Source: an uncultured Acidobacteriota bacterium
GTDB taxonomy: Bacteria > Acidobacteriota > Terriglobia > 20CM-2-55-15
Assembly (NCBI GenBank): GCA_963836435.1
Contig: CAWIJI010000015.1
Coordinates: 318-64,317 of the forward strand
Reading direction: 5' to 3'
Length of the DNA: 64,000 nucleotides
A program made the position numbers and the translations under genes. How positions within the stretch are numbered: the stretch's first letter is position 1; every line of letters starts with the position of its first letter. A model generated the notes under the pieces. The model was not told where the DNA came from, searched no databases, and worked only from the letters and a program-made list of their open reading frames with translations. Of the stretch, positions 1-64,000 are shown piece after piece.

Positions 1-521
1 GAGAAGAAGCGGTGCCAGTAGAACGCGTTGGCGATCGGATCCCATGTCCAGTTGGATTTTTCCGTATCGGTGAAAATAATGCGTACGCCATCGTACTTGC
101 GATCCGTATCGCTCCAGACATAAAAATTCCGCTCGTTCGATCCGGGCGGGGAGGATCGGGCGGCCTGAAACCACGGATGCTGATCGGAAGTGTGGTTCAC
201 GACGAGCTCGATCATGACCTTCAGGTCTCTGGCGTGGGCGGCATCGAGAAACGCCTTGAAATCGTCCATCGTGCCGTAGCTGCGGTGAATGTTGGTGTAA
301 TCGGAAATGTCGTAGCCATCGTCACGCAGCGGCGACGGGAAGAAGGGCAGAAGCCACAGACAGGTGACGCCCAGAGCCTGGAGGTAGTCCAGCTTGCTCA
401 TCAACCCGATAAAGTCGCCGATTCCGTCGTTGTTCCCGTCGCAGAACGCCCGCACGTGAAGTTCGTAAATGATCGCGTCCTTGTACCAGAGAGGATTAGT
501 TTCTTTTTCCGCACTCGTCAT
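1..521 (-). CDS. treS: Trehalose synthase / maltose alpha-D-glucosyltransferase (GH13), 5' part; runs off the window
   Basis: Manual translation from ATG 521: [37 protein letters not shown]...[10 protein letters not shown]...[15 protein letters not shown]...NWTWDP...FYWHRFF, the typical TreS N-terminus. Missing from the ORF track because it has no stop inside the window. Confidence 0.9.
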
Positions 522-3408
522 GAACGGGCCTCCTTGTACCCCACCAGCAGAGCCACCGGGCAGAACTGGAGCACGTCGGCAATCCGAATGCGCGCGTCCG
601 GGCCGGCGCCGGGACGTATCGGCCTTCCGGTGAGCCGATCGCGAAACAACAATGTAGACCACTCCACGGGAATTTCGATTTCCGTGTTCTTCCAAAAGTC
701 CTCGCCAAGCGGAAGCCAGCGGTCCACTTCAGCCAGACCCGCGGTCAGACGAGGTGCGATGGCGATCAGCACGCTCTCTCGATTGGCGCGAGCGATAACG
801 GCCAGTCGATCTTGCCGGTCACCAATCGCGTTCATCGCAAAGTAATCGCCTTCCAGGAACAGGGCCTGGTGTTCCCGCCGCAGGCGGAGTCCTGCAGCCG
901 TCAGATACTGCTTGATGCGCCCATCCTCCCAATTGCCAAGCATTTCGGAAACCGCCGAAACCATGACGTTCTCCGGAGCGGAAGGATCCAGAAGCGGCGC
1001 CATGGAATCGAGATAGCGGCAGCGCAGTTTGAAATCGACAGGCCGGCGATTGTCGGGATCCACCAGGCTCAGGTCCCACAGTTCGGAGCCCTGATAGAAA
1101 TCCGGAACACCCGGAGATGCTATCTTCAGCGTCAGCTGCGAAAGCGAATTGACCAGCCCGAATCGTGAAACCTTTTTCAGGAACGGCAGGAACGAGCGCA
1201 GAAACGTCGTGGCGTGCGGCCCGGACAGCGTCCTGTCAACAAACTTCACAACCGCTTCGTCATAAGCCCTGGAGGGGTTGATCCAGCTGGTATGAGTCTT
1301 CTTCTCCCTGGTCGCCTTGCTCATGGATTGCTGCATTCGGGCAACAAAATCCTTGTCCGGGGCGGCCCCATCTGCCGGCCAGGCCCCAATCAGCGATTGA
1401 TAGATAGAAATACTCATCGCTCCGATCGGGGGCCGCTTCACCGGCAACCATGCTCCGCACTGACGAATTGATTCTTGCCCACCGGAAAATCATCTCGCGC
1501 CAGGCCTGAGGCATTTCCGAAAGCACGTTCAACCGGGCCCGGGCGTCTTCTCCGCGCTTGGTATCGTGCGTGGAAGTTGTAATCATCGACAGAGGCCACT
1601 GCTGAAGCCTCCCGAGATTTGCCCGGTGAAAGTCCGACAGCGGTCTTCCGAAGGAACTCGGATCCCCTCCGACTTCGTTAAGCGAGAGAAGTGGGCCGTA
1701 ACGATAAAATGCCGTGTCCTCCACGCCTTTCGCCTGGACCGGGCCGGTGTACTGCTGGAATTTCATCGCAAACCTGGTCCGGCGCTTGTACTCCTCGGCT
1801 GGAATGCCGTCAGGGACCGGCAGCAGCATCTGAGCGATGAAATCGAATGCTGACGGCTCCATCGCAGGATTCCGGCGCAGGGCCTCCCCCACTGCCCGGT
1901 CGATAGTCTGTTTGTCGAACTCGCTCCATCCTTTGGGGCTGAAGTAGGTTCGGTACACGGGGAAGCAGGCCACAACCTCCACGAGGGCCGCATGGAGACT
2001 GGCCAGAGTGAAGTCTCGAAAGTGCCGGTCACCTTCCGAAATCCGGTTCAGTTCGGCCGCCAGGACCGTCAACTCACTCGCCATCGAGGTCGTGATGATC
2101 AGTTTCTTGGCCTCGTACACCACGTCGCGGAAGACGAGCTTGTGACCCGTGAAACGGGAGTAAAGCCTGGCAAAATCTCGAGCAGCCGAGGGGTTCGACG
2201 TAAACGGAATTCAGGCTGTTGAGAAAGTCGTAGCCTGTCGTTCCCTGAATTGCCCAGTCTGAAGACAGACGTTCTTCCTCCGACAGGATCTTCTCCACGA
2301 CGACATACGGTCGTTGCGGCCGGAATTTTTCTCTGAGGACCTGCAGGTAGGCGGATGGATCAAACAGTCCGTCGATGTGATCGAGGCGCATCCCCGTCAC
2401 CTTTCCTTCGTGAATGAGACGTAATACGAGGGCATGGGCGACTTCGAAGACTTCGGGGTCCTCCATACGAAGGCCGGCCAGTTCATTGACGTCGAAGAAC
2501 CGCCGATAGTTGATCTCGTGCATAGCGGTGCGCCATGAAGAGAGCCGGTAAGGCTGCGCCTCCAACAGTTCGTGCAGCAGTCTGAATGAAGACGAGTCTC
2601 CGGGGGTACCGTTGAACCGGCGAATGTTGTCCTCAATGTGGCGTCGAATCGGGACTGACGTTTCGGCAAGTTTCGCCAGGCGGCCCTTGGCAACTTCTTT
2701 CTCCCTTTGCCGTTCAGCCATCGACACCGAATCGCTCTGCGTATAAACGGGCAGATGGTCGAGGTGGAACAAGACGCTCAGGAATTCATTCAGATCGGGA
2801 TCGTCCCCGGGCAGGGTGGCCTCAAGGGCTTCCAGGTTGTACCGCAGAAGAATGCGAAGCTGACGCGGATTGAGGGGCAGTTCCAGATCGAAGTATCGCA
2901 GGATGATCGCACCGTCCTTGAACTCGATCTGCAACTGTCCGCTATCGAGAGTGACACCGTATTGGTCCGCCAGTATCGGGAGCAGCAGCTTCCCCCGCAG
3001 TTCTTCTTTTACAGGCTTCCAATCGATATCGAAGAAGCGCGCGAAAGGCGAAGAAGGCCCATTCTCAAGGACCTCCCGCCACCAGAGGTTGGCATTAACA
3101 TCGACGCCCATGTGGTTGGGAACGAAATCAAGGAGCAAGCCGAAGTTGTGGTCTTGCAGCACCGTGGTGAGCTGGGCGAATCCCTCTTCGCCTCCCAGTT
3201 CGGAATTGATCCGATTGTGATCGCAGAGATCGTACCCATGTGTGCTTCCGGGGCTCGCGGCGAGAATTGGCGACAGGTAACACTCGCTGACACCGAGCTG
3301 CTTCAGATAAGGAACGACGGCTGCAGCGTCGAAAAACGCGAACCCGTCACGTAACTGAAGTCGATAGCTGCTGGAGGGCAGCCGATCCGGAAGCGGCGCC
3401 TGGATCAT
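518..3408 (-). CDS. treY: Malto-oligosyltrehalose synthase (two frameshifts, near 2190 and 1400)
   Basis: Three consecutive frames (2074..3408, 1260..~2190, 518..~1400) carry TreY motifs [91 protein letters not shown]. The ATG at 3408 overlaps the treZ stop. Confidence 0.85.
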
Positions 3409-5312
3409 GCTTCGCCCTTCCTCGGGGTGGTCCGTAAAATCGCCGCTGCAGGCCGGGTCAGATTCATCCCGGGTATCGCCGCATCCACAGTAACGGCCAC
3501 GGCATCCGGAGCGTACGCGGCGTCTTCCGTGCTCAGCAGCAGCTTCCATGTCTGGCCGCTTCCCAATCGCGCCAGTCTGTGTCCGCCAAGATCCACGGCT
3601 CCCGAGCCGCTCAGGCGAACGACGGCGAGGATTGCATCCTCGAGCGAAGCGGCTCGGCGCAGGACAAGAACGTCCTTATCGAGAGCGTCGATCTCCAGAC
3701 TTCCAGAAGTAGCAGGCGAACGCAGGGCGGGCTCAGACCGGCGAAGTTCGAGCAGCCTGCGGTACAGCCGCAGCATGGATTTATGAGGTTCACTTTCACG
3801 CTCTTTCCAGACGAGCCGGCTCGCTTCAAATGTTGAGCGCCTGAGGGCCCGGGATAGATTCGCAGGTCCGAGGGTCGGAGAACTGTGCAAACCGGCTGAA
3901 CTCGTTGCGGCGACCTTCCGTGACGTTCTTTCCGAGATCCGTGTTGTGGTCGGTAAAATAGAGGAACGGTGTCGTGGCAGCCCACTCCTGTCCCATGAAC
4001 AGCAGCGGCGTCTCGGGCAGCAACAGCAGCAGCACCAGGCGGCGCGGTACGCGGCCGGATCGATCGCATGATGCAGCCGGTCGCCGAACGCCCGGTTGCC
4101 AATCTGATCGTGATTCTGGAGAAAGAAGACGAACCTGCGTATGGCGGATGCCGGCCGGATCTGTCCCGCGCGGCCCGCCGAAATACGGAGCATGCTGGCC
4201 GCAATAGAACCAGCCCTCTGGAGCGCGGTTCGCGCGATGCGTCGAGGCCGTACCGTCGAAGTCCTGAAAATAGCCGTCGCGATCGCCGGCCAGAGCTCGC
4301 GCATCTGATGATGAAAATCGTCGGACCAGACGCCATCCAATCCCCATCCGCCTTCCGATTCGCGGCTTGACCATGCAGGCCAGGTTGCGGACGTCTTCCG
4401 CGATGACGTGCACGCGGCGCCCGAACCTCGGCAACTGATGCATGCACGGCCGCCGAGATGGAGGCCAGGATATGCCGAGGGCTATCGTCGACAATGGCGT
4501 GCGTCGCATCCAGCCGCAGGCCGTCGAAATGATATTCGTGTAATCCAGCGCACGCGTTCTCGATGAAGTAGTCGCGCACCGGCGCGCTGTGCGGACCGTC
4601 GAAGTTGATGCCCGTCGCCCCAGGGGCTGTGGTGCGCTTGCGGATAGTAATACGGGCTGAACGCTGCACTGATAGGCGCCGTCGGGCCCCAGGTGGTTGT
4701 ACACGACGTCGAGGAAAACGGCGAGCCCCAGCTCGTGCGCCGCATTCACAAAGCGCCGCAGATCGTCCGGCCGGCCATAGCAGCGGGCGGGAGCGAAAGG
4801 CGCGACGCCGTCATAACCCCAGTTCCGGCTGCCGGCGAAATCGGCGACCGGCATCAACTCCACCGCGGTCACTCCAAGTTCTCGCGAGTTCCGGCAGTCG
4901 CTCGGCAGCCGCGGCGAAACGTTCCCTCCGGCGTGAACGTGCCGATGTGCAGCTCGTAGAAGACGAGATCCTCGAGGCGATGCCCGTCCAATGCCGTCGG
5001 TCCAGGGAAATGCTGACGGATCGACGATCTTGCGACGGCGCCGTGCACGCCGTCAGGCTGAAAGCGCGATGCGGGATCGGGAAACGGCCCTTCTCATCAA
5101 TGCGGTAGCGGTAAAGATCACCGGGGCCGGCACTGGACAACGAGACCGGTGAAGTAGCCGTCACGCGTCTTGGCTCCATCGCATGAGTCTCAGTATCCGC
5201 CGGGCCACTCGAGGACAAGTTCAACACTTGCCGCATCCGGCGCCCAGACACGAAAACTGCGTGTCCCCAGCCAAGCGCAGTGGCTCCCAGGAAAGGTTGC
5301 CCGACGCGTCAT
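3405..5312 (-). CDS. treZ: Malto-oligosyltrehalose trehalohydrolase (many frameshifts)
   Basis: Fragments across frames: FRVWAPDA, ELMPVADFAGSRNWGYDG, LDVVYNHLGPDG, FDGLRLDATHAIVDDS, GVWSDDFHH, QNHDQIGNRAFGDRL, PLLFMGQEW, FLYFTDH. Confidence 0.85.
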
Positions 5313-7222
5313 GCGTCGACCTCCGGCATCGAACACAACCATCGCCAGCGGCGGAACCGTGATGTTGAGCGAATGCGGCCGCCCGTGCATCGCTAGTCGG
5401 ACGAAGCTTCGAGGCCGCCGGCGTTGCCCTGCCCGCTGCCGCCATAAAACTCCGCATCGCTGTTCATGACCTCCTGCCACCAGCCGCCATGAGGCACACC
5501 CACCTCGATAGTTGTGATGGGCGACCGGTGTGAAGTTGCAGACGAAAGCCAGGCAACGGGAGCGATCACCCGTACGCCGCAGAAAGCTGATGAGGCTCCT
5601 CTGGTTGTCGTTGCAATCGATCCATTCAAAACCTGCCTGCATCGGAATCCGATTCATAGAGAGCCCGCTGGTTCCGGTAAAAACGCATTGAGATCCCGAA
5701 CCCAACGCTGCAGCCCGGGATGAAGCCCGGCTTCGAGCAGGTTCCAATCGAGGCTGGCGTCGTGATTCCATTCACGCCACTGCCCGAATTCGTCTCCCAT
5801 GAACAGCAGTTTCTTGCCGGGATGCCCGAACATGTAGCCGTAGAGCAGGCGCAGATTCGCGAATTTCTGCCAGTCATCTCCCGGCATCTTTCCGATCATG
5901 GAACCCTTGCCGTGAACAACTTCGTCATGGGAGAACGGCAAGAGGAAGTTTTCGGAGAACGCGTAGAGCAGACTGAACGTAATGCGATCGTGGTGATAGC
6001 TGCGGTGGATCGGATCCCTGGCCATGTAGTCGAGCATGTCGTGCATCCACCCCATGTTCCATTTGAAACCGAAGCCAAGGCCCCCGACGTAAGTCGGGCG
6101 CGAAACCATCGGCCATGAAGTCGATTCTTCGGCAATGACCGTGATGCCCGGGAACTCTCCGTAAACACGCTCGTTGAGCATCCGCAGGAACTCAATGGCC
6201 TCCAGGTTCTCTCGACCGCCGTACTTGTTCGGGATCCACTCTCCATCTCGCCTTCCATAATCGAGGTAGAGCATGGACGCCACGGCGTCCACGCGCAATC
6301 CGTCGATGTGATACTGGTCGATCCAGAAGAAGGCGTTGCTGATCAGGAAATTCCTCACCTCGACGCGTCCGAAGTTAAAAACGAAAGTGTCCCAGTCGGG
6401 ATGAAGACCCTGCCGCGAGTCGGCATGCTCGTACAGGTGGGTTCCGTCAAAGTACGCCAGGCCATGTTCGTCTCTTGGAAAATGAGCGGGGACCCAGTCC
6501 AGAATGACGCCAATACCTTTCTGGTGGAGCGTATCGACGAAGTACTTGAAATCGTCGGGGGTTCCGAAGCGGCTGGTGGGCGCGAAATAGCCCACCGTCT
6601 GATACCCCCAGGAGCCGTCAAACGGATGCTCGGCGATAGGCAGAAGTTCGACGTGGGTGAAGCCCATTTCCCGGGCATAGTCTGCCAGTTGATGAGCCAG
6701 CTCACGGTAGTTGAGCCAGCGCGCGTTCTCCTCGGGAACCCGTCGCCACGAACCGAGATGGACTTCATAGATTGACAATGGCGCGGATTGTAGAGACCTG
6801 GAAGCTCGAGCCGTCATCCAGTCGCCGTCTGTCCAGTCATACGGATGGAGTTCCCAGACCATGGATGCCGTTTTGGGGCGAATCTGTGACGCGAAACCAT
6901 AGGGATCGGCCTTGTCCACACGGTAGCCGAGATAACGAGAATGGATGTGGTATTTGTAGAGCGCGCCGAGGCCGACTCCGGGTAGAAAGCATTCCCACAC
7001 TCCGCTTTCCCGAGGGATTCCATTGGCGTGGCATCCGGATCCCAATTATTGAAATCGCCGATCACAGAAACTCGTTCCGCATTCGGCGCCCAGACGCAAA
7101 ATGAGACTCCGGCGAACGCCATTCGAGACGCGAGGATGGGCGCCGAGTTTCTCGTAGGTCCGGAAGTGCGTTCCTTCGGCGATCAGGTGAAGATCGAAAT
7201 CTGTCAGAACGGGATTCGTCAC
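5309..7222 (-). CDS. glgB: 1,4-alpha-glucan branching enzyme (short form; frameshifted)
   Basis: GTG 7222: [29 protein letters not shown]. Later fragments: [100 protein letters not shown]. Confidence 0.85.
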
Positions 7223-9387
7223 TGGTGAGTCTCCTTTCGGTCGCTCGGCCACAGCTGCGAAGAACGGTGACGGAGCGGCCATGTAAGCCCGTAACTGCGG
7301 CCCGTGAGACGGTGGGGCTTCTTCCAATTCGTATTCGAGGTATCGAGAATCCGCTCCCATCGCTGTCCCGCCTCGTGGGCGGGCAACACAAAACGAACAC
7401 TCTCGTGGTGCGCGTTCAGCATGATGAAAAGGGTATCGCCAACGACAGGGTCGCCGTGCGCGATCCACTTCATCCGCTGCGGATCCCAACAACAGGAACA
7501 CCCACGCAGCGCGCAAAATGCGTATTCCACGCACGCTCGTCCATTTCTCTGCCGTTGGGGCCGAACCAGGTTGACGTCCTTGACGCTTGTCGCCGCGAAA
7601 AGCTCCGCCCTTGAAAAATTTTCGCTTCCGAAGAACAGGATTGCTCGGCGCGCAAGCGGATCATGAAGCGGACGAAGTCGAGAAAACCTCTGCTTGTGTT
7701 CGTCCGGAGTCCAGTCGAACCAGTTGATCTCGTTATCCTGGCAGTAGGCATTGTTGTTGCCGTTTTGCGTCCGGCTCAGTTCATCGCCGCCACTAAGCAT
7801 GGGAACACCCTGGGAAAGCAACAGGGTGGCCATGAAGTTTCTTTTCTGCTGTTCGCGCAGAGCCTGAACACCGAGGTGATCTGTCGGGCCTTCGAACCCA
7901 CAATTCCAGCTGAGATTGTGGTTTTCGCCGTCAGTATTCATTTCGCCGTTCGCTTCGTTGTGTTTTTGGTTGTAACTGACCAGATCCTGCAACGTGAATC
8001 CATCGTGAGACGTAACGAAATTGATGCTGGCATAAGGCCGGCGCCCGCTGTGCTCATAAAGATCGCTGCTCCCCGCCAGTCGCGTGGCCATTTCCGAGAT
8101 GACGCCGTCGTCGCCCCTCCAGAAGCGGCGGACCGCGTCGCGATATTTCCCGTTCCACTCGGTCCAGCCAATCGGAAAATTTCCGACCTGGTAGCCGCCT
8201 TCGCCGAGGTCCCAGGGCTCCGCGATGAGTTTGACCTGCGACAGGATCGGATCCTGGTGGATGATGTCGAAGAATGCGCTCAGCCGGTCCACTTCGTGCA
8301 ACTCCCTGGCGAGAGCGCTTGCCAGATCGAACCGGAACCCATCCACGTGCATCTCCACCACCCAGTAGCGCAGGCTGTCCATAATCATCTGGAGAACCCG
8401 CGGGTGGAGCATGTTCAAAGTGTTGCCACACCCGGTAAAGTCCACGTAGTACCGCGGATCCGGGGGGAACAACCGGTAGTAGGAAACGTTGTCGATACCG
8501 CGCAGCGACAGCGTCGGGCCAAAATGATTCCCTTCCGCCGTATGGTTGTAGACGACATCCAGGATCACTTCGAGACCTGCCGAATGGATGTTGCGCACCA
8601 TAGTCTTGAACTCACGGACACAGTCCAGAGGAGACTTGGCCATGGAATAGCGAACGTCTGGGGCGAAAAACGCGCTCGTGTTGTAACCCCAGTAGTTGCT
8701 CAACCCGCGTTCCACGAGATGACGGTCATAGGCATGATGATGGACCGGCATCAATTCCACGGCCGTAACTCCCAGGTTCTGCAAATACCTCAGGACCGAT
8801 TCTGATCCGAGACCGGCGTAGGTGCCGCGCATCTTCTCAGGAAGCCCGGGATGACGCTGAGTAAACCCCTTGACGTGAGTCTCATAGATGATCGTTTGAT
8901 GCCAGGGGATGCGCGGTGGATGGTCATCGCCCCAGGTAAAGGCGGTATCAATGACAACCGCAAGAGGGCAGCAGAATGCATTGTCTCTGGTGTCGAAAGC
9001 CAGGTCCCCATCCGGATTGCCGATAGTGTAGGCGTACATTTCATCGTACCAGCTTGTGGTTCTCCCGACGGCCTTGGCGTAGGGTTCCATGACGATCTTG
9101 TTGGCGTTGAAGCGCTGGCCGCGTTCCGGAGCGTAAGGCCCGTACATCCGGTATCCGTACAACTGCCCGGGCAAAACGCCCGGCAGATATGCGTGCCAGA
9201 TCTGGTCGGTCTGCTCCTCCACAACAACGCGGCTGGATTCCCGGCGGGCCTTCGGCGAATCAAAAAGACATAACTCCACGCGCGTCGCATGTTCCGAAAA
9301 AATGGAAAAATTTACTCCGGCCCCGTCCCATGTCGCGCCGAGTGGATACGGACTGCCTATTCTCGGTTTTGGTGCCTGGTGGTTCAC
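7219..9387 (-). CDS. glgX: Glycogen debranching enzyme GlgX/TreX (compensating frameshifts near the C-terminus)
   Basis: 722-aa ORF with [83 protein letters not shown] start overlaps the glgE stop. Confidence 0.9.
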
Positions 9388-11375
9388 AAGTAATAGTCAA
9401 AATCCTGTTCGCTGCGGACGCGGCGCCGAATCTTGAAAATGTGCGCCGGAATTCCCTGCGGGCTGAGTTCGACGTAATTTCGAGATCCCTGCCACAGATA
9501 ACGTCCATCTCCAAGCAGATCGTGCACCTGGAAAGGCGACGACTCCTCCAGTCCCAGGGCCTTCAGGTCCAGATTCACCCATCCGGAATGCGTATGCCGG
9601 AAATCCAGATTCACGACAATGAGGATTGCGTTTGAAAGATCGGGACTTGTCTTGCTGTAGCAAAGCAGATCCCCGTTGTCAACTTCGTGAAAAACCAGAC
9701 GACGGTTCTGGTGCAGCGCCACGTTCTCCTTTCGGATCAGATTTACCCTGGAGATAAGGTCTTTGAGGCTCCATTCGCTGTCGAGATTCCAGGTCTTGAT
9801 TTCATACTTCTCCGACTCGAAATACTCCTCACTGCCCGGCGTCTTCGCGACGTTATTCACCAATTCGAAAGCGGGGCCGTAGATTCCGTAGCTGGCACCA
9901 AGCGTCGCGGCAAGGACGAGGCGGACCATCGAAGCTGGACGGCCGCCGAGTTCCAGGTGTTCGGGCAGAATGTCGGGTGTATTCGGCCACAGATTGGGGC
10001 GCATATAGTCGTGCACATCCGTGGTTGTCAGTTCTGTGAAGTACTCGGTCAGTTCCTGACTCGTATTGCGCCAGGTAAAGTAGGTGTAGGACTGCGAGAA
10101 TCCCAGTTTCGCCAACCGGTACATCACCTTCGGACGAGTGAACGCTTCGGCAAGAAAAATGGTTTCGGGATAGCGCGCCTGCACCTCGGGGATCAGCCAT
10201 TCCCAGAAGGGAAACGCCTTGGTGTGCGGGTTGTCGACGCGAAAAATACGAACTCCCTGCTCGCACCAGTAGAAGACGACGCGACGCAGTTCCTCCCAGA
10301 GTTGCTCCCAGGCCGCGGTCTCAAAATCCAGCGGATAGATGTCCTGATACTTCTTGGGAGGATTCTCCGCGTATTGAATGGTCCCGTCGGGCCGGCTGCG
10401 AAACCATTCGGGGTGCTGCCGGACCCACGGATGGTCGGGAGTGCACTGGAATGCCAGGTCCATCGCAAGTTCGAGGCCGTGCTTGCGCGCACTGGCCATC
10501 AGCCGCAGAAAATCGGCAAGGGTTCCGAGTTTGGGCTCAATCGCATCATGACCACCGGCCTCGCTTCCGATAGCCCAGGGGCTGCCGACGTCGTTTGGGC
10601 CTGCAGCAGGGGCATTGTTGCGACCCTTGCGATTCGTATGTCCGATGGGATGAACAGGCGGCAAATACAGAACGTCGAATCCCATCGCCGAAACGTACGG
10701 CAAACGGGCCTCGCAATCCGCAAACGTCCCATGACGGCCGGGCTCGGGCGCGCACGATCTGGGGAACATCTCGTACCAGGCGCTGTAGCGCGCCCTTTCA
10801 CGCTCCACGCGAACCCACAACTCCCGTTCGTAACGCGTGGAGAACCGCCGGTCGGGGTAGCGAAACACAACCGCCGCCATATCGAGATCCAGCGCCAGCG
10901 CCCCCGCGTCAACGGAGCCGGCGACACCTCGCAGATCCGCTGCCCAACCCGAAAGAGCCGCCGCATCCGGACCGGAGGCTCGACCTGCCGCGTCATCAAT
11001 CAAATCAGCGCCAATAAGGATGTCGACGCGAATATCCTGGCCAGCCTCGATCCTTTTGACCAGGTTGGTGCGCCACGTCTTGAAGTGATCGACCCAGCCC
11101 TCGATCGTGTAGGCATAACGGCCCAAAACGTCGACCTTGAACTCACCCCGCCAGCGGTCGTTGTCCACGAAATCCATGGGCGACTCCGACCATTCGGACG
11201 TGCTTTCAGTCCGGTAGAGGAGCACGCAGGAAAGCAGGTCGTGCCCGTCTGCAAAAATATCTCCCTCCACGACTACGGTTTCACCTGTGACGCGCTTGAT
11301 GGGAAAGCGGCCGCCGTCGACTTGGGGAAGAACCCCCTCAATAACTACTCGCCTACGCCCCTGACTCATGGGCAC
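9384..11375 (-). CDS. glgE: Alpha-1,4-glucan:maltose-1-phosphate maltosyltransferase
   Basis: Intact 663-aa ORF: WYEMFPRS, DVLYLPPVHPIG, GSPWAIG, AENPPKKYQDIYPL, IFRVDNPHTK, FLAEAFTRP, SQSYTYFTWR, NTPDIL. Confidence 0.92.
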   Translation of the reverse strand: MPMSQGRRRVVIEGVLPQVDGGRFPIKRVTGETVVVEGDIFADGHDLLSCVLLYRTESTSEWSESPMDFVDNDRWRGEFKVDVLGRYAYTIEGWVDHFKTWRTNLVKRIEAGQDIRVDILIGADLIDDAAGRASGPDAAALSGWAADLRGVAGSVDAGALALDLDMAAVVFRYPDRRFSTRYERELWVRVERERARYSAWYEMFPRSCAPEPGRHGTFADCEARLPYVSAMGFDVLYLPPVHPIGHTNRKGRNNAPAAGPNDVGSPWAIGSEAGGHDAIEPKLGTLADFLRLMASARKHGLELAMDLAFQCTPDHPWVRQHPEWFRSRPDGTIQYAENPPKKYQDIYPLDFETAAWEQLWEELRRVVFYWCEQGVRIFRVDNPHTKAFPFWEWLIPEVQARYPETIFLAEAFTRPKVMYRLAKLGFSQSYTYFTWRNTSQELTEYFTELTTTDVHDYMRPNLWPNTPDILPEHLELGGRPASMVRLVLAATLGASYGIYGPAFELVNNVAKTPGSEEYFESEKYEIKTWNLDSEWSLKDLISRVNLIRKENVALHQNRRLVFHEVDNGDLLCYSKTSPDLSNAILIVVNLDFRHTHSGWVNLDLKALGLEESSPFQVHDLLGDGRYLWQGSRNYVELSPQGIPAHIFKIRRRVRSEQDFDYYL

Positions 11376-11785
11376 ACCCCTAAATCATTCATTTTAAAAG
11401 TCTCTATTTGCTTAATCGCCGCAGCTTAAGTGACGGCGTGGTCCAGCGGGCCGTTCGAAAAAGTGAGCTAGGATTTGGATCGATCCAGATGTAGCCGTAT
11501 TAGGATACCAGCCTGAGGGGGCGAGTCTCAAGGGAAAGACCCGCATTCCCGCATTGGTAACACTGATGGGGACTATTCTAGCTGAAAGCGGAATACGAGA
11601 AGGCTTTGGAGAAAGCCCAGCAGGAGGAGCTCGCCGCAGCAAGAAGAGCGGCCGAGATGGAAAAGGCAGCAGGGTTGGCCGAGGCGAACGGAGTGAGCCT
11701 CCGGAAACAGCCGCTTCAGGCCACGTTGGCCGGCCTTATTCCGGCGTGACCCGGAATGCTCACGAAGGAGGAATTGGTTCTAGAA

Positions 11786-12045
11786 GCACGCCGGAGGCGT
11801 GCTCTGGAGTTTGGACATTTTGCACGCCGGAGGCGTGAAAGGAAGGTAGCCCCGGGTGGAGCGCAGCGACACCCGGGGTTCATCTCACGAGCGGCGTTTG
11901 CACCCCGGCAGGGGCCCCGGCAGGGGTGCGAGGAATCCCTGCACCCCTGCCGGGGTGCAAGATTCCCGCTACGGTAACCCGGGTTGCGCTCGCTTCGCTC
12001 GCTTAACCCGGGGCTAAATTCTGAGCACGCCTCCGGCGTGCTCAG
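11786..12045 (+). repeat. Palindromic repeat family 1, full copy A (~260 bp, REPIN/MITE-like)
   Basis: Bounded by GCACGCCGGAGGCGTGC (11786-11802) and its reverse complement GCACGCCTCCGGCGTGC (12024-12040). Internal nested inverted repeats (TAGCCCCGGG...CCCGGGGCTA; GCACCCCGGCAGGGG...CCCCTGCCGGGGTGC). The core recurs at ~12138-12260, ~32616-32760 and 52565-52782. Confidence 0.85.
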
Positions 12046-12137
12046 ACTCACGTTTCAACGTCGCCATCGCCTTGCGGACGAATCTGAAAACCGGAGACGT
12101 AACCTCGTGTTTCCGCTCCCGCTCAGACTCAACAAGG

Positions 12138-12260
12138 AATTTAGCCCCGGGTTAAGCGAGCGCACTGGGGTTGCCGTAACGGAGATGTTCGCCCCTCGTG
12201 AGATGAACCCCGGGAGTCGCTCGGCTCCAACCGGGGCTACCTTCCTTTCACGCCTCCGGC
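12138..12260 (-). repeat. Family 1 repeat, inverted internally deleted copy B
   Basis: Reverse complement reads GCCGGAGGCGTGAAAGGAAGGTAGCCCCGG...GGGGTTCATCTCACGAGGGGCG/AACATCTCCGTTACGGCAACCCC...GCTTAACCCGGGGCTAAATT, i.e. both ends of copy A with the centre missing. Confidence 0.8.
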
Positions 12261-12269
12261 TTGCTTACG

Positions 12270-13544
12270 CTAAAACCCGAACCTGGGATTGACCGTGCTG
12301 TTGAAGATGGATCCGAAGCTGTAGTTGATCCCGAAGCTCATGTAGTAGCTGTAGCCTGTGGCACGCTGTCTCAGCTTTAGCAGAACCTCCGCCTCGGAGA
12401 TGTCGCCCTTCGCTAATCCGATCTGATCGTTGATCTTGTCGTAGTTCGCGTAGATGTCGAAGGAAAAGCCCTTGAACAGGCGCACATCCGTGTTGCCGTA
12501 CATGCCAACGTGGTAACGGTCTGTGTGGCTGAGGTGTTGCGACACGCTCACCGATCCGCCGACGGAGCCCCACGGGGCGCGGATTCCGATCGAGGTGTTC
12601 AGAGAGTGGCTCGGCACGTTCTCTTCCAGTTTGTCGAAGATCGTGAGCTCGCGGTATTGGTAGCGCGTCATGCCGATGGAGTATTGGACCGTCAAGCTGC
12701 GGCGCGTGGACACACTGTAGGGAAAGAAGTCGAATTCGATGGCGGGAGATAAGCCGACCGATCGGTCGGTATTGGAAAAGCTGGAGTGCGAGATGTTCGA
12801 GCGCGCCCCGTATGACCATTTGGGCCCGAGGCTCTTCACGACCAGCGAGTTGAGATTCCAGCCGTCGGACTTGCTTTTGAACACGGTGTTGTCGTCGAGT
12901 TTGAACGTCGAGTTATTGGTGTTGCTGTTGACCGAAAAATTCATCTTCCACTGCTCGGTCGTACGACTCGCCGAGCCATTGAAACGGTAGGAACGATTGT
13001 TGCTGGTCTGCTCACCACTGAGGTTGCCGTTCATGCCGATGCGGAAAACCCAGTAGTTCCAGGGATCGTGGTTGGGATCGGGCCTTCGTTCGCCGCCCTC
13101 CTCCGCTTTCCGAAACGAGACGTCGAGCTCCGGAGCGACACTCGTCTCGGCGGCATAACCGACCAGACCCACTTTGAAAACGCGCGCGAATTCCTTGCGC
13201 CGGTCATCCCCGCTCGCCGTCTGCGGAGTGTTGAACGAAAGAGTACGGTCCTGTCCCATAAAGTAATCGAGACCGATAAACTTCAGATTCCAGGCTGTCC
13301 CTCCGCCTCCGGTTTCCTGCGTTGTCACTAGAAGATGCAGGTCGGCCGCCGCGCGATCCCTGACATACTCAATGAAATCGACGTTTTGTCGCAGATATTC
13401 GGTATCACACTCGTATTGGCAATCGATGAAAACGCGAAGGCGAGGCGGCGCAGCCTTCGCGGGCGGCCCCTGAGCCCGCAGTGATGAGGCGAAGAGACAC
13501 AAACACAGAAGAAGGAAACCTTCGCGAATCCGCTGCTCCCCCAT
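12270..13544 (-). CDS. Hypothetical outer-membrane (beta-barrel-like) protein
   Basis: 424-aa ORF with signal-peptide-like N-terminus, S/N/T/G/aromatic alternating strands in the C-terminal two-thirds, and terminal Phe (RFGF). Confidence 0.6.
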   Translation of the reverse strand: MGEQRIREGFLLLCLCLFASSLRAQGPPAKAAPPRLRVFIDCQYECDTEYLRQNVDFIEYVRDRAAADLHLLVTTQETGGGGTAWNLKFIGLDYFMGQDRTLSFNTPQTASGDDRRKEFARVFKVGLVGYAAETSVAPELDVSFRKAEEGGERRPDPNHDPWNYWVFRIGMNGNLSGEQTSNNRSYRFNGSASRTTEQWKMNFSVNSNTNNSTFKLDDNTVFKSKSDGWNLNSLVVKSLGPKWSYGARSNISHSSFSNTDRSVGLSPAIEFDFFPYSVSTRRSLTVQYSIGMTRYQYRELTIFDKLEENVPSHSLNTSIGIRAPWGSVGGSVSVSQHLSHTDRYHVGMYGNTDVRLFKGFSFDIYANYDKINDQIGLAKGDISEAEVLLKLRQRATGYSYYMSFGINYSFGSIFNSTVNPRFGF

Positions 13545-13689
13545 CCCAACCCCCGGATACGGCTATTTTTTGTCGGCTGAACCTGGGCTTTAGACACCGG
13601 CAAACACGATCCGGTTTGCACTTTCGTTTAAATGGTGCCCGTGACCCTATACCAACGGCGGGTCAAAAGCGTTGATCTGCGAAGGATCC

Positions 13690-14880
13690 TTACGACAGCA
13701 GCCCGTTCCCAAACTTGCGCGTCCAGGCGATAGCATCCATATAGATGTCGCGGATTGGCGCTGCCGCCATTCCATAAAACTCGACGTTGTCCCAATCTGC
13801 GTTCTCGTATGCCACCGTGCATCGGAGGGCCTGCCCGACGGTCCCGGTCCTGTGGATCAACGCCGACTTGACTGCATCAATCAGCGGCAACTGCGCCACC
13901 GCCTTCTCCATCGGGCAATCGAGCAGGGCATCGATGACGGACAGCAACCCCGCGGAGAAGAAAGACTCCTTCTCCGCATTCTTCACAAACTCCGACAGAC
14001 GCTCGCACATCCGCGCCCGCACCAGCGAGATCGTCATTAATTCGCGGGGTTTGTCGTCGACCGTGGACAGCAGGAGCACGCTGGCCCACTTTCGGAGCAT
14101 CTCCGTGCCAATCAGGCGGACAGCATGGCCCACGGAACTCACGCTCCTGGGAAGCGCTACGGCCGCTGAATTTGCGTAGCTCAACAACTTGTAGCTGAGA
14201 GCCGCGTCCAGCGAGATCGTCTTTTCCACCTCGGGCATCGGCAGTTCCGGATCCTGGAGCTGGGTCAAAACCCGCATCATCGCCAGACGGTTCACCGGAA
14301 TCTGCTTTTCTTCCTGAGCCGCCGAGCGGGCGATAAACCGCCCCTGATAGAGATCGAAGCCGAGAGTCTTGCAATACTCAAGGTCATCGTAGGTGTTGAC
14401 GCAATCCGCGAGAACCTGAGCCTTGTAGCGCCTCAGCTGCGTGATTTTCTTCTCGAGATCTTCCGGCGGCAGGCTGGTGACATCCAGTCTGAGAACAGGC
14501 TTCCGATCGACGAACAGGTCGAGACACGCCGGGCTGAGATGGCCGGAAAGTGCAATGCGAGCCCCGGCGGCTGTGAGCTTTACGAGTTCCTTCGCGACTG
14601 CGTCCTCAGGACTGAAGTCGGCGAGGTAGCCCAACACCATTCTGTTGGCCGGAAATCTCTTCCACAATCCCTCCGCCAGGGCTTCGGTCGTCAAGCTGAC
14701 AAAACAGGAGTGCGGCCCCACAATTTGATCGATCCCGGCATCCGACAACATCGCGAACATCGAGCGTTCGGCGTCCGGCGTGGCAGCCGACTTTTCGCCC
14801 AGAGCACGCGACCGGATCTCATAGGCGGTGACATCGATCCTGGATTTGAATATGGGGAGACGGCTGAGTAGATAGTCCAT
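13690..14880 (-). CDS. EAL-like + HDOD domain signal-transduction protein (YuxH-like)
   Basis: 396 aa: SRLPIF...AYEIRSR N-terminus, LGFDLYQGRFIAR, DAALSYKLLSYANS, FSAGLLSVIDALL, typical of EAL-HDOD proteins. Confidence 0.8.
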   Translation of the reverse strand: MDYLLSRLPIFKSRIDVTAYEIRSRALGEKSAATPDAERSMFAMLSDAGIDQIVGPHSCFVSLTTEALAEGLWKRFPANRMVLGYLADFSPEDAVAKELVKLTAAGARIALSGHLSPACLDLFVDRKPVLRLDVTSLPPEDLEKKITQLRRYKAQVLADCVNTYDDLEYCKTLGFDLYQGRFIARSAAQEEKQIPVNRLAMMRVLTQLQDPELPMPEVEKTISLDAALSYKLLSYANSAAVALPRSVSSVGHAVRLIGTEMLRKWASVLLLSTVDDKPRELMTISLVRARMCERLSEFVKNAEKESFFSAGLLSVIDALLDCPMEKAVAQLPLIDAVKSALIHRTGTVGQALRCTVAYENADWDNVEFYGMAAAPIRDIYMDAIAWTRKFGNGLLS

Positions 14881-15069
14881 AATTTACATGACGTTCGGCT
14901 TTATCCACCGTTGTTTGTATCGAGGCGGCACAAATGGGTCAATATCTTTCACACCAACCACGACCCAACCGGAGCCAGCGCGGAAGCAGGAAGCAGGTTG
15001 ACAGTTGGAAGATCGAATCGTCTGCCATAAGATAGGCAGCTCTTTGATCGGAACACAGGAGGTTTTCAC

Positions 15070-16005
15070 GTGCTTAGCCCAAAACTTGCTCCGGAAATTC
15101 GAGCCATCCTTGAAGGAATGGCAGCCCAGGGCGCGCCCCCCCTCGAATCCTTACCCGCTCCCCAGGCTCGGCAGATGGCCGAGGGAATGGCTGCACTGGC
15201 CGGCCAACCGGAGGCGGTGGCCGGCGTCGAAAATCGTCGCATCGTGGGCAGCGGCGGAGAGGTTCCTGTCCGGATTTACAGGCCGGAAGGCGATGGCCCC
15301 TTCCCTGGCGTCGTCTACTATCATGGCGGGGGCTGGGTGGTTTGCAATCTCGACACTCACGACAACATTTGCCGGGGTCTTTCGCGTCGAGCGGGGGCGG
15401 TCGTCGTGGCGGTGGACTATCGTTTGGCTCCAGAGCACAAGTTCCCGGCCGCGCTCGAGGATTGTGTGGATGTGACGCGCTGGGTTGCGGCCAATGCGAA
15501 GTCCCTCCGCATCGATCCGCAGCGGCTGGCGGTTGCCGGCGACAGTGCAGGCGCGAATATGGCGACAGTCATAGCCGGTAAGGCACGCGGGACGCAGGGT
15601 CCTGCTATTGCGCTGCAGATACTGGTCTATCCCGTTGTCGATCTGAGCGCTGCCGACACGCCGTCTCATCGAGAGTTTGCCGAGGATCACTTCCTGACGA
15701 GATCTGCGATGGAATGGTTCGCGAACAACTACTTCGCGCCGGATGCGGACCGAAAGCAACCCGATGCGTCACCCCTGTTTATCGAGGACCTGCGTGGTTT
15801 CCCACCTGCATTGATCATCACTGCCGAATGCGACCCGTTACGCGATGAAGGCGAAGCTTTTGCCAAACGCCTCCAGCAGGCTGGCGTTAAAGTCACGCTC
15901 ACGCGTTATGACGGCACGATCCATCCTTTCCTGAACTTTCTCGGCGCGTCACCCAGCGCTCAAAAGGCCCTGGACCAGATGGCTGCCGCGGTTCGCGAAA
16001 TTTAA
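15070..16005 (+). CDS. Alpha/beta hydrolase, HSL-family esterase/lipase
   Basis: HGGGWV oxyanion motif, DYRLAPEHKFP, GDSAG nucleophile, ECDPLRDEG acid, terminal H motif. Confidence 0.9.
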   Translation: MLSPKLAPEIRAILEGMAAQGAPPLESLPAPQARQMAEGMAALAGQPEAVAGVENRRIVGSGGEVPVRIYRPEGDGPFPGVVYYHGGGWVVCNLDTHDNICRGLSRRAGAVVVAVDYRLAPEHKFPAALEDCVDVTRWVAANAKSLRIDPQRLAVAGDSAGANMATVIAGKARGTQGPAIALQILVYPVVDLSAADTPSHREFAEDHFLTRSAMEWFANNYFAPDADRKQPDASPLFIEDLRGFPPALIITAECDPLRDEGEAFAKRLQQAGVKVTLTRYDGTIHPFLNFLGASPSAQKALDQMAAAVREI

Positions 16006-16153
16006 GGACTCTCCGCTCATGCGAATCGCGGGAGGCTCCTCCGGACGGCCGGCGCCCCAGTCCTGTCAACAGTCTGCGCAGGAACAGACCGGCCTTAATT
16101 TGGCCTCGGCTGTACCCATCCGCGGGCAGGAATCGTACATATCTTTGGAATAA

Positions 16154-16183
16154 TTGACGGACTGACGTACCGAAAAGGATAAT
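16154..16183 (+). promoter_or_regulatory. Candidate sigma70-type promoter for the MBL-DUF1592-DUF1552 cluster
   Basis: TTGACG (16154-16159), 18-nt spacer, GATAAT (16178-16183) in an AT-rich stretch; GAGGAG RBS upstream of ATG 16220. Confidence 0.45.
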
Positions 16184-16219
16184 TGTCCCTAACCTTTTGG
16201 GATAGAGGAGAGAGTTGGA

Positions 16220-17182
16220 ATGATACGGTCAAACCGCCGGGATTTTTGCCGTGCGCTCGTCAGCGGAGCGGCCGGGTTGTCTCTCGCATCTCGCTTGCCG
16301 AAAATCTACGCTCAAGGTTCCGCTTCTGCCATTTCCGCGACCAGACTTTCGGAGAACTACACGTTGCTCGCGGGCGCAGGCTCGAACGTTCTGGTTCTGA
16401 CGCAGCCGGATGGCTGCCTGCTGGTGGACGGAGGAATGGCGGAACGTTCGGCGGACTTGCTGAAGGCGGTCTCGGAGTTGTCTGGCGGCAAGCCTGTTCA
16501 GGCGCTGTTCAATACCTGCTGGCACCTGGAAAACACGGGGTCCAATGACACCCTGGGTAAAGCCGGCACAAAGATCATCGCCCACGAGAATACGAAGCTC
16601 TGGATGGGCACGGAGTTTCACGTCCAGTGGCAGGACAAGACCTACAAGCCCCGTGCAAAGGAAGCCCGCCCCACGCAGACGTTCTACACCACCGGTAAGA
16701 TGACTTTCGGCAAAGAAGAAATCCAATACGGATATCTGGGGCAGGCTCATACGGATGGAGATATCTACGTCTTTTTTCCGAATCCGAACATCCTGGTGAC
16801 AGGCAACGTTTTCACCGTTGGCAAGTATCCGATTCTCGATTGGTCCACGGGTGGATGGATCGGCGGTGAATACGAAGCCGCGAATCTACTGGTGGGGCTG
16901 GCCAATGCCCAAACCAAGGTCGTTCCAGGAACCGGCCCCGTACAGACGCAGGCCGATCTGAAAGATCTCGCCGAAATGACGTTAACCATGCGGATGCGGT
17001 TCATCGATCTGATGAAGAAAGGGCAGAGTGCCGGCGATATGTTCCGCTCGGCTCCAACAAAGGACTACGACGCCAAGTGGGGCGATCCGAAGCAATTTAT
17101 CGCGAACATGTATCCCGGCCTGTGGAATCACGTCCGCGAAATCAGTCCCCTGGGAAGCCCGGGCCTCGCGAATATCGTTTAG
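16220..17182 (+). CDS. Tat-exported MBL-fold (cyclase-like) protein with a degenerate metal motif
   Basis: RRDFCRAL Tat motif; cyclase-like segments GSNV, LLVDGG, IIAHEN, AHTDGDIYV, VVPG. The HxHxDH site reads TCWHLEN. Confidence 0.75.
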   Translation: MIRSNRRDFCRALVSGAAGLSLASRLPKIYAQGSASAISATRLSENYTLLAGAGSNVLVLTQPDGCLLVDGGMAERSADLLKAVSELSGGKPVQALFNTCWHLENTGSNDTLGKAGTKIIAHENTKLWMGTEFHVQWQDKTYKPRAKEARPTQTFYTTGKMTFGKEEIQYGYLGQAHTDGDIYVFFPNPNILVTGNVFTVGKYPILDWSTGGWIGGEYEAANLLVGLANAQTKVVPGTGPVQTQADLKDLAEMTLTMRMRFIDLMKKGQSAGDMFRSAPTKDYDAKWGDPKQFIANMYPGLWNHVREISPLGSPGLANIV

Positions 17183-17195
17183 GAGTGGAATAAGG

Positions 17196-19532
17196 ATGAT
17201 GAAGCGCTATGTTTTGGCGGCCACGGCGATCGTGCTGGGCATTGTTTCGTCGGGTTCCGCAGGCCCTGCCGGATTGCAAGCGGCCGCGCAGCAACTTCCT
17301 CAGGCGCAGGCCGCCGCGGTGCCCGCTGCCATCGCGCCTTACAAGGCAACCATCGATCAATATTGCGTCACCTGTCACAACCAGCGCACCAAGACTGCAG
17401 GCCTCGCGCTGGACTCCATGGATATGACGAAACTTCCCGAGCATGCCGAAACCTGGGAAAAGGCCATCATGAAGCTGCGCGGCAATCTGATGCCGCCACC
17501 CAACGCAAAGCAGCCCGAGCCGGCAGCCAGACAGTCGCTGGTAGCCTGGCTCGAGAATTCACTGGATCAGGCCGCAGCGGCGAATCCGAACCCCGGAAGT
17601 GTGCAACTCCATCGTTTAAACCGAAGCGAATATGCCGCATCCATCAAGGAGATCTTCGATATCGAGGTCGACGCTGCCAACCTTCTGCCTGCCGACGACA
17701 CCAGCGAGGGCTTCGACAACATCTCGAACGTTCTTAAAGTTTCGCCTTCATTTCTGGATCAATACATCAACGCGGCACGCGCGGTCACGCTTCAGGCGAT
17801 CGGTACGCCGATGACGGAGGAAGCTCAGCGCGTTACCTTGCGCCCCGGAAGCAACGAACTGGATCCTTATGTCCCCGGGGGCGTGCCGTTGGGGATGACG
17901 GGAACTGTTGTCGAGCATCAGTTCCCGGCGGATGGTGAATACGAAATTCGCGGCAACGGGAATATCCTGCTCGACGGCGTTCGCATCACACCAAACACGC
18001 GCATGGCGGTTAAGGCCGGGCCCCACAAGATTGCGACAGTTACCGCCCCGAGAAGCTTTGTGGAATCCGATACCGTGCTGCAGTCCTTCACGCCGGGAGG
18101 CGGCGGTGGATTCGGAGGCGGCGGGGGCCGCGGCGGCAGAGGCGGGGGCGGGGGCGGCATCCAGATTATCGGCCCCTTCACACCGACGACCGAGGTGCAG
18201 GATATCTCGAGCCGGCAGCGGATCTTCATATGCCACCCGGCGAGTGAGAGCCAGGAAATTTCCTGCGCCACCCAGATCCTCAAGAATACAGCGCGCCGCG
18301 CTTTCCGCCGGCCGGTCACCGACGAAGATGTCGCCGGGGCGCTCGCATCGTTCAAAGAGGGACGAGGTATCTACAAGAACTTCGAATCCGGGATTCAGTA
18401 CGGTTTGATGGCAATCCTGGCAAGCCCCAGATTCCTCTATCGCGTGGAACCCCCGTCAAAGACCGCAACTGCCGGCAGCAATTACAAGATCAGCAATCTG
18501 GAATTGGCCTCGCGGCTGTCCTTCTTCCTGTGGAGCCAGATCCCCGATGAGACGCTGCTCGATCTGGCGGCGAAGGGACGGCTGAGCGACCCCGCCGTGC
18601 TCGAACAGCAGGTCAAGCGCATGCTCGCGGATCCCCGAGCCAAATCCCTGGTCACCAATTTCGCCTTTCAGTGGCTCCGCGTTCGCGATCTCGACAAGAT
18701 CGATCCGGACGCCATCCTCTTCCCGAATTTCGATGCAGGTCTGAAGAACGCTTTCCGGACGGAAATGGAACTGTTCGTCTCGAGCATCTTCGAGGAAGAC
18801 CGCAGCGTCATGGAACTCCTGAACGCGGATTACACGTATCTGAACGAGCGTCTGGCCGCCCATTACGCCATTCCCGATGTGCGTGGCCCCCAATTCCGCC
18901 GCGTCACATTGACAGACCGCAACCGCTGGGGGTTGCTTGGAAAAGGCAGCGTTCTTCTGGTGACGTCGTATCCGAACCGAACGTCGTCCGTTCTCCGGGG
19001 TGCCTTCATCCTGGAAACGATCACGGGTACGCCGCCCGCAGCGCCGCCCCCGGGGGTTGACGCTTTCAAGGAAAACAAGGAAGGCGAAAAAGCCAAGTCG
19101 GTGCGCGAAATCATGCAGGCCCATCGCGCAAACCCTACCTGCAACGCGTGCCACGGCATCCTCGATCCTATGGGTTTCGCGCTGGAAAGTTTCGATGCAA
19201 TCGGCGAGTTCCGCACCAAGGACCGCTGGTCGTCAACCCCAATCGATGCGTCCGGCACTCTCGCGGATGGGACGCCGGTCAGCGGGCCGGACGATCTCAG
19301 GAGAGCGCTGACGAAGAAGCCGGACCAGTTTGTGCAGACAATGACGCAAAAGTTGATGACCTATGGTCTCGGCCGCAGCGTCGAGTACTTTGATATGCCG
19401 ACGATTCGCCGGATCGTTCGGGATTCCGCAAAGGATAATTACAGGTTTTCGTCACTCATTCTCGGTATCGTGAAGAGTGCGGCGTTCCAGTCTCAACGCG
19501 CACCGCAAGGCGACGCCAGGGTCGGGGACTAG
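17196..19532 (+). CDS. DUF1592/DUF1588/DUF1585/DUF1587/DUF1595 (PSD) protein with two CxxCH heme c motifs
   Basis: CVTCH, RLNRSEY, ARRAFRRPV, LASPRFLYR, LELASRLSFFLWS, RWGLLGKGSVL, RTSSVLRG, CNACH, DPMGFALESFD. Probable start at ATG 17196 rather than the ORF-track 17028. Confidence 0.85.
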   Translation: MMKRYVLAATAIVLGIVSSGSAGPAGLQAAAQQLPQAQAAAVPAAIAPYKATIDQYCVTCHNQRTKTAGLALDSMDMTKLPEHAETWEKAIMKLRGNLMPPPNAKQPEPAARQSLVAWLENSLDQAAAANPNPGSVQLHRLNRSEYAASIKEIFDIEVDAANLLPADDTSEGFDNISNVLKVSPSFLDQYINAARAVTLQAIGTPMTEEAQRVTLRPGSNELDPYVPGGVPLGMTGTVVEHQFPADGEYEIRGNGNILLDGVRITPNTRMAVKAGPHKIATVTAPRSFVESDTVLQSFTPGGGGGFGGGGGRGGRGGGGGGIQIIGPFTPTTEVQDISSRQRIFICHPASESQEISCATQILKNTARRAFRRPVTDEDVAGALASFKEGRGIYKNFESGIQYGLMAILASPRFLYRVEPPSKTATAGSNYKISNLELASRLSFFLWSQIPDETLLDLAAKGRLSDPAVLEQQVKRMLADPRAKSLVTNFAFQWLRVRDLDKIDPDAILFPNFDAGLKNAFRTEMELFVSSIFEEDRSVMELLNADYTYLNERLAAHYAIPDVRGPQFRRVTLTDRNRWGLLGKGSVLLVTSYPNRTSSVLRGAFILETITGTPPAAPPPGVDAFKENKEGEKAKSVREIMQAHRANPTCNACHGILDPMGFALESFDAIGEFRTKDRWSSTPIDASGTLADGTPVSGPDDLRRALTKKPDQFVQTMTQKLMTYGLGRSVEYFDMPTIRRIVRDSAKDNYRFSSLILGIVKSAAFQSQRAPQGDARVGD

Positions 19533-19631
19533 TGCTCGGAGTGCAACTCAGCGCGAAGCGTGAGCGCGATAGCGCGAAACCTCAGGGGTTGGGGCGCAGC
19601 CATAAAATGACAGTTCGATAGGAGAGGTCTA

Positions 19632-20954
19632 ATGTTCATTACGAAGAAGCATCTGCAACGCCGCACGTTCCTCAAAGGCATGGGTGTCACCATGGCATTG
19701 CCTCTGCTGGATGCCATGATTCCGGCCGGCACGGCGCTCGCCCAGACCGCTGCTGCTCCAACCCTGCGTGCCGGGTTTATCTATATTCCGCACGGCGCCG
19801 TAATGAGCCAGTGGACCCCGGAGAAGACCGGCACGGACTTTGAGTTCACACCAATTCTCAAGGCGCTGGAGCCGCACAGAAAACAGCTCACGATCGTCAG
19901 CGGTCTTGAGAACAGGGCCGCCATTGCCCCCCCGGTTCACGCGCTGAGCCCGGGGACGTGGTTGAGCGGGGTCGCGCCGCGCAAGAGCCAGGATCCGTGG
20001 GGCGGCAAGACCATCGACCAGATGATTGCCGACAAGATCGGACAGGACACCCCCTTCCCCACTCTGGAACTTGCCATTGAAGGCCGCGGTGGCGGCGGAT
20101 CCTGCGACCGCGACTACGGCTGCAGCTACTCGGGAACGATCTCTTTCCGGACGCCGAACCAGCCACTGCCGATGGAAACTAATCCACGCAAGCTCTTCCA
20201 GCGCCTGTTCGGCCAGGGCGACACCCCCGAAGAACGCAAGGTGATCGCCCGGCAATACTCCAGCGTGCTCGACCTGGTTTCCAGGGAAGCCGCGGACCTG
20301 CAGCGCGAATTGGGCGCAGCCGACAAGGTGGTGCTGACCGACTACCTGGAAACGGTTCGGGAAATCGAACGCCGCGTCGAGAAAATGGAAGCCCGCGACC
20401 TCTCGAAACTCAATCTGCCGCCCGCTCCAGCCGGTCCGCCGGCGAATTCCGATGATCATCTGAAACTGATGTTCGACCTGGCTCTGCTTGCCTATCAAGG
20501 CAACCTGACGCGCGTGTTCAGCCTGATGATGGCAGGGGAAGTCAGCAACCTGACCTACAACAACGTGGGGGTCCCGGACGCCTACCACCCCATCTCTCAC
20601 TACGGCGCCGACAAGACGAAGATCGACAAGTGCGTGAAGATTCAGACCTACTACAGCACGATCATCGCCCGATTCCTCGACAAGCTGAAGGCACTTCCGG
20701 ATGGCGACGGGAACATGCTGGATCACGCCCTTCTGGTGTGGGGCAGCAACATGAGCAACAGCAATGCGCACAATCACTATCCTCTGCCAATGACCATTCT
20801 CGGGGGAGCGAACGGCAAGGTGAAGGGTGGACAGCACCTCAAGTATCCCGATCAGACACCGCTTTCCAACCTGCTCCTCACGGTCGTTCAACGAGCCGGA
20901 GTCGAGGTCGATAAAGTCGGCGATGACGGCACGAAGCCGTTCTCGGAGGTCTAA
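19632..20954 (+). CDS. DUF1552 domain protein (Tat signal)
   Basis: RRTFLKGMGVTMALPLLDAM, YIPHG, TIDQMIAD, LPMETNPRKLFQRLFG, DYLETVREIERR, YHPISH, SNMSNSNAHNH. Confidence 0.88.
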   Translation: MFITKKHLQRRTFLKGMGVTMALPLLDAMIPAGTALAQTAAAPTLRAGFIYIPHGAVMSQWTPEKTGTDFEFTPILKALEPHRKQLTIVSGLENRAAIAPPVHALSPGTWLSGVAPRKSQDPWGGKTIDQMIADKIGQDTPFPTLELAIEGRGGGGSCDRDYGCSYSGTISFRTPNQPLPMETNPRKLFQRLFGQGDTPEERKVIARQYSSVLDLVSREAADLQRELGAADKVVLTDYLETVREIERRVEKMEARDLSKLNLPPAPAGPPANSDDHLKLMFDLALLAYQGNLTRVFSLMMAGEVSNLTYNNVGVPDAYHPISHYGADKTKIDKCVKIQTYYSTIIARFLDKLKALPDGDGNMLDHALLVWGSNMSNSNAHNHYPLPMTILGGANGKVKGGQHLKYPDQTPLSNLLLTVVQRAGVEVDKVGDDGTKPFSEV

Positions 20955-20955
20955 G

Positions 20956-22521
20956 ATGCGCCACGTTCTTTTGCTGCTTCTAGTCATGGCTGCCGCATGC
21001 GGAACTTCGCTGGCGGCGGGTCCCGCCGACCTGATAGACGCCGTGCAGACGGGCAACACGGCCGCTGCAATCAAACTCATCGACGCCAGGGTCAATGTCA
21101 ACGGCACGAGCGCCGACGGCACCACCGCTCTTCACTGGGCCGTTCACAATGCGGATGCAGAGATGGTGGATCGCCTGATCCGAGCCGGCGCCGAGGTCAA
21201 CATCAAGAACGAATACGGTGTCAGTCCGATTATCGAAGCGGCTAACGTCGGCAACACTTCCGTTATCGAAAAGCTGTTGAAAGCTGGAGCGAGCGCGAAC
21301 ACGCCTGGCGTGGACGGCATGACGCCCCTGATGATCATCGCCCGCAGCACGAATGTCGCCGCGGCCAAACTTCTTTTGGATCACGGCGCCGACGTCAATG
21401 CCAAAGAGTCGCAGCGAAACCAGACGGCATTGATGTGGGCTGCCGGACAGAGCCAGGCGCCCATGGTGGCGTTACTTGTAAAGGCCGGCGCCGACGTCGA
21501 CGCGCGCGCAGCGGTGAACAACACCTCCACCGCCAGTTATAACCCCGCCGGCTTCATGGAATGGCCGGCCACGGTCAGCGCCGAACCCCGGGCAGGGCCG
21601 CGTGCCGCCGGCGGATTTACGGCGTTGCTGTACGCCGCACGGGAAGGCTGCACGGAATGCGCGAAGGCATTGGTCGACGGGAGAGTCGATGTCAACATGG
21701 CCGATCCGGAAGGTGTTACTCCTTTGATCATGGCCACCTGGAACCTGAACTTCGATACGGCGGCGGTTCTGATCAAGGCCGGCGCCGACGTCAACCGCTG
21801 GGACCTCTGGGGACGCAGCGCGCTGTGGTGCACCGTCGACGTCAACACGCTTCCCCATGGCGGACGCGCCGACCGGCCTTCACTCGATGACACCACCGGT
21901 CTCGATATCATCCGCATGCTGCTGGAAGCGGGCGCAAACCCCAACCTGCAGCTGAAACTCTTTCCCCCGTACCGCAACACCGGCTCGGACCGCGGTGTGG
22001 ACCGCATGTTGACCATTGGATCAACACCGCTGCTGAGAGCTGCAAAAGCACTCGATGCTCCCGCCGTCAGGCTGCTCGTCGAACACGGCGCCAACGTCGA
22101 CCTTCCCAATATTCAAGGCATTTCGCCCGTAATGGCGGCTGCCGGCCTGGGTTCCACGGACGCCGATACCCGCGGGTGGTACACCCCCGACGACACGGCC
22201 CAGCGGTCCGTCGATACGCTCAAGATCCTTCTCGATGCGGGGGCGGACGTGAATGCCAAGGATCCGACAGGCAAGACCCCTCTCCACGCCGCCGCGTTCT
22301 GGGGATGGAACGCTGCAGTCCAGCTCCTCGTGGACCGGGGCGCGGATCTGTACGCCAAGTCGCGTGACCCACGCAACCCTCAGGGCCCAGAGACGAAAAC
22401 AGTCATCGATTCCGCAATGGGCCGAAATGGCGGGAACAGCCGCGGCGGCGCGCGCATTGATGTCCATGAGGACACGGCGAAGCTGCTTGAAGACCTGATG
22501 AAAACGCATCCGCCCAAATAG
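20956..22521 (+). CDS. Exported ankyrin-repeat protein
   Basis: Signal peptide MRHVLLLLLVMAA, then many ankyrin repeats (GTTALHWAV, GMTPLMI, QTALMWAA, GFTALLYAA, GSTPLLRAA, GKTPLHAAA). Confidence 0.9.
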   Translation: MRHVLLLLLVMAAACGTSLAAGPADLIDAVQTGNTAAAIKLIDARVNVNGTSADGTTALHWAVHNADAEMVDRLIRAGAEVNIKNEYGVSPIIEAANVGNTSVIEKLLKAGASANTPGVDGMTPLMIIARSTNVAAAKLLLDHGADVNAKESQRNQTALMWAAGQSQAPMVALLVKAGADVDARAAVNNTSTASYNPAGFMEWPATVSAEPRAGPRAAGGFTALLYAAREGCTECAKALVDGRVDVNMADPEGVTPLIMATWNLNFDTAAVLIKAGADVNRWDLWGRSALWCTVDVNTLPHGGRADRPSLDDTTGLDIIRMLLEAGANPNLQLKLFPPYRNTGSDRGVDRMLTIGSTPLLRAAKALDAPAVRLLVEHGANVDLPNIQGISPVMAAAGLGSTDADTRGWYTPDDTAQRSVDTLKILLDAGADVNAKDPTGKTPLHAAAFWGWNAAVQLLVDRGADLYAKSRDPRNPQGPETKTVIDSAMGRNGGNSRGGARIDVHEDTAKLLEDLMKTHPPK

Positions 22522-22539
22522 GAGGCTCCGTCAGGGTAT

Positions 22540-23235
22540 TTGCGCGTGAACCCAGACCTTCCCAAGTCGTGGCTTGACGCAATCGGCGGAGAATTCGAGA
22601 AACCCTACTTCAAAAGCCTGTCAAAGTTCGTCGATGGCGAACGCCAGGCTTTTCCTTCAGGTATCTACCCCGCTGCCGAAAAGGTGTTCGCCGCCCTGCA
22701 GTTCACGCCCTTCGAACAGTTGAACATTCTGTTGCTCGGACAAGACCCTTACCCCGGCGAGGGGATGGCCCACGGACTGTGCTTTTCCGTCGACAAAGCT
22801 GTCCGCAAACTGCCGGCGTCTCTGAGAAACATATTCAGGGAACTGCAGAGCGATCTCGGGCTCCCCATACCCAACAACGGCTATCTGGTGCCGTGGGCCC
22901 GGCAAGGCGTGCTGATGCTCAACACGATCCTCACGCTCCGCGCCGGGAAACCCCTGTCGCACAAGGGCAAAGGTTGGGAGATCTTTACCGACGAGATCAT
23001 TCGCAAGATCAACGACAGGAGCGACCCCGTTATCTTTGTCTTGTGGGGAAGGCCCGCACAAGCGAAGATCAGCCTCATCGATACCCGGCGGCACATTATC
23101 ATTCAGAGTTCGCATCCTTCTCCGCTTTCCTGCCGGGGCTTCTTCGGCACGCGTCCATTCTCAGCAATCAATCGCGCCCTCAGCGCCGCCGGCAAACCTG
23201 AAATAGACTGGAGAATCCCAAGTCTCGCCGATTGA
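22540..23235 (+). CDS. ung: Uracil-DNA glycosylase, family 1
   Basis: GQDPY and HPSPLS catalytic motifs, AHGLCFSV, WARQGVLMLN, FVLWG. Confidence 0.93.
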   Translation: MRVNPDLPKSWLDAIGGEFEKPYFKSLSKFVDGERQAFPSGIYPAAEKVFAALQFTPFEQLNILLLGQDPYPGEGMAHGLCFSVDKAVRKLPASLRNIFRELQSDLGLPIPNNGYLVPWARQGVLMLNTILTLRAGKPLSHKGKGWEIFTDEIIRKINDRSDPVIFVLWGRPAQAKISLIDTRRHIIIQSSHPSPLSCRGFFGTRPFSAINRALSAAGKPEIDWRIPSLAD

Positions 23236-23417
23236 TGGACCGGCTTGGGACCTGTTTAGGCCCCTTGTTCGGTCAAAGTCGGCATCCAGGTAGTTTGGCG
23301 CACACGGCAGGAGTGGAGGGATTTCCGCGTTTTTCAGCGAAGTTGACAGACGCGCAAACGTGGATTCTCATAGACGTCTTCGCCGTGAAGACTCAAAGTC
23401 CATCTCGTGAACTCGAT

Positions 23418-24206
23418 ATGACCCAATTGGGAATGTGGCTGCTGGCCGTGATGTTCCTGGCCAGCGGCCTGCTGCTTATTGTGTTCCTGCTGAAAAACCG
23501 CTTTGAGCCCTTGGGCAGCGGCGGCTGGACCATCCGCGATGTCGTTCAACTTGCGGGAGTTATCCTGAATATCGTCGCACTTGCCATCGCCGTGGGCGCG
23601 ATTCAGGTAGCGGTCAGCAGCTACCAGGACAGCAAGACGGCGGAACTGAAGCATCAGCAGGAGCTGGAATTGTCGAGAAAGGCGCTGGAAGCCGTCGTGG
23701 CGACCGCACAAACAGAACAACAAGCGCTGGAGAACAATCTCGCGGTGGCCAAAGCCCAGACGGAAATGATTGCGGAGCAGGCGCAGCGCGAGAAGGAACG
23801 GCTGGCGCGCAAGCCACTGGTCGGTCTGCTATACGGCGAATCTGAAGTGAACACCCTTGCCAATCCCATTGAGGTCCACCGCGGAGCGGAGTTTACCCGC
23901 GTCAGCCTCAGCGTGCGGAATAACGGGGATGCGCCAGCGGTGAGAGGAATTGTGGTCGTTCTCGCGGATCCCCCCACCATCCAGGTCGATCGCGCGGACT
24001 TCCGGTTAGCCGACAGAAGAAACGAGCATCGGTTCGAGACCCCGATTCCCGACCTCCGCCCCTATGGCCAGACTCAGGACGAGTTCCCATTGCTGCTCGA
24101 TTTACACGGTACCATTCCCGACGACTTCACTATCAGTTTCAACATCTTCGGAGAAAACTTCGAGGCCGTCCGTCGAAAGGTCAGTTTCCACGTCCTGCCC
24201 GAGTAG
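23418..24206 (+). CDS. Hypothetical membrane protein (two TM segments, coiled coil, C-terminal beta domain)
   Basis: Hydrophobic MTQLGMWLLAVMFLASGLLLIVFLL and a second hydrophobic segment, then an E/Q/A/K-rich helix. Start placed at ATG 23418. Confidence 0.55.
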   Translation: MTQLGMWLLAVMFLASGLLLIVFLLKNRFEPLGSGGWTIRDVVQLAGVILNIVALAIAVGAIQVAVSSYQDSKTAELKHQQELELSRKALEAVVATAQTEQQALENNLAVAKAQTEMIAEQAQREKERLARKPLVGLLYGESEVNTLANPIEVHRGAEFTRVSLSVRNNGDAPAVRGIVVVLADPPTIQVDRADFRLADRRNEHRFETPIPDLRPYGQTQDEFPLLLDLHGTIPDDFTISFNIFGENFEAVRRKVSFHVLPE

Positions 24207-24214
24207 TCAGCCCG

Positions 24215-25333
24215 CTAACGCGCCCCGACAAACAGGTCGCGATAAGCCTGAATGCGGCCGCTGGTCACACCTTCCAGGCAGTCGTTGACCGAAAACAGAA
24301 AGGTGCGCCATTTCGCTGTGCTCTCAGGTATGGGAATACCCAGACGGATGCTGATGTCGCTGGTCACCGAGCGGACGAAGGTACTTGCAGAATCCAGGGG
24401 AAGCTTCGCAACGTTCGAATAGAACTGTCTGCCGTGCTGGCCCTGCTCGAAGAGATAGCGCTCCACGTTGGAAACATAGAAAACGTTGGCGACGGCGGAA
24501 TGCTCCTTCAAATACTGCCCGATACCGGCAATCGCCGTGTCTCCCGCGAAGTCTCCCACCAAGGGCACGACGAGATTCTGTCGTTCGAGTTCCTTGACGA
24601 TCCTGAAGTTCGCCTCGTTTGCGATGTAGCTCTGCTGATGCCCCTCCAGGTCCGTTGCCGCCATCAACTGCGCATAGTTTGGATTCGTCGTATCACCAAA
24701 GCCTTTGAGCGAACTGGGACCGGCCATTCGGAAGGCGTTCATCATCCGGCCTACGTCCGTTTTGTCGGTTTCCGTCAGCGGGAACCCATGGGTGTTCACG
24801 AGGCGGTCCATGACGGCTTTCAGGTTTTCCTCATAGTACACGTCGTCAACCGGAACGGATTGATAGGCGTCGAACAGAGCCCTGACGGTGGTGTTCGCAT
24901 CGAGACCCGCGGGGCGCCGGCGCGCGAACAGCCGGGAAACCAGGTCGGCGCGATCGTCAGCAATCTCGAACAGCGCCTTGTACATCAAGTGCTCGATCAT
25001 GTTATCCCGCCGGATATCGAGAATGAATGCCAACCGGGGCTCGATCGCCGCGATGTAGGTGAAGTTTTGCTCAGACCCAACGCCCAGAAAAACCCCGCCT
25101 TTCTTCGTGGACGCCTTCAGCATCGGGATCACGAACTGGGCCGAGTCCTCGTTCGACATGACTTGAAGGGGGAACACACCGCCTTTTTCCGACAGGTCGG
25201 TAACCAGCCGCCAGAATTCCTTGTCGCTGATCGTTTTCGGAAGTTCCGCGGACTTCGCAACGTCCGCGGAAACCGAGACCAGCAGGACGCCGCAGAGCAG
25301 ACTCGCCCAGAGATGTTTTCGCATGCGCGCCAT
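24215..25333 (-). CDS. Conserved hypothetical exported protein (LIC_10091-like)
   Basis: Signal peptide, then ISDKEFWRLVTDLSE and GGVFLGVGSEQNFTYIAAIEPRLAFILDIRRDNM...FYVSNVERYLF. Family name is recalled, not verified. Confidence 0.55.
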   Translation of the reverse strand: MARMRKHLWASLLCGVLLVSVSADVAKSAELPKTISDKEFWRLVTDLSEKGGVFPLQVMSNEDSAQFVIPMLKASTKKGGVFLGVGSEQNFTYIAAIEPRLAFILDIRRDNMIEHLMYKALFEIADDRADLVSRLFARRRPAGLDANTTVRALFDAYQSVPVDDVYYEENLKAVMDRLVNTHGFPLTETDKTDVGRMMNAFRMAGPSSLKGFGDTTNPNYAQLMAATDLEGHQQSYIANEANFRIVKELERQNLVVPLVGDFAGDTAIAGIGQYLKEHSAVANVFYVSNVERYLFEQGQHGRQFYSNVAKLPLDSASTFVRSVTSDISIRLGIPIPESTAKWRTFLFSVNDCLEGVTSGRIQAYRDLFVGAR

Positions 25334-25353
25334 TATATAGATAGAATTCAGCC

Positions 25354-25809
25354 ATGCACAAAGCACTCCTCGGGTTGTGGCTGCTGGCAATGCCGGGCTC
25401 GGGATTCGCTCAGAACAACTGCCTGGACCTTTCAGGCGTCTACCTGATTACAGACCAGGACGGGCAGGCTCTGCTCACCATCGCCCAGACCGGGTGCACA
25501 CAAATCAGAATCGATCGCAGGGCGACCTCGGGGGGCAAAACGACGTCAGAACAACACACTCTCAGGATCGACGGCCGGTTTCAGCCCGACACGCCATGGA
25601 TGGGAAGCACGGTCAAACTCCAAACTTCGGCAAAATTTACGTCGGGGGCTCTTGAGATCACGGCGCGGTCTGAGGCTCCACAGAACGCTTCGGACTTCCT
25701 CTGGAAACGTCTCATTGTCGTACGTTCCAACGGCGATCTCGACCTTCGAGAATTCAGCAGGCAGGACGACACCTATATACCTACGGCAACCGCCATCCGA
25801 CAGCAATAG
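25354..25809 (+). CDS. Hypothetical secreted protein
   Basis: 151-aa ORF with a signal-peptide-like N-terminus and beta-rich composition. Confidence 0.5.
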   Translation: MHKALLGLWLLAMPGSGFAQNNCLDLSGVYLITDQDGQALLTIAQTGCTQIRIDRRATSGGKTTSEQHTLRIDGRFQPDTPWMGSTVKLQTSAKFTSGALEITARSEAPQNASDFLWKRLIVVRSNGDLDLREFSRQDDTYIPTATAIRQQ

Positions 25810-25824
25810 CGGCCCTGGGCGGCG

Positions 25825-26532
25825 TCACTTCGCCTTCAACCACCTCGATACAGAGCCCAGGCACGCCTGAAGAAGGTTGGAAGAGGATACCTCTGTCCAC
25901 CAGATCGGATCGGACTGGACCTCTCCAAAGAGGCTGGCAACGTCTCGCTTCGCTTTCAACAACTCGAACGGCAATGCGGGATCGATAGGTTTGGGCGCGG
26001 CCGCCTCTTTCAACTGCGCAATCAGCCTCTGGGGTTGTTCCATATCCAGCATGGACAGCGGAGAACCGCAATGAGAACACACCGTGCCGGCCTCGAGATC
26101 GACCGGGCCGCCGCAGTTTGAGCAGTTCACGGTGCGAATGTGTTTCCGCAACTCCGCAATCTGCTTCGGCGAGAGCACACGGATAAAATCCTTCTCGCGA
26201 AGGAATTCGAAGTACCGGATCAGGCGGCCATGGCCATTATTGCACCGGAAGTAGCTGAACCGCGTGTTCCGCTGCATGTCCTGGGTGGGCCGCAGAGGAA
26301 TCGCGCAGCGCGGACAGTGCATCTGCTTTTCAAATGAAACCGGTCCCGCAGGTTTCTGTTCACCGATCATTTGCAGCAGGCTGAGCGTAGCGCCAGGAGA
26401 AAGTTGAAGGCTTTCGAATTTGTCGAACCAGAACACCTGACACGGGGCGCAGCGATCGATGGTGACCGACTTCCCCTGATGGCCTTCGAGCGTCATCACC
26501 ATCATTTCCGTGCTGCAATGCGGACAAATCAT
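25825..26532 (-). CDS. Zinc-ribbon (zf-TFIIB-like) protein
   Basis: MICPHC...IDRCAPCQVFWFD, CPRC, CSNC/CSHC. The ORF-track extension to 26631 runs through an inverted repeat and is rejected. Confidence 0.75.
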   Translation of the reverse strand: MICPHCSTEMMVMTLEGHQGKSVTIDRCAPCQVFWFDKFESLQLSPGATLSLLQMIGEQKPAGPVSFEKQMHCPRCAIPLRPTQDMQRNTRFSYFRCNNGHGRLIRYFEFLREKDFIRVLSPKQIAELRKHIRTVNCSNCGGPVDLEAGTVCSHCGSPLSMLDMEQPQRLIAQLKEAAAPKPIDPALPFELLKAKRDVASLFGEVQSDPIWWTEVSSSNLLQACLGSVSRWLKAK

Positions 26533-26554
26533 GAGCCTTATTGAATCATAAAAC

Positions 26555-26642
26555 AATTCGGGGCCGTGCACCTCGAACCCCAAATTCGAATTCCGTTGAG
26601 CCTTGGCTCTAATTGGGGGTTCGAGGTGCACGGCCCCGAATT
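26555..26642. repeat. 88-bp inverted-repeat element (32-bp arms, 1 mismatch)
   Basis: AATTCGGGGCCGTGCACCTCGAACCCCAAATT (26555-26586), 24-nt spacer, AATTGGGGGTTCGAGGTGCACGGCCCCGAATT (26611-26642). Confidence 0.85.
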
Positions 26643-26646
26643 TAGG

Positions 26647-27084
26647 TTAGGGTTTGATGATCTTTACCAGATAGTAGGTAATAGGGCTGGAGACTTCCTT
26701 GAACCAGTGCGGTGTACCGGCCGGCACGGCAACGATGTCTCCCTTGCTGAGGTGATGCGTCTGACCGCCCTGGATCTCGGTCCCCAGTTGCTGGTTCGGC
26801 CGGGTGACGCGGCCACCGACCATCGTCCCTCCGGTGACAAACGTGGCTTCGCCATCGAGGACGTAGAAGGTATCGGTCTCCTTGTCATGCACTTCCACCT
26901 GGCCGGGTCCGGATCGCTTCGCCATCGAAGCGGTAAAATCCGGGCCGCTTGCCAACGCCCCGCCGTTGGCAATGGCAGCCGACACCTTGTCGTGATCGAC
27001 ATAGGTCACATTGGCAGTTCCCTGGGCAAAGCTCATGGAAAGAGCGGTCGCAAACAATGTTATGGCAACGAGTAGACGCTTCAT
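26647..27084 (-). CDS. Secreted cupin-domain protein (paralog 1)
   Basis: Signal peptide; EVHDKETDTFYV and AGTPHWF cupin motifs. Confidence 0.8.
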   Translation of the reverse strand: MKRLLVAITLFATALSMSFAQGTANVTYVDHDKVSAAIANGGALASGPDFTASMAKRSGPGQVEVHDKETDTFYVLDGEATFVTGGTMVGGRVTRPNQQLGTEIQGGQTHHLSKGDIVAVPAGTPHWFKEVSSPITYYLVKIIKP

Positions 27085-27093
27085 CTTTTTCTC

Positions 27094-27525
27094 CTAAGGT
27101 TGGATGACCTTCACCACGTAATACGTAATCGAATGCGGAATCTGTTTGAACCAGTGCGGCGTGCCGGCACGGATCACAATAACGTCGCCCTTACTCAGGT
27201 GGTAGGTCTGTCCGCCCTGAATACTCGAGCCCAGTTCCTGGTTCGGCCTGCTGGTTCTGCCGCCGATCATGGTTCCGCCGGTAACGAAAGTCGCCTCTCC
27301 GTCGAGGACGTAAAAGGTGTCGGTTTCCTTCGCGTGCACTTCTACGCGGCCGGCCGCGGCGCGTTTCATCATCAGGACCTTGAAATCAGGCCCGGTAGCC
27401 AGGTTTGCGCCGCTGGCCGCCGCGGCGACCTTCGTATGGCCCACATAAGTTGCGCTTTGCCGTCCCTGCGCGGCCGTGATCGACAGACACGCCAGCAGGG
27501 CAGCCATGACCAGTCCGGTTTTCAT
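27094..27525 (-). CDS. Secreted cupin-domain protein (paralog 2)
   Basis: Signal peptide; EVHAKETDTFYV and AGTPHWF; near-identical core to the neighbouring gene. Confidence 0.8.
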   Translation of the reverse strand: MKTGLVMAALLACLSITAAQGRQSATYVGHTKVAAAASGANLATGPDFKVLMMKRAAAGRVEVHAKETDTFYVLDGEATFVTGGTMIGGRTSRPNQELGSSIQGGQTYHLSKGDVIVIRAGTPHWFKQIPHSITYYVVKVIQP

Positions 27526-27587
27526 TGAAAGAGAGACTACGCCAAAGATTGATCTACTCCAAGCCCGGCCACGTATACTTGCGACTC

Positions 27588-28430
27588 ATGCAAGGCAAGA
27601 CAGTTGTCATCACCGGTGCCACTTCGGGTATCGGCGAGGTAGCGGCGGGCAAGCTCGCCTCGATGGGCGCGCGGATCGTGTTTGTGGCGCGGGACGAGAC
27701 GCGGGGCGAAGCGACGGTCGCGCAGCTGGGGCGGCTGGGGCCGGGCCTGGATCACCGTGCGCACTATGCAGACCTGTCGCGCCTGTCGGAAATGAAACGC
27801 GTCGGCTCGGAAATCGCCGCGTCGGAAACCCGCATCGACGTCCTGATGAACAATGCAGGGGCGATGTTTGACCGCCGTTACGAGACCGAGGACGGCCTTG
27901 AACGGACATTCGCCCTCAATCACATGTCGTACTTCGTACTGACGCAGATGCTTCGCGAGCGGCTCCTGGCCGCTCCGGGGGCACGTATCGTCAACACGTC
28001 ATCGGACGCCCACCGCAGCGCGTCGGTCGACTTCAACGATCTTCAGCTCGCGGCCGGATATGGTGCCTTCAAAGCCTATTGCAAGTCGAAACTCTACAAC
28101 ATTCTCTTCACGCGGGAGTTGGCGCGACAGCTTCAGGGCACGGGAGTGATCGCCAACAGCCACCATCCCGGGTTTGTCGCGACACGGTTTGGCGACGGCG
28201 GAAAAGGTGTCGGCGCCGGGGTGTTCCGCCTCTTGAAGAACTTTGCGATTACACCCGAACAGGGGGCGCAAACCATGATCTATCTCGCCTCCTCGAAGGA
28301 GGCGGCGAGCATAAGCGGCGCCTATTTTTATAAATGCGTCCCGAAAGCACCGAGGCCGGCGGCCCAGGACGACGCAGCCGCAAAGCGGCTCTGGGAGGTG
28401 TCCGCGCGCATCGCAGGCCTTCCGGCCTGA
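27588..28430 (+). CDS. Short-chain dehydrogenase/reductase (retinol dehydrogenase-like)
   Basis: TGATSGIG, NNAG, VNTSS, YCKSK. Start placed at MQGKTVV. Confidence 0.88.
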   Translation: MQGKTVVITGATSGIGEVAAGKLASMGARIVFVARDETRGEATVAQLGRLGPGLDHRAHYADLSRLSEMKRVGSEIAASETRIDVLMNNAGAMFDRRYETEDGLERTFALNHMSYFVLTQMLRERLLAAPGARIVNTSSDAHRSASVDFNDLQLAAGYGAFKAYCKSKLYNILFTRELARQLQGTGVIANSHHPGFVATRFGDGGKGVGAGVFRLLKNFAITPEQGAQTMIYLASSKEAASISGAYFYKCVPKAPRPAAQDDAAAKRLWEVSARIAGLPA

Positions 28431-28434
28431 AATC

Positions 28435-29184
28435 CTACGACAGCAGGTTTCCCGCTCCAACAGCCACAGCAAGCACAAGCACTGTAGCGGCGAAAAGCTG
28501 CCTCAGCCTCGTCTCCGCCAGGCTGCTGGCCAGCATGGCGCCCGTCACCATCCCGCCCAGCGCAAAGAGCAGAAATCCGGCAAGCAACGGCCAATCGATG
28601 GCTGAGAAGCGGAGTTGGCCCGCTAGACCGGTGGAGGAATTGAGGGTGATGACGGCCAAGGAAGTTCCCGCCGCCAACTTTGAATCGAGACCGGCGAAGA
28701 AGACAAGGGCCGGAACGATGAGAAACCCACCACCGATGCCCAGGAATCCGGTCAGCAACCCGACGGCGAATCCCACAAGCAGGCACCGCGGCAGGCTGAA
28801 CGATCCCTTCTTCAACTTGCCGACCGTGGTGCGCCACATGCGGATGCCAACGATCAACATGATACCGGCAAACAACAGCATCAAACTTCGGCGCGACAGG
28901 AGATGCGTTCCGGAGGATCCCAGATAGGAACCGGCCATGCCTGTCACCGCAAACACGAGGGCGGGTTTCAGGGCAACGTTGCCGCGTCGCAGATGCAATA
29001 TTGCGCCCACGAGGCTTGTGACGCCGACGATGACCAGCGACATCCCCACGGCATTTTCCGCAGGTACACCGGCCACGTAAACGAGGACCGGAATAGTGAT
29101 GATGGAGCCGCCGCTCCCCAGCGCACCCAGCGACAAACCCACAAGTATCGCCAGGAGCATGGCGACGATCTGACCCAACACCAT
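28435..29184 (-). CDS. Sulfite exporter TauE/SafE family membrane protein
   Basis: GLSLGALGSGGSIITIPVLVY, AVGMSL, GFLGIGGGFLIVPAL, AAGTSL; duplicated halves. Confidence 0.88.
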   Translation of the reverse strand: MVLGQIVAMLLAILVGLSLGALGSGGSIITIPVLVYVAGVPAENAVGMSLVIVGVTSLVGAILHLRRGNVALKPALVFAVTGMAGSYLGSSGTHLLSRRSLMLLFAGIMLIVGIRMWRTTVGKLKKGSFSLPRCLLVGFAVGLLTGFLGIGGGFLIVPALVFFAGLDSKLAAGTSLAVITLNSSTGLAGQLRFSAIDWPLLAGFLLFALGGMVTGAMLASSLAETRLRQLFAATVLVLAVAVGAGNLLS

Positions 29185-29266
29185 AGATGAAGTTCCAACG
29201 AGCGAAACGTGTGCAATTTATCACGTTTTTGTTACCATCCTTTCCACGAACGAAAGCGAGGTTGCT

Positions 29267-29932
29267 ATGAGCGAGAAGACTTCATCGCCGCCGGCGCCCT
29301 TACCGCGACGGTCCTTTCTGACACAAGTGGGTGCAGGAGCTGCGGTCGGCGCGGGCGCGGCCCTAACGATTCCGGTTGCCACTGCCCAGTCTGTCGGCGG
29401 GGCGCGTTGGGAAGCGGCACGGCACGAACAGGATGACTGGTTCGATAAGATTCCCGGACAACACCGGCTCGTCTTCGACACGACTGAACCGAACGGGATG
29501 AGTTCCGCACTGACCTACGCCCAGAACTACTACACCGCAAATCAGTCGGGATATGGCCTTCAGAACGCCGACCTCGCTGTTGTTGTCATCGCCCGGCACT
29601 TCTCCACGCCGTTTGCCTACAACGAATCCATCTGGGAAAAGTACGGCGACCCGATTTCCAGTTTCGTCGACCGCAACAAGCCGGCGTCGAAGACAAACGC
29701 CTATACGAGGCAGCTGTCAGGACTCACGGGAAGAGGGATGCACCTTGCTGTCTGCCAGTTGGCAACCCGGGCACTGGCCGGTTCGATCGCCAGAGCTGTC
29801 AGTGGCAACACCGACGACATCGTTGCAGAGATTGTGGCGAACCTGGTGCCAAACTCCCACATGGTCGCTGCGGGAATCGTCGCCGTCGGACGAGCGCAGG
29901 AACACGGCTATGCGCTCGTCCACGCGGTTTAG
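29267..29932 (+). CDS. Tat-exported DsrE/DsrF-like protein
   Basis: RRSFLTQ Tat motif; HRLVFDTT, LAVVVIARH, HLAVCQLAT (DsrE-like Cys), VAAGIVAVGRAQEHGY. Confidence 0.6.
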   Translation: MSEKTSSPPAPLPRRSFLTQVGAGAAVGAGAALTIPVATAQSVGGARWEAARHEQDDWFDKIPGQHRLVFDTTEPNGMSSALTYAQNYYTANQSGYGLQNADLAVVVIARHFSTPFAYNESIWEKYGDPISSFVDRNKPASKTNAYTRQLSGLTGRGMHLAVCQLATRALAGSIARAVSGNTDDIVAEIVANLVPNSHMVAAGIVAVGRAQEHGYALVHAV

Positions 29933-30865
29933 TCAGCGTTTCGGGTAATAGACGCTGTCGGGCGGCAGTTTCTCGGTAAGGTAGTCCTGATCCTTGAAAG
30001 GATATGACGGGCGCGGTTTGGAGTTGATAAACGCCGCAATCTGCTGAGCCTCTTCGTCCGTCAAGCTTCCGGGATAGGTGTACGGCATCATGTAACGAAT
30101 AATGCCCGCGAACGTGTAGATGCGCGCCGCGCCGGCGCCATCGTTCCAGGAATCGGGCCCCCACAAGGGGGCCGCCTTCTTGTCGCCAATCGCCACGCCC
30201 TGACCGTCCATTCCATGACAATTGATACAGCGCTCCATGAAGAGCGCTTCACCCTTCTTTGGATCGAGTTCAGCAACGGGAATCTGCTTGTCCTTCGCGA
30301 TGGCATTCTTGCCGCGCCATTCCGGACTCTTCCCAAGGGGATAACCGTCGGCCAGCCACGTGAGGTACGCAGTGAGCGCCAGAACTTCTTTCGACGTAGC
30401 GGTCGGCAACTGGGCGGCGGTCGCATTCTGGCTGCGAAAGAAACAATCCACGATGCGGTCATTCAACGTGTAGAGCCGGCCGGAGCGCCTGTTGTATTCG
30501 GGAAACGCCGCGGCAACGCCGACCAAAGGCAGGGCGCGTTCACGCTGCCCGGCATTCAAATGGCAATTGCTGCAGGAAATCTTGCCCGGCACGAACTGGG
30601 ACGCCTCCATGGGCGTGTTCGTGAAGAGTCGAAAGCCCCAGCGAATGTCGTTCGATAGCTTCGAGTCGTCGAGCGTTTTGTCGGTAAGGGGATTCCTGGG
30701 GAAGTCCCATGCGGCCACCATGGTGGTGCGCGCATCAATCAACGGGCCTTTCAACACAACACGGGTCAGGGGGCCATTGGCAGCAGACTTTGGGGGTGGC
30801 GCGCAAGTCTGGGCAAAACCCAGTCCGAGCAGAACGACAATTAGAAGTTGGAGCCCGTGTTTCAT
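29933..30865 (-). CDS. tsdA: Diheme cytochrome c, thiosulfate dehydrogenase TsdA-like
   Basis: CSNCH and CINCH heme motifs, RIVDCFFRSQN (TsdA active-site Cys context), PLWGPDSWNDGAGAAR, YMMP. Confidence 0.7.
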   Translation of the reverse strand: MKHGLQLLIVVLLGLGFAQTCAPPPKSAANGPLTRVVLKGPLIDARTTMVAAWDFPRNPLTDKTLDDSKLSNDIRWGFRLFTNTPMEASQFVPGKISCSNCHLNAGQRERALPLVGVAAAFPEYNRRSGRLYTLNDRIVDCFFRSQNATAAQLPTATSKEVLALTAYLTWLADGYPLGKSPEWRGKNAIAKDKQIPVAELDPKKGEALFMERCINCHGMDGQGVAIGDKKAAPLWGPDSWNDGAGAARIYTFAGIIRYMMPYTYPGSLTDEEAQQIAAFINSKPRPSYPFKDQDYLTEKLPPDSVYYPKR

Positions 30866-30928
30866 CCTCTAAACAATGACAATAGTTTATCCGACCCGCA
30901 AAACTTTCCTGATACAATCGCGCCATCC

Positions 30929-31747
30929 ATGAAAACAGTTGCTGCTCTTCTATTGCTGCTGCTGGCTGGGACCTCCTGCTGGCTGACGGCTCACCCCCTG
31001 GCAACTTCTTCGGATGAAGGTCCTGAATTCTATTTCACAAGGCTGGCCTATAGCGAGGACGGCTCGCGTGGGTGGGGGCGGAATCTCGGAAACAGATACG
31101 TCTGCCCGGAGTTCGGCGGCGGCAACTTCTTCCCACCCCAGGGCATGGGCTGGTCGATGGATTCCCCCGGAGCGGATTGCAAGTTCATGGGCGGTGTGCA
31201 CCGTCTGACCGGACTCAGCGTCTTTCCCAATCCCAACATGGTGGAAATCATCGACGACAGTATCTTCAAGTTCCCGTACGCCTACATGGCGGAGGTCGGC
31301 GGCATGCAGTTGTCCACACAGGAGGCCCGGCAGCTGCGTGAATACATGCTGCGCGGCGGCTTCATTCACGTCGACGATTTCTGGGGACTCTATGAGAAGG
31401 GCAATTTCGAGTACCAAATGAAGAAGGTATTCCCGGAGTATTCCTTCGAGGTACTCCCGCTTTCAGACGGGGTGTTTCACACGTTCTTCGACATCGACGA
31501 AATCATCCAGATCCCGGGGGAGGGCGCGGGCTGTTCGGGAGGCCCGACCTATGAGAGGAACGACGACAAAGAAGCGCGGATCTACGGGCTGAAAGACAAT
31601 GAGGGCAAGCTGATGATGGTCGTCACCTACAACTCGGATCTGGGAGACGCCTGGGAATACATGGATGAGGCCTGTTATCCGGCCAAATACTCCGGTCAGG
31701 CCTACCGCCTCGGCCTGAATTTCATGATCTACGCGGCGACACACTAG
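30929..31747 (+). CDS. DUF4159 domain protein
   Basis: EFYFTRLAY, FKFPYAYM, LREYMLRGGFIHVDDFWG, HTFFDI, DLGDAWE, RLGLNFMIYAATH. Confidence 0.8.
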   Translation: MKTVAALLLLLLAGTSCWLTAHPLATSSDEGPEFYFTRLAYSEDGSRGWGRNLGNRYVCPEFGGGNFFPPQGMGWSMDSPGADCKFMGGVHRLTGLSVFPNPNMVEIIDDSIFKFPYAYMAEVGGMQLSTQEARQLREYMLRGGFIHVDDFWGLYEKGNFEYQMKKVFPEYSFEVLPLSDGVFHTFFDIDEIIQIPGEGAGCSGGPTYERNDDKEARIYGLKDNEGKLMMVVTYNSDLGDAWEYMDEACYPAKYSGQAYRLGLNFMIYAATH

Positions 31748-31782
31748 TCTAGCGTCTCACAAATTGTGAGACGCTAGACTAG
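31744..31782. repeat. 39-bp perfect palindrome (19-bp arms, 1-nt centre)
   Basis: CTAGTCTAGCGTCTCACAA-A-TTGTGAGACGCTAGACTAG, overlapping the DUF4159 stop codon. Confidence 0.85.
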
Positions 31783-31850
31783 CTGTTATCGAAAAGCAAA
31801 ACTTGTTGCCGATACGCCATCACGGCGCAGGTGCCGAAAGCGAGGGGAAT

Positions 31851-32366
31851 ATGACCGCGGATCACGCCAAAGCTATCGCCGATTATTTTGCCACCATGTT
31901 CGACCAGGAAAGCGCGAACACCGTCAAGGTGCTGCGCGCGGTTCCCAACGATCGCCGCGACTACAAGCCGGATGGAAAGTCCCGGACGGCGTGGGAGTTG
32001 GCAACCCACCTTGCCGGCTCGGACCTGTGGTTTCTCGATAGCGTCTGCGACGCGGTGTTCGTCTACGACCCGGAGGTCGAGAACAAGCGTACTGCAGGGC
32101 TCAACACCATGGACGACATCGTCGAATTCTACAAGCGCGAGTACCCGAAGCGAATCGAGCGGCTCCGCTCAACCCCGGGCGAGCAACTTGCGAAGGAGGT
32201 CGATTTCTTCGGCGTGACCAGGGGGCCGTCGATCTCGTTCCTGGGGCTGGCCAACAACCATGGCATCCATCACCGCGGCCAACTGATGACATACCTCCGA
32301 GCGATGGGGTCGAAAGTGCCGTCGATCTACGGCGGCAGCGCCGACGAGCCCTTCCAGGGGGCGTAG
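31851..32366 (+). CDS. DinB family protein
   Basis: TVKVLRAVP, YKPDGKSRTAWELATH, NHGIHHRGQLMTYLRAMG. Confidence 0.88.
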   Translation: MTADHAKAIADYFATMFDQESANTVKVLRAVPNDRRDYKPDGKSRTAWELATHLAGSDLWFLDSVCDAVFVYDPEVENKRTAGLNTMDDIVEFYKREYPKRIERLRSTPGEQLAKEVDFFGVTRGPSISFLGLANNHGIHHRGQLMTYLRAMGSKVPSIYGGSADEPFQGA

Positions 32367-32385
32367 CGACGGATTTGGCCGTTCC

Positions 32386-32493
32386 CGGGATTGGAACACT
32401 CTCAGGAACGGTAAACTTCCTCCTGCCGCCGAACGCGGCGGATAAGAAGTCTTGGTCAGTACCGATACAAGTCTGAGGTATGCAGCCGGTCTG
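32386..32493 (+). pseudogene. Remnant of a PIN-like (DUF5615/VapC45-like) gene
   Basis: Manual translation RDWNTLRNGKLPPAAERGG*EVLVSTDTSLRYAAGL resembles the recalled W-x2-L-x-NG-x-L-x2-AAE-x2-GFxVxVTTD-x-NLRYQQNL pattern; in-frame TAA at 32443, no start. Confidence 0.55.
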
Positions 32494-32615
32494 GGGAAAG
32501 AGTGGGGAAAGAGGGACAGCCTCGAGATTGTCCCTTCCCCCCCAGGTTCTAGAACAGGGGCGACGAGTTGTTTCTGCAATTCGCAAAGGCGGCATTGGAC
32601 AAGAGGGTCTCATAC

Positions 32616-32822
32616 CCGGCAGGGGTGCAGGGCTCCTCGCCCCCCTGCCGGGCCCTGCCGGGGTGCGAACGCCCCTCGTGAGATGAACCCCGGGTGTCGC
32701 TACGCTCCACCCGGGGCTACCTTCCTTTCACGCCTCTGGCGTGCAAAATGTCTAAACTCCAGGCGCCGAAGGCGCCGCCGCGCAAGCGCCCGAGCCGGGG
32801 TCCGGGGCAGAGCCCCGTCTAG
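32616..32822. repeat. Composite repeat C: inverted family 1 left part joined to the right half of family 2
   Basis: 32616-32760 is the reverse complement of copy A's left ~60%; 32761-32822 is AGGCGCCGAAGGCGCC...GCGCAAGCGCCCGAGCCGGGGTCCGGGGCAGAGCCCCGTCTAG. Confidence 0.8.
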
Positions 32823-32840
32823 TTTGTGGCGACGATCGCT

Positions 32841-33830
32841 TCATCGTGAATGCTCCACCGTAATCACGACATTTCCCTTCTTGTGCCCTTGCTCAACATA
32901 CTTGAAAGCTTCCGCGATCTGCTTCAAGGGATAACTCCTGTCGATGACCGGCTGGAGCTTCCCAGCCGCGGCAAGTTCTGCGATGAGAGTCATTCGCTCC
33001 AGGTTGTTGATAGCCACACCGCCCCTCATTTTCTTACCACCGGCGATGGAGGTCCATAGCATCCGAACCATGTCAGTCAAACCCATGATGCAGGGAAGAA
33101 AGATGCCTTTGGGCTTCAGCGAGTTTTGGCAGCGATCGAAAGTGGTCGCGCCGACGACGTCAAATATCAGGTCGTAGGTTTCTGTATTCCTGGTGAAATC
33201 TTCCTTCGTGTAGTCGATCACCTTGTCCGCACCCAGGGATTTCACCATTTCTATGTTCGCACCGCTGCACACCGCGGTCACGGTCGCCCCAAAGTGTTTG
33301 GCCAGCTGCACGGCGGCCGAGCCGATGCTCCCCGAAGCTCCAAGGATCAGAAGCTCCTCCCCGGCATGGAGCTTCCCCAGGGCGCGGAGGTAATACAACG
33401 CGGTGTTGGCTCCAAAGGGAATAGCAACTGCCGCCTCCCAACTCAGCGAATCCGGCTTGATCGCCAAAGCCCCCTTTTCGGGAAGGCATGCGTACTGGGC
33501 GTGCCCTCCGCCCACCATGCCGGTCGAGGCAAGAACCCGGTCCCCCGTCTTAAACCTCGTAACGTCTTTCCCCACTCCCTCCACTTCCCCGGCCAGCTCA
33601 GTCCCGAGGACGCGTTCTTTCCATGGCTTTCCAATACCAAAGATGAGTTTCGCAATCGGGAGCATGGATTTGGTAACGAAAGTGAAATTGCGGACGTTGC
33701 AGTCCCCGCTCGACACCGTGGTCGCGTGTATTTTGATCAGGACTTCGCTGTCCTTGGGAACGGGTTTGTCCACCTCCTTGAACTGGAGAAGATCGGGGGA
33801 GCCGTATTGGGTGTGCAGAATCGCTTTCAC
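32841..33830 (-). CDS. NAD(P)-dependent MDR-family oxidoreductase (quinone reductase/ADH-like)
   Basis: GSPDLLQFKEVDKPVP, VLGTELAGEVEGVGKDVTRF, GASGSIG, DYTKEDF, GHKKGNVVI. Confidence 0.88.
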   Translation of the reverse strand: MKAILHTQYGSPDLLQFKEVDKPVPKDSEVLIKIHATTVSSGDCNVRNFTFVTKSMLPIAKLIFGIGKPWKERVLGTELAGEVEGVGKDVTRFKTGDRVLASTGMVGGGHAQYACLPEKGALAIKPDSLSWEAAVAIPFGANTALYYLRALGKLHAGEELLILGASGSIGSAAVQLAKHFGATVTAVCSGANIEMVKSLGADKVIDYTKEDFTRNTETYDLIFDVVGATTFDRCQNSLKPKGIFLPCIMGLTDMVRMLWTSIAGGKKMRGGVAINNLERMTLIAELAAAGKLQPVIDRSYPLKQIAEAFKYVEQGHKKGNVVITVEHSR

Positions 33831-34124
33831 AGGTGTTCCCCTTGGGGTTGTCGTCTATGCCGCATGTTACACGGAGTTCGCGGCAGCTGCTGAACGAAGA
33901 AACAGAGGAGAGTGGCATCCTCGGGATTCAGCGTTTACTTGAAATCCGAGGCTGGCCCTTCCCCCCTTGACTATCTCCAGCCGGAGTGGAGGCGACGCCA
34001 TGAATTCCCCCTCAGCCGTCGGCGCCGTTCAGAGGTGCGGCCAGGCGGCTGGCCTGGGGCTTCAGTCTCGGCAGGATTTGCGATAGGATCGGCCAGCAAA
34101 TCCCGTTCGTGAAAGGAGTCTCCG

Positions 34125-35372
34125 ATGCATCTCCGACGTCTGTTTCGTCTGCAGGCTTGTGTCGTCCTTCTGGCAGCTACCGCCTTTGCTGCCGGGCCCC
34201 TCCCCTCGACCAGGCCGGATGCCGTGGGCTTGTCGCAGCAACGCCTGGACCGCATCCACACCATGGTGAAGAAGCATATCGATGCCGGAGAAATTTCCGG
34301 CGCTGTCATGCTGGTAGCGCGCAAAGGCCAGATTGCCTATATTGACGTGCAAGGCACCATGGACATCGAGACAAAGAAACCCATGACGCGGGATTCGGTG
34401 TTTCGCATGGCTTCGATGACGAAGCCGGTCGTGGGGACCTCGATCATGATGATGCTGGAGGAAGGGAAGGTGCGCCTCACCGACCCGATCTCGCGCTTCA
34501 TTCCCGAATTCAAGGACCAGAAGGTGGCGATCCAGACGGCGCCGGCCCAGGGAAACACGCCGCCAAAGTTCTACACGGTCCCGGCCTCTCACGACATCAC
34601 CATCAAGGACTTGCTGACACATACTTCCGGATTGTCCAGTGGACCGATGGGACAAAGCGTGGTGGCGAAGGAAGGACGACGACGGCCGGAAGACACGCTG
34701 GCGACCTACCTGCCTCGCGTGGCGAAATCTCCGCTGGAGTTCCAGCCCGGCACGCGCTGGATGTACAGCGCTTCCGACGGATTCGATGTCTTGGCGCGCG
34801 TCGTCGAGGTCGCATCGGGAATGCCGTTCAATCAGTTTCTGAAACAACGCATCTTCGATCCGCTCGAAATGACGGAAACCAGCCACTGGCCGACCGACGC
34901 CCAGATGCCCCGGCTGGTCAGCGCCTATACCGTCAACAACGGCAAAATGGTGAAGAACGAAAACTCCATGTCGATGTCGTCGAAGGTCTACTTCGCCGGC
35001 GGTGGCGGCCTCGTGTCAACGGTTGACGACTACGCGAAGTTCGCCCAGATGCTCGCCAACGGGGGCGAACTCAATGGCAAGCGGCTGCTCAGTCCCCGAA
35101 CGGTCTCGCTGATGTCGAGCGTGCACATCCCTTCGACTCTTCCCGGACGCACAGCCGGTGAGGGGTATGGTCTGAGCGTTCGCGTCATCGACGACGCGAT
35201 CGGAGGCAATCACCGCATCTCCAACGGCAGTTTCGGTTGGAGCGGCGCCTACGGCACGCACTTCTGGGTGGATCCCAAGGAGGAGATCGTGGCCGTCATG
35301 ATGATCCAGACTCCGATCCGTGAAATGCGCGCCGAGTTCGAAAACGCGGTGATGCAGGCGATCGTAAAGTAG
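34125..35372 (+). CDS. Exported serine hydrolase, beta-lactamase family
   Basis: FRMASMTKP (SxxK), LLTHTSG, FQPGTRWMYS, WSGAYGTHFWVDP. Confidence 0.9.
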   Translation: MHLRRLFRLQACVVLLAATAFAAGPLPSTRPDAVGLSQQRLDRIHTMVKKHIDAGEISGAVMLVARKGQIAYIDVQGTMDIETKKPMTRDSVFRMASMTKPVVGTSIMMMLEEGKVRLTDPISRFIPEFKDQKVAIQTAPAQGNTPPKFYTVPASHDITIKDLLTHTSGLSSGPMGQSVVAKEGRRRPEDTLATYLPRVAKSPLEFQPGTRWMYSASDGFDVLARVVEVASGMPFNQFLKQRIFDPLEMTETSHWPTDAQMPRLVSAYTVNNGKMVKNENSMSMSSKVYFAGGGGLVSTVDDYAKFAQMLANGGELNGKRLLSPRTVSLMSSVHIPSTLPGRTAGEGYGLSVRVIDDAIGGNHRISNGSFGWSGAYGTHFWVDPKEEIVAVMMIQTPIREMRAEFENAVMQAIVK

Positions 35373-35444
35373 CGGTGGCGGATAAGCCGGGTAGGCGAGG
35401 TGCGCCAGGCGGGAGCGACCACTTCTAAAGAGTGGCTTTGAACA

Positions 35445-36386
35445 CTAACTGAAAGAGCTTCTCGTGATCGCCTTGACGAGATTTGCGCAGTTCGTCCTTA
35501 GATTCAGCATTCTGATACTGTCTGAAAGCAGATTACTTAACGTTAACCTGCTTGACTCAAGCTCGCGCAATAGTTCGCTCAAATCGTATCCCATCATCTT
35601 CAATCGATCTTCACCGTGCCAACGCAAATAGCGCCGGCACCACATCTTACGCAAGGGGTTATTGATCACTTCCTTCCATTTCTCAAGCGGAGACCTATCT
35701 ATCTCACTGTAAGCCTTGATTCCTGTCGGATCACCAAATTCCCCTCTGAAACTAGTTTGCGAAAAGTCCTTCAACAATTTGGGGTCGAATTCCAACTCGA
35801 GGTATTCGGCAATCCTGGATAATTCCTTTCCCGGCGATAACAGGAAATTTTCATAGTTGATCGCCAGGGATCTTTCCGAGTGCGCCTGATAGGCATCAAT
35901 CAGGCCCGCCAACCCATCGAACAGGTCTATCCTGAACCACGGGATATTCCATCGTCCCTTGCCCCATGTTTCGACCATCGATGCGATAACGGCCAATGGG
36001 CTGCGCCACAGAAATATGAACTTTCCGTCGGGGAACATGTCGATGATCTCATCGGCGACAAGCGCATAGCGCGGCGTCTTGTCCAGAAAATATCGTGCAT
36101 CCTTGCTTTTTGCGGCCTTCTGGTAAAGCTCGCGCACGGCGGATCCAACCGCCGAAAGGTAATCCTGCCGGCCGTTGGGGAGTTCCAGAATGAAATCATT
36201 CAATGCCTGACTGGCCAACCCGTGTGAATACTCGGAACGGATCCCTTGCTCCCTTAACGCATAAACCAGGGGCAAAAGCAACCACGGTTCAGCCACGGAA
36301 GCAATCCGGCTGTCTGCAGCCAGCACACGCTGCAGCAGTGTCGAGCCGGAACGCGGCAATGAAAAGATGAAAAGTGGCTTCAGCAT
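35445..36386 (-). CDS. Sulfotransferase (Sulfotransfer_3-like)
   Basis: FSLPRSGSTLLQR PAPS-binding motif, AEPW, LDKTPRY, FLWRSP...S. Confidence 0.85.
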   Translation of the reverse strand: MLKPLFIFSLPRSGSTLLQRVLAADSRIASVAEPWLLLPLVYALREQGIRSEYSHGLASQALNDFILELPNGRQDYLSAVGSAVRELYQKAAKSKDARYFLDKTPRYALVADEIIDMFPDGKFIFLWRSPLAVIASMVETWGKGRWNIPWFRIDLFDGLAGLIDAYQAHSERSLAINYENFLLSPGKELSRIAEYLELEFDPKLLKDFSQTSFRGEFGDPTGIKAYSEIDRSPLEKWKEVINNPLRKMWCRRYLRWHGEDRLKMMGYDLSELLRELESSRLTLSNLLSDSIRMLNLRTNCANLVKAITRSSFS

Positions 36387-36416
36387 TATTGGATATCGAG
36401 CGGCTTGCGGATTCGC

Positions 36417-36690
36417 TTAATGGCGTTTGAACGCAAGAAGTGCCTTCTCCGCCAATCCTCGCGCTCTCAACACAAGTTTCCCCGCAAAGGCGGAACCTGC
36501 CCTGAACTTGCGGTTTGCCTCGACGATCCTTTGATCAACAAACACTTCATCGGGAAACCTGAACGATGTTGTGTCACGCAACGCCACATCAAACCTGCCC
36601 GTCTTGCCGCAGTTGACACCAGTACCATCAAGTCCGGGGTTTTTCACCAAGGACCGGGTGGGATATACCGTGTACTGGTCGCCGGAGCTA
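36417..36690 (-). pseudogene. 3' remnant of a glycosyltransferase (GT-A/GT2-like)
   Basis: DQYTVYPTRSLVKNPGLDGTGVNCG resembles the recalled C-terminal YP-x2-SLV-x-N-x-G-x-DG-x-G-x-HC motif of sugar transferases; no 5' part. Confidence 0.55.
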
Positions 36691-36694
36691 CGCT

Positions 36695-36853
36695 CCGCGT
36701 GCTTGATGGATATGGACTTTGCGGTAAGTCGGCCGCTTGTCCCACGCTCGCCTTACCCGGTTCTTGTCCATCGACTCGCGTTTTTGCTTAGCACTTCAGA
36801 CCCCGCCTCGCGGCAGTAGCCCCTGCGTTTTCGCCAACCCTTCACCTCCATCA
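36695..36853 (-). mobile_element. Group II intron 5'-region (domain I) fragment, no RT ORF
   Basis: Minus strand TGATGGAGGTGAAG...GCGAGGCGGGGTCTGAAG...CGAGTCGATGGACAAGAACCGG...CGCAAAGTCCATATCCATCAAG follows the segment order I recall for bacterial group II intron 5' ends. The GUGYG terminus is absent. Confidence 0.6.
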
Positions 36854-37127
36854 CCGAAAACCCGCGTCCGAGCATGCAAGTATACTCTCGACCGCCCGGC
36901 TATGATCCCCTTCGGAAATCGACCGCGCCGTGCTGAACTGCAGCAAGGCTGAAAGGGAACGGGCGGCAGGAATATACCAGCATGCTCCCAGGCGCGCTGC
37001 GATCAGCGCAGAAAGGGCGGCATTCTTAAAGTTCCTTCGCGAAAGCCAAACTGCTGGAGGAGCGACGAAAAACAGGAAGGTCTACTTGGTCAGCATGCCC
37101 GTTCCACGGGCTCCCTGACCGGCTCGA

Positions 37128-38015
37128 TTATTTCATTGCAATAATTCCCCGGTATTCTCCTGGGCTAAGAGAAGAAAAAAACAGCAGTCGCACCAGTGCA
37201 TTGATAAAGGACAGTTCAAAACGATTCGCATTATCGATCAGTCTGGCCTTAAAGTTATTTTTGGTATAGATCCTCATCCATTTGGCAAACGCCCTGGACA
37301 ATTTCTCCTCATTATAAAGAGAAACGATTTTTTGCAATTCTTCTACCCGCTTTGCGGCTCCTTTGCCGCTTTTATGCGCTTCGTGAATACGATAGAGAGA
37401 AAGATATTCCTGTACTGGTAAAAAGGCTGTCCCTGCTCTACTCGCCCGGATAAACCAGTCCCAGTCAAATGCATAGGTCAGCGATTCATTGAGCTGCCCG
37501 GTAAGCTCCCATGCCTGTTTGTTCCAGAAAGAAGAAGGCTGAATGATATAGTCGCACAGCGATAGCGTGTATTTTGAATGGGCTCTTGCTACGTTACTAC
37601 CCCTGGTTTTTTCTGTCTTATCGTTAAAGTGAAGGCAATTACCAAAGATGATTGTCGGGTTTTCTGTTTGCCGGAATTGCGCGGCAATCCTCGTGAAAAC
37701 GCCCGGCATATACATATCATCCGAATTAATCCAACAGAGAATATCGCCGGTGGCCATTTTAAATCCTGCATTGATGGCCGATGCCTGTCCATTATCTTTC
37801 TGGCTTTGCCAGTGCGTGAAATATTCGCCGTATTTCCGTATGATCTCAACGGTTTCGTCATCACTTCCGCCATCCATCAGAATGTATTCGAGATTGGGAT
37901 ATTGCTGGGAAATAACAGAAAGGATGGTTTGTTCAATAAATTGCCCCTGGTTGTAAGAAGGAGTGATGACAGATATTTTCGGAAGCAACATCAGGTGAGT
38001 ATAATTTGATGGCAT
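37128..38015 (-). CDS. Glycosyltransferase family 2 (AT-rich)
   Basis: KISVITPSYNQGQFIEQTILSV, YILMDGGSDD, GQASAINAG, WINSDD, YAFDWD. Start at ATG 38015 or 37991; the ORF-track upstream extension is rejected. Confidence 0.88.
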   Translation of the reverse strand: MPSNYTHLMLLPKISVITPSYNQGQFIEQTILSVISQQYPNLEYILMDGGSDDETVEIIRKYGEYFTHWQSQKDNGQASAINAGFKMATGDILCWINSDDMYMPGVFTRIAAQFRQTENPTIIFGNCLHFNDKTEKTRGSNVARAHSKYTLSLCDYIIQPSSFWNKQAWELTGQLNESLTYAFDWDWFIRASRAGTAFLPVQEYLSLYRIHEAHKSGKGAAKRVEELQKIVSLYNEEKLSRAFAKWMRIYTKNNFKARLIDNANRFELSFINALVRLLFFSSLSPGEYRGIIAMK

Positions 38016-38054
38016 AAGGCATTCCACATGGGGTTCTTGATCGAATGTTGCAGA

Positions 38055-38216
38055 GCGGTCCTGATCGGAGACAAGCTGCACGACGCGGAGGTCGCCCGGG
38101 CGCTCGGTATCGAGTGCCTTCTTGTCGCTTGCGGACACCATTCGCGCTAAAAACTCTCCCGGGCGGGCTATCCGCTGTTCGATTCTCTCGAGAGCCTCGC
38201 TTCTGAACCTGGCTGA
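38055..38216 (+). pseudogene. 3' remnant of a HAD-family phosphatase
   Basis: AVLIGDKLHDAEVARALGIECLLVACGHHSR*KLSRAGYPLFDSL matches HAD motif IV (GD-x3-D) and tail; internal TAA at 38148. Confidence 0.65.
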
Positions 38217-38233
38217 AACCGATTCTCGGGCGC

Positions 38234-38773
38234 TCAGCCCGGCTGCTCGGCCGCGGCTTGCAGGTTTTGCCCGCACGCGGGACAGAACCTGTCGGTCAGC
38301 CCAACCAAACGCGAGCACTTGGGACAGGACCGTGCGAGTTGAGTTCCGCATTGGGGACAATACCCCGCATCGGTAGTGAGCAGGGAATGACAGCCCGGGC
38401 ATTCCGCCGAAACGGGATGCCGCAGGAGAAAGTACAGGATGAACCCCAGAGCGTTCGGCACAAAGATCACGACCAGCATCCACAGCAGCCTGTTCATGCC
38501 CCGCCGCCCCGCATCGGCGTAGACATAGCCAACCAGAAGAACCCATATCGTCAGCAGCACGCTGGCGATCACAGGGACAACGAGAAACAACAGCGCGGCT
38601 ATGCCTGGCCCGCCGCCTCCCCGCACGCCGGCCGGCGTGCGCGTTGCGGTGACCCTAAGAAAAGCTACGATGACCGCGCCGGCGATCACGCACACCGGAA
38701 CCAGGGCTGCAATGACCTTCGCGGCCGTCGGGATGCGCTTCAGTTCATCCGATAACTGAGGTTTCGCGTTCAT
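38234..38773 (-). CDS. Membrane protein with C-terminal double zinc ribbon
   Basis: Three hydrophobic segments (VYADAGRRGMNRLLW...LYFLLR, PLDc_N-like), then CPGC/CPQC/CPKC/CPAC. Confidence 0.8.
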   Translation of the reverse strand: MNAKPQLSDELKRIPTAAKVIAALVPVCVIAGAVIVAFLRVTATRTPAGVRGGGGPGIAALLFLVVPVIASVLLTIWVLLVGYVYADAGRRGMNRLLWMLVVIFVPNALGFILYFLLRHPVSAECPGCHSLLTTDAGYCPQCGTQLARSCPKCSRLVGLTDRFCPACGQNLQAAAEQPG

Positions 38774-39264
38774 CGTTTCATCCCTTTCTCCAAACTACGC
38801 TGAATCCAGGAGGGTAGAGGCATGTGCATGAACAACAGGACCGACACGATTCCGGGAAGTACCCACATGGCGGCGAACGCTGCCTGCCATGCGGGCCCCG
38901 GTAACCCGAGATAGCCGCCCACCAAGCCAAACAGCCTCCAGAGATAGGGCTGCAGAACAGCTCCCCACGCAGCAGCCAGCATGCAGGAGACAACCAGCAT
39001 TCGCCGCTGACTTGCAGCGTCTCCCAGGTTTCTTGCCGCGAACCGGACGCTGCGCTGAGTCGCACGCACCAGCGTGGGACTCGGCATCTCGGATGCGCCC
39101 CGCAGAGTGAGTATTGCGTTGCGGGCGGTGTCCGCATAGCTGCAGCACGTCGCGCACTCCTCCAGGTGCGCTGCCAGCCAATAGGCATCTTCCGGTTCGA
39201 TTTCCGACACTGCCTGATCAAGAATGAAAGACTTTGCGCGCTGGTGGATTTCTCTGGCATTCAT
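38770..39264 (-). CDS. Anti-sigma factor (zf-HC2, two TM helices)
   Basis: HLEECATC motif, two C-terminal hydrophobic helices; overlaps the sigma gene stop. Confidence 0.75.
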   Translation of the reverse strand: MNAREIHQRAKSFILDQAVSEIEPEDAYWLAAHLEECATCCSYADTARNAILTLRGASEMPSPTLVRATQRSVRFAARNLGDAASQRRMLVVSCMLAAAWGAVLQPYLWRLFGLVGGYLGLPGPAWQAAFAAMWVLPGIVSVLLFMHMPLPSWIQRSLEKGMKR

Positions 39265-39824
39265 AATGGATCCCCTCCAAGTCTTGTCGACAGCAGGTGC
39301 AACCCTCGACGCAACCGGGACTTCACAGTAGACAGAGGGATACTCGCGAACGACGCAATCTCTTCGAGCGACATTCCTTCATGGAATCGCAGAGTAAGAA
39401 CTTCCCGGTAGTAAGGCGGTATCCCGTCCATCACCTGACCGAGCCTCTGCCGGGATTCCGCAGCGGCAAGGAAATCGAAGGCCGACGGCGTGCCCTCGGC
39501 GGCGGGTGGATCGAACGGCATGTCCTCTTCGGCGGCATGCTGCGTAAAGAGGATCGGAGTCTTCCGGCGCATGGCGTCGATCGCCAGGTTCCGGGCCACC
39601 CGAAGCAGCCATGATTCGAACTTGTAACGGGGATCAAACTGCCACCCCCGCTCGAGAACGCGAATCCAGGTTTCCTGGAACAGGTCCTCGGCCAGTTGGC
39701 GGTCACGGGTGAAGAACACGAGATACCGGGACAGCCGCTGTTGGTACTGCTCGATCAGGCTGTCCAGCACGTCGGGATCGCGACTCTGCAGACCGCGCGA
39801 GATTCGGCTGTTCTCTTCTTCCAT
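39261..39824 (-). CDS. ECF RNA polymerase sigma-70 factor
   Basis: AEDLFQETWIRV, FESWLLRVARNLAID, LRFHEGMSLEEIA...STVKSRLRRG. Start placed at MEEENS. Confidence 0.9.
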   Translation of the reverse strand: MEEENSRISRGLQSRDPDVLDSLIEQYQQRLSRYLVFFTRDRQLAEDLFQETWIRVLERGWQFDPRYKFESWLLRVARNLAIDAMRRKTPILFTQHAAEEDMPFDPPAAEGTPSAFDFLAAAESRQRLGQVMDGIPPYYREVLTLRFHEGMSLEEIASFASIPLSTVKSRLRRGLHLLSTRLGGDPL

Positions 39825-40117
39825 CGAGACTTCGGCGAAATAGGTTATTCCCCACATCCTGATCGTGTATACGAAGAACGCGGGGCTCAGGACCCACAAT
39901 TATTGTTTCCTTTACGATTTCTTTTGGCCTTGCACGGTTTTCCGCTCCGACCGACGGCCAGCAGAAATGCAACTGAGACGGCTCATGTCACCCACCTCCA
40001 ACGCCCGGGTCAAGGCCACAATCTCGTCGACACCGGCGGTCGTCCTAGCAGTTCAACACGCACCGGTATCTTTTAGGTTATTGGAACCCGTTCCATCAAC
40101 CTTTAGGATAGAACCCC

Positions 40118-40909
40118 ATGAAATCAGCCTTGCCTCTTGCCGTGATCGTCGCGCTGGCAACCGCTCAATCGCCAGAGCCGAAACCGTCGTTCGAGGTGGC
40201 GACGATCAGGCCCGCCCTGCCGAACGCTCCGAAGAATGTGGTGATGCCCTCGAGCCCAAACCGGCTGACGATACCGAGCATGACTCTCAGCTGGTTGATC
40301 TATACCGCGTACGGCGAAGGCCTCAACACCTCCGCCCGCGTGACCGGAGGTCCGGACTGGGTCAACCAGACTTCATACGCGATCGAGGGACAGGCGGCGG
40401 GAAAATCGACACCTCGTCAGTTGCGTATGATGCTCCAGACTCTGCTGGAGAAACGCTTTGCCCTGAAGGTTCGCATTGAAACGACGATGGTCGATATTTA
40501 CGCTCTCGTGCGCGACGACAGCGGTGGCAGGTTAGGGCCGAACGTTCAGGAATGGGACGGTACGTGCGGCGGGAACTTCCTTCCGAGGACGACGATCCGG
40601 CGTACCCTCGCTGTGGCAGCGGCTACGCACCTCCCGGCCTCGTTCTGAATGGCGCGACAATGTTTAATGCCGGCGACGCGCTGTCCCTGCCGCCATCCCG
40701 AAACTTGGTGGGCCGCCTCGTTCAGGATCAGACCGGGCTCAAAGGCCGATACAGGCTGGTCCTGGCCTAACCCCTTCACCCCACCGGATCCCACAGCGCC
40801 GTCTCTATTCACAGCCATTCGGGAACAATGGGGATTGCGGCTTGAACCGGCGAAAGGTCCCTTCAGGCTGCTGACCATCGAAAACGCAGAGCGGCCAGAC
40901 GAAAACTAA
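40118..40909 (+). CDS. TIGR03435 (DUF3738) family protein, frameshifted
   Basis: PSFEVATIRP, VTGGPDWVN, MLQTLLEKRFALK, then VQDQTGLKGRY and SLFTAIREQWGLRLEPAKGP in shifted frames. Confidence 0.85.
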
Positions 40910-40957
40910 ATCGTCACGAGCCACCGACGGAGAACAACCGTTGCGCACTTTCGGTGT

Positions 40958-41042
40958 ATTTCGGTGACGTTGATCAAATTCGCCTGCAACGAATTCTGAT
41001 CCGAAAGTTACTTCGGGCGAATTTGATCAACGTCACCGAAAT
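40958..41042. repeat. 85-bp inverted-repeat element (27-bp perfect arms) between convergent genes
   Basis: ATTTCGGTGACGTTGATCAAATTCGCC (40958-40984), 31-nt spacer, GGCGAATTTGATCAACGTCACCGAAAT (41016-41042). Confidence 0.85.
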
Positions 41043-41093
41043 TGTCTTTTTCAGTTTCGCATATAGCGGCGCACTGGAAAGGAATCCTCGCCG

Positions 41094-42005
41094 CTACTTT
41101 GCCGCCTGCAATTCCGCGTATAGCTGACCGATAAATCGATCGCCGGTGGTTCCGGGCATCACGATTTTCGAATCGAACTCCGCAGTAACTTTGGCCGCGT
41201 TCACCTGCTCCAGGGTTCGCCCCTGCTTGACAAGCGAGGCCACCTTGTCGCGAAGCGCAAGAATGATGTCGCGATGCGCCACAAGGCCGTTGCGATCCAC
41301 GGTTGCCCCGTGCCCGGGAATCACCTTCGTATTGGGGCCACAGAGTGCGATGGTGAACGCCAGACCGTCCAGCATGCCGTTCAACGATCCGCCGTTGGCT
41401 CGGTCGATGTTCGGGTAGCCGAGCGATCGGAAGTAGTCGCCGGTCATCAGAATGTCGTGGTTCACGAAATGAACAAGCGTGTCGCCGTCGGTATGCGCGT
41501 TGCGGATGGGAATCAGCTCGATGGTTTCGCCGTTCATATGAAGCGTGACCTTCTGATCATAGGTCACCACGGGGAGCGCCTTTGCAGGAGCCGGGGTTCC
41601 GGGAGCGCCGTTGGCGGCAGGATTGGGATTCGCCAACCGGTAACGCAGCTGCTCGCGCGAGAAGATCGTCACCCCCATTTTCCCGAAGTTCTCGTTGCCG
41701 CCGGTATGATCTCCGTGGACATGGGTGTTGACCAGGTAGCGGATCGGGTTGGGCGTGATTTTCTTGATCGCAGCCACGATTTTGTCGGTCAGCGCGGCGT
41801 ACTGCGCATCCACCATGAAGACGCCATCCGGCCCCGCGAGCACCCCGATCATGCCGCCGGAGCCTTCAAGCGTGTAGAAGTCGTCGGCAATCTTCGTCGT
41901 CTTGATTTCGACCGCCGCCAGATTCTGCTGTTGAGCATGAACAACGGCGGCCATCATGGCCGCCGTTGTCAATGCCATCGTCAGAGCAATGGCGCGCTTT
42001 CTCAT
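41094..42005 (-). CDS. Exported MBL-fold metallo-hydrolase (cyclase-like)
   Basis: Signal peptide; intact NTHVHGDHTGGN, AHTDGD, MTGD, VIPGHG. Confidence 0.88.
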   Translation of the reverse strand: MRKRAIALTMALTTAAMMAAVVHAQQQNLAAVEIKTTKIADDFYTLEGSGGMIGVLAGPDGVFMVDAQYAALTDKIVAAIKKITPNPIRYLVNTHVHGDHTGGNENFGKMGVTIFSREQLRYRLANPNPAANGAPGTPAPAKALPVVTYDQKVTLHMNGETIELIPIRNAHTDGDTLVHFVNHDILMTGDYFRSLGYPNIDRANGGSLNGMLDGLAFTIALCGPNTKVIPGHGATVDRNGLVAHRDIILALRDKVASLVKQGRTLEQVNAAKVTAEFDSKIVMPGTTGDRFIGQLYAELQAAK

Positions 42006-43651
42006 TTGCCCGCCGCCGCGTCGGCCTTCTTGCGGTCCTCCAGGGCTTTCATGAGTTCCGCCTTGTTCTGAGGTTCAGCGGAAGCATGGACGTTAATGTA
42101 GCGATCGAAATCGAGGTTGAGCTTTTCCAGAACAGGCCCGAGCGCCTTGACGTGATCGTTTGCCACTTCGCCCGGATTCGTAGGCAGCGAGAAGTCTCCC
42201 TGGAAGAGAACCTTTTCCTTCGGCAGATAGGCGATCATCAGTCCGTTCGAGTGCGGGGCACCCGGCACGTGATAGAACTCGACCGTGTGCATGCTGTCCG
42301 AAAAAACTTTCTTTTCGCCCATTCCCTCGACTTTGACTTTCCTGGGATTTGCGGCGAGAGGGTCGACCTTGGGGTCCAGCAGGGTTCTCGGAGTGTTCAG
42401 CGCCCTCTCGAGAAACTCTACATTGTTCCTGTGGGTGAGGATCGTGGCGCCTTCTGCCGCCAATGCCGGCAATCCTCCCGTGTGATCGGAGTGGGGGTGC
42501 GTGTTAAAGACGTAGCGAATCGGCTTGTTGGGAATGAGTTCCTTCGTTTTGGCGATATAGGCCTGGCCGCGCGCGATGGATTGGCCGGCCTCGAGCATCA
42601 TGACGTAGTCCTTGAATTCCACAATCACCGAATCGTAGCTGCCATTTCCCGCGGTGAGTCTCCATACGCCCTCACCGAGCTTTTCCGGCATGACGACAAG
42701 AGCAGCCGGAGCTGCCGCACCGCCGCCACGACCGCCGCCGCCGGCCGCAGGAGCCGCGCCGGGAACAGGAGGAATCGCGCCGGCCTGACCGCCGCGGCCT
42801 CCAGGAGCGCCACGACCGCCGCCGGCGCCGCCACCCCTGCCGGCAGCAGGTGGAGCTCCGCCACCGCCCCCTCGGGCCGGCGCTGGAGGTGGAACCGCCA
42901 GCGTTGCCAGATCCGGAGGATTCGCTTTCGCCGCCATGACATCGACTTCAAAGAAGGGCCAGCCGCCGCGTGTCTGCACGATCTTCGTCGGAGCCATGAC
43001 TCCGCCGAAGTCCTTCCAGCCCGTGTAGGTCGCAAGGATTTGCATGTCGCCCATGATGTTGTCGGCCGACCATGTTTCGACGCGCTCGACGATGTTCTTG
43101 TCATTCACGTAGCCGTTAATGACGTAGTTCTTGCCGGAATCGGCCTTGACCGTCGGGCTCCAGGTCAGGACGGTGTAGTTCTTGCCGTCCACCTTGCGGC
43201 GGCTCGCGGTGGCGTTGTTCGCCGCAGCGCCTTTCAGGAAACCCCATGGTGTGATGTAGAACTCGATCGACTGGGCCCAGGGCCGGCTGACATCGGCCTG
43301 CTGAGCCGTGACCTGCTGGTTGAAGTTTCCAGGGGTCAAGGCGGTTGAGCCGCCAGCCCCGATATTGTTCGTCGCTCCGGTGGCGCGCGATAGCGGGGCC
43401 GTCAGGTCGATCGCCCGAACGTAGTTGTTTATCGGACGCATCGGGTTATGCGGTCCTTTGCAGATCATGTCGGAGGCATTGGCTCCGCACTGCTGGAATG
43501 CCACATCCCTTGCGGATCCCGAATACGTGATGGATTTCAGATCGCCTAACGCCTTTTGCGCGTCGGCGATCACAGTCCTGGCATCCTGGGCCATCACCGT
43601 TCCGCACAGGAACGCGAGGCAGATTGCGACTACAAAAAATTTTCTGACCAC
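42002..43651 (-). CDS. Large exported MBL-fold protein with a Gly/Pro/Arg-rich linker
   Basis: Signal peptide, N-terminal beta domain, RGG-rich linker, C-terminal MBL domain with NTHPHSDHTGG, APHSNG, INVH. Confidence 0.8.
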   Translation of the reverse strand: MVRKFFVVAICLAFLCGTVMAQDARTVIADAQKALGDLKSITYSGSARDVAFQQCGANASDMICKGPHNPMRPINNYVRAIDLTAPLSRATGATNNIGAGGSTALTPGNFNQQVTAQQADVSRPWAQSIEFYITPWGFLKGAAANNATASRRKVDGKNYTVLTWSPTVKADSGKNYVINGYVNDKNIVERVETWSADNIMGDMQILATYTGWKDFGGVMAPTKIVQTRGGWPFFEVDVMAAKANPPDLATLAVPPPAPARGGGGGAPPAAGRGGGAGGGRGAPGGRGGQAGAIPPVPGAAPAAGGGGRGGGAAAPAALVVMPEKLGEGVWRLTAGNGSYDSVIVEFKDYVMMLEAGQSIARGQAYIAKTKELIPNKPIRYVFNTHPHSDHTGGLPALAAEGATILTHRNNVEFLERALNTPRTLLDPKVDPLAANPRKVKVEGMGEKKVFSDSMHTVEFYHVPGAPHSNGLMIAYLPKEKVLFQGDFSLPTNPGEVANDHVKALGPVLEKLNLDFDRYINVHASAEPQNKAELMKALEDRKKADAAAGK

Positions 43652-43665
43652 AAAACCTCCTTAAG

Positions 43666-45666
43666 TTAAGGCAAAGCGAAAACGTAAACGCCATTGGTGT
43701 TGGCGGGCGGCGGAGTGATCCCGGCCTGCGTGATCAATCCCGCAGTGACACCGCCTCGGCCCGTCAATACAGCGACATACTGTTTGCCGTTGACTGCATA
43801 AGTAATGGTGCTGTTCTGGATACTGCCGGGCAGGACAGCCTGCCAGAGGACCTTCCCATTGTCGGCATCGATAGCGCGGAAGTTGCGCGCCAGATCGCCC
43901 CAGAAAACCAGATCCCCCGCCGTAACCAGTGTGGCGCCATTGCCCGGAGAGCAGGTTTCAAAAAGACGAGTGACTTCCCCGGTCGTGGCGTTGACCTTGG
44001 CAACGCCTGCGAATTTTGCCGGGTCGGAACCTTCACGACGGATTGCGGTCCGCGCTTCACCGCGGCCGCCGCCTCCGCCACCGCGTCCACCACCACCGCG
44101 TCCACCGGCGGCTGCTCCGCCTGGAGCGCCACCACGGCCGCCAGGAGCGGCGCCCCCCGCGGGCGGACCGCCGGCAGCTCCGCGGCCGCCCCGGCCACCG
44201 CCTCCCGGGCCTGCGCCCACCGCTGCGGGAGCTGCACCAGGGGCGGGTTCAGGATTCGGGGGGCCCTGACACACGGCCGGTGTGACGGTGTAAGGCGCAG
44301 GCGGTTGCGGAGCGCCTGAAGGATCGGCGGACGTCATGTCGAGACAGTTGTCGACATACGGGATATAGAGAGAGTTCTTGCCGGGGTGATAGGACATCGG
44401 CCAATAACTCTTCGTGTTATACGAGCAGATAACGTGACGTTCACCCGGCTGATCGTTGATCAGGTCTTCGTTGATCCACGTTGTCCCGTCCGGATCGATT
44501 CGCGAAATCAGAAACCGGGGAGTGTCGTACGGAAACGGCGTCGCCCAGAGAAACTTGCCGTTTGTGCGATCAAGCGCAAACAACCCGCCGCCCTCACCCA
44601 CAGAAAACGAAATATCGTGCTGGGAATTCCTGGCAATGGTGGGATTGATCCACTTCACAGCCTTCGGATCGGGATTAACCGCAGCGTGCACCAGGACACG
44701 CTCGTTCGTGTAATCCTGATCCCAGTCGTCACCGGGCAGATGCTGGTAGTACCACAGCAGCTTGCCGGTGTTTCCATCGAGCGCGACCGTCGAGTTGCTG
44801 TAAAGGTCCGCCGGAGCCGACATGCCAATGGCGTTGGAGTTGCCCTGGTGCCGGGCCGAGCGTGTATTCGGTATGGGATTGGCGACACCCCAGTAAACGA
44901 TGTTCCGTACCGGGTCGTAGCTGCCGGTAAGTCCCCATGTGGAAGCCGAACGACCCGCGACGGGAGCTCCGCCCCACGACTTGTTGCCCACTTCATCATC
45001 TTCGCCGGCGGCGGTGTTGAACTTCCACAGTTCCTTGCCGGTCCTGGCGTCGTGCGCCGCGATGTAGCACCCCTGCTGCGGGGGTGTGCCGCACGTGCGG
45101 CCGGAAATGATTTTGTCTCCCGCCATGATCAGGCCGCCGGTGAGCCGCCCGCCATTATTAACGGCTTTGGTTTCCCAGCGAACCGCGCCCGTCTTCATGT
45201 CCAGAGCAACGATGACGCCATCCGTCGCAGGATAGAAAATCATGTCTTCGAACATCGCGAACGTCTTGCTGTTGCTGGCGCCGCCCGTTGGACGGCGATA
45301 TTCCCAGAGGAGATTCCCGTTGGTCGCATCGAGAGCCCAAACGACGCCACCGGCTGGACTGCCCGGCGCTCCAGGGTTCATGATGAACATCACGCCATCG
45401 TGAACGAGAGGTATGCTTTCCTGCGTCCCCGTCGCCATGTCCTTCGACCACGCCATCTTTAGCTGCGCCACATTGCTCTTCTTGATTTGATTGAGCGGAC
45501 TGAAGCGCTGGGCGTCGTACGTCCGGCTGAACATGAGCCAGTCGCTATCGCTGGGTTTTTGCAACATCGCTGTCGTCACCGGAGTGATTTTCCGGTCTTG
45601 CGAAAGGGACACCGTCGCGATCACTACGGCCAGTAAGACCATGAGGAATAGTGCTTTCCGTACCAT
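43666..45666 (-). CDS. PQQ-dependent dehydrogenase-like beta-propeller protein
   Basis: DWLMFSRTYDAQRFSPLNQI, LKMAW, YDPVRNIVYWG, LYSNSTVALD, WYYQHLPGDDWDQD, LVTAGDLVFWG, PITY-like TITYAVNGKQYVAV. Start placed at MVRKAL. Confidence 0.88.
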   Translation of the reverse strand: MVRKALFLMVLLAVVIATVSLSQDRKITPVTTAMLQKPSDSDWLMFSRTYDAQRFSPLNQIKKSNVAQLKMAWSKDMATGTQESIPLVHDGVMFIMNPGAPGSPAGGVVWALDATNGNLLWEYRRPTGGASNSKTFAMFEDMIFYPATDGVIVALDMKTGAVRWETKAVNNGGRLTGGLIMAGDKIISGRTCGTPPQQGCYIAAHDARTGKELWKFNTAAGEDDEVGNKSWGGAPVAGRSASTWGLTGSYDPVRNIVYWGVANPIPNTRSARHQGNSNAIGMSAPADLYSNSTVALDGNTGKLLWYYQHLPGDDWDQDYTNERVLVHAAVNPDPKAVKWINPTIARNSQHDISFSVGEGGGLFALDRTNGKFLWATPFPYDTPRFLISRIDPDGTTWINEDLINDQPGERHVICSYNTKSYWPMSYHPGKNSLYIPYVDNCLDMTSADPSGAPQPPAPYTVTPAVCQGPPNPEPAPGAAPAAVGAGPGGGGRGGRGAAGGPPAGGAAPGGRGGAPGGAAAGGRGGGGRGGGGGGRGEARTAIRREGSDPAKFAGVAKVNATTGEVTRLFETCSPGNGATLVTAGDLVFWGDLARNFRAIDADNGKVLWQAVLPGSIQNSTITYAVNGKQYVAVLTGRGGVTAGLITQAGITPPPANTNGVYVFALP

Positions 45667-45747
45667 CGTCAATCTCCTTAGGTTTTGGAACCGAATATTC
45701 ATGACACAGGGAAGCGGAAGAGTCAAAGAATCCGTGGAAACAACTTT

Positions 45748-45779
45748 CAGCTAAAGGAAGGGAAATTCCTTCACAGCTG
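45748..45779 (-). terminator. Possible hairpin/terminator upstream of the PQQ-like gene
   Basis: Minus strand CAGCT-GTG-AAGGAA-TTTCCC-TTCCTT-T-AGCTG followed by AAAGTTGTTT. Confidence 0.3.
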
Positions 45780-45974
45780 ATCGCTGAAAGCTGTTTGCTG
45801 AACGCACGCTAAGGGAGAGTCGAGCCGTGTGGTCGGACGAGACGTCGGCAAACCAGGAACCGCGGGGAACTCGGTAAGATCGGTCCGACGAGGGAGGCGC
45901 AGAAACTCCGCCTCCCTCTCACCAAAATCATTTCGTCAAAACATCGGCGAGAATCCTGGACTGGTTCTGCGCGT

Positions 45975-46565
45975 CTACCCGCAGCGGCCGGGCTGATTCC
46001 CTTCCAGGCACGGAATCGCACTCAGAAATTCATAAACAGCGCCAAGATCGTGGTCGGTCATGTGCCTGAAGATCGGCCATGGCATGACCTGAAGAATGGG
46101 GGAATCCGGTGGGGGGCCAGTAGGGTCCGGATCCTGGCCCGTACGCAACAGATATTTGAACTCCACGAGTGTTAATCCAGCAGGAAGGCCGTTTTTGTCG
46201 GGCGTAATGTTTCGAGGTACGAAGACGGGCCCAAAAATTGGACTGCCTCCGACCAGGTAACCACTCGGTAGGAAGGCTCCCGGGTCTCCCGCAAAAGGAT
46301 CGTTGTTCGGATTGAAAGTTGGATTACCGTGGCAGCCATTGCAGTCTGCCTGGGCGTTCACGATATAGGCCCCCAGACCGACCAAAGCGCGGTTCTTTCC
46401 TGTCAGATCGAGGGGAATTGCGGAGGCCTGCATGATCGAGTAACCAATCTGGATCCGGCTATTTTCGTCAGCCCCACCTCCTTGCCCATTGCCTTGTGCC
46501 ACAACGAAAAGACTGGCCCCCAGGATTCCACCTATCCCAACTATCAGCCAATACATCTTTCTCAT
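45975..46565 (-). CDS. Exported monoheme c-type cytochrome
   Basis: N-terminal hydrophobic leader, CNGCH, RNITPD, VMPW distal Met, AVYEFLSAIP. Confidence 0.8.
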   Translation of the reverse strand: MRKMYWLIVGIGGILGASLFVVAQGNGQGGGADENSRIQIGYSIMQASAIPLDLTGKNRALVGLGAYIVNAQADCNGCHGNPTFNPNNDPFAGDPGAFLPSGYLVGGSPIFGPVFVPRNITPDKNGLPAGLTLVEFKYLLRTGQDPDPTGPPPDSPILQVMPWPIFRHMTDHDLGAVYEFLSAIPCLEGNQPGRCG

Positions 46566-46627
46566 TGAAATCAGCTCCTTTCTTTCGCTTCTTTGGAAAA
46601 CAGAGCCCATCGCAACAACAGTGTCTT

Positions 46628-46738
46628 TAGCTCGTTATGCCGTAACGAGAATTTTGTTCACGCAAGGCATAACGGGCCAGGCGCCCGAAGGCGCCGCGCA
46701 AGCGCCCGAGCCGGGGTCCGGGGCGGAGCCCCGTCTAG
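46628..46738 (+). repeat. Repeat family 2, empty copy E (~111 bp)
   Basis: TAGCTCGTTATGCCG...TAACGAGAATTTTGTTCACGCAAGGCATAACGGGCCAGGCGCCCGAAGGCGCCGCGCAAGCGCCCGAGCCGGGGTCCGGGGCGGAGCCCCGTCTAG; same sequence as the flanks of copy D. Confidence 0.85.
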
Positions 46739-46815
46739 TTGGCACTTGGGTGAGAGGCGCCGATCATATCTCCTCGAGCCGGGTGTCGGCAAATTGCGCG
46801 GACGCCAGATCCAGG

Positions 46816-47931
46816 CTAATTCGAACTTCCAGGTTCTTCCAACTCCGGCGGGTCGCCTCTCCGGCCGGACAGGAATCCGATCCAGGGGTAGCGGTCGCGC
46901 TGGCTTGCCATGAAGGCGCAGCCTAACACAACGAACGTTTCAATGTAGGCCAGGACGAGAAACGTCACGGAAATGGCGAAGGGGCCCTGGGTCGGGTCCA
47001 GGCCCGGGGCCAGTTTGAAGTAAACGATACGCACGATCTCTACCAGGACTCCAGCCAGCATCGCGGCCGGAAGCACGGTTCGTCCCTCGATTTTGCGGTT
47101 GGGGAGGTACCGATACAGGGCGTAGATAGCCACCGTGAAAAAGGACATTGTAGTCAGGTGATTCACGGCCAAATTGAGAACCTCTCGAAGGATGATGAAA
47201 CGCAACGGACCCACAATCCAATGCAGGACTGCCGACAGAATCACGAACAGCACGCCGACTGCCGGAAGTGACACCGAAACCCGGAGTTCCGCAACGTGGG
47301 TGGTCCAATCGCGGGGAAGCAACCGGTAAAGCCCGAAAGCTGCAGTAACGAATAGGACTGCGGCCAGGGTCTCGATGACGGCGAAGCTCAACACTCGTCG
47401 CACCAGGTCGGATTGAAGGAGACCAATCACATAGTGGAGCGACGTGGATACCAGGACGAAGAAAAGCCCCACGCCCGTGCAAACCACGGTCAGACTGAAG
47501 CCGATAATCTGATTCTTCCAGTAGGGCCTGTCTTCGTGTACGTGCCAGAGGCGGTTCAACCCGGCTTCGAGCGGAACAAAGACCGCCGCGGCTCCGAGCA
47601 GCACCCAGAAAATGGATCCGAGTTCCACCCGCCCCTGAAAGGCCGCGAACCGCGCTTCGAGATTCCGGATGATGAAGCCACGATCGCCCGGTAGAAAGTA
47701 TCCCTGGACCAGCTCCAGCATAACGTCGTAGGCGAGGTCCCAGTGCAGCACGTTCTTGAGCATTCCCAACATGACCAGGCAGGAAGGGAAAAACCCGATC
47801 AGCGCGGCGCATGCCAGCGCCAGACAGAACGCGTGGGTCTCTGTCTGCAGGATCAGGTAGCGAAAAAGAGGAAACAGGTTCTTCAACTCGCTCCAGAAGC
47901 GGAGCCAGACATCGCGTTGCAGCTTCACCAC
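46816..47931 (-). CDS. YihY/virulence factor BrkB family membrane protein with an internal duplication
   Basis: ALACAALIGFFP, ASVFVPLE-like AAAVFVPLEAGLNRLW, LYRYLPNRK, GPFAISVTFL. Start placed at GTG 47931. Confidence 0.8.
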   Translation of the reverse strand: MVKLQRDVWLRFWSELKNLFPLFRYLILQTETHAFCLALACAALIGFFPSCLVMLGMLKNVLHWDLAYDVMLELVQGYFLPGDRGFIIRNLEARFAAFQGRVELGSIFWVLLGAAAVFVPLEAGLNRLWHVHEDRPYWKNQIIGFSLTVVCTGVGLFFVLVSTSLHYVIGLLQSDLVRRVLSFAVIETLAAVLFVTAAFGLYRLLPRDWTTHVAELRVSVSLPAVGVLFVILSAVLHWIVGPLRFIILREVLNLAVNHLTTMSFFTVAIYALYRYLPNRKIEGRTVLPAAMLAGVLVEIVRIVYFKLAPGLDPTQGPFAISVTFLVLAYIETFVVLGCAFMASQRDRYPWIGFLSGRRGDPPELEEPGSSN

Positions 47932-48119
47932 CAGATCATAGCGGTGGGGCCGACTGTACGCATCAATCCTTTCATGGGCGCACGTCTGGCACACTTCGGA
48001 AAGCAAACCGTGACAGTTCCATGGAGGCACGATGGAATACGCTCGCCTGATTCCGGGTTCGAGGTGCGCAACCCCGAATTCGCGATAGAATCTCTGCATT
48101 CTTTTTCCGAGGTCGAACG

Positions 48120-48627
48120 ATGCCTGAACTCAAGATTCGCGTGAATGAGCAGGAGCGCAATGTGACTGCCGCGCCCGACACGCCGCTGCTGTATGTGCTG
48201 ATGGACGAGTTGGAACTCAAAGGGCCGCGGTTCGGCTGCGGACTCGGCCAGTGCGGGTCGTGCTCGGTGTTGGTGAATGGCGTGGAAACGCGATCCTGCA
48301 TGACAAAGGTTGCCGACGTGACAGGAAAGTCCGTCACGACGCTGGAAGGGCTGCCCGCCTGGTATGCCGCGCAGAAAAAGCTTCGAAGGCGCCCGGCACT
48401 GCATCCCGTCCAGCAGGCCATGATCGACGAGCAGGCGCTGCAATGCGGCTACTGCTTCAACGGCATGATCATCAAAGCTTCGGAGCTGCTCTCGAAGACG
48501 CCCCAACCGACCGACGCGCAGATTCGCACGGCAATGAACGGACATCTATGCCGCTGCGGCACTTATCCGAGAATCCTGAAAGCCATTCCAGCGCGCTTCG
48601 CTAGCGATGAAGGGGGTGCCGAAATGA
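48120..48627 (+). CDS. (2Fe-2S)-binding small subunit (IorA/CoxS-like); 1-nt frameshift near the end
   Basis: GPRFGCGLGQCGSC, QCGYC, HLCRCGTY. A shifted frame ends at TGA 48625-48627, overlapping the next ATG. Confidence 0.88.
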
Positions 48628-50838
48628 GCACCCGACGAGAATTCCTCAAGACAGGCGGCGCACTGGTTGTCGGCTTCAGTCTCGGCGAAGGCGACGGGCT
48701 AGGCGCTCAGGGTCGGGGAGCGCGAGGAGCGGCGCCGGTCCCCGACCTGCGGCAGGTCGACACCTGGCTCGCGATCCACGCCGATAACACCGCGACCGTT
48801 TACATCGGATTCGCCGAGCTCGGCCAGGGCGCATCCACAGCGCTGCTGCAGATCGCGGCCGAAGAACTCGACCTGGACATGCCCCAGATCAATACGGTGC
48901 AGCTCGATACCAGACGTCACGCCCAATCAGGGCGGCACTTATTCCAGCGCGTCGATCAGCCGGGGGACCGCAGGTCCGCACCGCCGCGGCCGAAGCCCGG
49001 CTCGCGCTTCTGCAAGATCGCGTCGGCCAGACTCGCTGCGCCGCTGGAAGCCGCTGGCGGTTTCCAAGGGCGTGGTTACCGTCGCGGCAACCCGGCACGT
49101 TCGGTCACCTACGGCGAACTGATCGGCGACAAGCCTTCAACCTTGCCTTCACGGGGTCGGCTCCGGTAAAACCCGCGAGCGATTACAGGATCGTCGGCAA
49201 GCCCGCCGCGCGCAAGGACATGGCCGACAAAGTCGCGCGGCAACTATGCCTACATGCAGTACGTGCGCGTGCCGGGCATGCTGCACGGACGCATCGTTCG
49301 GCCGCGTGGCCAGGGCGCGTACGGTACGTCGCCAAGGTCCTGAGCGTCGACGAAGTCGTCGATCCGCGCGATTCCCGGCGCTGCGCGTGGTCCGCAAGGG
49401 GATTTCGTGGGCGTGGTCGCGGAAAAGGAATGGGATGCCGTGCGAGCCGCCCAACAATTGAAAGTCACGTGGGACACCAAGCCTTCATTGCCGGGAAGCG
49501 AGGCGCTTTACGAGCACATGCGCGCAGCCAAAACGCAGGAAGCAGCGTCCGTGAAAGCGGCAACGTGGCAGGCAGCGTTCAGCGGCGCCGCCCACGTCGC
49601 TTCCCAAAATGCCAGGGCCCCTATCAGGCTCACGCTCCGTTCGGGCCGAACTGCGCGATCGCCGACGTGAAGGCGGACTCGGCGCTGGTCATGTGCTCGA
49701 CGCAGGACATCTACAACCTGCGCACCGGCCTCGCCCGAATGCTCGAACCTGCGCAGCAGAAAAGATACGGGTCCGGTACTACGAAGGTTCAGGCACCTAC
49801 GGCCATAGTTGTCACGACGATGTGGCTCAGGCCGCTGTGATCCTGTCGCAGGAGTCGGCAAACCCGTTCGGTTGCAGTTCATGCGATGGGACGAGCACGG
49901 CTGGGACAACTACGGACCGGCGCATGTGGGCGAAGTTCGCGCGGCCGCCGATGCCGAAGGGAAAGATCGTCGCATACGAATATCACGGCTGGCAGCACAG
50001 CTGGAGCAATACCGAAACGTCCGATCAACTGGCGTTCGGGACGCCGGCGGCCGAGCGGCCCGGAATCGGAGCCCAGGGCATCAATCCCCTCACGCTCGGC
50101 TCGATGTACGACATTCCGAATCTCGCCTGATAAACCACAAGCTTCCGGGGCTCGAGTATCTGAAAGGTGCATGGTTGCGCTCGCCGCTGGATCTCTCGTT
50201 GTCGTTTGCATCGGAGCAGGCGATCGACCAGCTCGCCTATCTTCTCGAGATCGATCCCTGGGAATTCCGTCAGCGCAATATCAAGGATGCGCGCTGGCTG
50301 GGCGTTCTCAATGCTGCGGCACAGGCGGCAAAATGGACACCCCGCCGCGCGGCCTCCGGACTTTCAAACGCGAAAGTCGTGACCGGACGCGGTATCGGCG
50401 TCGGCACGCATCTCGCGTCGTACGGCGGCGCTGTCGCGGAAATCGAAGTCAACAAGGAGACCGGCCGGGTGGTCGCGAAACATCTTTATGGCGCGATCGA
50501 TGCCGGACTGGTCGTCAATCCCGGCATCGTCGAAGCGCAGATCACCGGACAACTGGTTCAGACCGCCAGCCGCATGTTCAAAGAGGAAGTGACCTTCAAT
50601 ACAACTAACGTCACAAGCCTGGACTGGGGCAGTTATCCGATCCTGCGCTTCGAAGAAACCCCCGAAGTTACACCGGTCGTCGTGCAACGTTTAGATGAAC
50701 GTTCCTCGGGGGCGGGCGAAGAAGTTATGGCCGCCTGCCGCGGCGGCGATCGCCAACGCGTTCTTCGATGCAACCGGAGTCCGGATGGAACGGTATCCCT
50801 TCACGCCCAGTCGCGTGCTGACCGCGATGAAGAAGTGA
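48624..50838 (+). CDS. Tat-exported molybdopterin-binding aldehyde/xanthine oxidoreductase large subunit (IorB-like), many frameshifts
   Basis: MSTRREFLKTGG Tat leader, ELGQGASTAL, YVRVPGMLHGR, HAPFGPNCAIADV, YYEGSGTYG, VRLQFMRWDEHGWD, WLRSP, SFASEQAIDQLA, GAIDAGLVVNP, YPILRF. Confidence 0.85.
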
Positions 50839-50854
50839 GCAAGGAGGACAAGCG

Positions 50855-51256
50855 TTGAACAGCGAAACATGGAGAGCCTCAACCGTTCTTGGTGTGCGGC
50901 ACGTCCGGCGGACGGCGGAGTACTGGCGGGATATACTCGGCTTCAGCCTGGACCCGGTTGACGGCGTGTTCCAGCCATCGCCGGACGAACCAGACGGCGT
51001 GTATGCCATCGTCAAGCGTTCCGGAGTCTGGGTCCACTTCCAGATTCGCCGTGATGACCTTGCGTTACGGCAACGGCCAGCGTTCGAAAGAGACGTGTAC
51101 TTCTACGTGGACGACGTCGCCGGCCTGCACCAGGAGCTTGAACGCCGCGGCGCGAAGATCCTGGCCGAACCACATATGGCTCCGCATGGAATCCGCGAGA
51201 TGGTCGTCGAAGATCTGAACGGCTTCAGGCTTGCGTTTGGCGAGCTGTCGCACTAG
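50855..51256 (+). CDS. VOC/glyoxalase/bleomycin-resistance family protein
   Basis: YWRDILGF, VYFYVDDV, PHGIREMVVEDLNGFRLAFGE. Confidence 0.85.
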   Translation: MNSETWRASTVLGVRHVRRTAEYWRDILGFSLDPVDGVFQPSPDEPDGVYAIVKRSGVWVHFQIRRDDLALRQRPAFERDVYFYVDDVAGLHQELERRGAKILAEPHMAPHGIREMVVEDLNGFRLAFGELSH

Positions 51257-51274
51257 CGGACCTGGCGAGACACG

Positions 51275-52339
51275 ATGAGTCTTCTTTTAAAATCGACGCT
51301 GATGATCGCGGCAATCCTGGCCGTTTGCTGGGTTGCAGCCGCTTCACAACAGGCGGCGCGGCCAGCCCGCCGGTCTCCGCAGACGCTGACCGTGGGCAAC
51401 ACTCTGGTACGCCGGCTCGATTACGCCCGTTTCAAGTCCAATATCCAGAAATTGGCCAGCTTCGGCACGCGGTTCTACAACACAAAGGGAAACGCTGATG
51501 CACGAAATTGGCTGCAGGCTGAATTGGAATTGTTCGGGTACAACGTGGAACGGCACAAGTTCGAAATCTCAGGCACAGAAGTGGACAGCCTCTACGTAAC
51601 CAAGATCGGCACCCGCTCGCCGAACAAGATGTACATTGTGTCGGCCCACATGGACAGCAACAATTACGATTCGCCCGATCGCTCATTCGCGCCGGGCGCC
51701 AACGACGATGCTTCGGGCAGCTCGATCGTCCTTGAAGCCGCCAGGGTCTTTGCCGGCCAGGACGTGAAGACGGAGGTCTCCGTCCGCTTCATTCTCTGGA
51801 ACGCAGAAGAACAGGGCATGGTTGGTTCTGGCGCCTATGTTCGCGACCGGCGCGGATCACAGGGAATTGAAGCGCCGCGCGGTTCCGGACATTATCCAGA
51901 GCCCACGTGGCTGGGTATGATCCAGCACGACATGATGATGTTCGATCACGGCCTGCCGCCTGGCGATCGGCAGATTCCCGGGGCAGATGTGGATATTGAG
52001 TACGCCGCTGGTGCGGATTTTGGAGGAAAGGCGCTGGACCTCGCCCGCATCTTTCTCAAGGCAAACCCTCAGTACTCCACAGACTACCCGGCGCAGATTG
52101 GCGATGCCATGCAGCAGACCGACTCCGCCCCGTTCGCGCCGTATACTGCCGCGATCAGTCTTCGCGAAAACCGCCGTGGATCCGAAATCGGCAATGGCTC
52201 CAACCCGAACCACCACCGGAGCAGCGATACTTACGAGAACTACCGGGACGAAGATTTTCGACTGGGGTTCAACGCGCTACAGATGACGGTGGGTGCCATA
52301 TCCGAACTTACCGCGGCCGGCGGCCCACCGATTCGCTAA
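51275..52339 (+). CDS. Exported M28-family metallopeptidase
   Basis: VSAHMDS, PGANDDASG, WNAEEQG, QHDMMM, TDSAPF, PNHH...D. Confidence 0.85.
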   Translation: MSLLLKSTLMIAAILAVCWVAAASQQAARPARRSPQTLTVGNTLVRRLDYARFKSNIQKLASFGTRFYNTKGNADARNWLQAELELFGYNVERHKFEISGTEVDSLYVTKIGTRSPNKMYIVSAHMDSNNYDSPDRSFAPGANDDASGSSIVLEAARVFAGQDVKTEVSVRFILWNAEEQGMVGSGAYVRDRRGSQGIEAPRGSGHYPEPTWLGMIQHDMMMFDHGLPPGDRQIPGADVDIEYAAGADFGGKALDLARIFLKANPQYSTDYPAQIGDAMQQTDSAPFAPYTAAISLRENRRGSEIGNGSNPNHHRSSDTYENYRDEDFRLGFNALQMTVGAISELTAAGGPPIR

Positions 52340-52492
52340 TGCTAATCCGGAGAGGGTCAGGCAATGTGGGCGATTGAGGGATCCCTTCATCGTCGGCACC
52401 GATGGCGTGCAGCGCTGCTTCACCGCGATGACCAAGTGCGCTCTCGCCTCGAAACTGTGGGGGCGAAATAACTTCGGCAGGGCGAGGCGGAT

Positions 52493-52838
52493 CTAGCTCG
52501 TTATGCCGGGCATAACGAGAATTTTGTTCCCGCAAGCCATAACGGGCCAGGCGCCGAAGGCGCCCTGGAGTTTAGTTAGACATTCTAGCCCCGGGTGGAG
52601 CGCAGCGACACCCGGGGTTCATCTCACGAGGGGCGTTCGCACCCCGGCAGGCCCCGGCAGGGGTGCGAGGAATCCCTGCACCCCTGCCGGGGTGCGAACA
52701 TCTCCGTTACGGCAACCCCGGGTTGCGCTCGCTTCGCTCGCTTAACCCGGGGCTAAATTCTCAGCACGCCTCCGGCGTGCTAGCGCCGAAGGCGCCGCGC
52801 AAGCGCCCGACCCGGGGTCCGGGGCAGAGCCCCGTCTA
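52493..52838 (+). repeat. Composite repeat D: family 1 element (52565-52782) nested inside family 2
   Basis: Family 2 left half, GCGCCGAAGGCGCC (52551-52564), 218-bp family 1 insert, GCGCCGAAGGCGCC (52783-52796), family 2 right half. Confidence 0.9.
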
Positions 52839-54093
52839 CCTGGACTCCGCGGCCCCAACCGGCCGGTAGTCGATCTGATCCGCCTGCTCGAAAATCCTGC
52901 CGGCCGGATTGAAGATCTGATTCAGCAACAAGCCCACGAAGAGGAGTGCGGAGAACCCCGTGGCAAGAGCGAAGCCATAAATCGGACCGCCCATGGCGTC
53001 GCTGACTGCGCCCATCGCCAGCGGAGCCAGCACAGCCGAAATGCAGGTATAGAAGAGAATCACTCCTGCGGCGGCACCGTGCTCCGACTTCGGCACGCAA
53101 CTGATGCCCTTGGAATTGATCGTCGGATAGATCACGGACATGAACAGTCCGGACAAGGGTAAGGAATAGACGGCCCAGCGCACGCCACCGGCAATGCTGA
53201 TTGCGAAACATGCCAGGATCAGTCCGCTGCAGATGGTCAGAACCGAGGTCCACGAAAGCTCGGTTCAGCATCCAGGCGCCCAGGAATCGTCCGCCGGCGC
53301 GGAGCAGAAAGAAAATCGAGATGCTGTAGACGGCGATCCATTTCCCGGCACCGCTGTAGTCCGCCAGGAGCGTCGGCATCCACACATAGATCGCGGCTTC
53401 AACCGCGACATAAAGAAATGCTCCCAGCGAGAACAACAGAACGAAGCGGTTCTTCATCACCGCCATGATGGACTCAGATCCGTGTGTTCCGCCGCTGCCG
53501 AAGCCCGCTTGGGGTACTGAGCTCCAGATGCAGTCAGAATCAGCAGGACGCACATACTGCCCGCGATCACGTACAGCCAGTGCCATGGAACGCTGCGATT
53601 CAACAACTGAGCCAGAACGGCCGGGCCCAAGATCGAACCAATGCCGAAAAAGCCTTCGACCCAGTTCATGATCGAGGTGTGTTCCGCGGTCGATCTCGAG
53701 ATGTCGCCGATAAGCGCGAGCGCACCGGTCTTGAAGATACCGATGGCGATGCCGGAAAGAGCCATCAGCACGCAGAAAAACAGAAACGAGCTTCCCGCGA
53801 GGAAGAGGTACGAGGAGGCGGCGAAAAGCGTCAGGCCGGTGACGAATGGTCGTTTTCCTTCCGTACCGGTCCGCCAGGTGACCAAGGAAAAAGCCGGCCA
53901 TCGCGATGCCCGCCATCGTGGCGTATTGAAACGTTCCCGCTGCGGTCAGGCTCAATCGGAACGTCTTCACGATTTCCGGAATGATGATGCCGACCGAGTC
54001 GGTAGTCATGGCAAACATCGCGAACATCAGATAGGTCAGGATCTTGAGGGCCGTCATGTTCAAACGGCTGCCCGAGCCGGCCGGCTGCATCAT
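52836..54093 (-). CDS. MFS sugar transporter (FucP/GluP-like), frameshifted
   Basis: FAMTTDSVGIIIP, LADRYGRK, GIFKTGALALIG, EGFFGIG, YVAVEAAIYVW, FMSVIYPTINSKGI across three frames. Confidence 0.8.
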
Positions 54094-55598
54094 GGCGCGA
54101 TCTCCTGCGACGCACCGGGCGATGAGAACAAGCCGCCGTTCTCCGGCGTCGCCGGAAGACTGTGGCGCCGTGCATCGCCTTCAAGTCGACTTCCAGGCGA
54201 GCCCACTGACTGCCGTTCCGCCACTCGATCAGAGATCTCGTGGTCCGCGCTGGGCAGCAGACGAAACTCTCCCGCGAATGCGGGATGCGTGTTGCGGAAC
54301 CGGATCAAATCGAAGAGCGTCTCGAACGACAGGACGCGTGAGCTCGGAGTCGATCTTCGCGGGCTGGTAGTAATGGCGGTTGATGTCGCGGCCTACACCG
54401 GTACGGCGCAGCAGGTCCAGATCATTCGCGCCCGCCAGCAGTCCCACGTAGTAGACCTGCGGCATTCCCGGCGCGAAGAACTGAAGAGCGCGGGCGATCA
54501 GGTACTCTTCATCGCGCCGCCCAAGCGCGTCATAGTAGGTGCAATTGACTTGATACAGGTCCAGGTTGTTCGCTGCGGCTCCGGTCGCCTGGCGGCTTTC
54601 GCCGTTGCTCCGCGCGTGAATCGTTTCGACGAGATTGTCGATCTCCTCCGCGATCAGCAACCCGGGCAGGAGCTCTTGGCTCTTCCGCGATCCGGCCCGA
54701 CATCGATGACGCCGATTCCGTCGTGCGTGTCGAGCACGGTGACTGCAGTTCCGAGGGCTGATGCTCAGCCAATGTTTCAAGCGCGCGGCGCGTGCGCGTG
54801 TACAAAGCGTGCAGCACCAGAGGCGGCAGAGCGAAATCGTAAACCCAGTCGACCTGCTTGGCGATTTGATCTGATCCTGGTAGTGGCCGTGGATCTCCAC
54901 CAGCACTTCGATTTCCAGCGCGTGGGCCTGCGCCGTGAGCTCCGCGATGAAGTCGAAGGTCTCCGGGATCATGAAACAACTGGTGCCCGGTTTCTTGATC
55001 GCGTATCCTGCGGCATCCAGGCGGATCGCGCGAATGCCGGCGGCCTGAAACTGCTCAGGATCTGGTCCAGATAGACCTTGCCCGCAGACGAGCGGACATC
55101 GATATCGATTTGCTCGGGCGTGAAAGTGGTCCAGAGCAGACGTTCCGCTGCCGTCATCCATTGCGCGTCTTCGTGAACGGAAGGCTCGGGCGCGGGCGAT
55201 AGATCTGGAGCAGATCGACTTCGGTCGCTCCTTTCGGAAAGACACGTCCGTAAGTCAGGAACAGGCCGGCGTAGGGCGAGGCGTCGCCGTGTCCTGCGCA
55301 AGTCCTCGAATTGCGGCGACCGGATGGAGACGTGGTTGACGATCAGGTCGGCCATCAGATCCCTGCCCTGGGCCAGCGCGACGCACGTCGTTCCACGAGC
55401 CCAAGCCGCGGAATCCGGTTGCGTGTGGTCGATCGGATCGAAGCCGGCATCGGCGCCGTCGATCGGCCAGAAGAAGGGCAGGAGATGCGCGCCGCCGAAC
55501 AACCCGGCAAGGGGTCCATCGAGCAGATCCTGGAGTGCGCGAAATCCGCCGCCGGAGAAGCGGTCGACGTAGGTGATGAGTTGGACCTGATTTCTCAC
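54090..55598 (-). CDS. gtfA: Sucrose phosphorylase (GH13_18), frameshifted
   Basis: MRNQVQLITYVDR, HLLPFF, ADAGFDPIDH, DLIVNH, LWTTFTPEQIDID, IRLDAAGYAIK, EIHGHY, VLDTHDGIG (shifted), NLDLYQVNCTYYDAL, PQVYYVGLLAG, GRDINRH. Confidence 0.88.
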
Positions 55599-56498
55599 GC
55601 ACTCCTTCGTCTAAGCTTCACAGCCTCTTCCAGGGTCCAGTCGGGGATTGCGCCGTGACGGCTGGCGACCAGCGCGCCGACGCGATTCGCAAACGAGGCG
55701 ATTTCGGCCGCGGGCCAGTTCAGGCTGAGTCCGTGCATGAACGCGGCAGCGAAAGCGTCGCCGGCCCCAACGGGATCGACGACATCTACCGGGTGTCCGG
55801 CCGCTTCGACATAATGCCCGTCGGCGAGGATGGCGCAGCCGCCGTCTCCCAGCGTGACGGCTACGGCCTTCCACCCGTAACGAACGGCAGCCTCTCGGCA
55901 AAATGTCTCGCACGTACAAGGGAAGTCCCGAGAATTCGTGCACTCGCTGCAGTTCCTCCTCGTTGAGCTTCACAACGTCTGCCCATTGCATGAGTCGATT
56001 CACCAGTGCCGGCGAATCGCAGCCCGGCCGGAGGTTCAAGTCATAGAACTTCACGGTTTCGTCCAACCTGGCCAGGAGCCGTTCCAGTATCGTTTTGCCC
56101 TGATGGGTCGAGGCAAACAGCGTCCCGTAATAAAGCCATCCCGGGGCCTCGCGACTGAGGCTTTCGATATCGCTATCGGAAATCCGGATGGCGTCATAGG
56201 CCGCGGGACGTGGGATGTAGAAGTGCGTCTTGCCTCCAGGGACGAGTTCGACGGTGGCGGTTCCCGTTGGAAACGCGGAGGTAAATTGAAGAAAGGTCGT
56301 ATCGATTTGAAGTGCGGCGATCCGCTCGGCCGCTTGCCGGCCGAGTTCGTCCACGCCAACCGCGCTGATCAGGCAAACGTCATGCCCTAACCGCTTCGCG
56401 TGGACCGCAAAGTTCAGGGGCGCACCGCCCAGGCCGCTGGAGTGCGGGAAAATGTCCCAAAGTACTTCGCCCAGGGCGACGACGCGGCGTCGCTCCAT
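55595..56498 (-). CDS. PfkB-family carbohydrate kinase (fructokinase-like), frameshifted
   Basis: GEVLWD, GGAPLNFA, VGVDELG, PTGTATV, YDLNLRP, KLNEEE, then VTLGDGG and DPVGAGDAF in the shifted frame; ends in a GTGA overlap with the next gene. Confidence 0.88.
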
Positions 56499-56577
56499 AA
56501 TCTGTAAAGACAGGTTTACGTCAGATGGACAATCAGGTTTCACGGGATCGCTACTATTCGCGTTTAAAGAAGAGCTG

Positions 56578-57684
56578 TCAATTTTTCTTTTTCCGCGCAC
56601 CGCAGGAATCGCGAACCACGAGATGGAAGTTCAGCAGAATATCCCGTGCGGGCAGTTTCGGATCCCGTACGCGCTCGATCATGGCACTGACGGCAATAGC
56701 ACCCATGATTGCGCATGGCTGATGAATGGTCGTCAACGGAACTGACAAGAGACTGGCGTATTTCACATCGTCAATGCCTGCCATTTGCACCTCGTCCGGA
56801 ACGGAGACGCCCAAATCGGTCAGTGTTCTTAACAGGCGCGCAGCCGTGAAATCGTTGGCGCAGACGAAGCCTTCAGGACGGAGACGTTGCAGAATCTTTT
56901 TGACCTGGACCTGATCCTCCGGGTCAACGCGGCACACCTGCGGCCCGCCTTTGAGCTTTGCATCGGCGACCGCTTCCCGATAGCCGGCGATACGCGCATC
57001 GACTGTCGGCGCGGAGCCGGGGCGGCCGAGAAACACGACGTTGCGGCACCCACAGCGGATGAGGTGCTGGGTGACCACATAGCCGGCCCTGCGGTTATCG
57101 ATACCGACCAGATCGTAGCGGCTCCGTTCCGGATACGAGACCAGATCGCGGTCGAGCAGAACTACGGGAATCCCGGCCTTGTCGAGTGCCTCGGCGATGC
57201 CCCGGTTGATGGCATCTTTTTGAGGCGTCATTTCCAGCGGAGCGAAGAAGACGCCCGACACCCGCTTGGCAATCAACTGACGGCAGGCTTGAGAGGCCTG
57301 CTGTTCCATGTTTGCTTCGTCCCCCAGCGAGCTGCCCCAAAGCAAAACGTGGTGGCCGCCATGCTGGGCTTCTGCCATGCCACGGCAAAGCGGCTCAAAA
57401 ATCTCGGTTCGTCCCAGTTCCGGGATCAGGAGGCCAAACGTATACCCCCTCGCGACAGAATCGACGCGCACGTAACTGCCCGACCCTGCCCGGCGCTCGA
57501 TTGCCCCGGACAACTGCAGTTCCCTCAATGCACGGATTACCGTGGGTCGCGAAGCAGCAAACGTCTTCACAAGATCCGATTCACTGGGAAGGCGCTGCCC
57601 CGGCTGATACTCGCCGGATGCGATGGCATCGGAGAGACTTTGCCGGATAATCTCGTATTTTGGGGAGGCCTCTTGCGAACTCAT
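56578..57684 (-). CDS. GntR-wHTH + LacI-type sugar-binding hybrid regulator (AraR-like)
   Basis: YQPGQRLPSESDL...SRPTVIRAL...RRAGSGSYV, then GIDNRRAG, FVCAND, GIDD, LTTIHQP. Confidence 0.88.
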   Translation of the reverse strand: MSSQEASPKYEIIRQSLSDAIASGEYQPGQRLPSESDLVKTFAASRPTVIRALRELQLSGAIERRAGSGSYVRVDSVARGYTFGLLIPELGRTEIFEPLCRGMAEAQHGGHHVLLWGSSLGDEANMEQQASQACRQLIAKRVSGVFFAPLEMTPQKDAINRGIAEALDKAGIPVVLLDRDLVSYPERSRYDLVGIDNRRAGYVVTQHLIRCGCRNVVFLGRPGSAPTVDARIAGYREAVADAKLKGGPQVCRVDPEDQVQVKKILQRLRPEGFVCANDFTAARLLRTLTDLGVSVPDEVQMAGIDDVKYASLLSVPLTTIHQPCAIMGAIAVSAMIERVRDPKLPARDILLNFHLVVRDSCGARKKKN

Positions 57685-57751
57685 CGCCTGATAGTACAGG
57701 CCAGTATCGGCCCCTGAAAGCGGAGGGATGGCGCGATAGACGCGGTGGCGC

Positions 57752-58726
57752 TCACCGGCCCGCTTCCGGTATCCACTTGTGCCGGGCCATGAATCGCAGC
57801 GCCTGTTCGGGCCACTCCTTGATCGTCTCGTCGTTCAGATTCGTGCCCATCCCAAAGCCGTGAGGACCGTTCTCCAGAATGTGCATTTCCGCGGAGACTC
57901 CCGCCTGGAGACAAGCCTCGTAAAACAACAGCGAGTTTTTCACAGGGACCAGCCGGTCGTTCGTGCCGTGGACCAGGAACACCGGCGGGGTGTCCCGAGT
58001 GACGTGCTTTTGGGGTGACAAGAGATCGTACAGGGCCGGGTTATCCTGCGTCAGGTTGGTTCGGGAGCCTCGATGGGTGACCGCGTCGTCCGTCAGATCA
58101 ATGACCGGATAAAGGAGGAGTGCGAAGGCCGGCCTGGCACTCAACCCATCCGTCGCGTCCGCGACGTAGGGGCTCTCCGGCTGCAGTTTGTTGTCGTACA
58201 GAGTGGCCAGCAATGCTGCCAGATGCCCACCCGCCGAGCCGCCGAGGACACCAACCTTGGCCGGATCCACGTGATACTCCTGAGCGTGGGCCCGGATGAG
58301 CCGCAGCGCGCGTTGGGCATCCAGGAGGGTCGTGGGATAGTGATAGCGCGGCCCGTGCCGATAACGCAGGACGAATGCTGCGACGTTGTGCGACAGAAAG
58401 AACCTTGCCGGCTCCGGTCCTTCACCCGGTACCGTCAACATCTGATACCCGCCACCCGGCAGGATAAGCACCCCGGCCCCCGTGGCCTTGTCCGGTTCCG
58501 GAATATACACATCCAGCGTCGGCTCCGTGGGGTCCAGCTCCGTCTCCCGGCCGGCGACGACGTTGGGCGTCGTGCCGTACAGCTTGATGCGCGGCACGTT
58601 ATCGGTGGCCCGCGCAGCCGACACGGCCGCCTGGGTCGCCGCGGCCGCGCCGGGCATAGAGACAAGCGTCGCGCATGTTAGCGCCCCGAGAAACAACAAC
58701 GTCCCGGCAATCCAAGTTCGACGCAT
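57752..58726 (-). CDS. Exported alpha/beta hydrolase (acetyl/feruloyl esterase-like)
   Basis: Signal peptide; LPGGGY, GGSAGGH, HGTND, GPHGFG. Confidence 0.85.
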   Translation of the reverse strand: MRRTWIAGTLLFLGALTCATLVSMPGAAAATQAAVSAARATDNVPRIKLYGTTPNVVAGRETELDPTEPTLDVYIPEPDKATGAGVLILPGGGYQMLTVPGEGPEPARFFLSHNVAAFVLRYRHGPRYHYPTTLLDAQRALRLIRAHAQEYHVDPAKVGVLGGSAGGHLAALLATLYDNKLQPESPYVADATDGLSARPAFALLLYPVIDLTDDAVTHRGSRTNLTQDNPALYDLLSPQKHVTRDTPPVFLVHGTNDRLVPVKNSLLFYEACLQAGVSAEMHILENGPHGFGMGTNLNDETIKEWPEQALRFMARHKWIPEAGR

Positions 58727-58751
58727 GAAAGAAATCCTCCTAACCGTTCGC

Positions 58752-59741
58752 CTACTTAACCCAACCCTTCAGCGTGTCGGCCACGGCGGTCGCCCAGATC
58801 TCGTAGCCCTGCGGATTGGGGTGAAGGTGTCATTGCGGAAACCGATGAGGCGTCCCTGATCGTCGAGGAACTTGTCGTTAATGTTCCGGAAGAAGACGTG
58901 TTTGCCATCATCCAGCCTGGCGATGATCTTGTTGGCCTCGTCATTCCTCATGCGGCTGGCATCGGTCGGGCCTGCGCCGCGCGGAAAATCGCCAGGAGCA
59001 GAATCCTGGCGTCCGGGAAAGTCCTTGCGCAATTCATAGATATCGGCGCCGACGCCCTCGGCAATCTCTGACTGCGGAGTTACCTTGACTATTGTTGTTC
59101 GTACCAATCATGAGCATGACGGCCTTGGGCTTGTGGCCCTGGCCTTCACCATTTTGCAGGCCCCACAGCACGCCCTGCGTGGTGTCGCCGGCGACCGCGA
59201 AATTCGCAATTTTCACGTCGCCGAAATACTTCTGCTGCACATCGGCGCCGCCCCCTGGGCCGCGGCCTGCTGCCACAAATCGGTAATGGAATCGCCGTCG
59301 AACAGGATATCGAAATCTCCGGTTTTGGCGGTCTCGACGAAGCCATCGTGGCGTTGCGGTCGTGCGCACGGAGTCTGAACTGGGGCGATCGCCGAGTTGG
59401 GCCGCGGCGCGGTGACGGCTGATCAGGTCGGCATACTTCTTCAGTACCGCGCGATCTGGCGACGTGTTGGAATCCACGAATCGCTTTAGAGACGCATTGA
59501 TCCTTTCCAGTTCATCGGCAGTGGGGCGCTGAATGGCCACTTCTGGAGGAACCGGTGCCGGAGGGCCCGCAGGCGCCCCACGCTGTCCCCTGCCGCCTCT
59601 GCCACCAGGCGCCTGGGGCGGAGCCTGGACTGGCGCCGCCAGCACTGCGCCCCCTGCCCTGCCGCCGCCCAAAGTGGCGCCCATCACTGTCGTCACACCC
59701 AGCACAGCAGCAAAAGAAATCCCAACCCAGTGTCGTTTCAT
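58752..59741 (-). CDS. Exported SGNH/GDSL acetylesterase (PAF-AH Ib-like), frameshifted
   Basis: Signal peptide; ILFDGDSITD (shifted), NFAVAGDTTQGVLW, MIGTNN, VIL-PRG-like segment, NDTFTP...GYEIWA. Confidence 0.78.
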
Positions 59742-59822
59742 ATGCACTCCTTCAACATAAGTTCCGGCAACATAAGTTCCGGCGCACCGCGCACGGAAGT
59801 GCGCCAAATTCATTCATGCTAC

Positions 59823-60803
<981 letters not shown>

Positions 60804-60856
60804 AAGACGAATACTCCTTCAGTTTCAGAGAAAGTTGGTTGACTCATTGGCATAGT

Positions 60857-61820
60857 CTAGTTGACCTTCGCGCCCTGGTCGTAGGGCTTCAGGCGGACGA
60901 ATCCAGACATTCCGATAGCGGACGCGCGCACGCCCCTGAAGCTGCAACGGCAACTCCGGATCGTGAGGCGTGTACACGTGCGGCGTCATGGTCGGCGTGG
61001 TGGTGCCGTACAACTCCGCGCGGTTTTGCACGACCACGCCGTTCCAGAAAATCGTAAAGTAGCCGGGCGTCACCCTGCCAGTGAACCGTGGCGCCTCGAA
61101 CACGATGTCGAGCGATTGCCATTCGCCGGGCTTTCGGGACACGTTCACGAGCGGCGGCCACTCCCCATAGATCGAAGCCATCATGCCGTCGGCGTACGTC
61201 CGGTTGTTGTACGAGTCCAGGATTTGGATCTCGTACCGGCCCATAAAGGTCACGCCGCCGTTGCCGCGATCCTGGCTTGTGCCCGTCACGTCGGCGGGAA
61301 TGGCGTATTCCAGGTGCAACTGGACGTCGCCGAAACTCTGCGCGAGTCGAAAGGTTGCCGCCCTGAGCCTCGAAGTAGCCGTCGCGCGACTGGCCAGGTC
61401 GCGGGAGACTCGGCGCCATTCGGTCCACGATTCACCCACTGCGACAGATCTTTGCCATCGAACAGCACGATAGAGTCGGAGGGCGGCGGGACGCTGACCG
61501 TTTCGCCCGGCGTGACCGTCGGCGGCTGCGGACGCTCCGGCATCGTGAATTCGCCATCGCGTATCGGGATTGAAGGCAGTGTCCGTGAATCCCCACACTT
61601 CGCCGTCCGGTCCGGGGACGGGGGTTCCCTGTCCAGCGCCTCCGCGTGCGCCACGGCCCGCTCCGCCACGACCCGCAGCCGGCTGCGCCGCACCTTGACC
61701 CTGCGGGGGCCCCTGCTGGGCCGAAACCAATATGCCCGACAAGCTACTGCCGGAAATCGCCAGACCCACGATACCGGCGAGCGCCAAACTGCGTATGACT
61801 TCAGTGTGATGACCGATCAT
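60857..61820 (-). CDS. DUF1080 / 3-keto-disaccharide hydrolase family protein, frameshifted
   Basis: PPPSDSIVLFDGKDLSQW (shifted frame), FGDVQLHLE, RGNGG, YEIQILDS, YADG, W-Q-x-L-D-I, VRYRNVWIR. Likely stop TAG at 60857-60859. Confidence 0.82.
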
Positions 61821-61838
61821 GAGAATCTCCCGATCCTC

Positions 61839-63477
61839 TCAATAGAGAGTAAACGCATACAGTGTGTCGCCGATTGCGACCAGAACGTGCTGGCGCCCAT
61901 CCACCAGATACGTCTGCGGCGCATTGGAGGTGTTGCCGATGCGGGTATGCCAGAGCGGCTTGCCGTCTCGCGCATCCCGTGCCACGAAATTGCCGCTGCC
62001 GTCTCCGGACAATAACAGCCCTCCCGCCGTTGTCAGCAGCCCGGCCCCGACGCCGCCGCCCGTAATGGGTTTTCGCCACGCGACGCGTCCGGTCTTGTAG
62101 TCGATCGCTGTCAGGAAATCGCCGGCAGAACCGACAATCGAAACCGTCTTGCCGCCCAGTCCCATGGAGCCGCGCGGATCGGGGTCGCTCAGGTACAGGA
62201 GGTCGAAGCCATTGTGTTCGTTCACGTAAAAGAGGCCCGTATCCGGGGAGAACGCCGCCGGGGGCCAGTTCGTCACGCCGCTTTCCACCGGAGAAACCAG
62301 CGACCCCGGAATCGTCGCTTCCTTGCCAGGGTCCGGTTCGACAACGCCGTTAGGGCGCGTGCCTTTGGCCCAGTTCGCCGTCGAACCGTACCTGGCTGTG
62401 ACGATGTTTTCGCCGGTGACGCGATCGAGTGTGAAAAAGTAGCCGTTGCGCGCCGCGGTCGAGACCAGTTTGCGCGGCCGGCCATTGATCGACGCCGTCA
62501 ATCAGCACCGGAGTCTGCGCGGAATCCCAATCGTGGGTGTCATGCACGGAAGTCTGGAAATACCAGGCCATCTTGCCCGTGTCCACGTTTACGGCAATCA
62601 GCGAACAGGTGAAAAGGTTGTCGCCGGGCCGCCCGGCCCCCGTGTAGGCCGGCGTCGGATTACCGGTTCCGAAGATGTAGAGCTTCGTCTCGGGATCGTA
62701 GACTCCGGGAACCCAGACCTGACCGCCGCCGTGGCGCGCCGCTTCCAGGTTCGGCCAGGTTTCGAGCCCGGGGTCGCCCGGGTTCATGGGCACCGTATAG
62801 AACTTCCACTGCAGCTTTCCGGTTTCCGGATCGTAAGACTGAAGGAATCCGGGCGCATCAAGATCATTACCTGTTCCGACCAGCAGATGGTCACCGACAA
62901 CCACCGGCGCCATGGTCGAGAAATACTGTCCTTCGAAGTCCGCGATTTCAATGTGCCAGCGTTCCTTGCCCGTCTTTGCGTCCAGCGACACCAGGTAGTC
63001 GTCGGGAGTTTCGAAGAACAGATAGTTGTGCCAGATGCCAACACCCCGATTGCCGGTGTGGGTGCCCCCGCGCGTTCTCCAGAAGTAATGCCACAGCAGG
63101 CGGCCGTCACGCGCATCCAGCGCCCAGACATGGTCGGCCGCCGTGGCATAGAGCGTGTCGTCAACGTACAGGATCGAACCCGAGACGTTCCCATTGGTGT
63201 ACTCACCGGCGCCCACGCCGCCGAGAATCGTCTGTGGGCTTCCAGCGGCGCCGTTCAGACGCGCCACCCAGGACAGGGTGAGATTCTTCACCGTGTTGCG
63301 GTTGACCTGCGTGAGCGCACTGAAACGGCGTCCGGTGTAGTCCCCGGAGTATGTGGGCCAGGTGTCCGACAGAGGCTTGAGCAGGAGAGCAGGGTCGAGT
63401 CCGCCGGAAGACTGCGCCGCGGAGAGAACCGGCAGCGCCGCCAGGAAAATGAGCAGGAGGATCCTTCGGATTTTCAT
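61839..63477 (-). CDS. Acido-empty-quinoprotein group A-like PQQ beta-propeller, frameshift near 62490
   Basis: LLKPLSDTWPTYSGDYTGRRFS, HTGNRG, NDLDAPG, GGGQVWVPG, GTGNPTP, HDTHDWDSAQTP, ARNGYFF, APQTYLVDGRQHV. Resembles TIGR04528 as recalled. Confidence 0.8.
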
Positions 63478-64000
63478 TTCAGGGTTACCAGGTATGCCGT
63501 CACGTCGTGGATATCCTTGTCCGTGTAGACGGAAAGCAGTTTGAGATGGCCTTCGCGCGGGATGCGGATTTCAACCTTCGGCACATCGCCTTCGCGGCGG
63601 AAAGAACGCGACGTGCCGTCCGCCAGCGCGAGCGCGACGACGAATTCGTCGGCGCGAATGACTCTCCCCTCGACCTTTTGCCCGTTGCGCAGGGTTACGG
63701 TCGCGGTCGACGGCGTGGATCCCGCCGCCGCGTCCCCCGGTGCCGCCGGTGACCCAGGTGTTCTGCAGCTGCGCGGGATTTGTAAACCGCGCGCCGATTC
63801 CGCGGAGATCTCCCGTTGCCGAATGACAGCCGGCGCACTTGGATTCGAAATAGGAGCGGCCCGCGGCCGCATCGCCCACGAGCACGTTGAGAGACACCGG
63901 CGGACCGGGCGGCGGAGACCCTTGCCCCCGCGCTGTTGCCAGAACGCTATGGATGTACTCGGCGATGGCTCGCGTGTCCTCGGCTGGGCAGATCGATGGG
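63474..64000 (-). CDS. c-type cytochrome, 3' part (runs off the window; frameshift near 63720)
   Basis: IAEYIHSV...GDAAAGRSYFESKCAGCHS, then TVTLRNGQKVEG...YTDKDIHDVTAYLVTLK; overlaps the quinoprotein start. Confidence 0.78.
   Translation of the reverse strand, partial: HRSAQPRTREPSPSTSIAFWQQRGGKGLRRPVRRCLSTCSWAMRPRAAPISNPSAPAVIRQREISAESARGLQIPRSCRTPGSPAAPGDAAAGSTPSTATVTLRNGQKVEGRVIRADEFVVALALADGTSRSFRREGDVPKVEIRIPREGHLKLLSVYTDKDIHDVTAYLVTLK

Follow-up and report, generated by a model that had tools for sequence, protein, structure and literature searches.

The locus analysed here raises the question of why a group of unrelated exported proteins should share glycine- and arginine-rich (RGG) tracts. 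The window, a 64,000-nucleotide stretch of DNA, comes from an uncultured soil acidobacterium (Bryobacteraceae, class Terriglobia), and a preliminary description had reported the same RGG insert in at least eight of its proteins, proposing a lineage-wide envelope tag. Judged from the sequence, the tracts look like optional, lineage-specific spacers in about 100 unrelated exported proteins. No description of such exported RGG tracts was found in the searchable literature.

RGG tracts in the window and across the genome

All eight listed tracts were found in frame, at or near where the preliminary description had placed them, and Pfam assigns their carriers to eight different families, in agreement with its view that they are unrelated. 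The tracts are as follows.

18105..18173, + strand: GGFGGGGGRGGRGGGGGG tract of an exported DUF1592/PSD cytochrome-domain protein (gene about 17196-19532)
42698..42916, - strand: G/A/P/R-rich interdomain linker of an exported two-domain metallo-beta-lactamase-fold (MBL) protein (gene 42002-43651)
44005..44304, - strand: loop of about 100 residues in an exported PQQ dehydrogenase (gene 43666-45666)
48624..48737, + strand: Tat signal (MSTRREFLK...) followed directly by QGRGARGAAP (48708-48737) in a molybdopterin-binding subunit
59565..59612, - strand: APGGRGGRGQRG tract shortly past the signal peptide of an SGNH/GDSL hydrolase (ORF 59034-59813)
60681..60728, - strand: first esterase tract, directly past the signal peptide (ORF 59823-60803)
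60252..60281, - strand: second esterase tract, internal, in a loop of the hydrolase fold (same ORF)
61623..61676, - strand: AGRGGAGRGARGGAGQG tract past the signal peptide of a DUF1080/3-keto-disaccharide hydrolase protein (ORF 60825-61820)
63721..63747, - strand: GGTGGRGGG in a c-type cytochrome (CxxCH, with CAGCH upstream; C-terminal part 63474-63872)

Every carrier in the window with a visible N-terminus has a Sec- or Tat-type one, while the N-terminus of the cytochrome lies past the window's end. The tract of the DUF1592/PSD protein is located between PSD3 (residues 196-258) and PSD5 (residues 413-474) by Pfam. The MBL linker separates the protein's two domains and contains five RGG units, with a core tract at 42779-42847 (- strand), and the PQQ dehydrogenase loop holds a G/A/P/R-rich insert of about 80 residues, with core tracts at 44044-44118 and 44161-44217 (- strand). 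The GGTGGRGGG of the cytochrome and the C-terminal part of the gene are read in different frames, so that the gene appears to be frameshifted at the tract or beyond it. An apparent frameshift is also present downstream in the SGNH/GDSL hydrolase ORF.

Genome-wide, a strict definition gave 133 tracts in 103 of 3976 proteins predicted by a crude in-house gene caller from an assembly with an estimated completeness of 68.8% and many apparent frameshifts, which degrade gene calls. A loose definition gave 148 tracts, against 4-8 upon shuffling of residues within each protein. In frame +2 the loose G+R criterion also picks up 133 irregular, R-heavy hits that are a codon-position shadow, and therefore only the strict definition is trusted. 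Using the RGG/RG motif definitions, which reportedly go back to Thandapani et al. in 2013, regular-expression searches matched di-RGG in 79 proteins and tri-RGG in 22, and 19 of these 22 have a signal peptide. A random sample of 19 further carriers included GSDH, ankyrin, esterases, a Tat-exported TPP enzyme, a DPP-IV peptidase, MBL, PQQ and DUF4159 proteins, together with eight that have no Pfam match.

Wrong-frame translation or assembly error in G-rich DNA might produce such tracts artificially, as frame +2 of real genes does yield many irregular G/R-rich stretches, and apparent frameshifts are frequent in this incomplete assembly, including the one at the cytochrome tract. However, strict tracts number 133 in the coding frame and only 3, 23, 11, 6 and 0 in the other five, Pfam domains lie in frame on either side of them, and more than 200 independently assembled orthologues carry tracts at the same positions. 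An artefact is thus very improbable in general, and for the MBL and PQQ proteins it is essentially refuted.

Export bias, composition and charge

By a heuristic that over-calls signal peptides (38% of all proteins positive), 85 of the 103 carriers possess a signal peptide, compared with 1490 of 3873 other proteins (odds ratio 7.6, p 2e-19), and the odds ratio is still 4.6 when a signal peptide is counted only at the called start. Manual review of the 18 apparently non-exported carriers found mostly missed Sec/Tat signals, a membrane anti-sigma factor and frameshift fragments; with Pfam, just three carriers proved truly cytoplasmic, namely RNase E/G, DnaJ and an RRM protein. Confinement to extracytoplasmic proteins, first noticed within the window, therefore extends to the proteome with three exceptions. 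The in-frame tracts of two other Acidobacteriota genomes again belong to ORFs with a signal peptide in every case where the N-terminus can be seen. The carriers are dehydrogenases, hydrolases and cytochromes.

Such strong export specificity would be expected of a dedicated envelope tag, read by a sorting factor, a processing protease or an Arg-modifying enzyme, or driving periplasmic co-condensation with an anionic polymer. In addition, the Arg-only chemistry and regular RGG units match eukaryotic multivalent-binding motifs, and engineered RGG domains displayed on the surface of E. coli cause cell-cell condensation (PMC12595443). On the other hand, the tracts are distributed over 27 N-terminal, 82 internal and 24 C-terminal sites with no fixed position or flanking motif found in this tally, both Sec and Tat substrates carry them, and lipoproteins are almost never carriers (1 of 85 signal-peptide carriers, compared with 117 of 1490). 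Together with the tract-free orthologues and the several-fold difference in abundance between species of one genus described below, these observations make a dedicated tag quite unlikely. Known sorting signals (Tat motif, lipobox, PEP-CTERM, GlyGly-CTERM and LPXTG) were rejected as candidates, given the variable position, the 1/85 lipobox count and the lack of any hydrophobic segment found after the C-terminal tracts.

The tracts consist of G (55%), R (15%), A (13%) and P (5%), with K at 0.2%, D+E at 1.2% and S at 0.8%. Among pentamers, GGRGG occurs 196 times, while GGKGG is absent and GGEGG, GGDGG and GGSGG occur 4, 9 and 6 times. Gly follows Arg in about 90% of cases, and the flanks are rich in Pro and Ala. 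Arg-to-Arg spacings of 3-7 are enriched and those of 1-2 depleted; spacing 3 is the mode, yet it accounts for only 21.5%, and 4-7 are common too. A polyglycine-II or collagen-like fold, considered as a candidate, was rejected on this lack of strict three-residue periodicity and on low AlphaFold2 confidence. The Gly codons are mixed (GGC 0.49, GGT 0.24, GGA 0.17, GGG 0.10), as are the Arg codons, with GGG and CGG depleted, and the repeats that Tandem Repeats Finder detected were weak, with units of 9-21 nt in only about two copies at 66-100% match. Small duplications are evident inside the tracts, and long pure DNA repeats are not, so the earlier remark that codons vary and that this is not one DNA repeat was borne out.

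These duplications, 15-21 nt long locally, are what would be expected of a neutral by-product, where GGN/CGN-rich seeds lengthen by replication slippage or unequal recombination at any site that can accommodate disordered chain, and the resulting tracts serve no function. Exported proteins would then simply be richer in tolerant linkers, loops and termini; low-complexity regions of all kinds (windows with entropy <=2.2 bits) are indeed about five times commoner in signal-peptide proteins of this genome, the G/A/R/P type being the dominant class there. However, the composition departs widely from the outcome expected of mutating Gly codons: Asp, Glu, Ser and Val can each be reached from Gly by a single substitution yet hardly occur, and Arg and Ala prevail. 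The mixed codons with depletion of GGG and CGG also argue against this origin.

The relation to carrier charge is a further point against a neutral origin, as already basic carriers are avoided and the tracts scale with carrier acidity. Without its tract a carrier has a median net charge of -4, and the tracts add a median of 4 Arg, bringing it to 0. The most basic charge quartile of exported proteins includes 5 tract carriers among 322, whereas each other quartile includes 23-32 among about 321. Tract Arg count falls with rising carrier net charge (partial r -0.26, p 0.015), a modest correlation that depends on the in-house gene calls and the over-calling heuristic.

Variation among orthologues and lineages

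AlphaFold2 predicted the PQQ insert with pLDDT 24-32 and no secondary structure, between confidently predicted blades. Aligned to PDB 4cvb, the insert appears as a gap that adds about 80 residues where that structure has a loop of about 20. Among orthologues the PQQ loop lengthens by degrees from a tract-free 31 aa to 133 aa, and a functional-looking 578-aa PQQ enzyme has the 31-aa loop without the tract. Similarly, the MBL linker slice in the alignment ranges from 40 to 132 aa across 120 orthologues. Functional-looking MBL paralogues without the tract occur in G153, G163 and G173, three genomes of genus g108 that are poor in tracts, and the linkers of tract-poor relatives are short and Pro/Ala/Gln-rich. 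The inserts are kept at the same positions in more than 200 orthologues and wholly missing from others. As tract length and sequence are hypervariable even between close orthologues and no position is fixed, the description of one and the same insert is not supported.

RGG is present in the MBL linkers of 55 of 62 Acidobacteriota-labelled orthologues (locus GC 0.56-0.66), a single GRGG being retained even in minimal linkers, compared with none of 18 from Gammaproteobacteria MAGs (locus GC 0.63-0.69). Within Bryobacteraceae genomes, tract density ranges about 40-fold, from 0.5 to 23 per Mb, with sampled loci at GC 0.54-0.63. GC fails as an explanation on both comparisons (a full explanation by GC-driven slippage was one refutation that the preliminary description had named), and the retention of GRGG relative to the higher-GC gammaproteobacterial linkers also counts against a neutral by-product. 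The tract excess is absent from most Acidobacteriota genomes sampled, and within one genus the pattern matches number 54 in one genome (G172) and 6 in another (G158). A lineage-wide envelope tag or sorting/processing signal is not supported, given this range within one family, the tract-free orthologues and the scattered placement, so that the preliminary interpretation is upheld only in part. Hypervariable lengths, tract-free orthologues and species-level differences favor a neutral by-product, and this patchiness fits it almost as well as it fits a spacer. With the evidence on composition, charge and GRGG retention taken into account, a neutral by-product seems somewhat unlikely.

A probable disordered cationic spacer

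The tracts are probably a lineage-typical, intrinsically disordered, cationic spacer with a generic physico-chemical role, and not a specific signal. As is usual for disordered linkers or tethers, they are predicted to be unstructured, lie outside or between folded domains, and are variable and dispensable among orthologues. The spacer would be a Gly-rich chain with evenly spaced single Arg ([G/A]-R-G-G units) and Pro/Ala-rich flanks, placed at sites which tolerate extra chain, such as past Sec/Tat signal peptides, between domains, in surface loops and at C-termini of extracytoplasmic proteins. It might grow and shrink via small in-frame duplications and deletions, which may account for the wide length differences among orthologues, some of them tract-free. 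Its composition seems constrained, with Arg as essentially the sole charged residue, dibasic pairs and GGG/CGG codons avoided, and Lys, Asp, Glu and Ser nearly absent, although a single base substitution separates the last three from Gly. The even Arg spacing could, however, be inherited from duplicated GGRGG units instead of being selected.

Such a chain might act as a flexible, soluble, weakly cationic tether, keeping domains apart and compensating for the net excess of negative charge on its carrier. It would probably also be drawn weakly, by electrostatic attraction, to anionic parts of the envelope (phospholipid head groups, LPS, peptidoglycan and exopolysaccharide). Since RGG chains bind nucleic acids, they may be kept out of cytoplasmic proteins, among which the carriers are the classical ones only (RNase E/G, the RRM protein and the DnaJ G/F region). 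The first 30 mature residues have a mean charge of +1.5 in carriers with N-terminal tracts and -0.1 in other exported proteins. In E. coli, positive charges near the start of the mature protein are expected to impede Sec export, as reportedly established by Andersson and von Heijne in 1991 and by Kajava et al. in 2000. N-terminal tracts would therefore carry a cost, which a spacer leaves unaccounted for.

By analogy with eukaryotic condensates, the exported RGG tracts of several Acidobacteriota lineages might form a shared multivalent "sticker" system that binds reversibly to an anionic polymer of the envelope or matrix (peptidoglycan, LPS, an anionic glucan, exopolysaccharide or extracellular nucleic acid as candidates) and concentrates about 100 unrelated enzymes in a gel- or condensate-like surface layer. 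We regard this as improbable; if true, the system would be an extracytoplasmic counterpart of eukaryotic RGG-driven condensates. Eukaryotic RGG/RG (GAR) proteins, such as nucleolin, fibrillarin, FUS and hnRNPs, are intracellular, nucleic-acid-binding and PRMT-methylated. The tracts resemble them in their repeated RGG grammar (0-4 residue spacing), Gly richness, disorder and positive charge through Arg only, but differ in that they occur on periplasmic or secreted enzymes, as the signal-peptide count indicates. To our knowledge, neither nucleic acid nor SAM is expected in the extracytoplasmic compartment.

Compared with other systems, the spacer is similar to Pro/Thr cellulase linkers, TonB/TolA spacers and lipoprotein N-terminal tethers in its after-signal or interdomain sites, disorder, hypervariable length and dispensability for the fold, while it differs in having Arg as the defining residue and almost no lipoprotein carriers. 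Arg is reported to be strongly depleted in the low-complexity regions of prokaryotes, and those rich in Arg have been linked to RNA binding (PMC6821194). The DnaJ G/F region, RRM Gly-rich tails and RNase E Arg-rich segments, all present in this genome, have a similar local composition, but they are conserved, family-specific and cytoplasmic, and comprise only 3 of the 103 carriers. Dedicated families built of repeats are known in the PE_PGRS proteins of mycobacteria, with Gly-Ala repeats, and in the glycine-rich proteins of plant cell walls, with a signal peptide and (GGX)n. They share with the tracts lineage specificity, Gly-rich low complexity, export and GC-rich DNA, whereas the tracts are short additions scattered over many unrelated enzymes, and PGRS repeats are without Arg.

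Gly/Arg tracts in the window and across the proteome

All the Gly/Arg low-complexity tracts listed in the preliminary description were recovered by a six-frame scan together with direct translation of the window, and Pfam placed their carriers (proteins holding at least one tract) in eight different kinds, which bears out their description as unrelated. All carriers with their N-terminus inside the window start with a leader of Sec or Tat type.

Tract carriers in the window (Pfam assignments)
PSD/DUF1592 cytochrome-domain protein
42002-43651 (-), two-domain metallo-beta-lactamase-fold (MBL) protein, tract in the interdomain linker
43666-45666 (-), PQQ dehydrogenase, tract in one loop
48120-49169, molybdopterin-binding (Mo) subunit, Tat-exported
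59034-59813, SGNH hydrolase
59823-60803, esterase
60825-61820, DUF1080 / 3-keto-disaccharide hydrolase
63474-63998, c-type cytochrome, tract at 63721-63747

Frame changes or out-of-frame ends were observed in many window genes, namely those of the last five carriers listed and that of a second PQQ dehydrogenase at 61839-63477. The cytochrome tract is itself out of frame with the C-terminal part of its gene, which places a frameshift at or after the tract. The organism was placed, as an uncultured bacterium, in the Bryobacteraceae (Acidobacteriota) because one of its proteins has named relatives in MAGs labelled Bryobacteraceae, Bryobacterales, Solibacteraceae or Terriglobia. The genome comprises 4.94 Mb in 18 contigs with a GC content of 57-60%, and despite this its completeness is estimated at only 68.8%; together with the frame changes, this low estimate suggests an indel-rich, possibly long-read, assembly, or pseudogenes.

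Genome-wide, 3976 genes were called with our own codon-likelihood ORF picker, and signal peptides were predicted with our own heuristic based on n-region, h-region and AxA motif; both tools are crude, and the heuristic assigns a signal peptide to 38-40% of the proteome. A loose tract definition (G+R of at least 9 in a 12-residue window) gave 148 tracts, compared with 4-8 after within-protein residue shuffling. It was dropped because frame +2 of real genes yielded 133 irregular, Arg-heavy matches, which arise because G or C at codon position 3 precedes G at position 1, and raw six-frame RGG scans at loose settings will report these shadows as tracts. The strict definition (15-residue window, at least 8 Gly and 2-5 Arg) gave 133 tracts in the coding frame, held by 103 proteins, versus 3, 23, 11, 6 and 0 in the other frames.

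The association with export that had been noticed in the window extends to the proteome: by our heuristic, a signal peptide is present in 85 of the 103 carriers versus 1490 of the 3873 other proteins (odds ratio 7.6, p 2e-19), and the association persists if a signal peptide must begin at the called start itself (odds ratio 4.6). Inspection by eye of the 18 carriers without a predicted signal peptide accounted for most of them: the heuristic had overlooked a clear Sec or Tat leader, the sequence was a fragment of a frameshifted gene, or the protein was a membrane anti-sigma factor represented by its periplasmic portion. This left three carriers as truly cytoplasmic, an RNase E/G, a DnaJ-type chaperone and an RRM protein, all of them classical sites of Gly/Arg regions in bacteria. 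Low-complexity regions, whatever their type, had an approximately five-fold higher frequency in proteins with a signal peptide (235 in 1575) than in the others (73 in 2401), and part of the export bias of the tracts is therefore due to the general tolerance of exported proteins. The G/A/R/P type is the dominant low-complexity class in the exported proteins of this genome.

Nineteen further carriers drawn at random included sorbosone dehydrogenases, ankyrin repeats, carboxylesterases, a Tat-exported TPP enzyme, a DPP-IV-type peptidase, MBL and PQQ proteins and DUF4159, while for 8 of the 19 no Pfam match was found. The TPP enzyme (contig C2, 323700-325658), with the Tat leader NRRGFLKK, contains two RGG tracts, the first immediately behind the leader and the second in the interior; TPP enzymes are seldom exported. 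Two ankyrin-repeat proteins, one at 45823-47343 of contig C13 and the other a 402-aa protein on C2, have RGG tracts located in the loops between repeats and in tails; a signal peptide is predicted for one of the two.

Composition, structure and turnover of the tracts

The tracts consist of 55% G, 15% R, 13% A and 5% P, with very little K (0.2%), D+E (1.2%) or S (0.8%), and Pro and Ala are enriched in their flanks. The choice of Arg is also evident from pentapeptide counts, with 196 GGRGG and 0 GGKGG, 4 GGEGG, 9 GGDGG, 6 GGSGG and 28 GGAGG. In about 90% of cases the residue after a tract Arg is Gly, and in about 85% the one before it is Gly or Ala. Among R-R spacings those of 3-7 are over-represented, while adjacent or near-adjacent Arg residues are three-fold depleted relative to shuffled tracts.

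As had been stated for the window, Gly and Arg codons are mixed within tracts, where the use of GGT and CGT is higher, and that of GGG and CGG lower, than elsewhere in the genome. Tandem Repeats Finder detected only about two-copy repeats with units of 9-21 nt, indicating that small duplications contribute, and no long pure repeats of microsatellite type were seen; one mobile DNA repeat was rejected because of this weak tandem-repeat signal and the mixed codons. A polyglycine-II or collagen-like fold was likewise ruled out, by the irregular Arg spacing and low AlphaFold2 confidence. In the AlphaFold2 model of the window PQQ dehydrogenase (31-sequence alignment), the propeller is confident and the G/A/P/R-rich insert has pLDDT 24-32, without secondary structure. 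The best PDB relative of this enzyme, 4cvb, aligns on both sides of the tract, which sets about 100 residues of the enzyme opposite a loop of about 20.

Within the carriers, 27 tracts lie at most 40 residues from the predicted cleavage site, 24 at most 40 residues from the C-terminus, and 82 are internal. Lipoproteins are rare among the carriers (1 of 85, versus 117 of 1490 other signal-peptide proteins). The earlier proposal of a sorting or processing signal does not fit such varied positions and a lipobox in only 1 of 85, and the same counts rule out a lipoprotein tether.

Among 120 close homologues of the MBL protein, the aligned slice with the linker ranges from 40 to 132 residues; its repeat units are unalignable, while at least one GRGG is kept in nearly all and Lys is found instead in two. 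The PQQ loop is graded in length among orthologues: the shortest has 31 residues and no tract (CLDMTRADGNQPERR...), intermediate loops of 40-80 residues contain one or two RG units, and the longest has 133 residues. Such tract-free and variable-length orthologues indicate that the tracts are dispensable for the enzymes and turn over fast, and the tracts explain mid-protein breaks in BLAST alignments of carrier enzymes. The exported MBL protein (N-terminal PF23023-type domain plus Lactamase_B) is expanded in Bryobacteraceae, with 2-17 matching copies per genome. Its paralogues, in which the linkers were located by MAFFT alignment, match the genome in which they reside, with long RGG linkers in tract-rich genomes and short Pro/Ala/Gln-rich or ordinary linkers in tract-poor ones.

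Lineage range and base composition

MBL orthologues that are 55-64% identical also occur in Gammaproteobacteria MAGs, including Candidatus Rariloculaceae, which suggests transfer between phyla. The gammaproteobacterial loci have a GC of 0.63-0.69 and their linkers are Gly/Pro-rich, and RGG, GRG or GGR was found in 0 of 18 of these linkers, versus 55 of 62 Acidobacteriota-labelled orthologues at GC 0.56-0.66 (p 1e-12). The Arg-in-Gly grammar thus belongs to the host lineage, not to base composition or to the protein family.

As a proxy only for tract density, matches to a pattern coding for GGGRGG (GGNGGNGGNCGNGGNGGN) were counted in about 190 Acidobacteriota genomes, with the same pattern read backwards, in effect encoding GGAGG, as the control. 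This genome has 113 matches versus 22 for the control, or 23 per Mb, and its ratio is the highest among the genomes with substantial counts. Most of the sampled genomes have no excess over the control, which rules out a phylum-wide trait. Clear excess was found in its own genus (72 versus 36), in two other genera of the family Bryobacteraceae (117 versus 45; 84 versus 42), in two other families of the class Terriglobia (75 versus 24; 122 versus 40) and, outside that class, in a few further families. The counts, together with MBL orthologues labelled Vicinamibacterales, agree with an occurrence of the pattern in that order as well. In two tract-rich genomes, one from another family and one from another class, the in-frame tracts lie in long ORFs, and each such ORF with a visible N-terminus has a signal peptide.

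Within the family, pattern density ranges about 40-fold, from 0.5 to 23 per Mb, at a locus GC of 0.54-0.63 sampled from only about 7 kb per genome, and species within one genus are also unequal (54 versus 6 matches). This spread at similar GC, itself sampled from a few kb of each relative, together with the RGG-free gammaproteobacterial orthologues of higher GC, rules out a GC-driven origin. A dedicated tag or sorting signal, as another explanation, is disfavoured by the variable position, dispensability and patchy distribution of the tracts.

Charge and possible roles

The median net charge of mature carrier proteins is -4 without their tracts and 0 with them, the tracts contributing a median of 4 Arg; for other exported proteins the median is -1. 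When exported proteins are divided into charge quartiles, the most basic contains 5 carriers in 322, versus 23-32 of about 321 in each of the others. Among carriers, a higher net charge goes with fewer tract Arg (length-controlled partial r -0.26, p 0.015). These relations, computed from sequence, are modest evidence pointing to selection on charge. Set against that reading, the first 30 mature residues have a mean charge of +1.5 in carriers of N-terminal tracts and -0.1 in other exported proteins, while in E. coli positive charge early in the mature chain hinders Sec export. A neutral by-product is a serious rival explanation; the tracts would then provide a clean natural case of the birth of low-complexity sequence, its filtering by compartment and its shaping by charge.

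The data agree with the reading adopted here, in which the tracts would be a lineage-typical disordered spacer confined to extracytoplasmic proteins, growing and shrinking by small duplications and filtered for a composition with Arg as the only charged residue, free of dibasic pairs and of acidic residues. The chain might act as a flexible, soluble and weakly cationic tether that balances the charge of its carrier and may keep enzymes loosely attached to anionic surfaces of the envelope, while nucleic-acid binding would exclude such chains from cytoplasmic proteins. A condensate-type role may also be considered by analogy, as engineered surface display of RGG domains drives bacterial aggregation (PMC12595443).

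Generally, RGG/RG tracts are a textbook feature of intracellular RNA-binding, phase-separating proteins, and the Arg chemistry is the unusual element of the tracts described here. In a survey that covered over 1500 prokaryotic proteomes, Arg was found to be heavily under-represented in low-complexity regions, and the Arg-rich ones were linked to RNA binding (PMC6821194); in this genome the reverse is seen, with Arg-Gly chains as the dominant type. These chains are almost confined to proteins leaving the cytoplasm, with about 100 carriers in this genome, and the pattern recurs in other Acidobacteriota. No description of RGG tracts in exported bacterial proteins was found in the open-access papers and preprints searched. 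If functional, the tracts would indicate an unstudied means by which abundant soil bacteria organise or retain enzymes in the periplasm and outside the cell, and they would also be a natural source of cationic, export-compatible disordered linkers.

The window also contains short hairpin-type intergenic repeats at 11786-12260, 46628-46738 and 52493-52838, such as CCCCGGCAGGGG and CGCTCGCTT, and in a tandem-repeat scan of the window these recur at 11903-12004 and 52642-52743.

Follow-up and report, generated by a model that had tools for sequence, protein, structure and literature searches.

Insertion sequences of the IS1182 family are listed in ISfinder with direct repeats of 0–60 bp. IS1630, an IS30-family element of Mycoplasma fermentans (Calcutt, Lavrrar & Wise 1999, cited in PMC3317919 and PMC2853133), duplicates hairpins on insertion, with duplications of 16–26 bp; the element is autonomous, 1.2–1.4 kb long and bounded by 27-bp ends, and in its AT-rich mollicute host it carries a transposase of the IS30 type. 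In Yersinia, YPAL (RU-2) inserts at or beside dyad symmetries, with duplications of 3–26 bp (De Gregorio et al. 2006, summarised in PMC2229807). Elements of the IS110 type (ISPpu10) are found beside GC-rich REP stem-loops, where structure outweighs the sequence of the stem (bioRxiv 10.64898/2026.03.19.712850).

The repeats described here, which we call the T family, resemble IS1630 in hairpin-duplicating insertion and in their long and variable duplications (14–23 bp here, 16–26 bp in IS1630), but only gene-less derivatives are seen, and in a GC-rich acidobacterium. By its description, YPAL is likewise small (168 bp), GC-rich, non-coding and abundant between genes, with variable duplications; its inverted repeats, however, are internal, no 16-bp terminal inverted repeat (TIR) is reported for it, and the host belongs to a different phylum. 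With IS110 elements the T family shares insertion next to a GC-rich stem-loop: whereas those elements make a 2-bp duplication, rely on an RNA-guided sequence match, lack TIRs and use one target family, and the IS110/IS1111 family is marked by absent TIRs, a 2-bp core duplication and a DEDD transposase, the T family duplicates the whole hairpin, carries 16-bp TIRs and uses 115 different targets. The hairpin-duplicating principle is already known from IS1630 and YPAL, and the T family is an abundant and quantified further example of it.

The locus lies in a window of 64,000 nt (the whole stretch of DNA that was analysed), itself part of a 4.94-Mb soil Terriglobia MAG of 18 contigs, rated 69% complete. 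Throughout, T denotes the 15–16-nt terminus CTGGAGTTTAGACATT of a repeat termed family 1. Copies of family 1 (A, C and D) and of a second repeat, family 2, are placed in the window as follows:

11785–11803: hairpin AGCACGCC-GGA-GGCGTGCT adjoining the T of copy A, read directly
11804–12042, plus strand: copy A of family 1, from T (11804–11819) to the terminal hairpin H1rc
32616–32762, minus strand: copy C, a truncated family 1 element, 95% inverted repeat (I1) with copy A
32747–32762, minus strand: T terminus of copy C, the 16-nt CTGGAGTTTAGACATT; the plus strand reads AATGTCTAAACTCCAG
32762–32776: hairpin GGCGCC-GAA-GGCGCC at copy C, the family 2 target, read directly; single copy at the locus
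32777–32826, plus strand: family 2 right half at copy C (direct-repeat family D2)
46620–46742, plus strand: family 2 copy without insert, its one hairpin being GGCGCC-CGAA-GGCGCC (46680–46695); paralogous empty site
52497–52564, plus strand: family 2 left half and first hairpin copy (52550–52564) at copy D (repeat D10)
52565–52782, plus strand: copy D of family 1, T to H1rc, seated in the family 2 hairpin
52783–52843, plus strand: second hairpin copy (52783–52796, target duplication) and family 2 right half at copy D (D2)

In each of copies A, C and D the left end of family 1 adjoins a GC hairpin with a 3-nt loop, as an initial annotation of the window had stated and as can be read directly in the sequence; it had also described the hairpin of copy C correctly (GGCGCC-TTC-GGCGCC on the element strand), together with the opposite orientation of this copy, in which T meets the right half of family 2 via the hairpin. 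Copy C consists of the T terminus, the H1 hairpin, the left arm with the H2 hairpin, and the central hairpin – about positions 1–140 of a 333-nt reference element. The G at 32762 is common to its T and its hairpin, which folds as DNA with −7.8 kcal/mol (−9.7 kcal/mol, z −3.9, for the hairpin of copy A), and the family 2 right half that follows is 88–93% identical to 46685–46742 and 52786–52843. Copy A continues into an F3 segment (12043–12130) and then an inverted partial copy (to 12264). The T of copy D (52565–52584) carries a 4-nt insertion, AGTT, and for this reason A and C are the sole hits in the window to the terminus pattern of the initial annotation. Many copies of family 1, these three included, have doubled in tandem the 10–12-nt stretch that a nested IS4-type element (see below) duplicates in the central hairpin.

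The locus of copy C is situated between convergent genes, one of the DinB family (31803–32366, plus strand) and one for a zinc-type dehydrogenase (32841–33830, minus strand). A search of the window with Rfam matched the repeats to no family; its sole match was to group II intron domains D1–D4 (RF02001, 73 bits) at 36660–36817 on the minus strand. Two further repeats were observed in the window: an inverted repeat at 26555–26642 with 35-nt arms, 94% complementary and 18 nt apart (related copy at 48047–48080), and a 272-nt direct repeat pair at 26699–27417 with a spacing of 447 nt and 71% identity.

Across the genome, about 60 elements, 217–346 nt long with a sharp mode at 331–334 nt, carry T at either end as a 16-nt TIR. 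The complete element of this modal length is composed of T, the family 1 body, a 90-nt F3 segment and an inverted T, and the body reads, in order, hairpin H1, left arm with hairpin H2, central hairpin, right arm and inverted H1. Positions at which BLAST matches end cluster at 1, 225–227 (the end of inverted H1) and 333 of the reference element. A second common form, to which copies A and D belong, runs from T to a terminal GC hairpin only, and it is this form that had been annotated as family 1. What had been taken for the left end of family 1 is thus a genuine terminus, though not one peculiar to that end: it is a TIR common to several element types and present at both ends of the complete element. 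In total the T element family accounts for 855 BLAST pieces and 83 kb, or 1.7% of the assembly. The short T elements show no reading frame that resembles a transposase. With a TIR, a target duplication, small size, no coding capacity and many copies, the T family is a MITE, and non-autonomous.

The T motif is also present in four further genera of the same taxonomic family, next to hairpins of other sequence (GGGGCGGTC-TAT-GACCGCCCC is one) and with element interiors that differ; the only contigs from related genome collections with this element end bear the title Terriglobia bacterium. Among copies from contigs C14, C2 and C10, and likewise between 11925–11950 of the window and other copies, the loop segment of the central hairpin is found in both orientations (GCGAGGAATCCCTGC and GCAGGGATTCCTCGC), an inversion within the hairpin.

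Junctions were collected over the whole genome, a check that the initial annotation had proposed, by searching for the 15–16-nt terminus with up to two mismatches (368 occurrences) and by scoring as perfect any hairpin with a stem of at least 5 bp and a loop of 3–9 nt that ended within 4 nt of T. A perfect hairpin was found at 271 of the 368 T ends (74%), compared to 4.4% of 20,000 random genomic positions, and the hairpins concerned comprise 115 distinct sequences: genome-wide, most copies do not lack an adjacent triloop hairpin. The result is similar when only T ends with a single-copy outer flank are considered (n=176), of which 124 adjoin a perfect hairpin and a further 13 a hairpin with imperfections (70–78%); at the same single-copy-flank loci shifted by 25–60 nt a hairpin is present in 4–11% of cases.

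Insertion targets are nearly perfect palindromes rich in GC. At insertions the hairpin is not just adjoined but duplicated, a point that the initial annotation had missed. There are 54 non-redundant elements that lie between direct repeats of 14–23 nt (mode 17) placed directly at the element ends. The duplicated repeat is the hairpin plus 0–4 nt, and its length tracks that of the hairpin; where stems are longer than about 24 nt, only the inner part or one side is duplicated. Duplications are found with both forms of the element, T...T (34) and T...hairpin (20), while about 300 of the 368 T ends lie in nested or tandem arrays, in which duplication is not scorable. For 24 of the 54, the duplicated sequence is found nowhere else in the genome, and the second copy was therefore made on insertion. 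Family 2 provides paralogous sites for comparison: 28 of its 63 left halves are continuous with a right half via one hairpin, 22 are followed by the hairpin and then directly by a T element, and empty and filled paralogues differ by exactly the element plus one hairpin copy. In a genome of the same genus (G001) orthologous sites are too diverged at the DNA level for an empty-site comparison.

About 20 of the duplication-bearing elements have T at one end only, with a hairpin (H1rc plus TT) at the other. Shorter units form tandem arrays too: those of 35 nt are T and a hairpin alone, and those of 127 nt have F3 in addition. Head-to-tail arrays that start with T, with units of 35, 127, about 164 and about 200 nt that each end in the same type of hairpin, were observed at the following places:

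contig C2, reverse-strand offsets 373305–373479: tandem T-unit array
contig C2, reverse-strand offsets 330516–331334: tandem T-unit array
contig C16, 61392–62407: tandem T-unit array
contig C3, 90210–90464: tandem T-unit array

It looks as if, in these arrays, the terminal hairpin of each unit served as the target of the next insertion. Arrays of this kind could also be read as the product of recombination, slippage and gene conversion among hairpin modules, giving mosaics like those of REPs and BIMEs with no defined transposing unit. Such a history would accommodate tandem units of 35, 127, 164–210 and about 227 nt that all end in one hairpin type, the swapping or inversion of internal parts between copies, and the fact that copy C is itself rearranged and truncated. 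It would not account for the 24 elements that each lie between two copies of a hairpin found at no other place in the genome, nor for sharp element ends at positions 1, 225–227 and 333, nor for empty and filled paralogous sites that differ by the element and a single hairpin copy, and we judge it very improbable.

The juxtaposition of T with one or the other half of family 2 carries no information on orientation in complete elements, since T stands at both of their ends. Orientation was therefore scored from an informative end, that is, T joined to the left arm of family 1, by strict patterns and by reading of the flanks. This end lies beside the left half of family 2 in 14 cases and beside the right half in 13; for the end formed by T and F3 the corresponding numbers are 5 and 3. 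Irrespective of the orientation of the insert, the loop reads GAA in the frame of family 2 in all 31 of the family 2 junctions read. Elements have thus inserted in both orientations, and equally often, at the same palindrome. Together with the 115 hairpin sequences and the duplication of the whole hairpin, the near-equal orientations (14 and 13) bear out the suggestion of the initial annotation that hairpin structure is targeted regardless of strand.

Copy C was inserted at the family 2 palindrome in the orientation opposite to that of copy D, and its distal part was lost later. A truncated copy, which the initial annotation had not recognised, it has no far end, no second hairpin copy and no left half of family 2; the repeat breaks off at 32615/32616, where the central hairpin has its outer edge, and sequence upstream is unique. 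That the truncation came after insertion is indicated by the rarity, family-wide, of BLAST end points at this break position and by the other copies in the same orientation, most of which – where traceable – have the full arrangement with both halves of family 2.

The initial annotation had offered a second possibility, a flip of the insert between the GGCGCC hexamers, which are self-complementary. In this scheme each locus received one insertion, after which the element inverted between the flanking hairpin copies, so that C and D would be alternative states of a switch. The duplicated hairpins, being palindromes, do form inverted repeats of 6–9 bp at the element ends, a ratio of 50:50 fits a switch as well as it fits random insertion, and inversions of the loop within the element's own central hairpin do occur between copies. 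A crossover in the outer arms, however, would invert loops, and loop orientation is constant in the 31 junctions; one in the inner arms of the hairpin copies would leave no trace in a static assembly. Arms of 6–9 bp, moreover, fall short of what homologous recombination requires, the elements have no linked invertase, and C and D are different loci with flanks of their own, C having a single hairpin copy that cannot flip. Flipping is neither needed to explain the data nor supported by them, and we consider the switch quite improbable.

The size of the loop matters. Perfect GC-rich hairpins with a stem of at least 7 bp were counted outside the element family and grouped by loop size:

3-nt loop: 67 of 394 hairpins with a T end (17%)
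4-nt loop: 9 of 377 hairpins with a T end (2.4%)
loop of 5 nt or more: 5 of 1,143 hairpins with a T end (no single loop size above 0.8%)

These figures are rough, given that each insertion yields two occupied hairpins and that some of the triloop hairpins belong to other repeat families, but even so the drop between 3 and 4 nt, at sevenfold, is large: the preference is real, and triloops are strongly preferred. Target loops are mostly GGA/TCC or GAA/TTC, which is the form of the genome's REP-like hairpins, and the genome has Y1 transposase genes of the REP-associated kind. One IS200-type Y1 gene (160 aa; within contig C3, 36712–40044) is followed by the hairpin CGCACCCT-TTC-AGGGTGCG and an array of repeats with a 210-nt period. 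Three more Y1 genes, of the REP-associated type, are located elsewhere, and the abundant GNA-triloop hairpins on which T elements land may derive from these genes.

Hairpins might instead be recognised as single strands or with the help of an RNA guide, by enzymes of the IS200/IS605 or REP-type Y1 class or by IS110/IS1111 recombinases. The genome holds four Y1 transposase-like genes, one of them beside an array of these repeats, and two IS110-type remnants; for IS110 elements, which insert next to REP stem-loops, the stem-loop gates the insertion (bioRxiv 10.64898/2026.03.19.712850); and many T elements end in a GC hairpin, as do IS200-type and rolling-circle elements. Yet both kinds of enzyme leave either no duplication or one of 2 bp, as against 14–23 bp here, and IS110 targeting is sequence-specific by way of its RNA, as against 115 different targets. 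For the same reasons mobilisation as a REP or REPIN by a Y1 (RAYT) or IS200/IS605-type transposase was rejected, duplications of 14–23 nt and 115 targets being set against no duplication and a short specific site. The only IS110-type element found beside a T end is nested and terminates 110 nt before T, and Y2 (IS91-type) genes are not linked to T. Recognition of this kind is, in our judgement, quite improbable.

The IS110-type element in question lies on a metagenome contig (Ga0209399_10016020) and its ends were placed by alignment with homologues in genomes G042 and G048: its own ends lie 110 nt before T, and it was dismissed as the carrier of T. It represents an IS110-family element of about 1.7 kb with the ends CCTTATAGT... 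and ...CAGATGTCT(T/C)C, present in 11 copies in G048; all five of the copies that were read there share the same site sequence, which looks like repeated coding sequence. A Y2 (IS91-type) gene upstream in the same contig was set aside as well, as no T occurs near its homologues in G000, G009, G002, G042 and G043.

A search for an autonomous T-ended element with a transposase found none in the 69%-complete genome, four relatives, the GTDB species set and 21 metagenome contigs; the relatives are short-read assemblies, in which repeats break contigs. All the long T...T elements found are short ones with another mobile element inside one of their own hairpins. In this genome there are three: the one of 2501 nt holds a serine-recombinase element, that of 2876 nt an element of the IS4 type and that of 1409 nt a small DDE element. 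The first occupant, situated in the loop of H2, is a 2.24-kb unit distinct from its host, with inverted arms and a core of its own, and the large serine recombinase that it encodes was rejected as the transposase of the family. The unit, which also encodes a ribbon-helix-helix protein in addition to the 585-aa recombinase, is present within:

contig C14, within the T...T element at 6943–9443: copy of the 2.24-kb unit
contig C2, 70224–72697: copy of the 2.24-kb unit
contig C10, 171477–173950: copy of the 2.24-kb unit
contig C10, 95978–97445: deleted copy

Its inverted arms measure 20–25 nt and share, in this genome, a 9-bp common core, an arrangement like the product of attP × attB recombination. 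In a soil metagenome contig (Ga0210076_1005048) a T...T element of 2610 nt likewise has the unit in its H2 loop, but oppositely oriented and with a core of 2 bp (AT). Relatives of the unit, at 57–75% identity, lie in two genomes without T inside a gene for a group II intron reverse transcriptase; there (G018 C9, C44 and C39; G046 C50) the site is the conserved PQGG / SPLLAN motif that group II introns typically have, and the terminal arms are of the same kind. The unit seems to belong to a family of small recombinase elements that specialises in landing on other mobile elements.

Should the large serine recombinase nevertheless be the family's own, it would be the enzyme that moves T elements. 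The coding T...T elements that contain it are the only ones met in more than one data set (this genome and the unrelated soil metagenome contig), and in this genome its reading frame runs through the T end of the MITE into the flank. Against this, the recombinase is part of a unit with arms of its own and a 2-bp (AT) or 9-bp core inside the H2 loop; copies of the unit in this genome differ at 2 of about 2240 positions whereas the left part of the host element differs at about 24 of 170; relatives occupy a group II intron reverse-transcriptase gene in genomes that lack T; and recombinases of this class act with a 2-bp overlap, not with duplications of 14–23 bp. That it moves the family is extremely improbable.

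The remaining candidates were likewise rejected. The 2876-nt T...T element contains a DUF4338 (DruA-like) gene and an IS4-type DDE gene, apparently frameshifted, in the central hairpin of the MITE (contig C16, 121150–124350); these belong to a nested element with a TIR of its own (CAATGNCATTCGC) and a 10-bp duplication, while the host element is flanked by a perfect 23-nt hairpin duplication. The 287-aa DDE frame of the 1409-nt T...T element is that of a small nested IS of about 1.06 kb, with a weak IS1182/IS5-type match, its own TIR and a 9-bp duplication, in the loop of H2 (contig C11, 68300–70400); this loop therefore hosts two different elements, the serine-recombinase unit and the small DDE IS. 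An IS1182-type element with five copies in the genome differs in its ends (CTAGGAGCC...) and duplicates 4 bp, CTAG, and no IS1182-type gene (DUF772 plus DDE_Tnp_1_6) with T ends was found here or in the four relatives. Duplications of 14–15 bp prompted a search for Cas1 or casposases, of which the genome has none. Nor does the genome have a match to the IS30-family transposase (NF033563), an absence that applies to a 69%-complete assembly only.

Taken together, the arrangement at copy C is probably explained as the T end of a non-autonomous MITE copy whose family inserts at hairpins, and duplicates them, in either orientation. Insertion of this kind would involve two strand-transfer cuts, one on either side of the palindrome and symmetric about its dyad. 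A transpososome of the DDE type could capture the palindrome either as an extruded cruciform or as a symmetric and easily distorted duplex, and would act in trans, with a habit like that of IS30-family IS1630 or of IS1182-family elements. Orientation would be random because a symmetric target looks alike from both sides. From the geometry we infer capture as a cruciform: a stagger of 14–23 bp that follows the palindrome would be hard for an active site of fixed geometry on B-DNA, whereas the base of a cruciform, where the cut sites lie close to each other, would fit it easily, and a short centre of the palindrome favours extrusion. Points that speak against this explanation are the failure of the search above to turn up a T-ended element with a transposase, the nested occupants of the long T...T elements, the many T ends in arrays in which duplication is not scorable, and the existence of one-ended T...hairpin elements with clean duplications, which a TIR-specific transposase does not obviously explain.

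A more far-reaching reading would be that a transposase not previously linked to hairpin duplication reads the shape of DNA, cuts cruciforms with a 3-nt centre at their base and accepts a GC hairpin as the far end; the hairpin loops of the MITE would, in addition, be landing pads for second-tier parasites, among them a minimal serine-recombinase element with relatives that land in group II intron genes. An enzyme that reads shape and takes a GC hairpin for a second end would explain the one-ended units as well as the tandem arrays. We regard this reading as conceivable but doubtful.

For the biology of the family, the numbers show that a family of transposons can choose its targets by the shape of DNA and not by sequence. 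Each element ends in a hairpin that is a new target, which explains the tandem and nested arrays, and these arrays in turn make the genomes that carry them hard to assemble. Each insertion also copies the hairpin, such that a terminator-like hairpin stays on both sides of the element: insertions behind genes should thus be nearly harmless, and this helps to explain how the family has spread to hundreds of copies.

Follow-up and report, generated by a model that had tools for sequence, protein, structure and literature searches.

The window, a stretch of 64,000 nucleotides from an uncultured soil bacterium of the Acidobacteriota, contains two comparable copies of a repeat termed family 2, one continuous (copy E) and one interrupted (copy D) by a member of a second repeat, family 1 (F1). 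Further F1 and family-2 sequences lie elsewhere in the window, and the features are as follows.

11765–12042, plus strand: F1 copy outside family 2; an S' hairpin adjoins the terminus T, followed by T-tt-S'-P-C-Q-S; no hairpin H; coordinates approximate to a few nucleotides
12043–12266, plus strand: 91-nt N module and an inverted, partly deleted F1 arm (Q'-P'-S); coordinates approximate
32604–32762, minus strand: truncated F1 (C'-P'-S-aa-T'); the T' end, AATGTCTAAACTCCAG, at 32747–32762 is flush with hairpin H
32763–32822, plus strand: H (32763–76), gcc and family-2 module R; right half of a filled unit without the L/H left half, an unpaired R in the census
46628–46738, plus strand: copy E, empty family-2 unit of the short form without module M; L, GGCGCCCGAAGGCGCC and R contiguous; among the 30 unfilled units
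46680–46695, no strand assigned: hairpin H of copy E, GGCGCCCGAAGGCGCC, present once only (GGCGCC-CGAA-GGCGCC), following the 52-nt L
52493–52549, plus strand: module L of copy D, family 2; contains the CTCGTTATGCC/GGCATAACGAG hairpin
52550–52564, no strand assigned: left H of copy D, GGCGCCGAAGGCGCC, flush with the F1 terminus CTGGAG
52565–52782, plus strand: F1 insert of copy D, 218 nt, "T..S" form
52783–52796, no strand assigned: right H of copy D, GCGCCGAAGGCGCC, target duplication
52797–52838, plus strand: module R of copy D, family 2

Copy E is an uninterrupted 111-nt unit in the order L-H-R, and copy D is a unit of the same type with 218 bp placed at H and with H on each side. The two H 14-mers of copy D are identical at 14 of 14 positions. 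The insert, 94% identical to window positions 11847–12042, proceeds from a T terminus with a 4-nt internal duplication through the P hairpin, the central C palindrome and the Q hairpin to the S hairpin. Both copies are thereby confirmed as they had been read in the preliminary description, that is, E as uninterrupted and D as an E-type unit split at its hairpin by 218 bp with the hairpin repeated; the further reading of D as an insertion of one element into another, with the repeated hairpin as its footprint, is supported. The single H of copy E is the target state prior to insertion, and, given the genome-wide census of family 2, the arrangement of D and E is confirmed to lie far beyond chance. 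H also folds with a 6-bp stem in the 146-nt family-2 consensus. A minus-strand ORF (52780–54093) extends approximately 19 codons into the R and H of copy D.

Across the source MAG (G000), approximately 62 L and 62 R modules are found, from which 57 paired family-2 units are formed, 30 empty and 27 filled; the pair in the window is therefore not an isolated case. In 22 of the 27 filled units H flanks the insert on both sides. The F1 inserts occur in both orientations, and two units (C11:124720–125307 and C11:140445–141176) have the arrangement H-F1-H-F1-H. The canonical empty unit is 146 nt long (L-H-M-R, about 20 copies), and E and D represent a rarer short form without the 33-nt M module. In the same-genus genome G001, the intergenic site orthologous to the F1 locus at C16:121313 is devoid of F1; only one of the seven loci compared gives an alignment over the junction, and its hairpin has not been retained in G001, hence the single-copy state before insertion is drawn from the paralogous empty units. 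At the termini of family 2, (T/C)TAG...CTAG, TTAG is commoner than CTAG on the left, no inverted repeat is present, and the two end tetramers of a copy are often unlike, while tandem units have one CTAG in common. With neither terminal inverted repeats (TIRs) nor a matching duplication at both ends within a copy, the proposal that family 2 is a CTAG-targeting unit is unproven. Family 2 is present unfilled in genus g5, which itself contains no F1, and T-type elements are present in genera without family 2; the two families are therefore independent.

F1 is bounded by 16-bp TIRs, CTGGAGTTTAGACATT (T), with a modal length of 333–336 bp, and consists of hairpin modules only, without coding capacity. 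There are approximately 270 matches to T and 190 full matches to the 218-nt insert. F1 is a non-autonomous MITE: its TIRs are common with a transposase-coding insertion sequence (IS), it is small, non-coding and present in many copies, and it is associated with target-site duplication. A cognate transposase has no match in G000, a 69% complete assembly, for which the earlier designation of F1 as non-autonomous holds. Neither repeat attains the gathering score of any Rfam family. The Q-S segment (window 52746–52779) weakly matches the Acido-Lenti-1 RNA motif (RF01687; Weinberg et al. 2010, PMC2864571), known from the same phylum, at 11.3 bits (E = 6.6), where the gathering score is 37, so that F1 is not a member by the Rfam threshold.

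The ends of F1 show a preference for hairpins. A perfect hairpin (stem of at least 5, within 3 nt of the T end) lies beside 241 of 322 T ends (75%) in G000, compared with 103 of 5000 random positions (2%), and 86 distinct hairpins, including the S hairpin of F1 itself, adjoin T ends. Direct repeats of the whole hairpin, 14–23 nt long and flush with the element, flank 25 of 57 simple T..T' elements, against 3/57 when left and right flanks are paired in shifted order; outside the recurrent H and S hairpins, these shifted-pair controls are near zero. The duplicated hairpins are of unrelated sequence, for example GGACGACTCCTGTCGTCG, GTGGCCTCAAAGAGGCCAT, TAGTCCAGGACTAGTCCTGGAA and GCTCCTCCTCAAGAGGAGGAGAC. 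Duplication is not universal, being absent from the flanks of 25 of the 57 simple copies in G000, and flanks with an inverted loop (4/57, versus 5/57 under shifted pairing) are not above chance in this genome. Flush direct repeats are also found in 15 of 65 T..S forms, the insert of copy D among these forms; as they possess no second TIR, a plain two-TIR model fails to account for their duplications. H of family 2 is one abundant target of a shape-guided insertion at dozens of unrelated hairpins. Accordingly, H is not a dedicated landing pad supplied by family 2, and the "two-tier system" envisaged earlier is a single instance of a general hairpin-insertion habit. Between target duplication and crossover, both named at the outset as sources of flanking direct repeats, the duplication of whole hairpins agrees with the former, and the variation of the repeats from copy to copy speaks against the latter.

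Coding elements with the same termini exist in metagenome contigs, where T bounds 13 full-length ISs of 1.8–2.6 kb (1.80–2.64 kb). One of these (L265) has the exact 16-nt TIR of G000 at both ends and the 12 others have a one-mismatch variant. The two ORFs of the ISs encode a DDE transposase that is distantly IS701-like and a small protein that is HARE-HTH-like. The transposase matches Pfam DDE_5 at 40 bits (cut-off 27), and its best model match is IS701 (NCBIfam IS701_3, NF049999), at 134 bits, under the cut-off of 170. IS L243 has a 25-nt hairpin on both sides. Among the IS-size copies with both flanks (n = 10), it is the one with a direct hairpin duplication of at least 12 nt, and two have inverted-loop flanks; contigs L230, L175 and L169 contain flanks of the latter kind. 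MITE-size metagenome copies with T ends show duplications of 13–21 nt, as in L163 and L221, where a 20–21 nt hairpin lies on both sides. Since the coding ISs show the footprint in a minority, the case for duplication comes mainly from the gene-less copies. Elements of another genus that combine the same TIR with a different cargo also have duplicated hairpins (L101, with GCGCGGGCTAAAGCCCGCGA on both sides). The search for a transposase with F1 termini, suggested by the preliminary description, is thus successful in metagenome ISs and negative in the 69%-complete source MAG. The gene is not found in G000, G009, G017 or G002, and G042 contains a fragment only; because these MAGs are incomplete or fragmented, activity in the source organism is unproven.

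Inside its T ends, F1 contains a core, S'-P-C-Q-S, in which the S'-P and Q-S arms form inverted repeats around the central C palindrome, F1 matching its own reverse strand at 70–74%. This core is a separate REPIN/PATE-like unit, distinct from the T ends: as in REPIN-RAYT systems, two inverted REP units form one long hairpin, and a Y1 gene is flanked by and co-distributed with the repeat. G000 has a single-copy IS200-type Y1 transposase gene (C3:38179–38634). Among 35 genomes, its close orthologs (73–74% identity) are confined to G009 and G016; apart from G000, the F1 core is found in the order in these two genomes only. In all three genomes, which belong to three genera, core modules flank the Y1 gene within 60–160 nt. 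The Y1 protein passes the IS200/IS605 model NF033573 (58 bits, cut-off 55) and fails the RayT model NF047646 (19 bits, cut-off 80). In G016, the cores are without T ends, and the hairpins are not duplicated at any of 8 loci; in G017, T elements with duplicated hairpins occur and the Y1 gene has no close ortholog. In G000, the core is usually enclosed between the TIRs of a different, DDE-type element.

Taken together, copy D is probably a family-2 unit hit by transposing F1, a hairpin-targeting MITE with the ends of a DDE-type IS and a composite structure around a REPIN-like core. The targets of T-ended elements are short, perfect hairpins, rich in GC and of any sequence, with a stem of 5–9 bp or more and a loop of 3–4 nt, and insertion takes place at the hairpin foot. 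The mobility of F1 would be supplied in trans by the IS701-like DDE transposase that the T-bounded ISs encode. The whole hairpin is left on both sides in a large minority of insertion events, so that duplication length follows hairpin length (14–23 bp in G000, 25 bp in a metagenome IS and approximately 40 bp in one case). Mechanistically, the two strand transfers may strike the two feet of the palindrome, which would be brought next to each other at the four-way junction of an extruded cruciform, and subsequent gap repair would copy the palindrome. The core, which exists without T in another genus, goes with the Y1 transposase. A more specific and tentative proposal, for which the odds appear somewhat short of even, is that the T-bounded ISs are an undescribed IS701-like DDE branch whose transposase and HARE-HTH-like partner read shape and not sequence, and that F1 is a Y1-dependent REPIN-type hitch-hiker with acquired DDE ends. 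If true, a single non-coding repeat could be subject to two transposition systems unrelated to each other, and integration would span the base of an extruded hairpin or cruciform, so that the duplication is as long as the palindrome.

Other origins of the arrangement have to be weighed against insertion by F1. A BIME-like modular mosaic, in which recombination, slippage or template switching rearranges the hairpin modules without transposition and target duplication, would agree with the many tandem arrays and variable junctions, with duplication in only 44% of simple copies, and with chimeric hairpins (GGCGCCGAAGGCGTGCT, left half H and right half S) at C6:317008, C14:163156 and C8:356585. 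These chimeras and arrays indicate that recombination also shapes the loci, and to this extent the mosaic named beforehand as the main challenge to insertion has a basis. However, the loci differ from an E. coli-type BIME in their 86 flanking hairpins and IS-shared TIRs; the hairpins that flank the elements in duplicate are unique and unrelated in sequence and abut a conserved 16-bp TIR without a gap, transposase-coding ISs with this TIR leave the same footprint, and the shifted-pair controls are low, which makes a mosaic origin unlikely. It is quite improbable that an IS200-type (RAYT-like) Y1 transposase moves the whole of F1, with a single-strand mechanism somehow yielding the flanking hairpin copies. 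The Y1 gene does co-occur with and adjoin the core, and IS200/IS605 elements have subterminal hairpins in direct orientation, but G016 and G017 separate Y1 and core from T and duplication, and the established mechanism of IS200/IS605 is not known to duplicate the target.

H would also come to stand as a direct repeat on both sides if a circular F1 with an H-like site recombined with the H of family 2 by site-specific crossover, and a possible recombinase is the large serine recombinase (LSR) whose element lies inside four F1 copies. This origin is most improbable, as no common core site for an att × att integration exists among hairpins that change from copy to copy. Moreover, the LSR element is independent and widespread: it is bounded by conserved TIRs of its own, and in many phyla it occurs without F1, within RT genes of group II introns. 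In the four G000 copies, the inner 2234 bp of the LSR element are identical and the F1 left arms approximately 90% alike, which points to independent insertions into F1 and not to the LSR as its driver. Several further candidates for an F1 partner are rejected. An IS1182-family IS with five copies in G000 has ends (GAGCCTGTAGGGG) and a CTAG duplication that are both unrelated to T; an IS5-like (C11:68.65–69.75 kb) and an IS4-like element (C16:121.4–124.0 kb), both nested in F1, have their own TIRs and ordinary 9–10 bp duplications; and rve-type transposases are represented by one decayed fragment. Cas1, the basis of a casposase model for the palindrome duplication, is absent from the genome, and the T...T' intervals of 4.7–5.8 kb contain ordinary genes.

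Among known systems, YPAL/RU-2 of Yersinia resembles F1 in comprising gene-less intergenic mobile repeats with empty and filled sites, duplications of variable length (3–26 bp) and targets that include or border on a dyad symmetry (De Gregorio et al. 2006, summarised in PMC2229807). It differs in phylum and sequence and has internal inverted repeats only and no identified transposase, whereas F1 has 16-bp TIRs common with coding ISs and a REPIN-like core as cargo. IS1630 of Mycoplasma fermentans shares with the T-bounded elements a long target duplication of variable length (19–26 bp; PMC2853133) and not a fixed few bp; the comparison concerns duplication length and not target structure, and the IS1630 transposase is of the IS30 family and not IS701-like. 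The IS701 family duplicates "exactly four bps" and measures 1.4–1.55 kb (De Palmenaer et al. 2008, PMC2266710). The transposase of the T-bounded ISs has its best match in the models of this family, below the NCBIfam cut-off, and the ISs are 1.8–2.6 kb long with two ORFs and show neither that size nor the 4-bp duplication; where a duplication is present, in the MITE-size metagenome copies and L243, the whole hairpin of 18–25 bp is repeated. IS1272/TnSha1 of staphylococci (IS1182 family) likewise targets hairpins (terminators) without primary-sequence specificity (PMC4923244, PMC5678879), but removes part of the hairpin and makes no duplication. The literature searched contains nothing direct on IS1182 with hairpin duplication or on LSRs in group II intron RT genes. 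REPIN-RAYT systems and PATEs, non-coding derivatives of IS200/IS605 (PMC3337134, PMC3119063), resemble the F1 core in their two inverted hairpin arms and associated Y1 gene; unlike in REPIN-RAYT, the Y1 protein here falls below the RayT model and the G000 core usually sits within DDE-type TIRs.

Structure-guided hairpin insertion is thus already known from a few other elements. To our knowledge, structure-based target choice by transposases is documented for few elements only, and we know of no established mechanism for long, variable target duplications. The F1/T family offers hundreds of natural footprints with varied stem lengths, together with empty and filled sites that are paralogous and a candidate transposase that can be identified. 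Simultaneously, it illustrates that hairpin-rich bacterial "junk" accumulates in layers, with ISs and a serine-recombinase element in F1 hairpins and F1 in the family-2 hairpin. Duplication of the hairpin gives each neighbouring gene its own copy, which may render such insertions nearly harmless.

The genome under study (G000, a MAG of 4.94 Mb in 18 contigs, with 59% GC and 69% completeness; Cn denotes its contig n) contains the window at C15:318-64317. Family 2 is a repeat unit built from the modules L, H (a hairpin), M and R, and two copies in the window differ as follows.

46628-46738, copy E: uninterrupted, consisting of L (52 nt), GGCGCCCGAAGGCGCC and R
52493-52838, copy D: a unit of the copy E type with a 218-nt insert immediately 3' of hairpin H

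In copy D, GCGCCGAAGGCGCC recurs beyond the insert with 14/14 identity between both sides; the preliminary description of E as contiguous and D as split between hairpin repeats was therefore accurate. Homopolymer errors may alter single-base details, such as the additional C in the copy E hairpin. At C6:1-55, the contig begins with poly-T and ...GTTCAGTTACGTATTGCT, resembling a nanopore adapter remnant. The window also contains a group II intron at 36660-36817 on the minus strand (Rfam group-II-D1D4-3, 73 bits).

The insert in copy D belongs to family 1 (F1), a MITE with 16-bp terminal inverted repeats (TIRs), T and T', and the module order T-tt-S'-aaaggaagg-P-C-Q-S-N-g-T'.

T: F1 terminus, CTGGAGTTTAGACATT
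S: hairpin, AGCACGCC-TCC-GGCGTGCT
P and Q: hairpins, CCCCGGG...CCCGGGG
C: central palindrome
N: spacer, 91 nt

Across G000, the T(+)...T(-) spacing peaks sharply at 332-336 bp, and T..S forms of ~220-230 bp, the copy D insert type, in which the second TIR is missing, are likewise common. Exact direct repeats of at least 13 nt occupy both flanks of 18 of the 146 F1 loci without family 2 modules, compared with 4 of ~725 shuffled flank pairs, and these flanking repeats are complete hairpins, unrelated in sequence and flush against the termini. A perfect hairpin (stem of at least 5, no more than 3 nt away) adjoins 241 of 322 T ends (75%) versus 2.1% of random positions; 86 distinct hairpins are represented, the most frequent being the S hairpin of F1 itself and H. 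Insertion thus occurs next to hairpins of any sequence, with the duplication length following the hairpin length. Among the simple T..T' copies, flush direct duplications of 14-23 nt are present in 25/57 and inverted-loop flanks in 4/57; shifted pairing of the same copies gives 3 direct and 5 inverted-loop cases, so the direct class alone exceeds chance. With direct duplications also in 15/65 T..S forms, hairpin duplication is frequent, yet not universal.

A BLAST search of G000 with the family 2 modules located ~62 L and ~62 R copies, pairing as 57 units; hence, the census of empty versus filled units proposed in the preliminary description yields 30 empty and 27 filled. About 20 of the uninterrupted units are the canonical 146-nt L-H-M-R form, in which M is GCCGCGAGGGCAGCGGCGCGCGGCTGTCGCGCC, and copy E represents a less common short form without M. 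The interrupted units carry inserts of 140-1150 nt composed of F1 modules in both orientations, flanked by H on either side in 22/27. Two units show the arrangement H-F1-H-F1-H, as expected if two successive insertions each doubled H, and the insert at C11:561850 is located in the M hairpin, with the M loop lost. Chimeric hairpins combining the left half of H with the right half of S' (GGCGCCGAAGGCGTGCT) are present at three junctions, indicating that recombination or deletion between similar hairpins occurs too.

C6:317008-317276: H/S chimeric hairpin
C14:163156-163463: H/S chimeric hairpin
C8:356585-357166: H/S chimeric hairpin

The preliminary interpretation, a CTAG-targeting mobile unit that supplies a hairpin landing pad for a second palindromic unit, is partly supported: the observation itself holds, and CTAG targeting by family 2 is not established, because the termini, (T/C)TAG...CTAG, form no inverted repeat, the tetramers frequently differ within one copy, and adjoining tandem units have one CTAG in common, as in the following head-to-tail arrays overlapping by one CTAG.

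C2:338304-338734: family 2 triplet
C10:461825-462115: family 2 doublet

The family 2 unit folds into a chain of small hairpins, just modestly above shuffles (z = -1.97). In the genus of G047 and G048, full family 2 units of 82-86% identity are present, every one unfilled, and T and F1 are both absent from these two genomes.

A one-mismatch T variant exists in four other genomes of the same family as G000, with 51 hits in G009, 28 in G042, 22 in G017 and 11 in G002. The T-bounded elements of G017 possess very different interiors and are still flanked by duplicated hairpins, e.g., GCGCGGGCTAAAGCCCGCGA; hence, the hairpin footprint tracks the T ends rather than the F1 interior. Seven reconstructed empty sites were queried against G001, a genome of the same genus, and for one of them (C16:121313) the alignment spanned the junction; F1 is absent there, and the hairpin at this site is not conserved in G001.

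A metagenome scan for T returned at least 120 contigs, and among the matches listed, ~20 carry a gene for a DDE transposase of 458 aa, with a 111-aa ORF resembling HARE-HTH upstream of it. Thirteen full T-bounded insertion sequences of 1.80-2.64 kb are among the matches listed, L265 bearing the exact G000 TIR. The transposase exceeds the Pfam DDE_5 threshold, and its best NCBIfam match, IS701_3, falls under the cut-off. Perfect hairpins adjoin 92/156 T ends in the metagenome contigs among the matches listed, and whole-hairpin duplications occur among these insertion sequences and small derivatives (L243, 25 nt; L163, 20 nt; L221, 21 nt). Among the matches listed, ten IS-size copies have both flanks, of which L243 only carries a direct duplication of at least 12 nt and two carry inverted-loop flanks. 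Three metagenome contigs (L230, L175 and L169) contain T-bounded elements flanked by a hairpin and its reverse complement, with the loop inverted. Since the duplications described for the IS701 family are 4 bp (PMC2266710), these elements would be a deviant branch of it. The search for an enzyme with F1 termini succeeded in metagenome contigs and found none in G000. The MAGs compared are incomplete or fragmented; G000, G009, G017 and G002 gave no match to the transposase, whose only traces are a fragment in G042 and, in G008, a relative at 42-47%.

The F1 core (S'-P-C-Q-S) has a different association. Four genes of G000 code for Y1 (HUH) transposases.

C3:38179-38634: passes the IS200/IS605 model
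C2:274709-275041: further Y1 paralog
C18:59634-59963: further Y1 paralog
C13:12739-13029: further Y1 paralog

Orthologs of the first, at 73-74%, exist only in G009 and G016, the sole other genomes of the order with the F1 core, and core modules flank the gene within 60-160 nt in all three genomes. The core in G000 is mostly enclosed by T ends, and the G016 cores show no T and no hairpin duplication. The co-distribution, the flanking modules and the T-less G016 cores together mark the core as a unit of REPIN/PATE-like type that has a partner of its own. The three further paralogs (268-281 aa) have no F1 or family 2 modules within 1.5 kb, and the one scanned scored 59.6 bits with the RayT model, under the cut-off of 80.

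Several other mobile elements of G000 were considered as F1 partners.

C3:72780-74458, C3:142138-143821, C4:208579-210260, C6:91253-92934 and C11:55133-56811: IS1182-family IS, 1.68 kb, five near-identical copies, CTAG duplication
C14:6968-9444, C2:70224-72697, C10:171477-173950 and C10:95978-97421: large serine recombinase element, 2.23 kb, located in F1 copies within the loop of the P' hairpin
C16:121313-124189: IS4-like IS inside the F1 C palindrome, TIR CAATGNCATTCGCTT, 10-bp duplication CCCGGCAGGG
C11:68386-70032 (L001): IS5-like IS inside the F1 P hairpin, 9-bp duplication

The IS1182-family element is excluded by its unrelated ends and CTAG duplication, the IS5-like and IS4-like elements by their own TIRs and ordinary duplications, and the large serine recombinase element because its four copies are identical inside, with F1 arms ~90% alike. 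G000 contains no Cas1 and, of rve-type transposases, one decayed fragment alone, removing both as candidates. The F1 hairpins are themselves insertion sinks. One IS1182-family copy adjoins the CTAG end of a filled family 2 unit and another lies within a T' module; a relative in G002 (L109, G002:C8) is situated in a hairpin loop (GCACGGGGC-TGAA-GCCCCGCGC), apparently duplicating the 4-nt loop only. Between its conserved TIRs (..ACTCCYCG-WACGCAAAAGRTAAC), the serine recombinase element has only two genes, one for the large serine recombinase (585 aa) and one for a ribbon-helix-helix (RHH) protein. MAGs of several phyla contain multiple copies of the element (L020-L099), which there usually splits group II intron reverse-transcriptase genes at GTPQGG..SPLLAN; a literature search on this element found no paper.

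As to mechanism, each foot of the palindrome would receive one of the two strand transfers; extrusion of a cruciform would place these feet next to each other at its four-way junction, and subsequent repair synthesis would double the palindrome. Such a model does not account for the duplication-free copies, the inverted-loop flanks and the S-ended forms without the second TIR. The Q-S linker CTAAATTCTCAG, found at window 52750-52782 and in every F1 copy, is similar to T' (CTAAACTCCAG); speculatively, judging from this resemblance, it might serve as an internal end enabling S-ended forms to move.

Duplications of 3-26 bp at dyad symmetries are described for YPAL/RU-2 (PMC2229807), and duplications of 19-26 bp for IS1630 (PMC2853133); the repeats generated by IS1549 and IS1634 are long and variable, and no model accounts for them (PMC2266710). 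IS1272/TnSha1 likewise target hairpins, but delete them (PMC4923244, PMC5678879), whereas the F1 flanks carry hairpin copies. Given these precedents, the principle is already known; the novelty lies in the family itself, the IS701-like character of its partner, the REPIN unit carried as cargo and the very large number of footprints.

Follow-up and report, generated by a model that had tools for sequence, protein, structure and literature searches.

The periplasmic BT2156-BT2160 / AL1-AL4 pathway of Bacteroides and Alistipes cleaves glycosides by a simple logic: oxidise, then eliminate and hydrate (PMC8121099; bioRxiv 10.1101/2024.03.25.586180). Its dehydrogenase is a Tat-exported, NAD-bound Gfo/Idh/MocA protein. 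The DUF1080 proteins BT2 and AL2 are 1,2-lyases of 3-keto-alpha-glucosides as well as glucal hydratases, and the TIM-barrel proteins BT1 and AL1 are beta-lyases (bioRxiv 10.1101/2024.03.25.586180). In LacABC of Caulobacter, ThuAB, and Agrobacterium G3DH, periplasmic glycoside oxidation by FAD-dependent 3-dehydrogenases is coupled to cytochrome c, and a GMC flavoprotein accompanied by a small Tat subunit carries out catalysis (PMC9007349). The cytochrome c-dependent glycoside 3-dehydrogenases of Caulobacter work with DUF1080 proteins (PMC9007349, PMC8121099).

Quinoproteins provide a further comparison. The PQQ alcohol dehydrogenases (PedH/ExaA-ExaB, XoxF-XoxG; 6ZCV, 6ZCW, 1KV9, 6DAM) are 8-bladed propellers encoded beside a cytochrome c gene. 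The fungal AA12 pyranose dehydrogenase CcPDH (PMC4332668) also combines PQQ with a cytochrome partner in a plant-biomass setting. The TIGR04528 family has a bioinformatic definition only, without assigned function; our search of 8.4 million papers and preprints found no mention of it.

A gene cluster in a soil acidobacterium, lying in a window of 64,000 nucleotides, encodes a dihaem cytochrome c, a TIGR04528 quinoprotein, a DUF1080 protein, and three exported esterases, followed by a regulator, a PfkB kinase, a sucrose phosphorylase, and an MFS transporter. All of these families lie on the minus strand, co-directional and tightly spaced (Table 1). The quinoprotein ATG overlaps the cytochrome c stop by 4 nt; gaps of 18 nt (quinoprotein to DUF1080), 53 nt (DUF1080 to PF00756 esterase), and 67 nt (BD-FAE esterase to regulator) follow. 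A hydrophobic leader, read by eye, heads all six periplasmic products, and tblastn found neither GMC nor Gfo/Idh/MocA genes on the contig. The first-pass annotation was right on each of these points: the families and their close, co-directional arrangement; export; and the absence of a GMC or Gfo/Idh/MocA dehydrogenase, which holds for the contig. Its gene content also stands, but it overlooked frameshifts that interrupt eight of the ten genes.

Table 1. Features of the cluster: product, window coordinates, strand, and remarks.
dihaem cytochrome c, 3' part	63474..64000	-	4 frameshifts; CRSCHG and CAGCHS motifs
TIGR04528 quinoprotein	61839..63477	-	1 frameshift at 62490; two profile pieces
exported DUF1080 (PF06439)	60857..61820	-	4 frameshifts; PF06439 88.6 bits (cut-off 26.8)
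exported CE1-like esterase (PF00756)	59823..60803	-	2 compensating frameshifts; Pfam Esterase 53.2 bits
exported SGNH/GDSL esterase	58752..59813	-	4 frameshifts; Lipase_GDSL_2 28.5 bits
exported BD-FAE / Abhydrolase_3 esterase	57752..58726	-	intact; PF20434 104.9 bits
GntR-type HTH + LacI-type sugar-binding regulator	56578..57684	-	intact; GntR 61.7, Peripla_BP_3 109.7 bits
PfkB-family kinase, fructokinase-like	55595..56600	-	1 frameshift near 55900; PfkB 64.4 bits
sucrose phosphorylase (GH13_18)	54130..55604	-	at least 9 frameshifts; 3' end approximate
MFS transporter	52836..54093	-	3 frameshifts; aligned to G007 protein

Frames were mapped against intact orthologs in genome G007 (locus L013; 82-87% identical). 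The cytochrome c aligns with a 312-aa ortholog in frames -2/-3/-1/-2/-3; the extra base in the quinoprotein is seen as GTC-G-ATC; the SGNH gene, with its stop, maps in frames -3/-1/-3/-1/-3; the kinase occupies two frames, with a corrected stop at 55595-55597 and an uncertain start; and the MFS transporter matches a 413-aa protein in four frame segments (76-90% identical), its stop likewise mapped. The GLSMGG nucleophile motif of the CE1-like esterase sits in a shifted frame (17 residues read in the alternative frame), hidden by the compensating pair.

So damaged a cluster might be a decaying pseudogene block, non-functional in this genome whatever its role in relatives. About 28 frameshifts fall within 12 kb; in a frame-switch scan this block shows 19 switches per 10 kb, where the genome median is 4, and similar patches occur elsewhere; the phosphorylase gene carries a 32-nt insertion relative to G007; and a gene fragment upstream of the cytochrome contains one in-frame stop. 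However, of about 25 events that could be scored, at least 18 add one base at a site outside homopolymers, and the 2558 aligned codons contain no nonsense codon. Identity to orthologs is equally high in broken and intact genes: the DUF1080 read-through, ending at a stop at 60857-60859, is about 90% identical to an intact metagenome ortholog (L204). Moreover, the assembly has 18 contigs yet only 68.8% marker completeness, which fits an indel-rich long-read consensus. We consider it very probable that the frameshifts are consensus errors rather than decay or lost function, and decay correspondingly improbable.

The cytochrome c and the quinoprotein form a fixed two-gene unit: a homologous cytochrome c gene lies upstream of the quinoprotein gene in all 75 sampled pairs. 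Here, the cytochrome c gene runs from 63474 to about 64416, so that its start falls outside the window on the same contig; both CxxCH motifs were read in this contig extension. The quinoprotein is assigned to TIGR04528 ("acido-empty-quinoprotein group A"), with an 8-bladed PQQ-type propeller. Its two pieces score 445.4 bits (profile positions 2-281) and 261.3 bits (positions 280-493), and the G007 ortholog, 87% identical, scores 708.9 against the curated cut-off of 650. The closest solved relatives are the PedH structures 6ZCV and 6ZCW (E 5e-61). In 75/75 sequences HDxHD[WYF]D has both of its Asp residues, and the PQQ-contact Arg and stacking Trp are likewise invariant; the family retains the catalytic Asp, a second Asp of the lanthanide type, and the contacts to PQQ that are seen in the alcohol dehydrogenases. 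The usual metal ligands, on the other hand, are altered: Asp replaces Glu, the Asn varies, and the vicinal Cys-Cys pair is missing. The cytochrome also differs from those of the alcohol dehydrogenases, being dihaem with an extra carboxyl-terminal beta domain. No pqqC gene is present in the genome, in keeping with the name of the family.

The DUF1080 protein falls in the 3-keto-glycoside eliminase-hydratase family, in an uncharacterised 4QHZ-type subfamily. The AF2 model of an ortholog matches 4QHZ best, followed by AL2 (8V31), BT2 (8TDA), and 9FBE, these three at E about 1e-9 and TM about 0.58. On this model it shares a fold family with BT2 and AL2, to which it is only 17-20% identical. The 4.94-Mb genome holds just two real DUF1080 genes, each of which immediately follows a cytochrome c-TIGR04528 pair. 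The other module, at C8:255929-260164, has no broken genes and encodes a Tat-exported TIM barrel, a cytochrome c, a quinoprotein (794 bits), and DUF1080. Some 24 quinoprotein paralogs in the genome have no cytochrome c; none of these has such a neighbour. Seen from the other side, a quinoprotein lies near the DUF1080 gene in only 3-5 of 80 loci of the 4QHZ-type subfamily; most of these loci show no conserved neighbour, and there is usually no fixed oxidoreductase.

How general is this linkage? Neighbours within 2.5 kb, with Pfam checks, were counted for the 75 cytochrome c-quinoprotein pairs, which come from 21 genera of the class. Xylose-isomerase-like TIM barrels accompany 31 pairs (13 genera), DUF1080 14 (7 genera), Gfo/Idh/MocA proteins 11, and NupG-like transporters 7; any of the four is found at 44/75, and about half of the pairs lack any keto-sugar partner. 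Genomes carry 2-17 DUF1080 and 5-38 TIM-barrel copies, so chance linkage would be about 0.3-5%. On the quinoprotein tree, at least six separate clades show linkage to DUF1080, which may lie upstream or downstream and belongs to different subfamilies. The recurring association of TIGR04528-like genes with DUF1080, on which the first-pass annotation depended, is thus found.

Two subclades are closest. In the first (85-92% identity; G007, G164, L202, L203, L204), the order is tannase/feruloyl esterase, cytochrome c, quinoprotein, DUF1080; in L205 and L207 the contigs begin at the cytochrome c or the quinoprotein, and the order is the same from there on. The G164 locus runs on into a sugar ABC transporter, and that of L203 has GH51 and GH10 nearby. 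In the second (L208, L211, L214), the order is DUF1080, cytochrome c, quinoprotein, BD-FAE esterase. This DUF1080 is 84-86% identical to that of G007, and the esterase is an ortholog (80-81% identical) of the intact BD-FAE enzyme in the window. L208 and L211 have a second alpha/beta-hydrolase esterase ahead of DUF1080.

Of the window's own esterases, the CE1-like enzyme is nearest a feruloyl-esterase domain (94 bits to an NCBIfam xylanase/feruloyl esterase model, in its feruloyl-esterase portion); the BD-FAE enzyme is of the acetyl-xylan, feruloyl, or pectin acetylesterase type (PaeX 175 bits, AxeA1 141 bits); and the intact G007 ortholog of the SGNH enzyme (L111:9162-10142) scores 88.3 bits with Lipase_GDSL_2. 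That all three belong to the system was proposed at the outset, and is sustained in part: exported esterases flank DUF1080-linked pairs in both closest subclades, but the trio as a set is specific to this genome, and the SGNH-BD-FAE pair sits on another contig in G007.

These sequence features suggest a model that has, in our judgement, an even chance of being right: the locus may encode a module for carbohydrate oxidation in the periplasm, in which the oxidative (3-keto) route of glycoside cleavage runs on PQQ and cytochrome c and takes deacylated plant glycosides as substrates. Exported esterases would first remove acyl groups of the feruloyl, acetyl, or galloyl type from a glycoside or oligosaccharide of plant origin, conceivably an acylsucrose. 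The quinoprotein would then oxidise a sugar ring hydroxyl, most likely at C3, probably with scavenged PQQ and perhaps a lanthanide, given the DxD signature. Electrons would reach the respiratory chain through the dihaem cytochrome c, which would be translated together with the quinoprotein; the DUF1080 protein would break the glycosidic bond of the keto-sugar; and uptake and further use of the released sugars would fall to the kinase, sucrose phosphorylase, and MFS unit next door, which is under separate regulation. We infer the chemical steps, enzyme activities, site of oxidation, and substrate from these families and their described relatives.

The model shares with BT2156-BT2160 / AL1-AL4 its oxidise-eliminate-hydrate logic, its location, and the fold family of its DUF1080 protein; an exported xylose-isomerase-like TIM barrel, from other subfamilies, is encoded in the C8 module and in many relatives as well. 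The PQQ-type propeller with its own cytochrome c replaces the Gfo/Idh/MocA protein, however, so electrons would enter respiration, and no reductase step is encoded. Like the LacABC, ThuAB, and G3DH systems, the module would couple periplasmic glycoside oxidation to cytochrome c, with DUF1080 genes nearby, but the contig has no GMC homolog; pyranose ring-hydroxyl oxidation would likewise be shared with CcPDH, which differs in its 6-bladed fold, eukaryotic origin, fused cytochrome b, and lack of a DUF1080 link. Recurrence of this partnership in many related bacteria suggests an undescribed, respiration-linked breakdown of plant glycosides.

Several observations count against this model: the frameshifts in eight of the ten genes as assembled; the low DUF1080 identity; the rarity of quinoproteins beside its subfamily; the pairs lacking keto-sugar partners; the altered metal ligands; the missing pqqC; the genome-specific esterase set; and the lack of a TIM-barrel lyase and keto-sugar reductase in the locus. 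A general cluster for periplasmic sugar oxidation and polysaccharide use, without 3-keto chemistry, is a less likely but still credible reading. The quinoprotein would oxidise free aldoses or oligosaccharides at C1 or another alcohol group for respiratory energy, with DUF1080 a glycanase or lectin-like protein and the esterases deacylating hemicellulose. Sugar-oxidising 8-bladed quinoproteins such as sorbose dehydrogenase (4MH1) are among the structural matches, GH10, GH51, and feruloyl/acetyl esterases occur nearby, and a characterised single-domain DUF1080 protein is, as cited in PMC9007349, an endo-xanthanase/lichenase. Lactonase-like beta-propeller genes, which would fit C1 oxidation, adjoin only four pairs, whereas the commonest partners are of keto-sugar pathway types.

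It is very unlikely that the quinoprotein is an alcohol dehydrogenase for small alcohols such as methanol, or aromatic alcohols, freed by the esterases, with DUF1080 unrelated, even though the solved structures nearest to it come from dehydrogenases of ethanol and methanol (PedH, XoxF), it has their lanthanide-type DxD motif, and esterases are adjacent. It scores 357.9 with the methanol/ethanol dehydrogenase family, below the cut-off of 480, and lacks the Cys-Cys pair; these esterase families free phenolic acids or acetate, not alcohols; and the neighbours of the 75 pairs are sugar enzymes, with no recurring aldehyde-, formaldehyde-, or C1-handling genes. Chance juxtaposition of unrelated genes is least likely of all. 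Gene order and orientation do vary among G000, G007, and G164, as does the esterase set between genomes, but proximity survives rearrangement, both DUF1080 genes of this genome follow cytochrome c-quinoprotein pairs, and enrichment is at least 10-fold over background across at least six clades and 7-13 genera.

The sucrose block opens with the regulator gene, which is 82% identical to its G007 counterpart at the head of the kinase-phosphorylase-MFS unit; the amino-terminal piece of the phosphorylase scores 65 bits with TIGR03852, and its G007 ortholog 457.6 against a cut-off of 334.4. The cluster was first described as running into this block. Adjacency holds in four closest-subclade loci (G000, G007, G164, L203), in three arrangements, but in two of them, G007 and L203, transcription of the sucrose genes diverges from that of the quinoprotein operon, so these genes are a separate unit there.

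Ten co-directional genes occupy the minus strand of the window and its flank from ~64416 down to 52836, with gaps of -4 to 67 nt; the contig, C15, extends 1029 nt beyond the window end. The gene order runs from a dihaem cytochrome c through a quinoprotein, a DUF1080 protein and three esterases to a regulator and a kinase-phosphorylase-transporter block. Hydrophobic leaders are present at the N-termini of the six periplasmic products. A tblastn search with Gfo/Idh/MocA and GMC queries found no such gene on the contig, and the locus contains no exported xylose-isomerase-like TIM-barrel lyase.

Positions, families and frame changes of the features discussed (bare positions, window; prefixed positions, contig or locus; frame changes, relative to intact orthologs)
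Feature	Position	Strand	Family or motif	Frame changes
1, dihaem cytochrome c		minus	CRSCHG and CAGCHS	4
2, quinoprotein propeller		minus	TIGR04528, "acido-empty-quinoprotein group A"	1 (GTC-G-ATC at 62490)
3, DUF1080 protein		minus	PF06439	4
4, CE1-like esterase		minus	PF00756, closest to feruloyl-esterase domain	2, mutually compensating; GLSMGG nucleophile hidden
5, SGNH esterase		minus	PF13472	4
6, BD-FAE/Abhydrolase_3 esterase	57752-58726	minus	PF20434; closest PaeX, AxeA1	
7, regulator		minus	GntR HTH, LacI-type sugar-binding domain	
8, PfkB kinase		minus		1
9, sucrose phosphorylase		minus	TIGR03852	at least 9, plus 32-nt insertion
10, MFS transporter		minus		3
32-nt insertion in phosphorylase	54665-54700			
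Sigma-70-like match	56553-56581	minus	TTGACA-17-AATAGT	
Gly/Arg-rich stretches	59580-59640, 60250-60300, 60690-60740, 61640-61700; contig 64240-64290		RGG-like	
Truncated gene upstream of cytochrome c	C15:64779-65345	minus		
Paralog of truncated gene	C3:57880-60303			
Second module	C8:255929-260164			
Second module with preceding genes	C8:251785-260164			
Four tandem quinoprotein-like paralogs	C11:531464-539864			
Tannase ortholog	C16:199946-202345		PF07519	
High-switch patches	C13:90000-100000, C16:30000-40000, C10:300000-310000			
pqqC of genome G007	C203:2075-2746		TIGR02111	
Genes convergent on a tannase operon	L203:11074-16959 (Ga0134121_10000413)		PF01011, MBL-fold, GH51, GH10	

The first-pass annotation had the families, the shared direction, the tight spacing and the absence of GMC and Gfo/Idh/MocA genes right, but it overlooked that most of the genes are frameshifted as assembled: only the BD-FAE esterase and the regulator, of the ten, are intact. 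The CE1-like and BD-FAE esterases clear their family cut-offs (PF00756, 53.2 bits against 22; PF20434, 104.9 against 26.8). The broken SGNH gene scores 28.5 against a PF13472 cut-off of 32.9, and its intact ortholog in the related genome G007 scores 88.3. For sucrose phosphorylase (TIGR03852, cut-off 334.4), the assembled N-terminal piece reaches only 65 bits because the frameshifts break the gene; the G007 ortholog reaches 457.6.

Are these disruptions errors of the consensus, or real decay of the cluster? Frames were mapped against the unbroken counterparts in G007, which represents a related genus (loci L013 and L111, 82-87% identity). ORF-coverage statistics are uninformative in this 60% G+C genome, and the density of frame switches was taken from a Viterbi frame model. 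The stretch that holds these genes is the third-worst of the genome (19 switches per 10 kb; median, 4), and patches elsewhere, among them those on C13, C16 and C10, reach up to 26 same-strand switches. The assembly seems to have a locally poor consensus, so gene calls in high-switch patches need care. (The C13 patch spans two DUF1592/DUF1552/ankyrin clusters.)

Four features favor error: at least 18 of the ~25 scorable events are single-base insertions outside homopolymers; the 2558 aligned codons contain no nonsense codon; ortholog similarity is equal for broken and intact genes; and the assembly comprises 18 large contigs, yet its marker completeness is only 68.8%. The DUF1080 read-through is ~90% identical to an intact soil-metagenome gene. 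By these sequence comparisons, the frameshifts are very probably consensus error. Real decay is an unlikely reading, to which the 32-nt insertion relative to G007 lends some weight: it is the sole large indel among the disruptions and is atypical of consensus error. The metagenome scan yielded no same-species contig (best protein identity, 89%), and so could not settle the choice.

The link between the cytochrome c-quinoprotein pair and DUF1080 is real and recurrent. A PF06439 search identified only two true DUF1080 genes in the 4.94-Mb genome, and each directly follows a cytochrome c-TIGR04528 pair. The module on contig C8, the other of the two, is intact: a Tat-exported xylose-isomerase-like TIM barrel, a dihaem cytochrome c, a quinoprotein (794 bits) and DUF1080. 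The genome carries ~29 quinoprotein-like genes, only ~5 of them beside a dihaem cytochrome; the remainder, without the cytochrome, have no DUF1080 or TIM-barrel neighbor.

The C8 module makes a cleaner exemplar than the window locus, and intact orthologs are also available on metagenome contigs L203 and L204. It is preceded by two exported sorbosone-dehydrogenase-like proteins (GSDH-type by eye) and a TauE-like membrane protein. Elsewhere, contig C11 carries four tandem quinoprotein-like paralogs that lack the dihaem cytochrome.

Comparison across the class to which the genome belongs covered 75 pairs from 21 genera, with neighbors counted within 2.5 kb. The cytochrome is present at all 75 loci, mostly with a 4-nt overlap to the quinoprotein gene. 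Pfam-confirmed neighbors include the xylose-isomerase-like TIM barrel (31 pairs, 13 genera) and DUF1080 (14 pairs, 7 genera); Gfo/Idh/MocA genes adjoin 11 pairs and NupG-like transporters 7, and 44 pairs have at least one of the four. Because copy numbers are low (2-17 DUF1080 and 5-38 TIM-barrel genes per genome), chance would account for such neighborhoods only ~0.3-5% of the time. The co-occurrence of TIGR04528 genes with DUF1080, which the first-pass annotation proposed to count, thus recurs. On the quinoprotein tree, pairs linked to DUF1080 fall into at least six separate clades; the side of the pair on which the DUF1080 gene lies, upstream or downstream, differs among them, as does its subfamily. 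This pattern argues for repeated recruitment of DUF1080 to the pairs, rather than for a single inherited accident.

Assignment of the neighboring TIM barrels to the BT1/AL1 type was considered and set aside, such a likeness not being detectable by sequence.

The window DUF1080 protein scores 88.6 bits to PF06439 (gathering cut-off, 26.8) and belongs to the uncharacterised 4QHZ (BDI_3914) subfamily. The AlphaFold (AF2) model of a 90%-identical ortholog (pLDDT 86) has the concanavalin-like fold, with 4QHZ as its first match. The next matches, all characterised 3-keto-glycoside eliminase-hydratases, are AL2 (8V31), BT2 (8TDA, 3OSD) and 9FBE, with E ~1e-9, TM ~0.58 and 17-20% identity. The reverse test started from the DUF1080 side, with the 80 genomic relatives nearest to this subfamily, which come from many phyla. 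Quinoprotein genes are neighbors at only 3-5 of these loci and Gfo/Idh/MocA genes at 8; most loci have no conserved neighbor, and none dominates. A general linkage of the subfamily to quinoproteins is thereby ruled out.

The quinoprotein itself is split in the assembly into pieces of 445.4 and 261.3 bits, which adjoin on the TIGR04528 profile (positions 2-281 and 280-493) and individually fall below the cut-off of 650; the unbroken G007 ortholog, 87% identical, reaches 708.9. The methanol/ethanol family profile TIGR03075 (cut-off 480) is missed by all three (224.8 and 121.1 for the pieces, 357.9 for the ortholog). Among solved structures, the quinoprotein is closest to lanthanide and calcium alcohol dehydrogenases: PedH (5e-61), quinohaemoprotein alcohol dehydrogenases, and XoxF.

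Alignment to PedH reveals residues invariant in all 75 family members: both Asp of HDxHD[WYF]D; the PQQ-contact Arg (RNG); and the stacking Trp. Of these two Asp, one is the catalytic base; the other is an addition typical of lanthanide enzymes. Other positions depart from the canonical PQQ dehydrogenases: the vicinal Cys-Cys of methanol/ethanol enzymes is replaced by GGTH; the Glu metal ligand is Asp in 60 of the 75 sequences; and the Asn ligand is not conserved, with Tyr or Thr in its place. This residue profile is that of a predicted active but atypical PQQ enzyme.

The PQQ-biosynthesis gene pqqC (TIGR02111) has no match in the window's genome, where absence alone is weak evidence because the genome is only 68.8% complete, nor in 38 of 40 relatives. 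Judged by pqqC, the genome and most of its relatives thus show the trait attached to TIGR04528, a host without PQQ biosynthesis. PQQ scavenging is documented in other bacteria (PMC12124388). Among the 40, only G007 and one other genome match pqqC in full (361 bits in G007); the G007 assembly has 760 contigs and 4% contamination, so its pqqC could be native to the organism or a contaminant.

Known pathways offer a framework. The DUF1080 protein BT2157 cleaves 3-keto-trehalose (PMC8121099), and is now classed as both a 3-keto-alpha-glucoside 1,2-lyase and a glucal hydratase; xylose-isomerase-like BT1/AL1 is the corresponding beta-lyase (bioRxiv 10.1101/2024.03.25.586180). In Caulobacter, DUF1080 proteins act together with LacABC, an FAD dehydrogenase that depends on cytochrome c (PMC9007349). 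The module here has the same partner set, except that a PQQ-type propeller and dihaem cytochrome take the place of the NAD or FAD dehydrogenase; the window locus differs from the BT2156-2160 type in lacking a Gfo/Idh/MocA or GMC glycoside 3-dehydrogenase gene and a TIM-barrel lyase gene. Our literature search retrieved no mention of DUF1080 together with PQQ, and none of TIGR04528; a 2026 preprint ties 6-bladed PQQ enzymes to CAZyme clusters, the TIGR04528 family not included.

The window module may be described as a putative PQQ/cytochrome c variant of the 3-keto-glycoside cleavage pathway, a description we hold to be evenly poised between right and wrong. C3 oxidation and acylsucrose substrates, both part of the first-pass proposal, are hypotheses. 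The broader idea, that TIGR04528 quinoproteins and their dihaem cytochromes make up a third class of glycoside (3-)dehydrogenase, one dependent on PQQ/lanthanide, is tentative and rather doubtful.

The first-pass proposal also had three esterases deacylating the substrate. The closest subclade, whose quinoproteins are 85-92% identical to that of the window, comprises G007, G164 and, from soil or rhizosphere, contigs L202-L205 and L207. A tannase/feruloyl esterase (PF07519) heads the operon in G007, G164 and L202-L204, followed by cytochrome c, quinoprotein and DUF1080; contigs L205 and L207 start at the cytochrome c or quinoprotein gene, placing the tannase position beyond reach. The G164 operon runs on into a monosaccharide-type ABC transporter. 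A GH51 arabinofuranosidase and a GH10 xylanase lie near the L203 operon, the surroundings of which are a predicted arabinoxylan-type context. The window genome has an 83%-identical tannase ortholog at the very end of contig C16, followed by a Tat-signal GH51 arabinofuranosidase-like gene. Probably, a tannase-headed module was split here by rearrangement or by assembly.

A second subclade (L208, L211 and L214) has DUF1080, cytochrome c, quinoprotein and a BD-FAE esterase; the DUF1080 gene of L208 and L211 is itself immediately preceded by a further alpha/beta-hydrolase esterase gene. The BD-FAE proteins are orthologs of the window's (80-81% identical; 86-89% to the G007 ortholog), and the DUF1080 proteins are 84-86% identical to that of G007; the quinoproteins are only 71% identical. 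Together, the tannase of one subclade and the BD-FAE of the other make an exported esterase the constant companion of the DUF1080-linked module, of a type that varies. The esterase link therefore recurs in kind, but the window trio is not a conserved operon part: in G007, the SGNH-BD-FAE genes are on another contig among other hydrolases.

The L203 stretch convergent on the tannase operon also includes a classical PQQ alcohol-dehydrogenase-like gene (625 bits) and an MBL-fold gene.

The sucrose genes, into which the quinoprotein-esterase genes had been thought to run, are a persistent neighbor but a separate unit. The kinase-phosphorylase-MFS block adjoins the module in four loci (the window genome, G007, G164 and L203), with the regulator visible in the first two. 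It is downstream and co-directional in the window, upstream and co-directional in G164, and divergent in G007 and L203, so it forms a transcription unit of its own, kept close to the module across rearrangements. Such persistence is suggestive, not proof, of a functional tie. A scan for promoters and terminators gives no basis for delimiting transcription units, since sites in the region are no more numerous than in shuffled sequence.

The region's best sigma-70-like match falls in the interval from the regulator stop to the kinase gene, and could serve the kinase-phosphorylase-MFS unit as its regulated promoter.

Few groups of bacteria are as abundant in soil as the Acidobacteria, and their genomes carry dozens of "empty" quinoprotein genes (up to ~50 matches in the genomes examined); we know of none with an established function. 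Should the cytochrome-linked subset oxidise glycosides before DUF1080 or TIM-barrel lyases act on them, this would assign a role to a large orphan family, bring a new cofactor class and respiration into the recently discovered non-Koshland glycoside cleavage, and link the turnover of plant litter to the soil's supply of PQQ and perhaps of lanthanides. Were these enzymes indeed a third dehydrogenase class, PQQ-auxotrophic soil Acidobacteria would pass electrons from the cleavage of deacylated plant glycosides straight into respiration, with DUF1080 and TIM-barrel lyases completing a non-hydrolytic route.

Two further observations concern the locus. Upstream of cytochrome c, a co-directional gene ends within 45 nt and is truncated by the contig end; the fragment contains one in-frame stop and has no significant Pfam assignment. 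Its paralog on contig C3 (672 aa, exported, probably a beta-helix, with a weak Chondroitinase B match of 18.9 bits) adjoins another quinoprotein-like gene. Finally, in the cytochrome, DUF1080, CE1-like and SGNH proteins the signal peptide is followed by low-complexity, RGG-like sequence; these stretches match each other in tblastn, and are shorter or missing in some orthologs.
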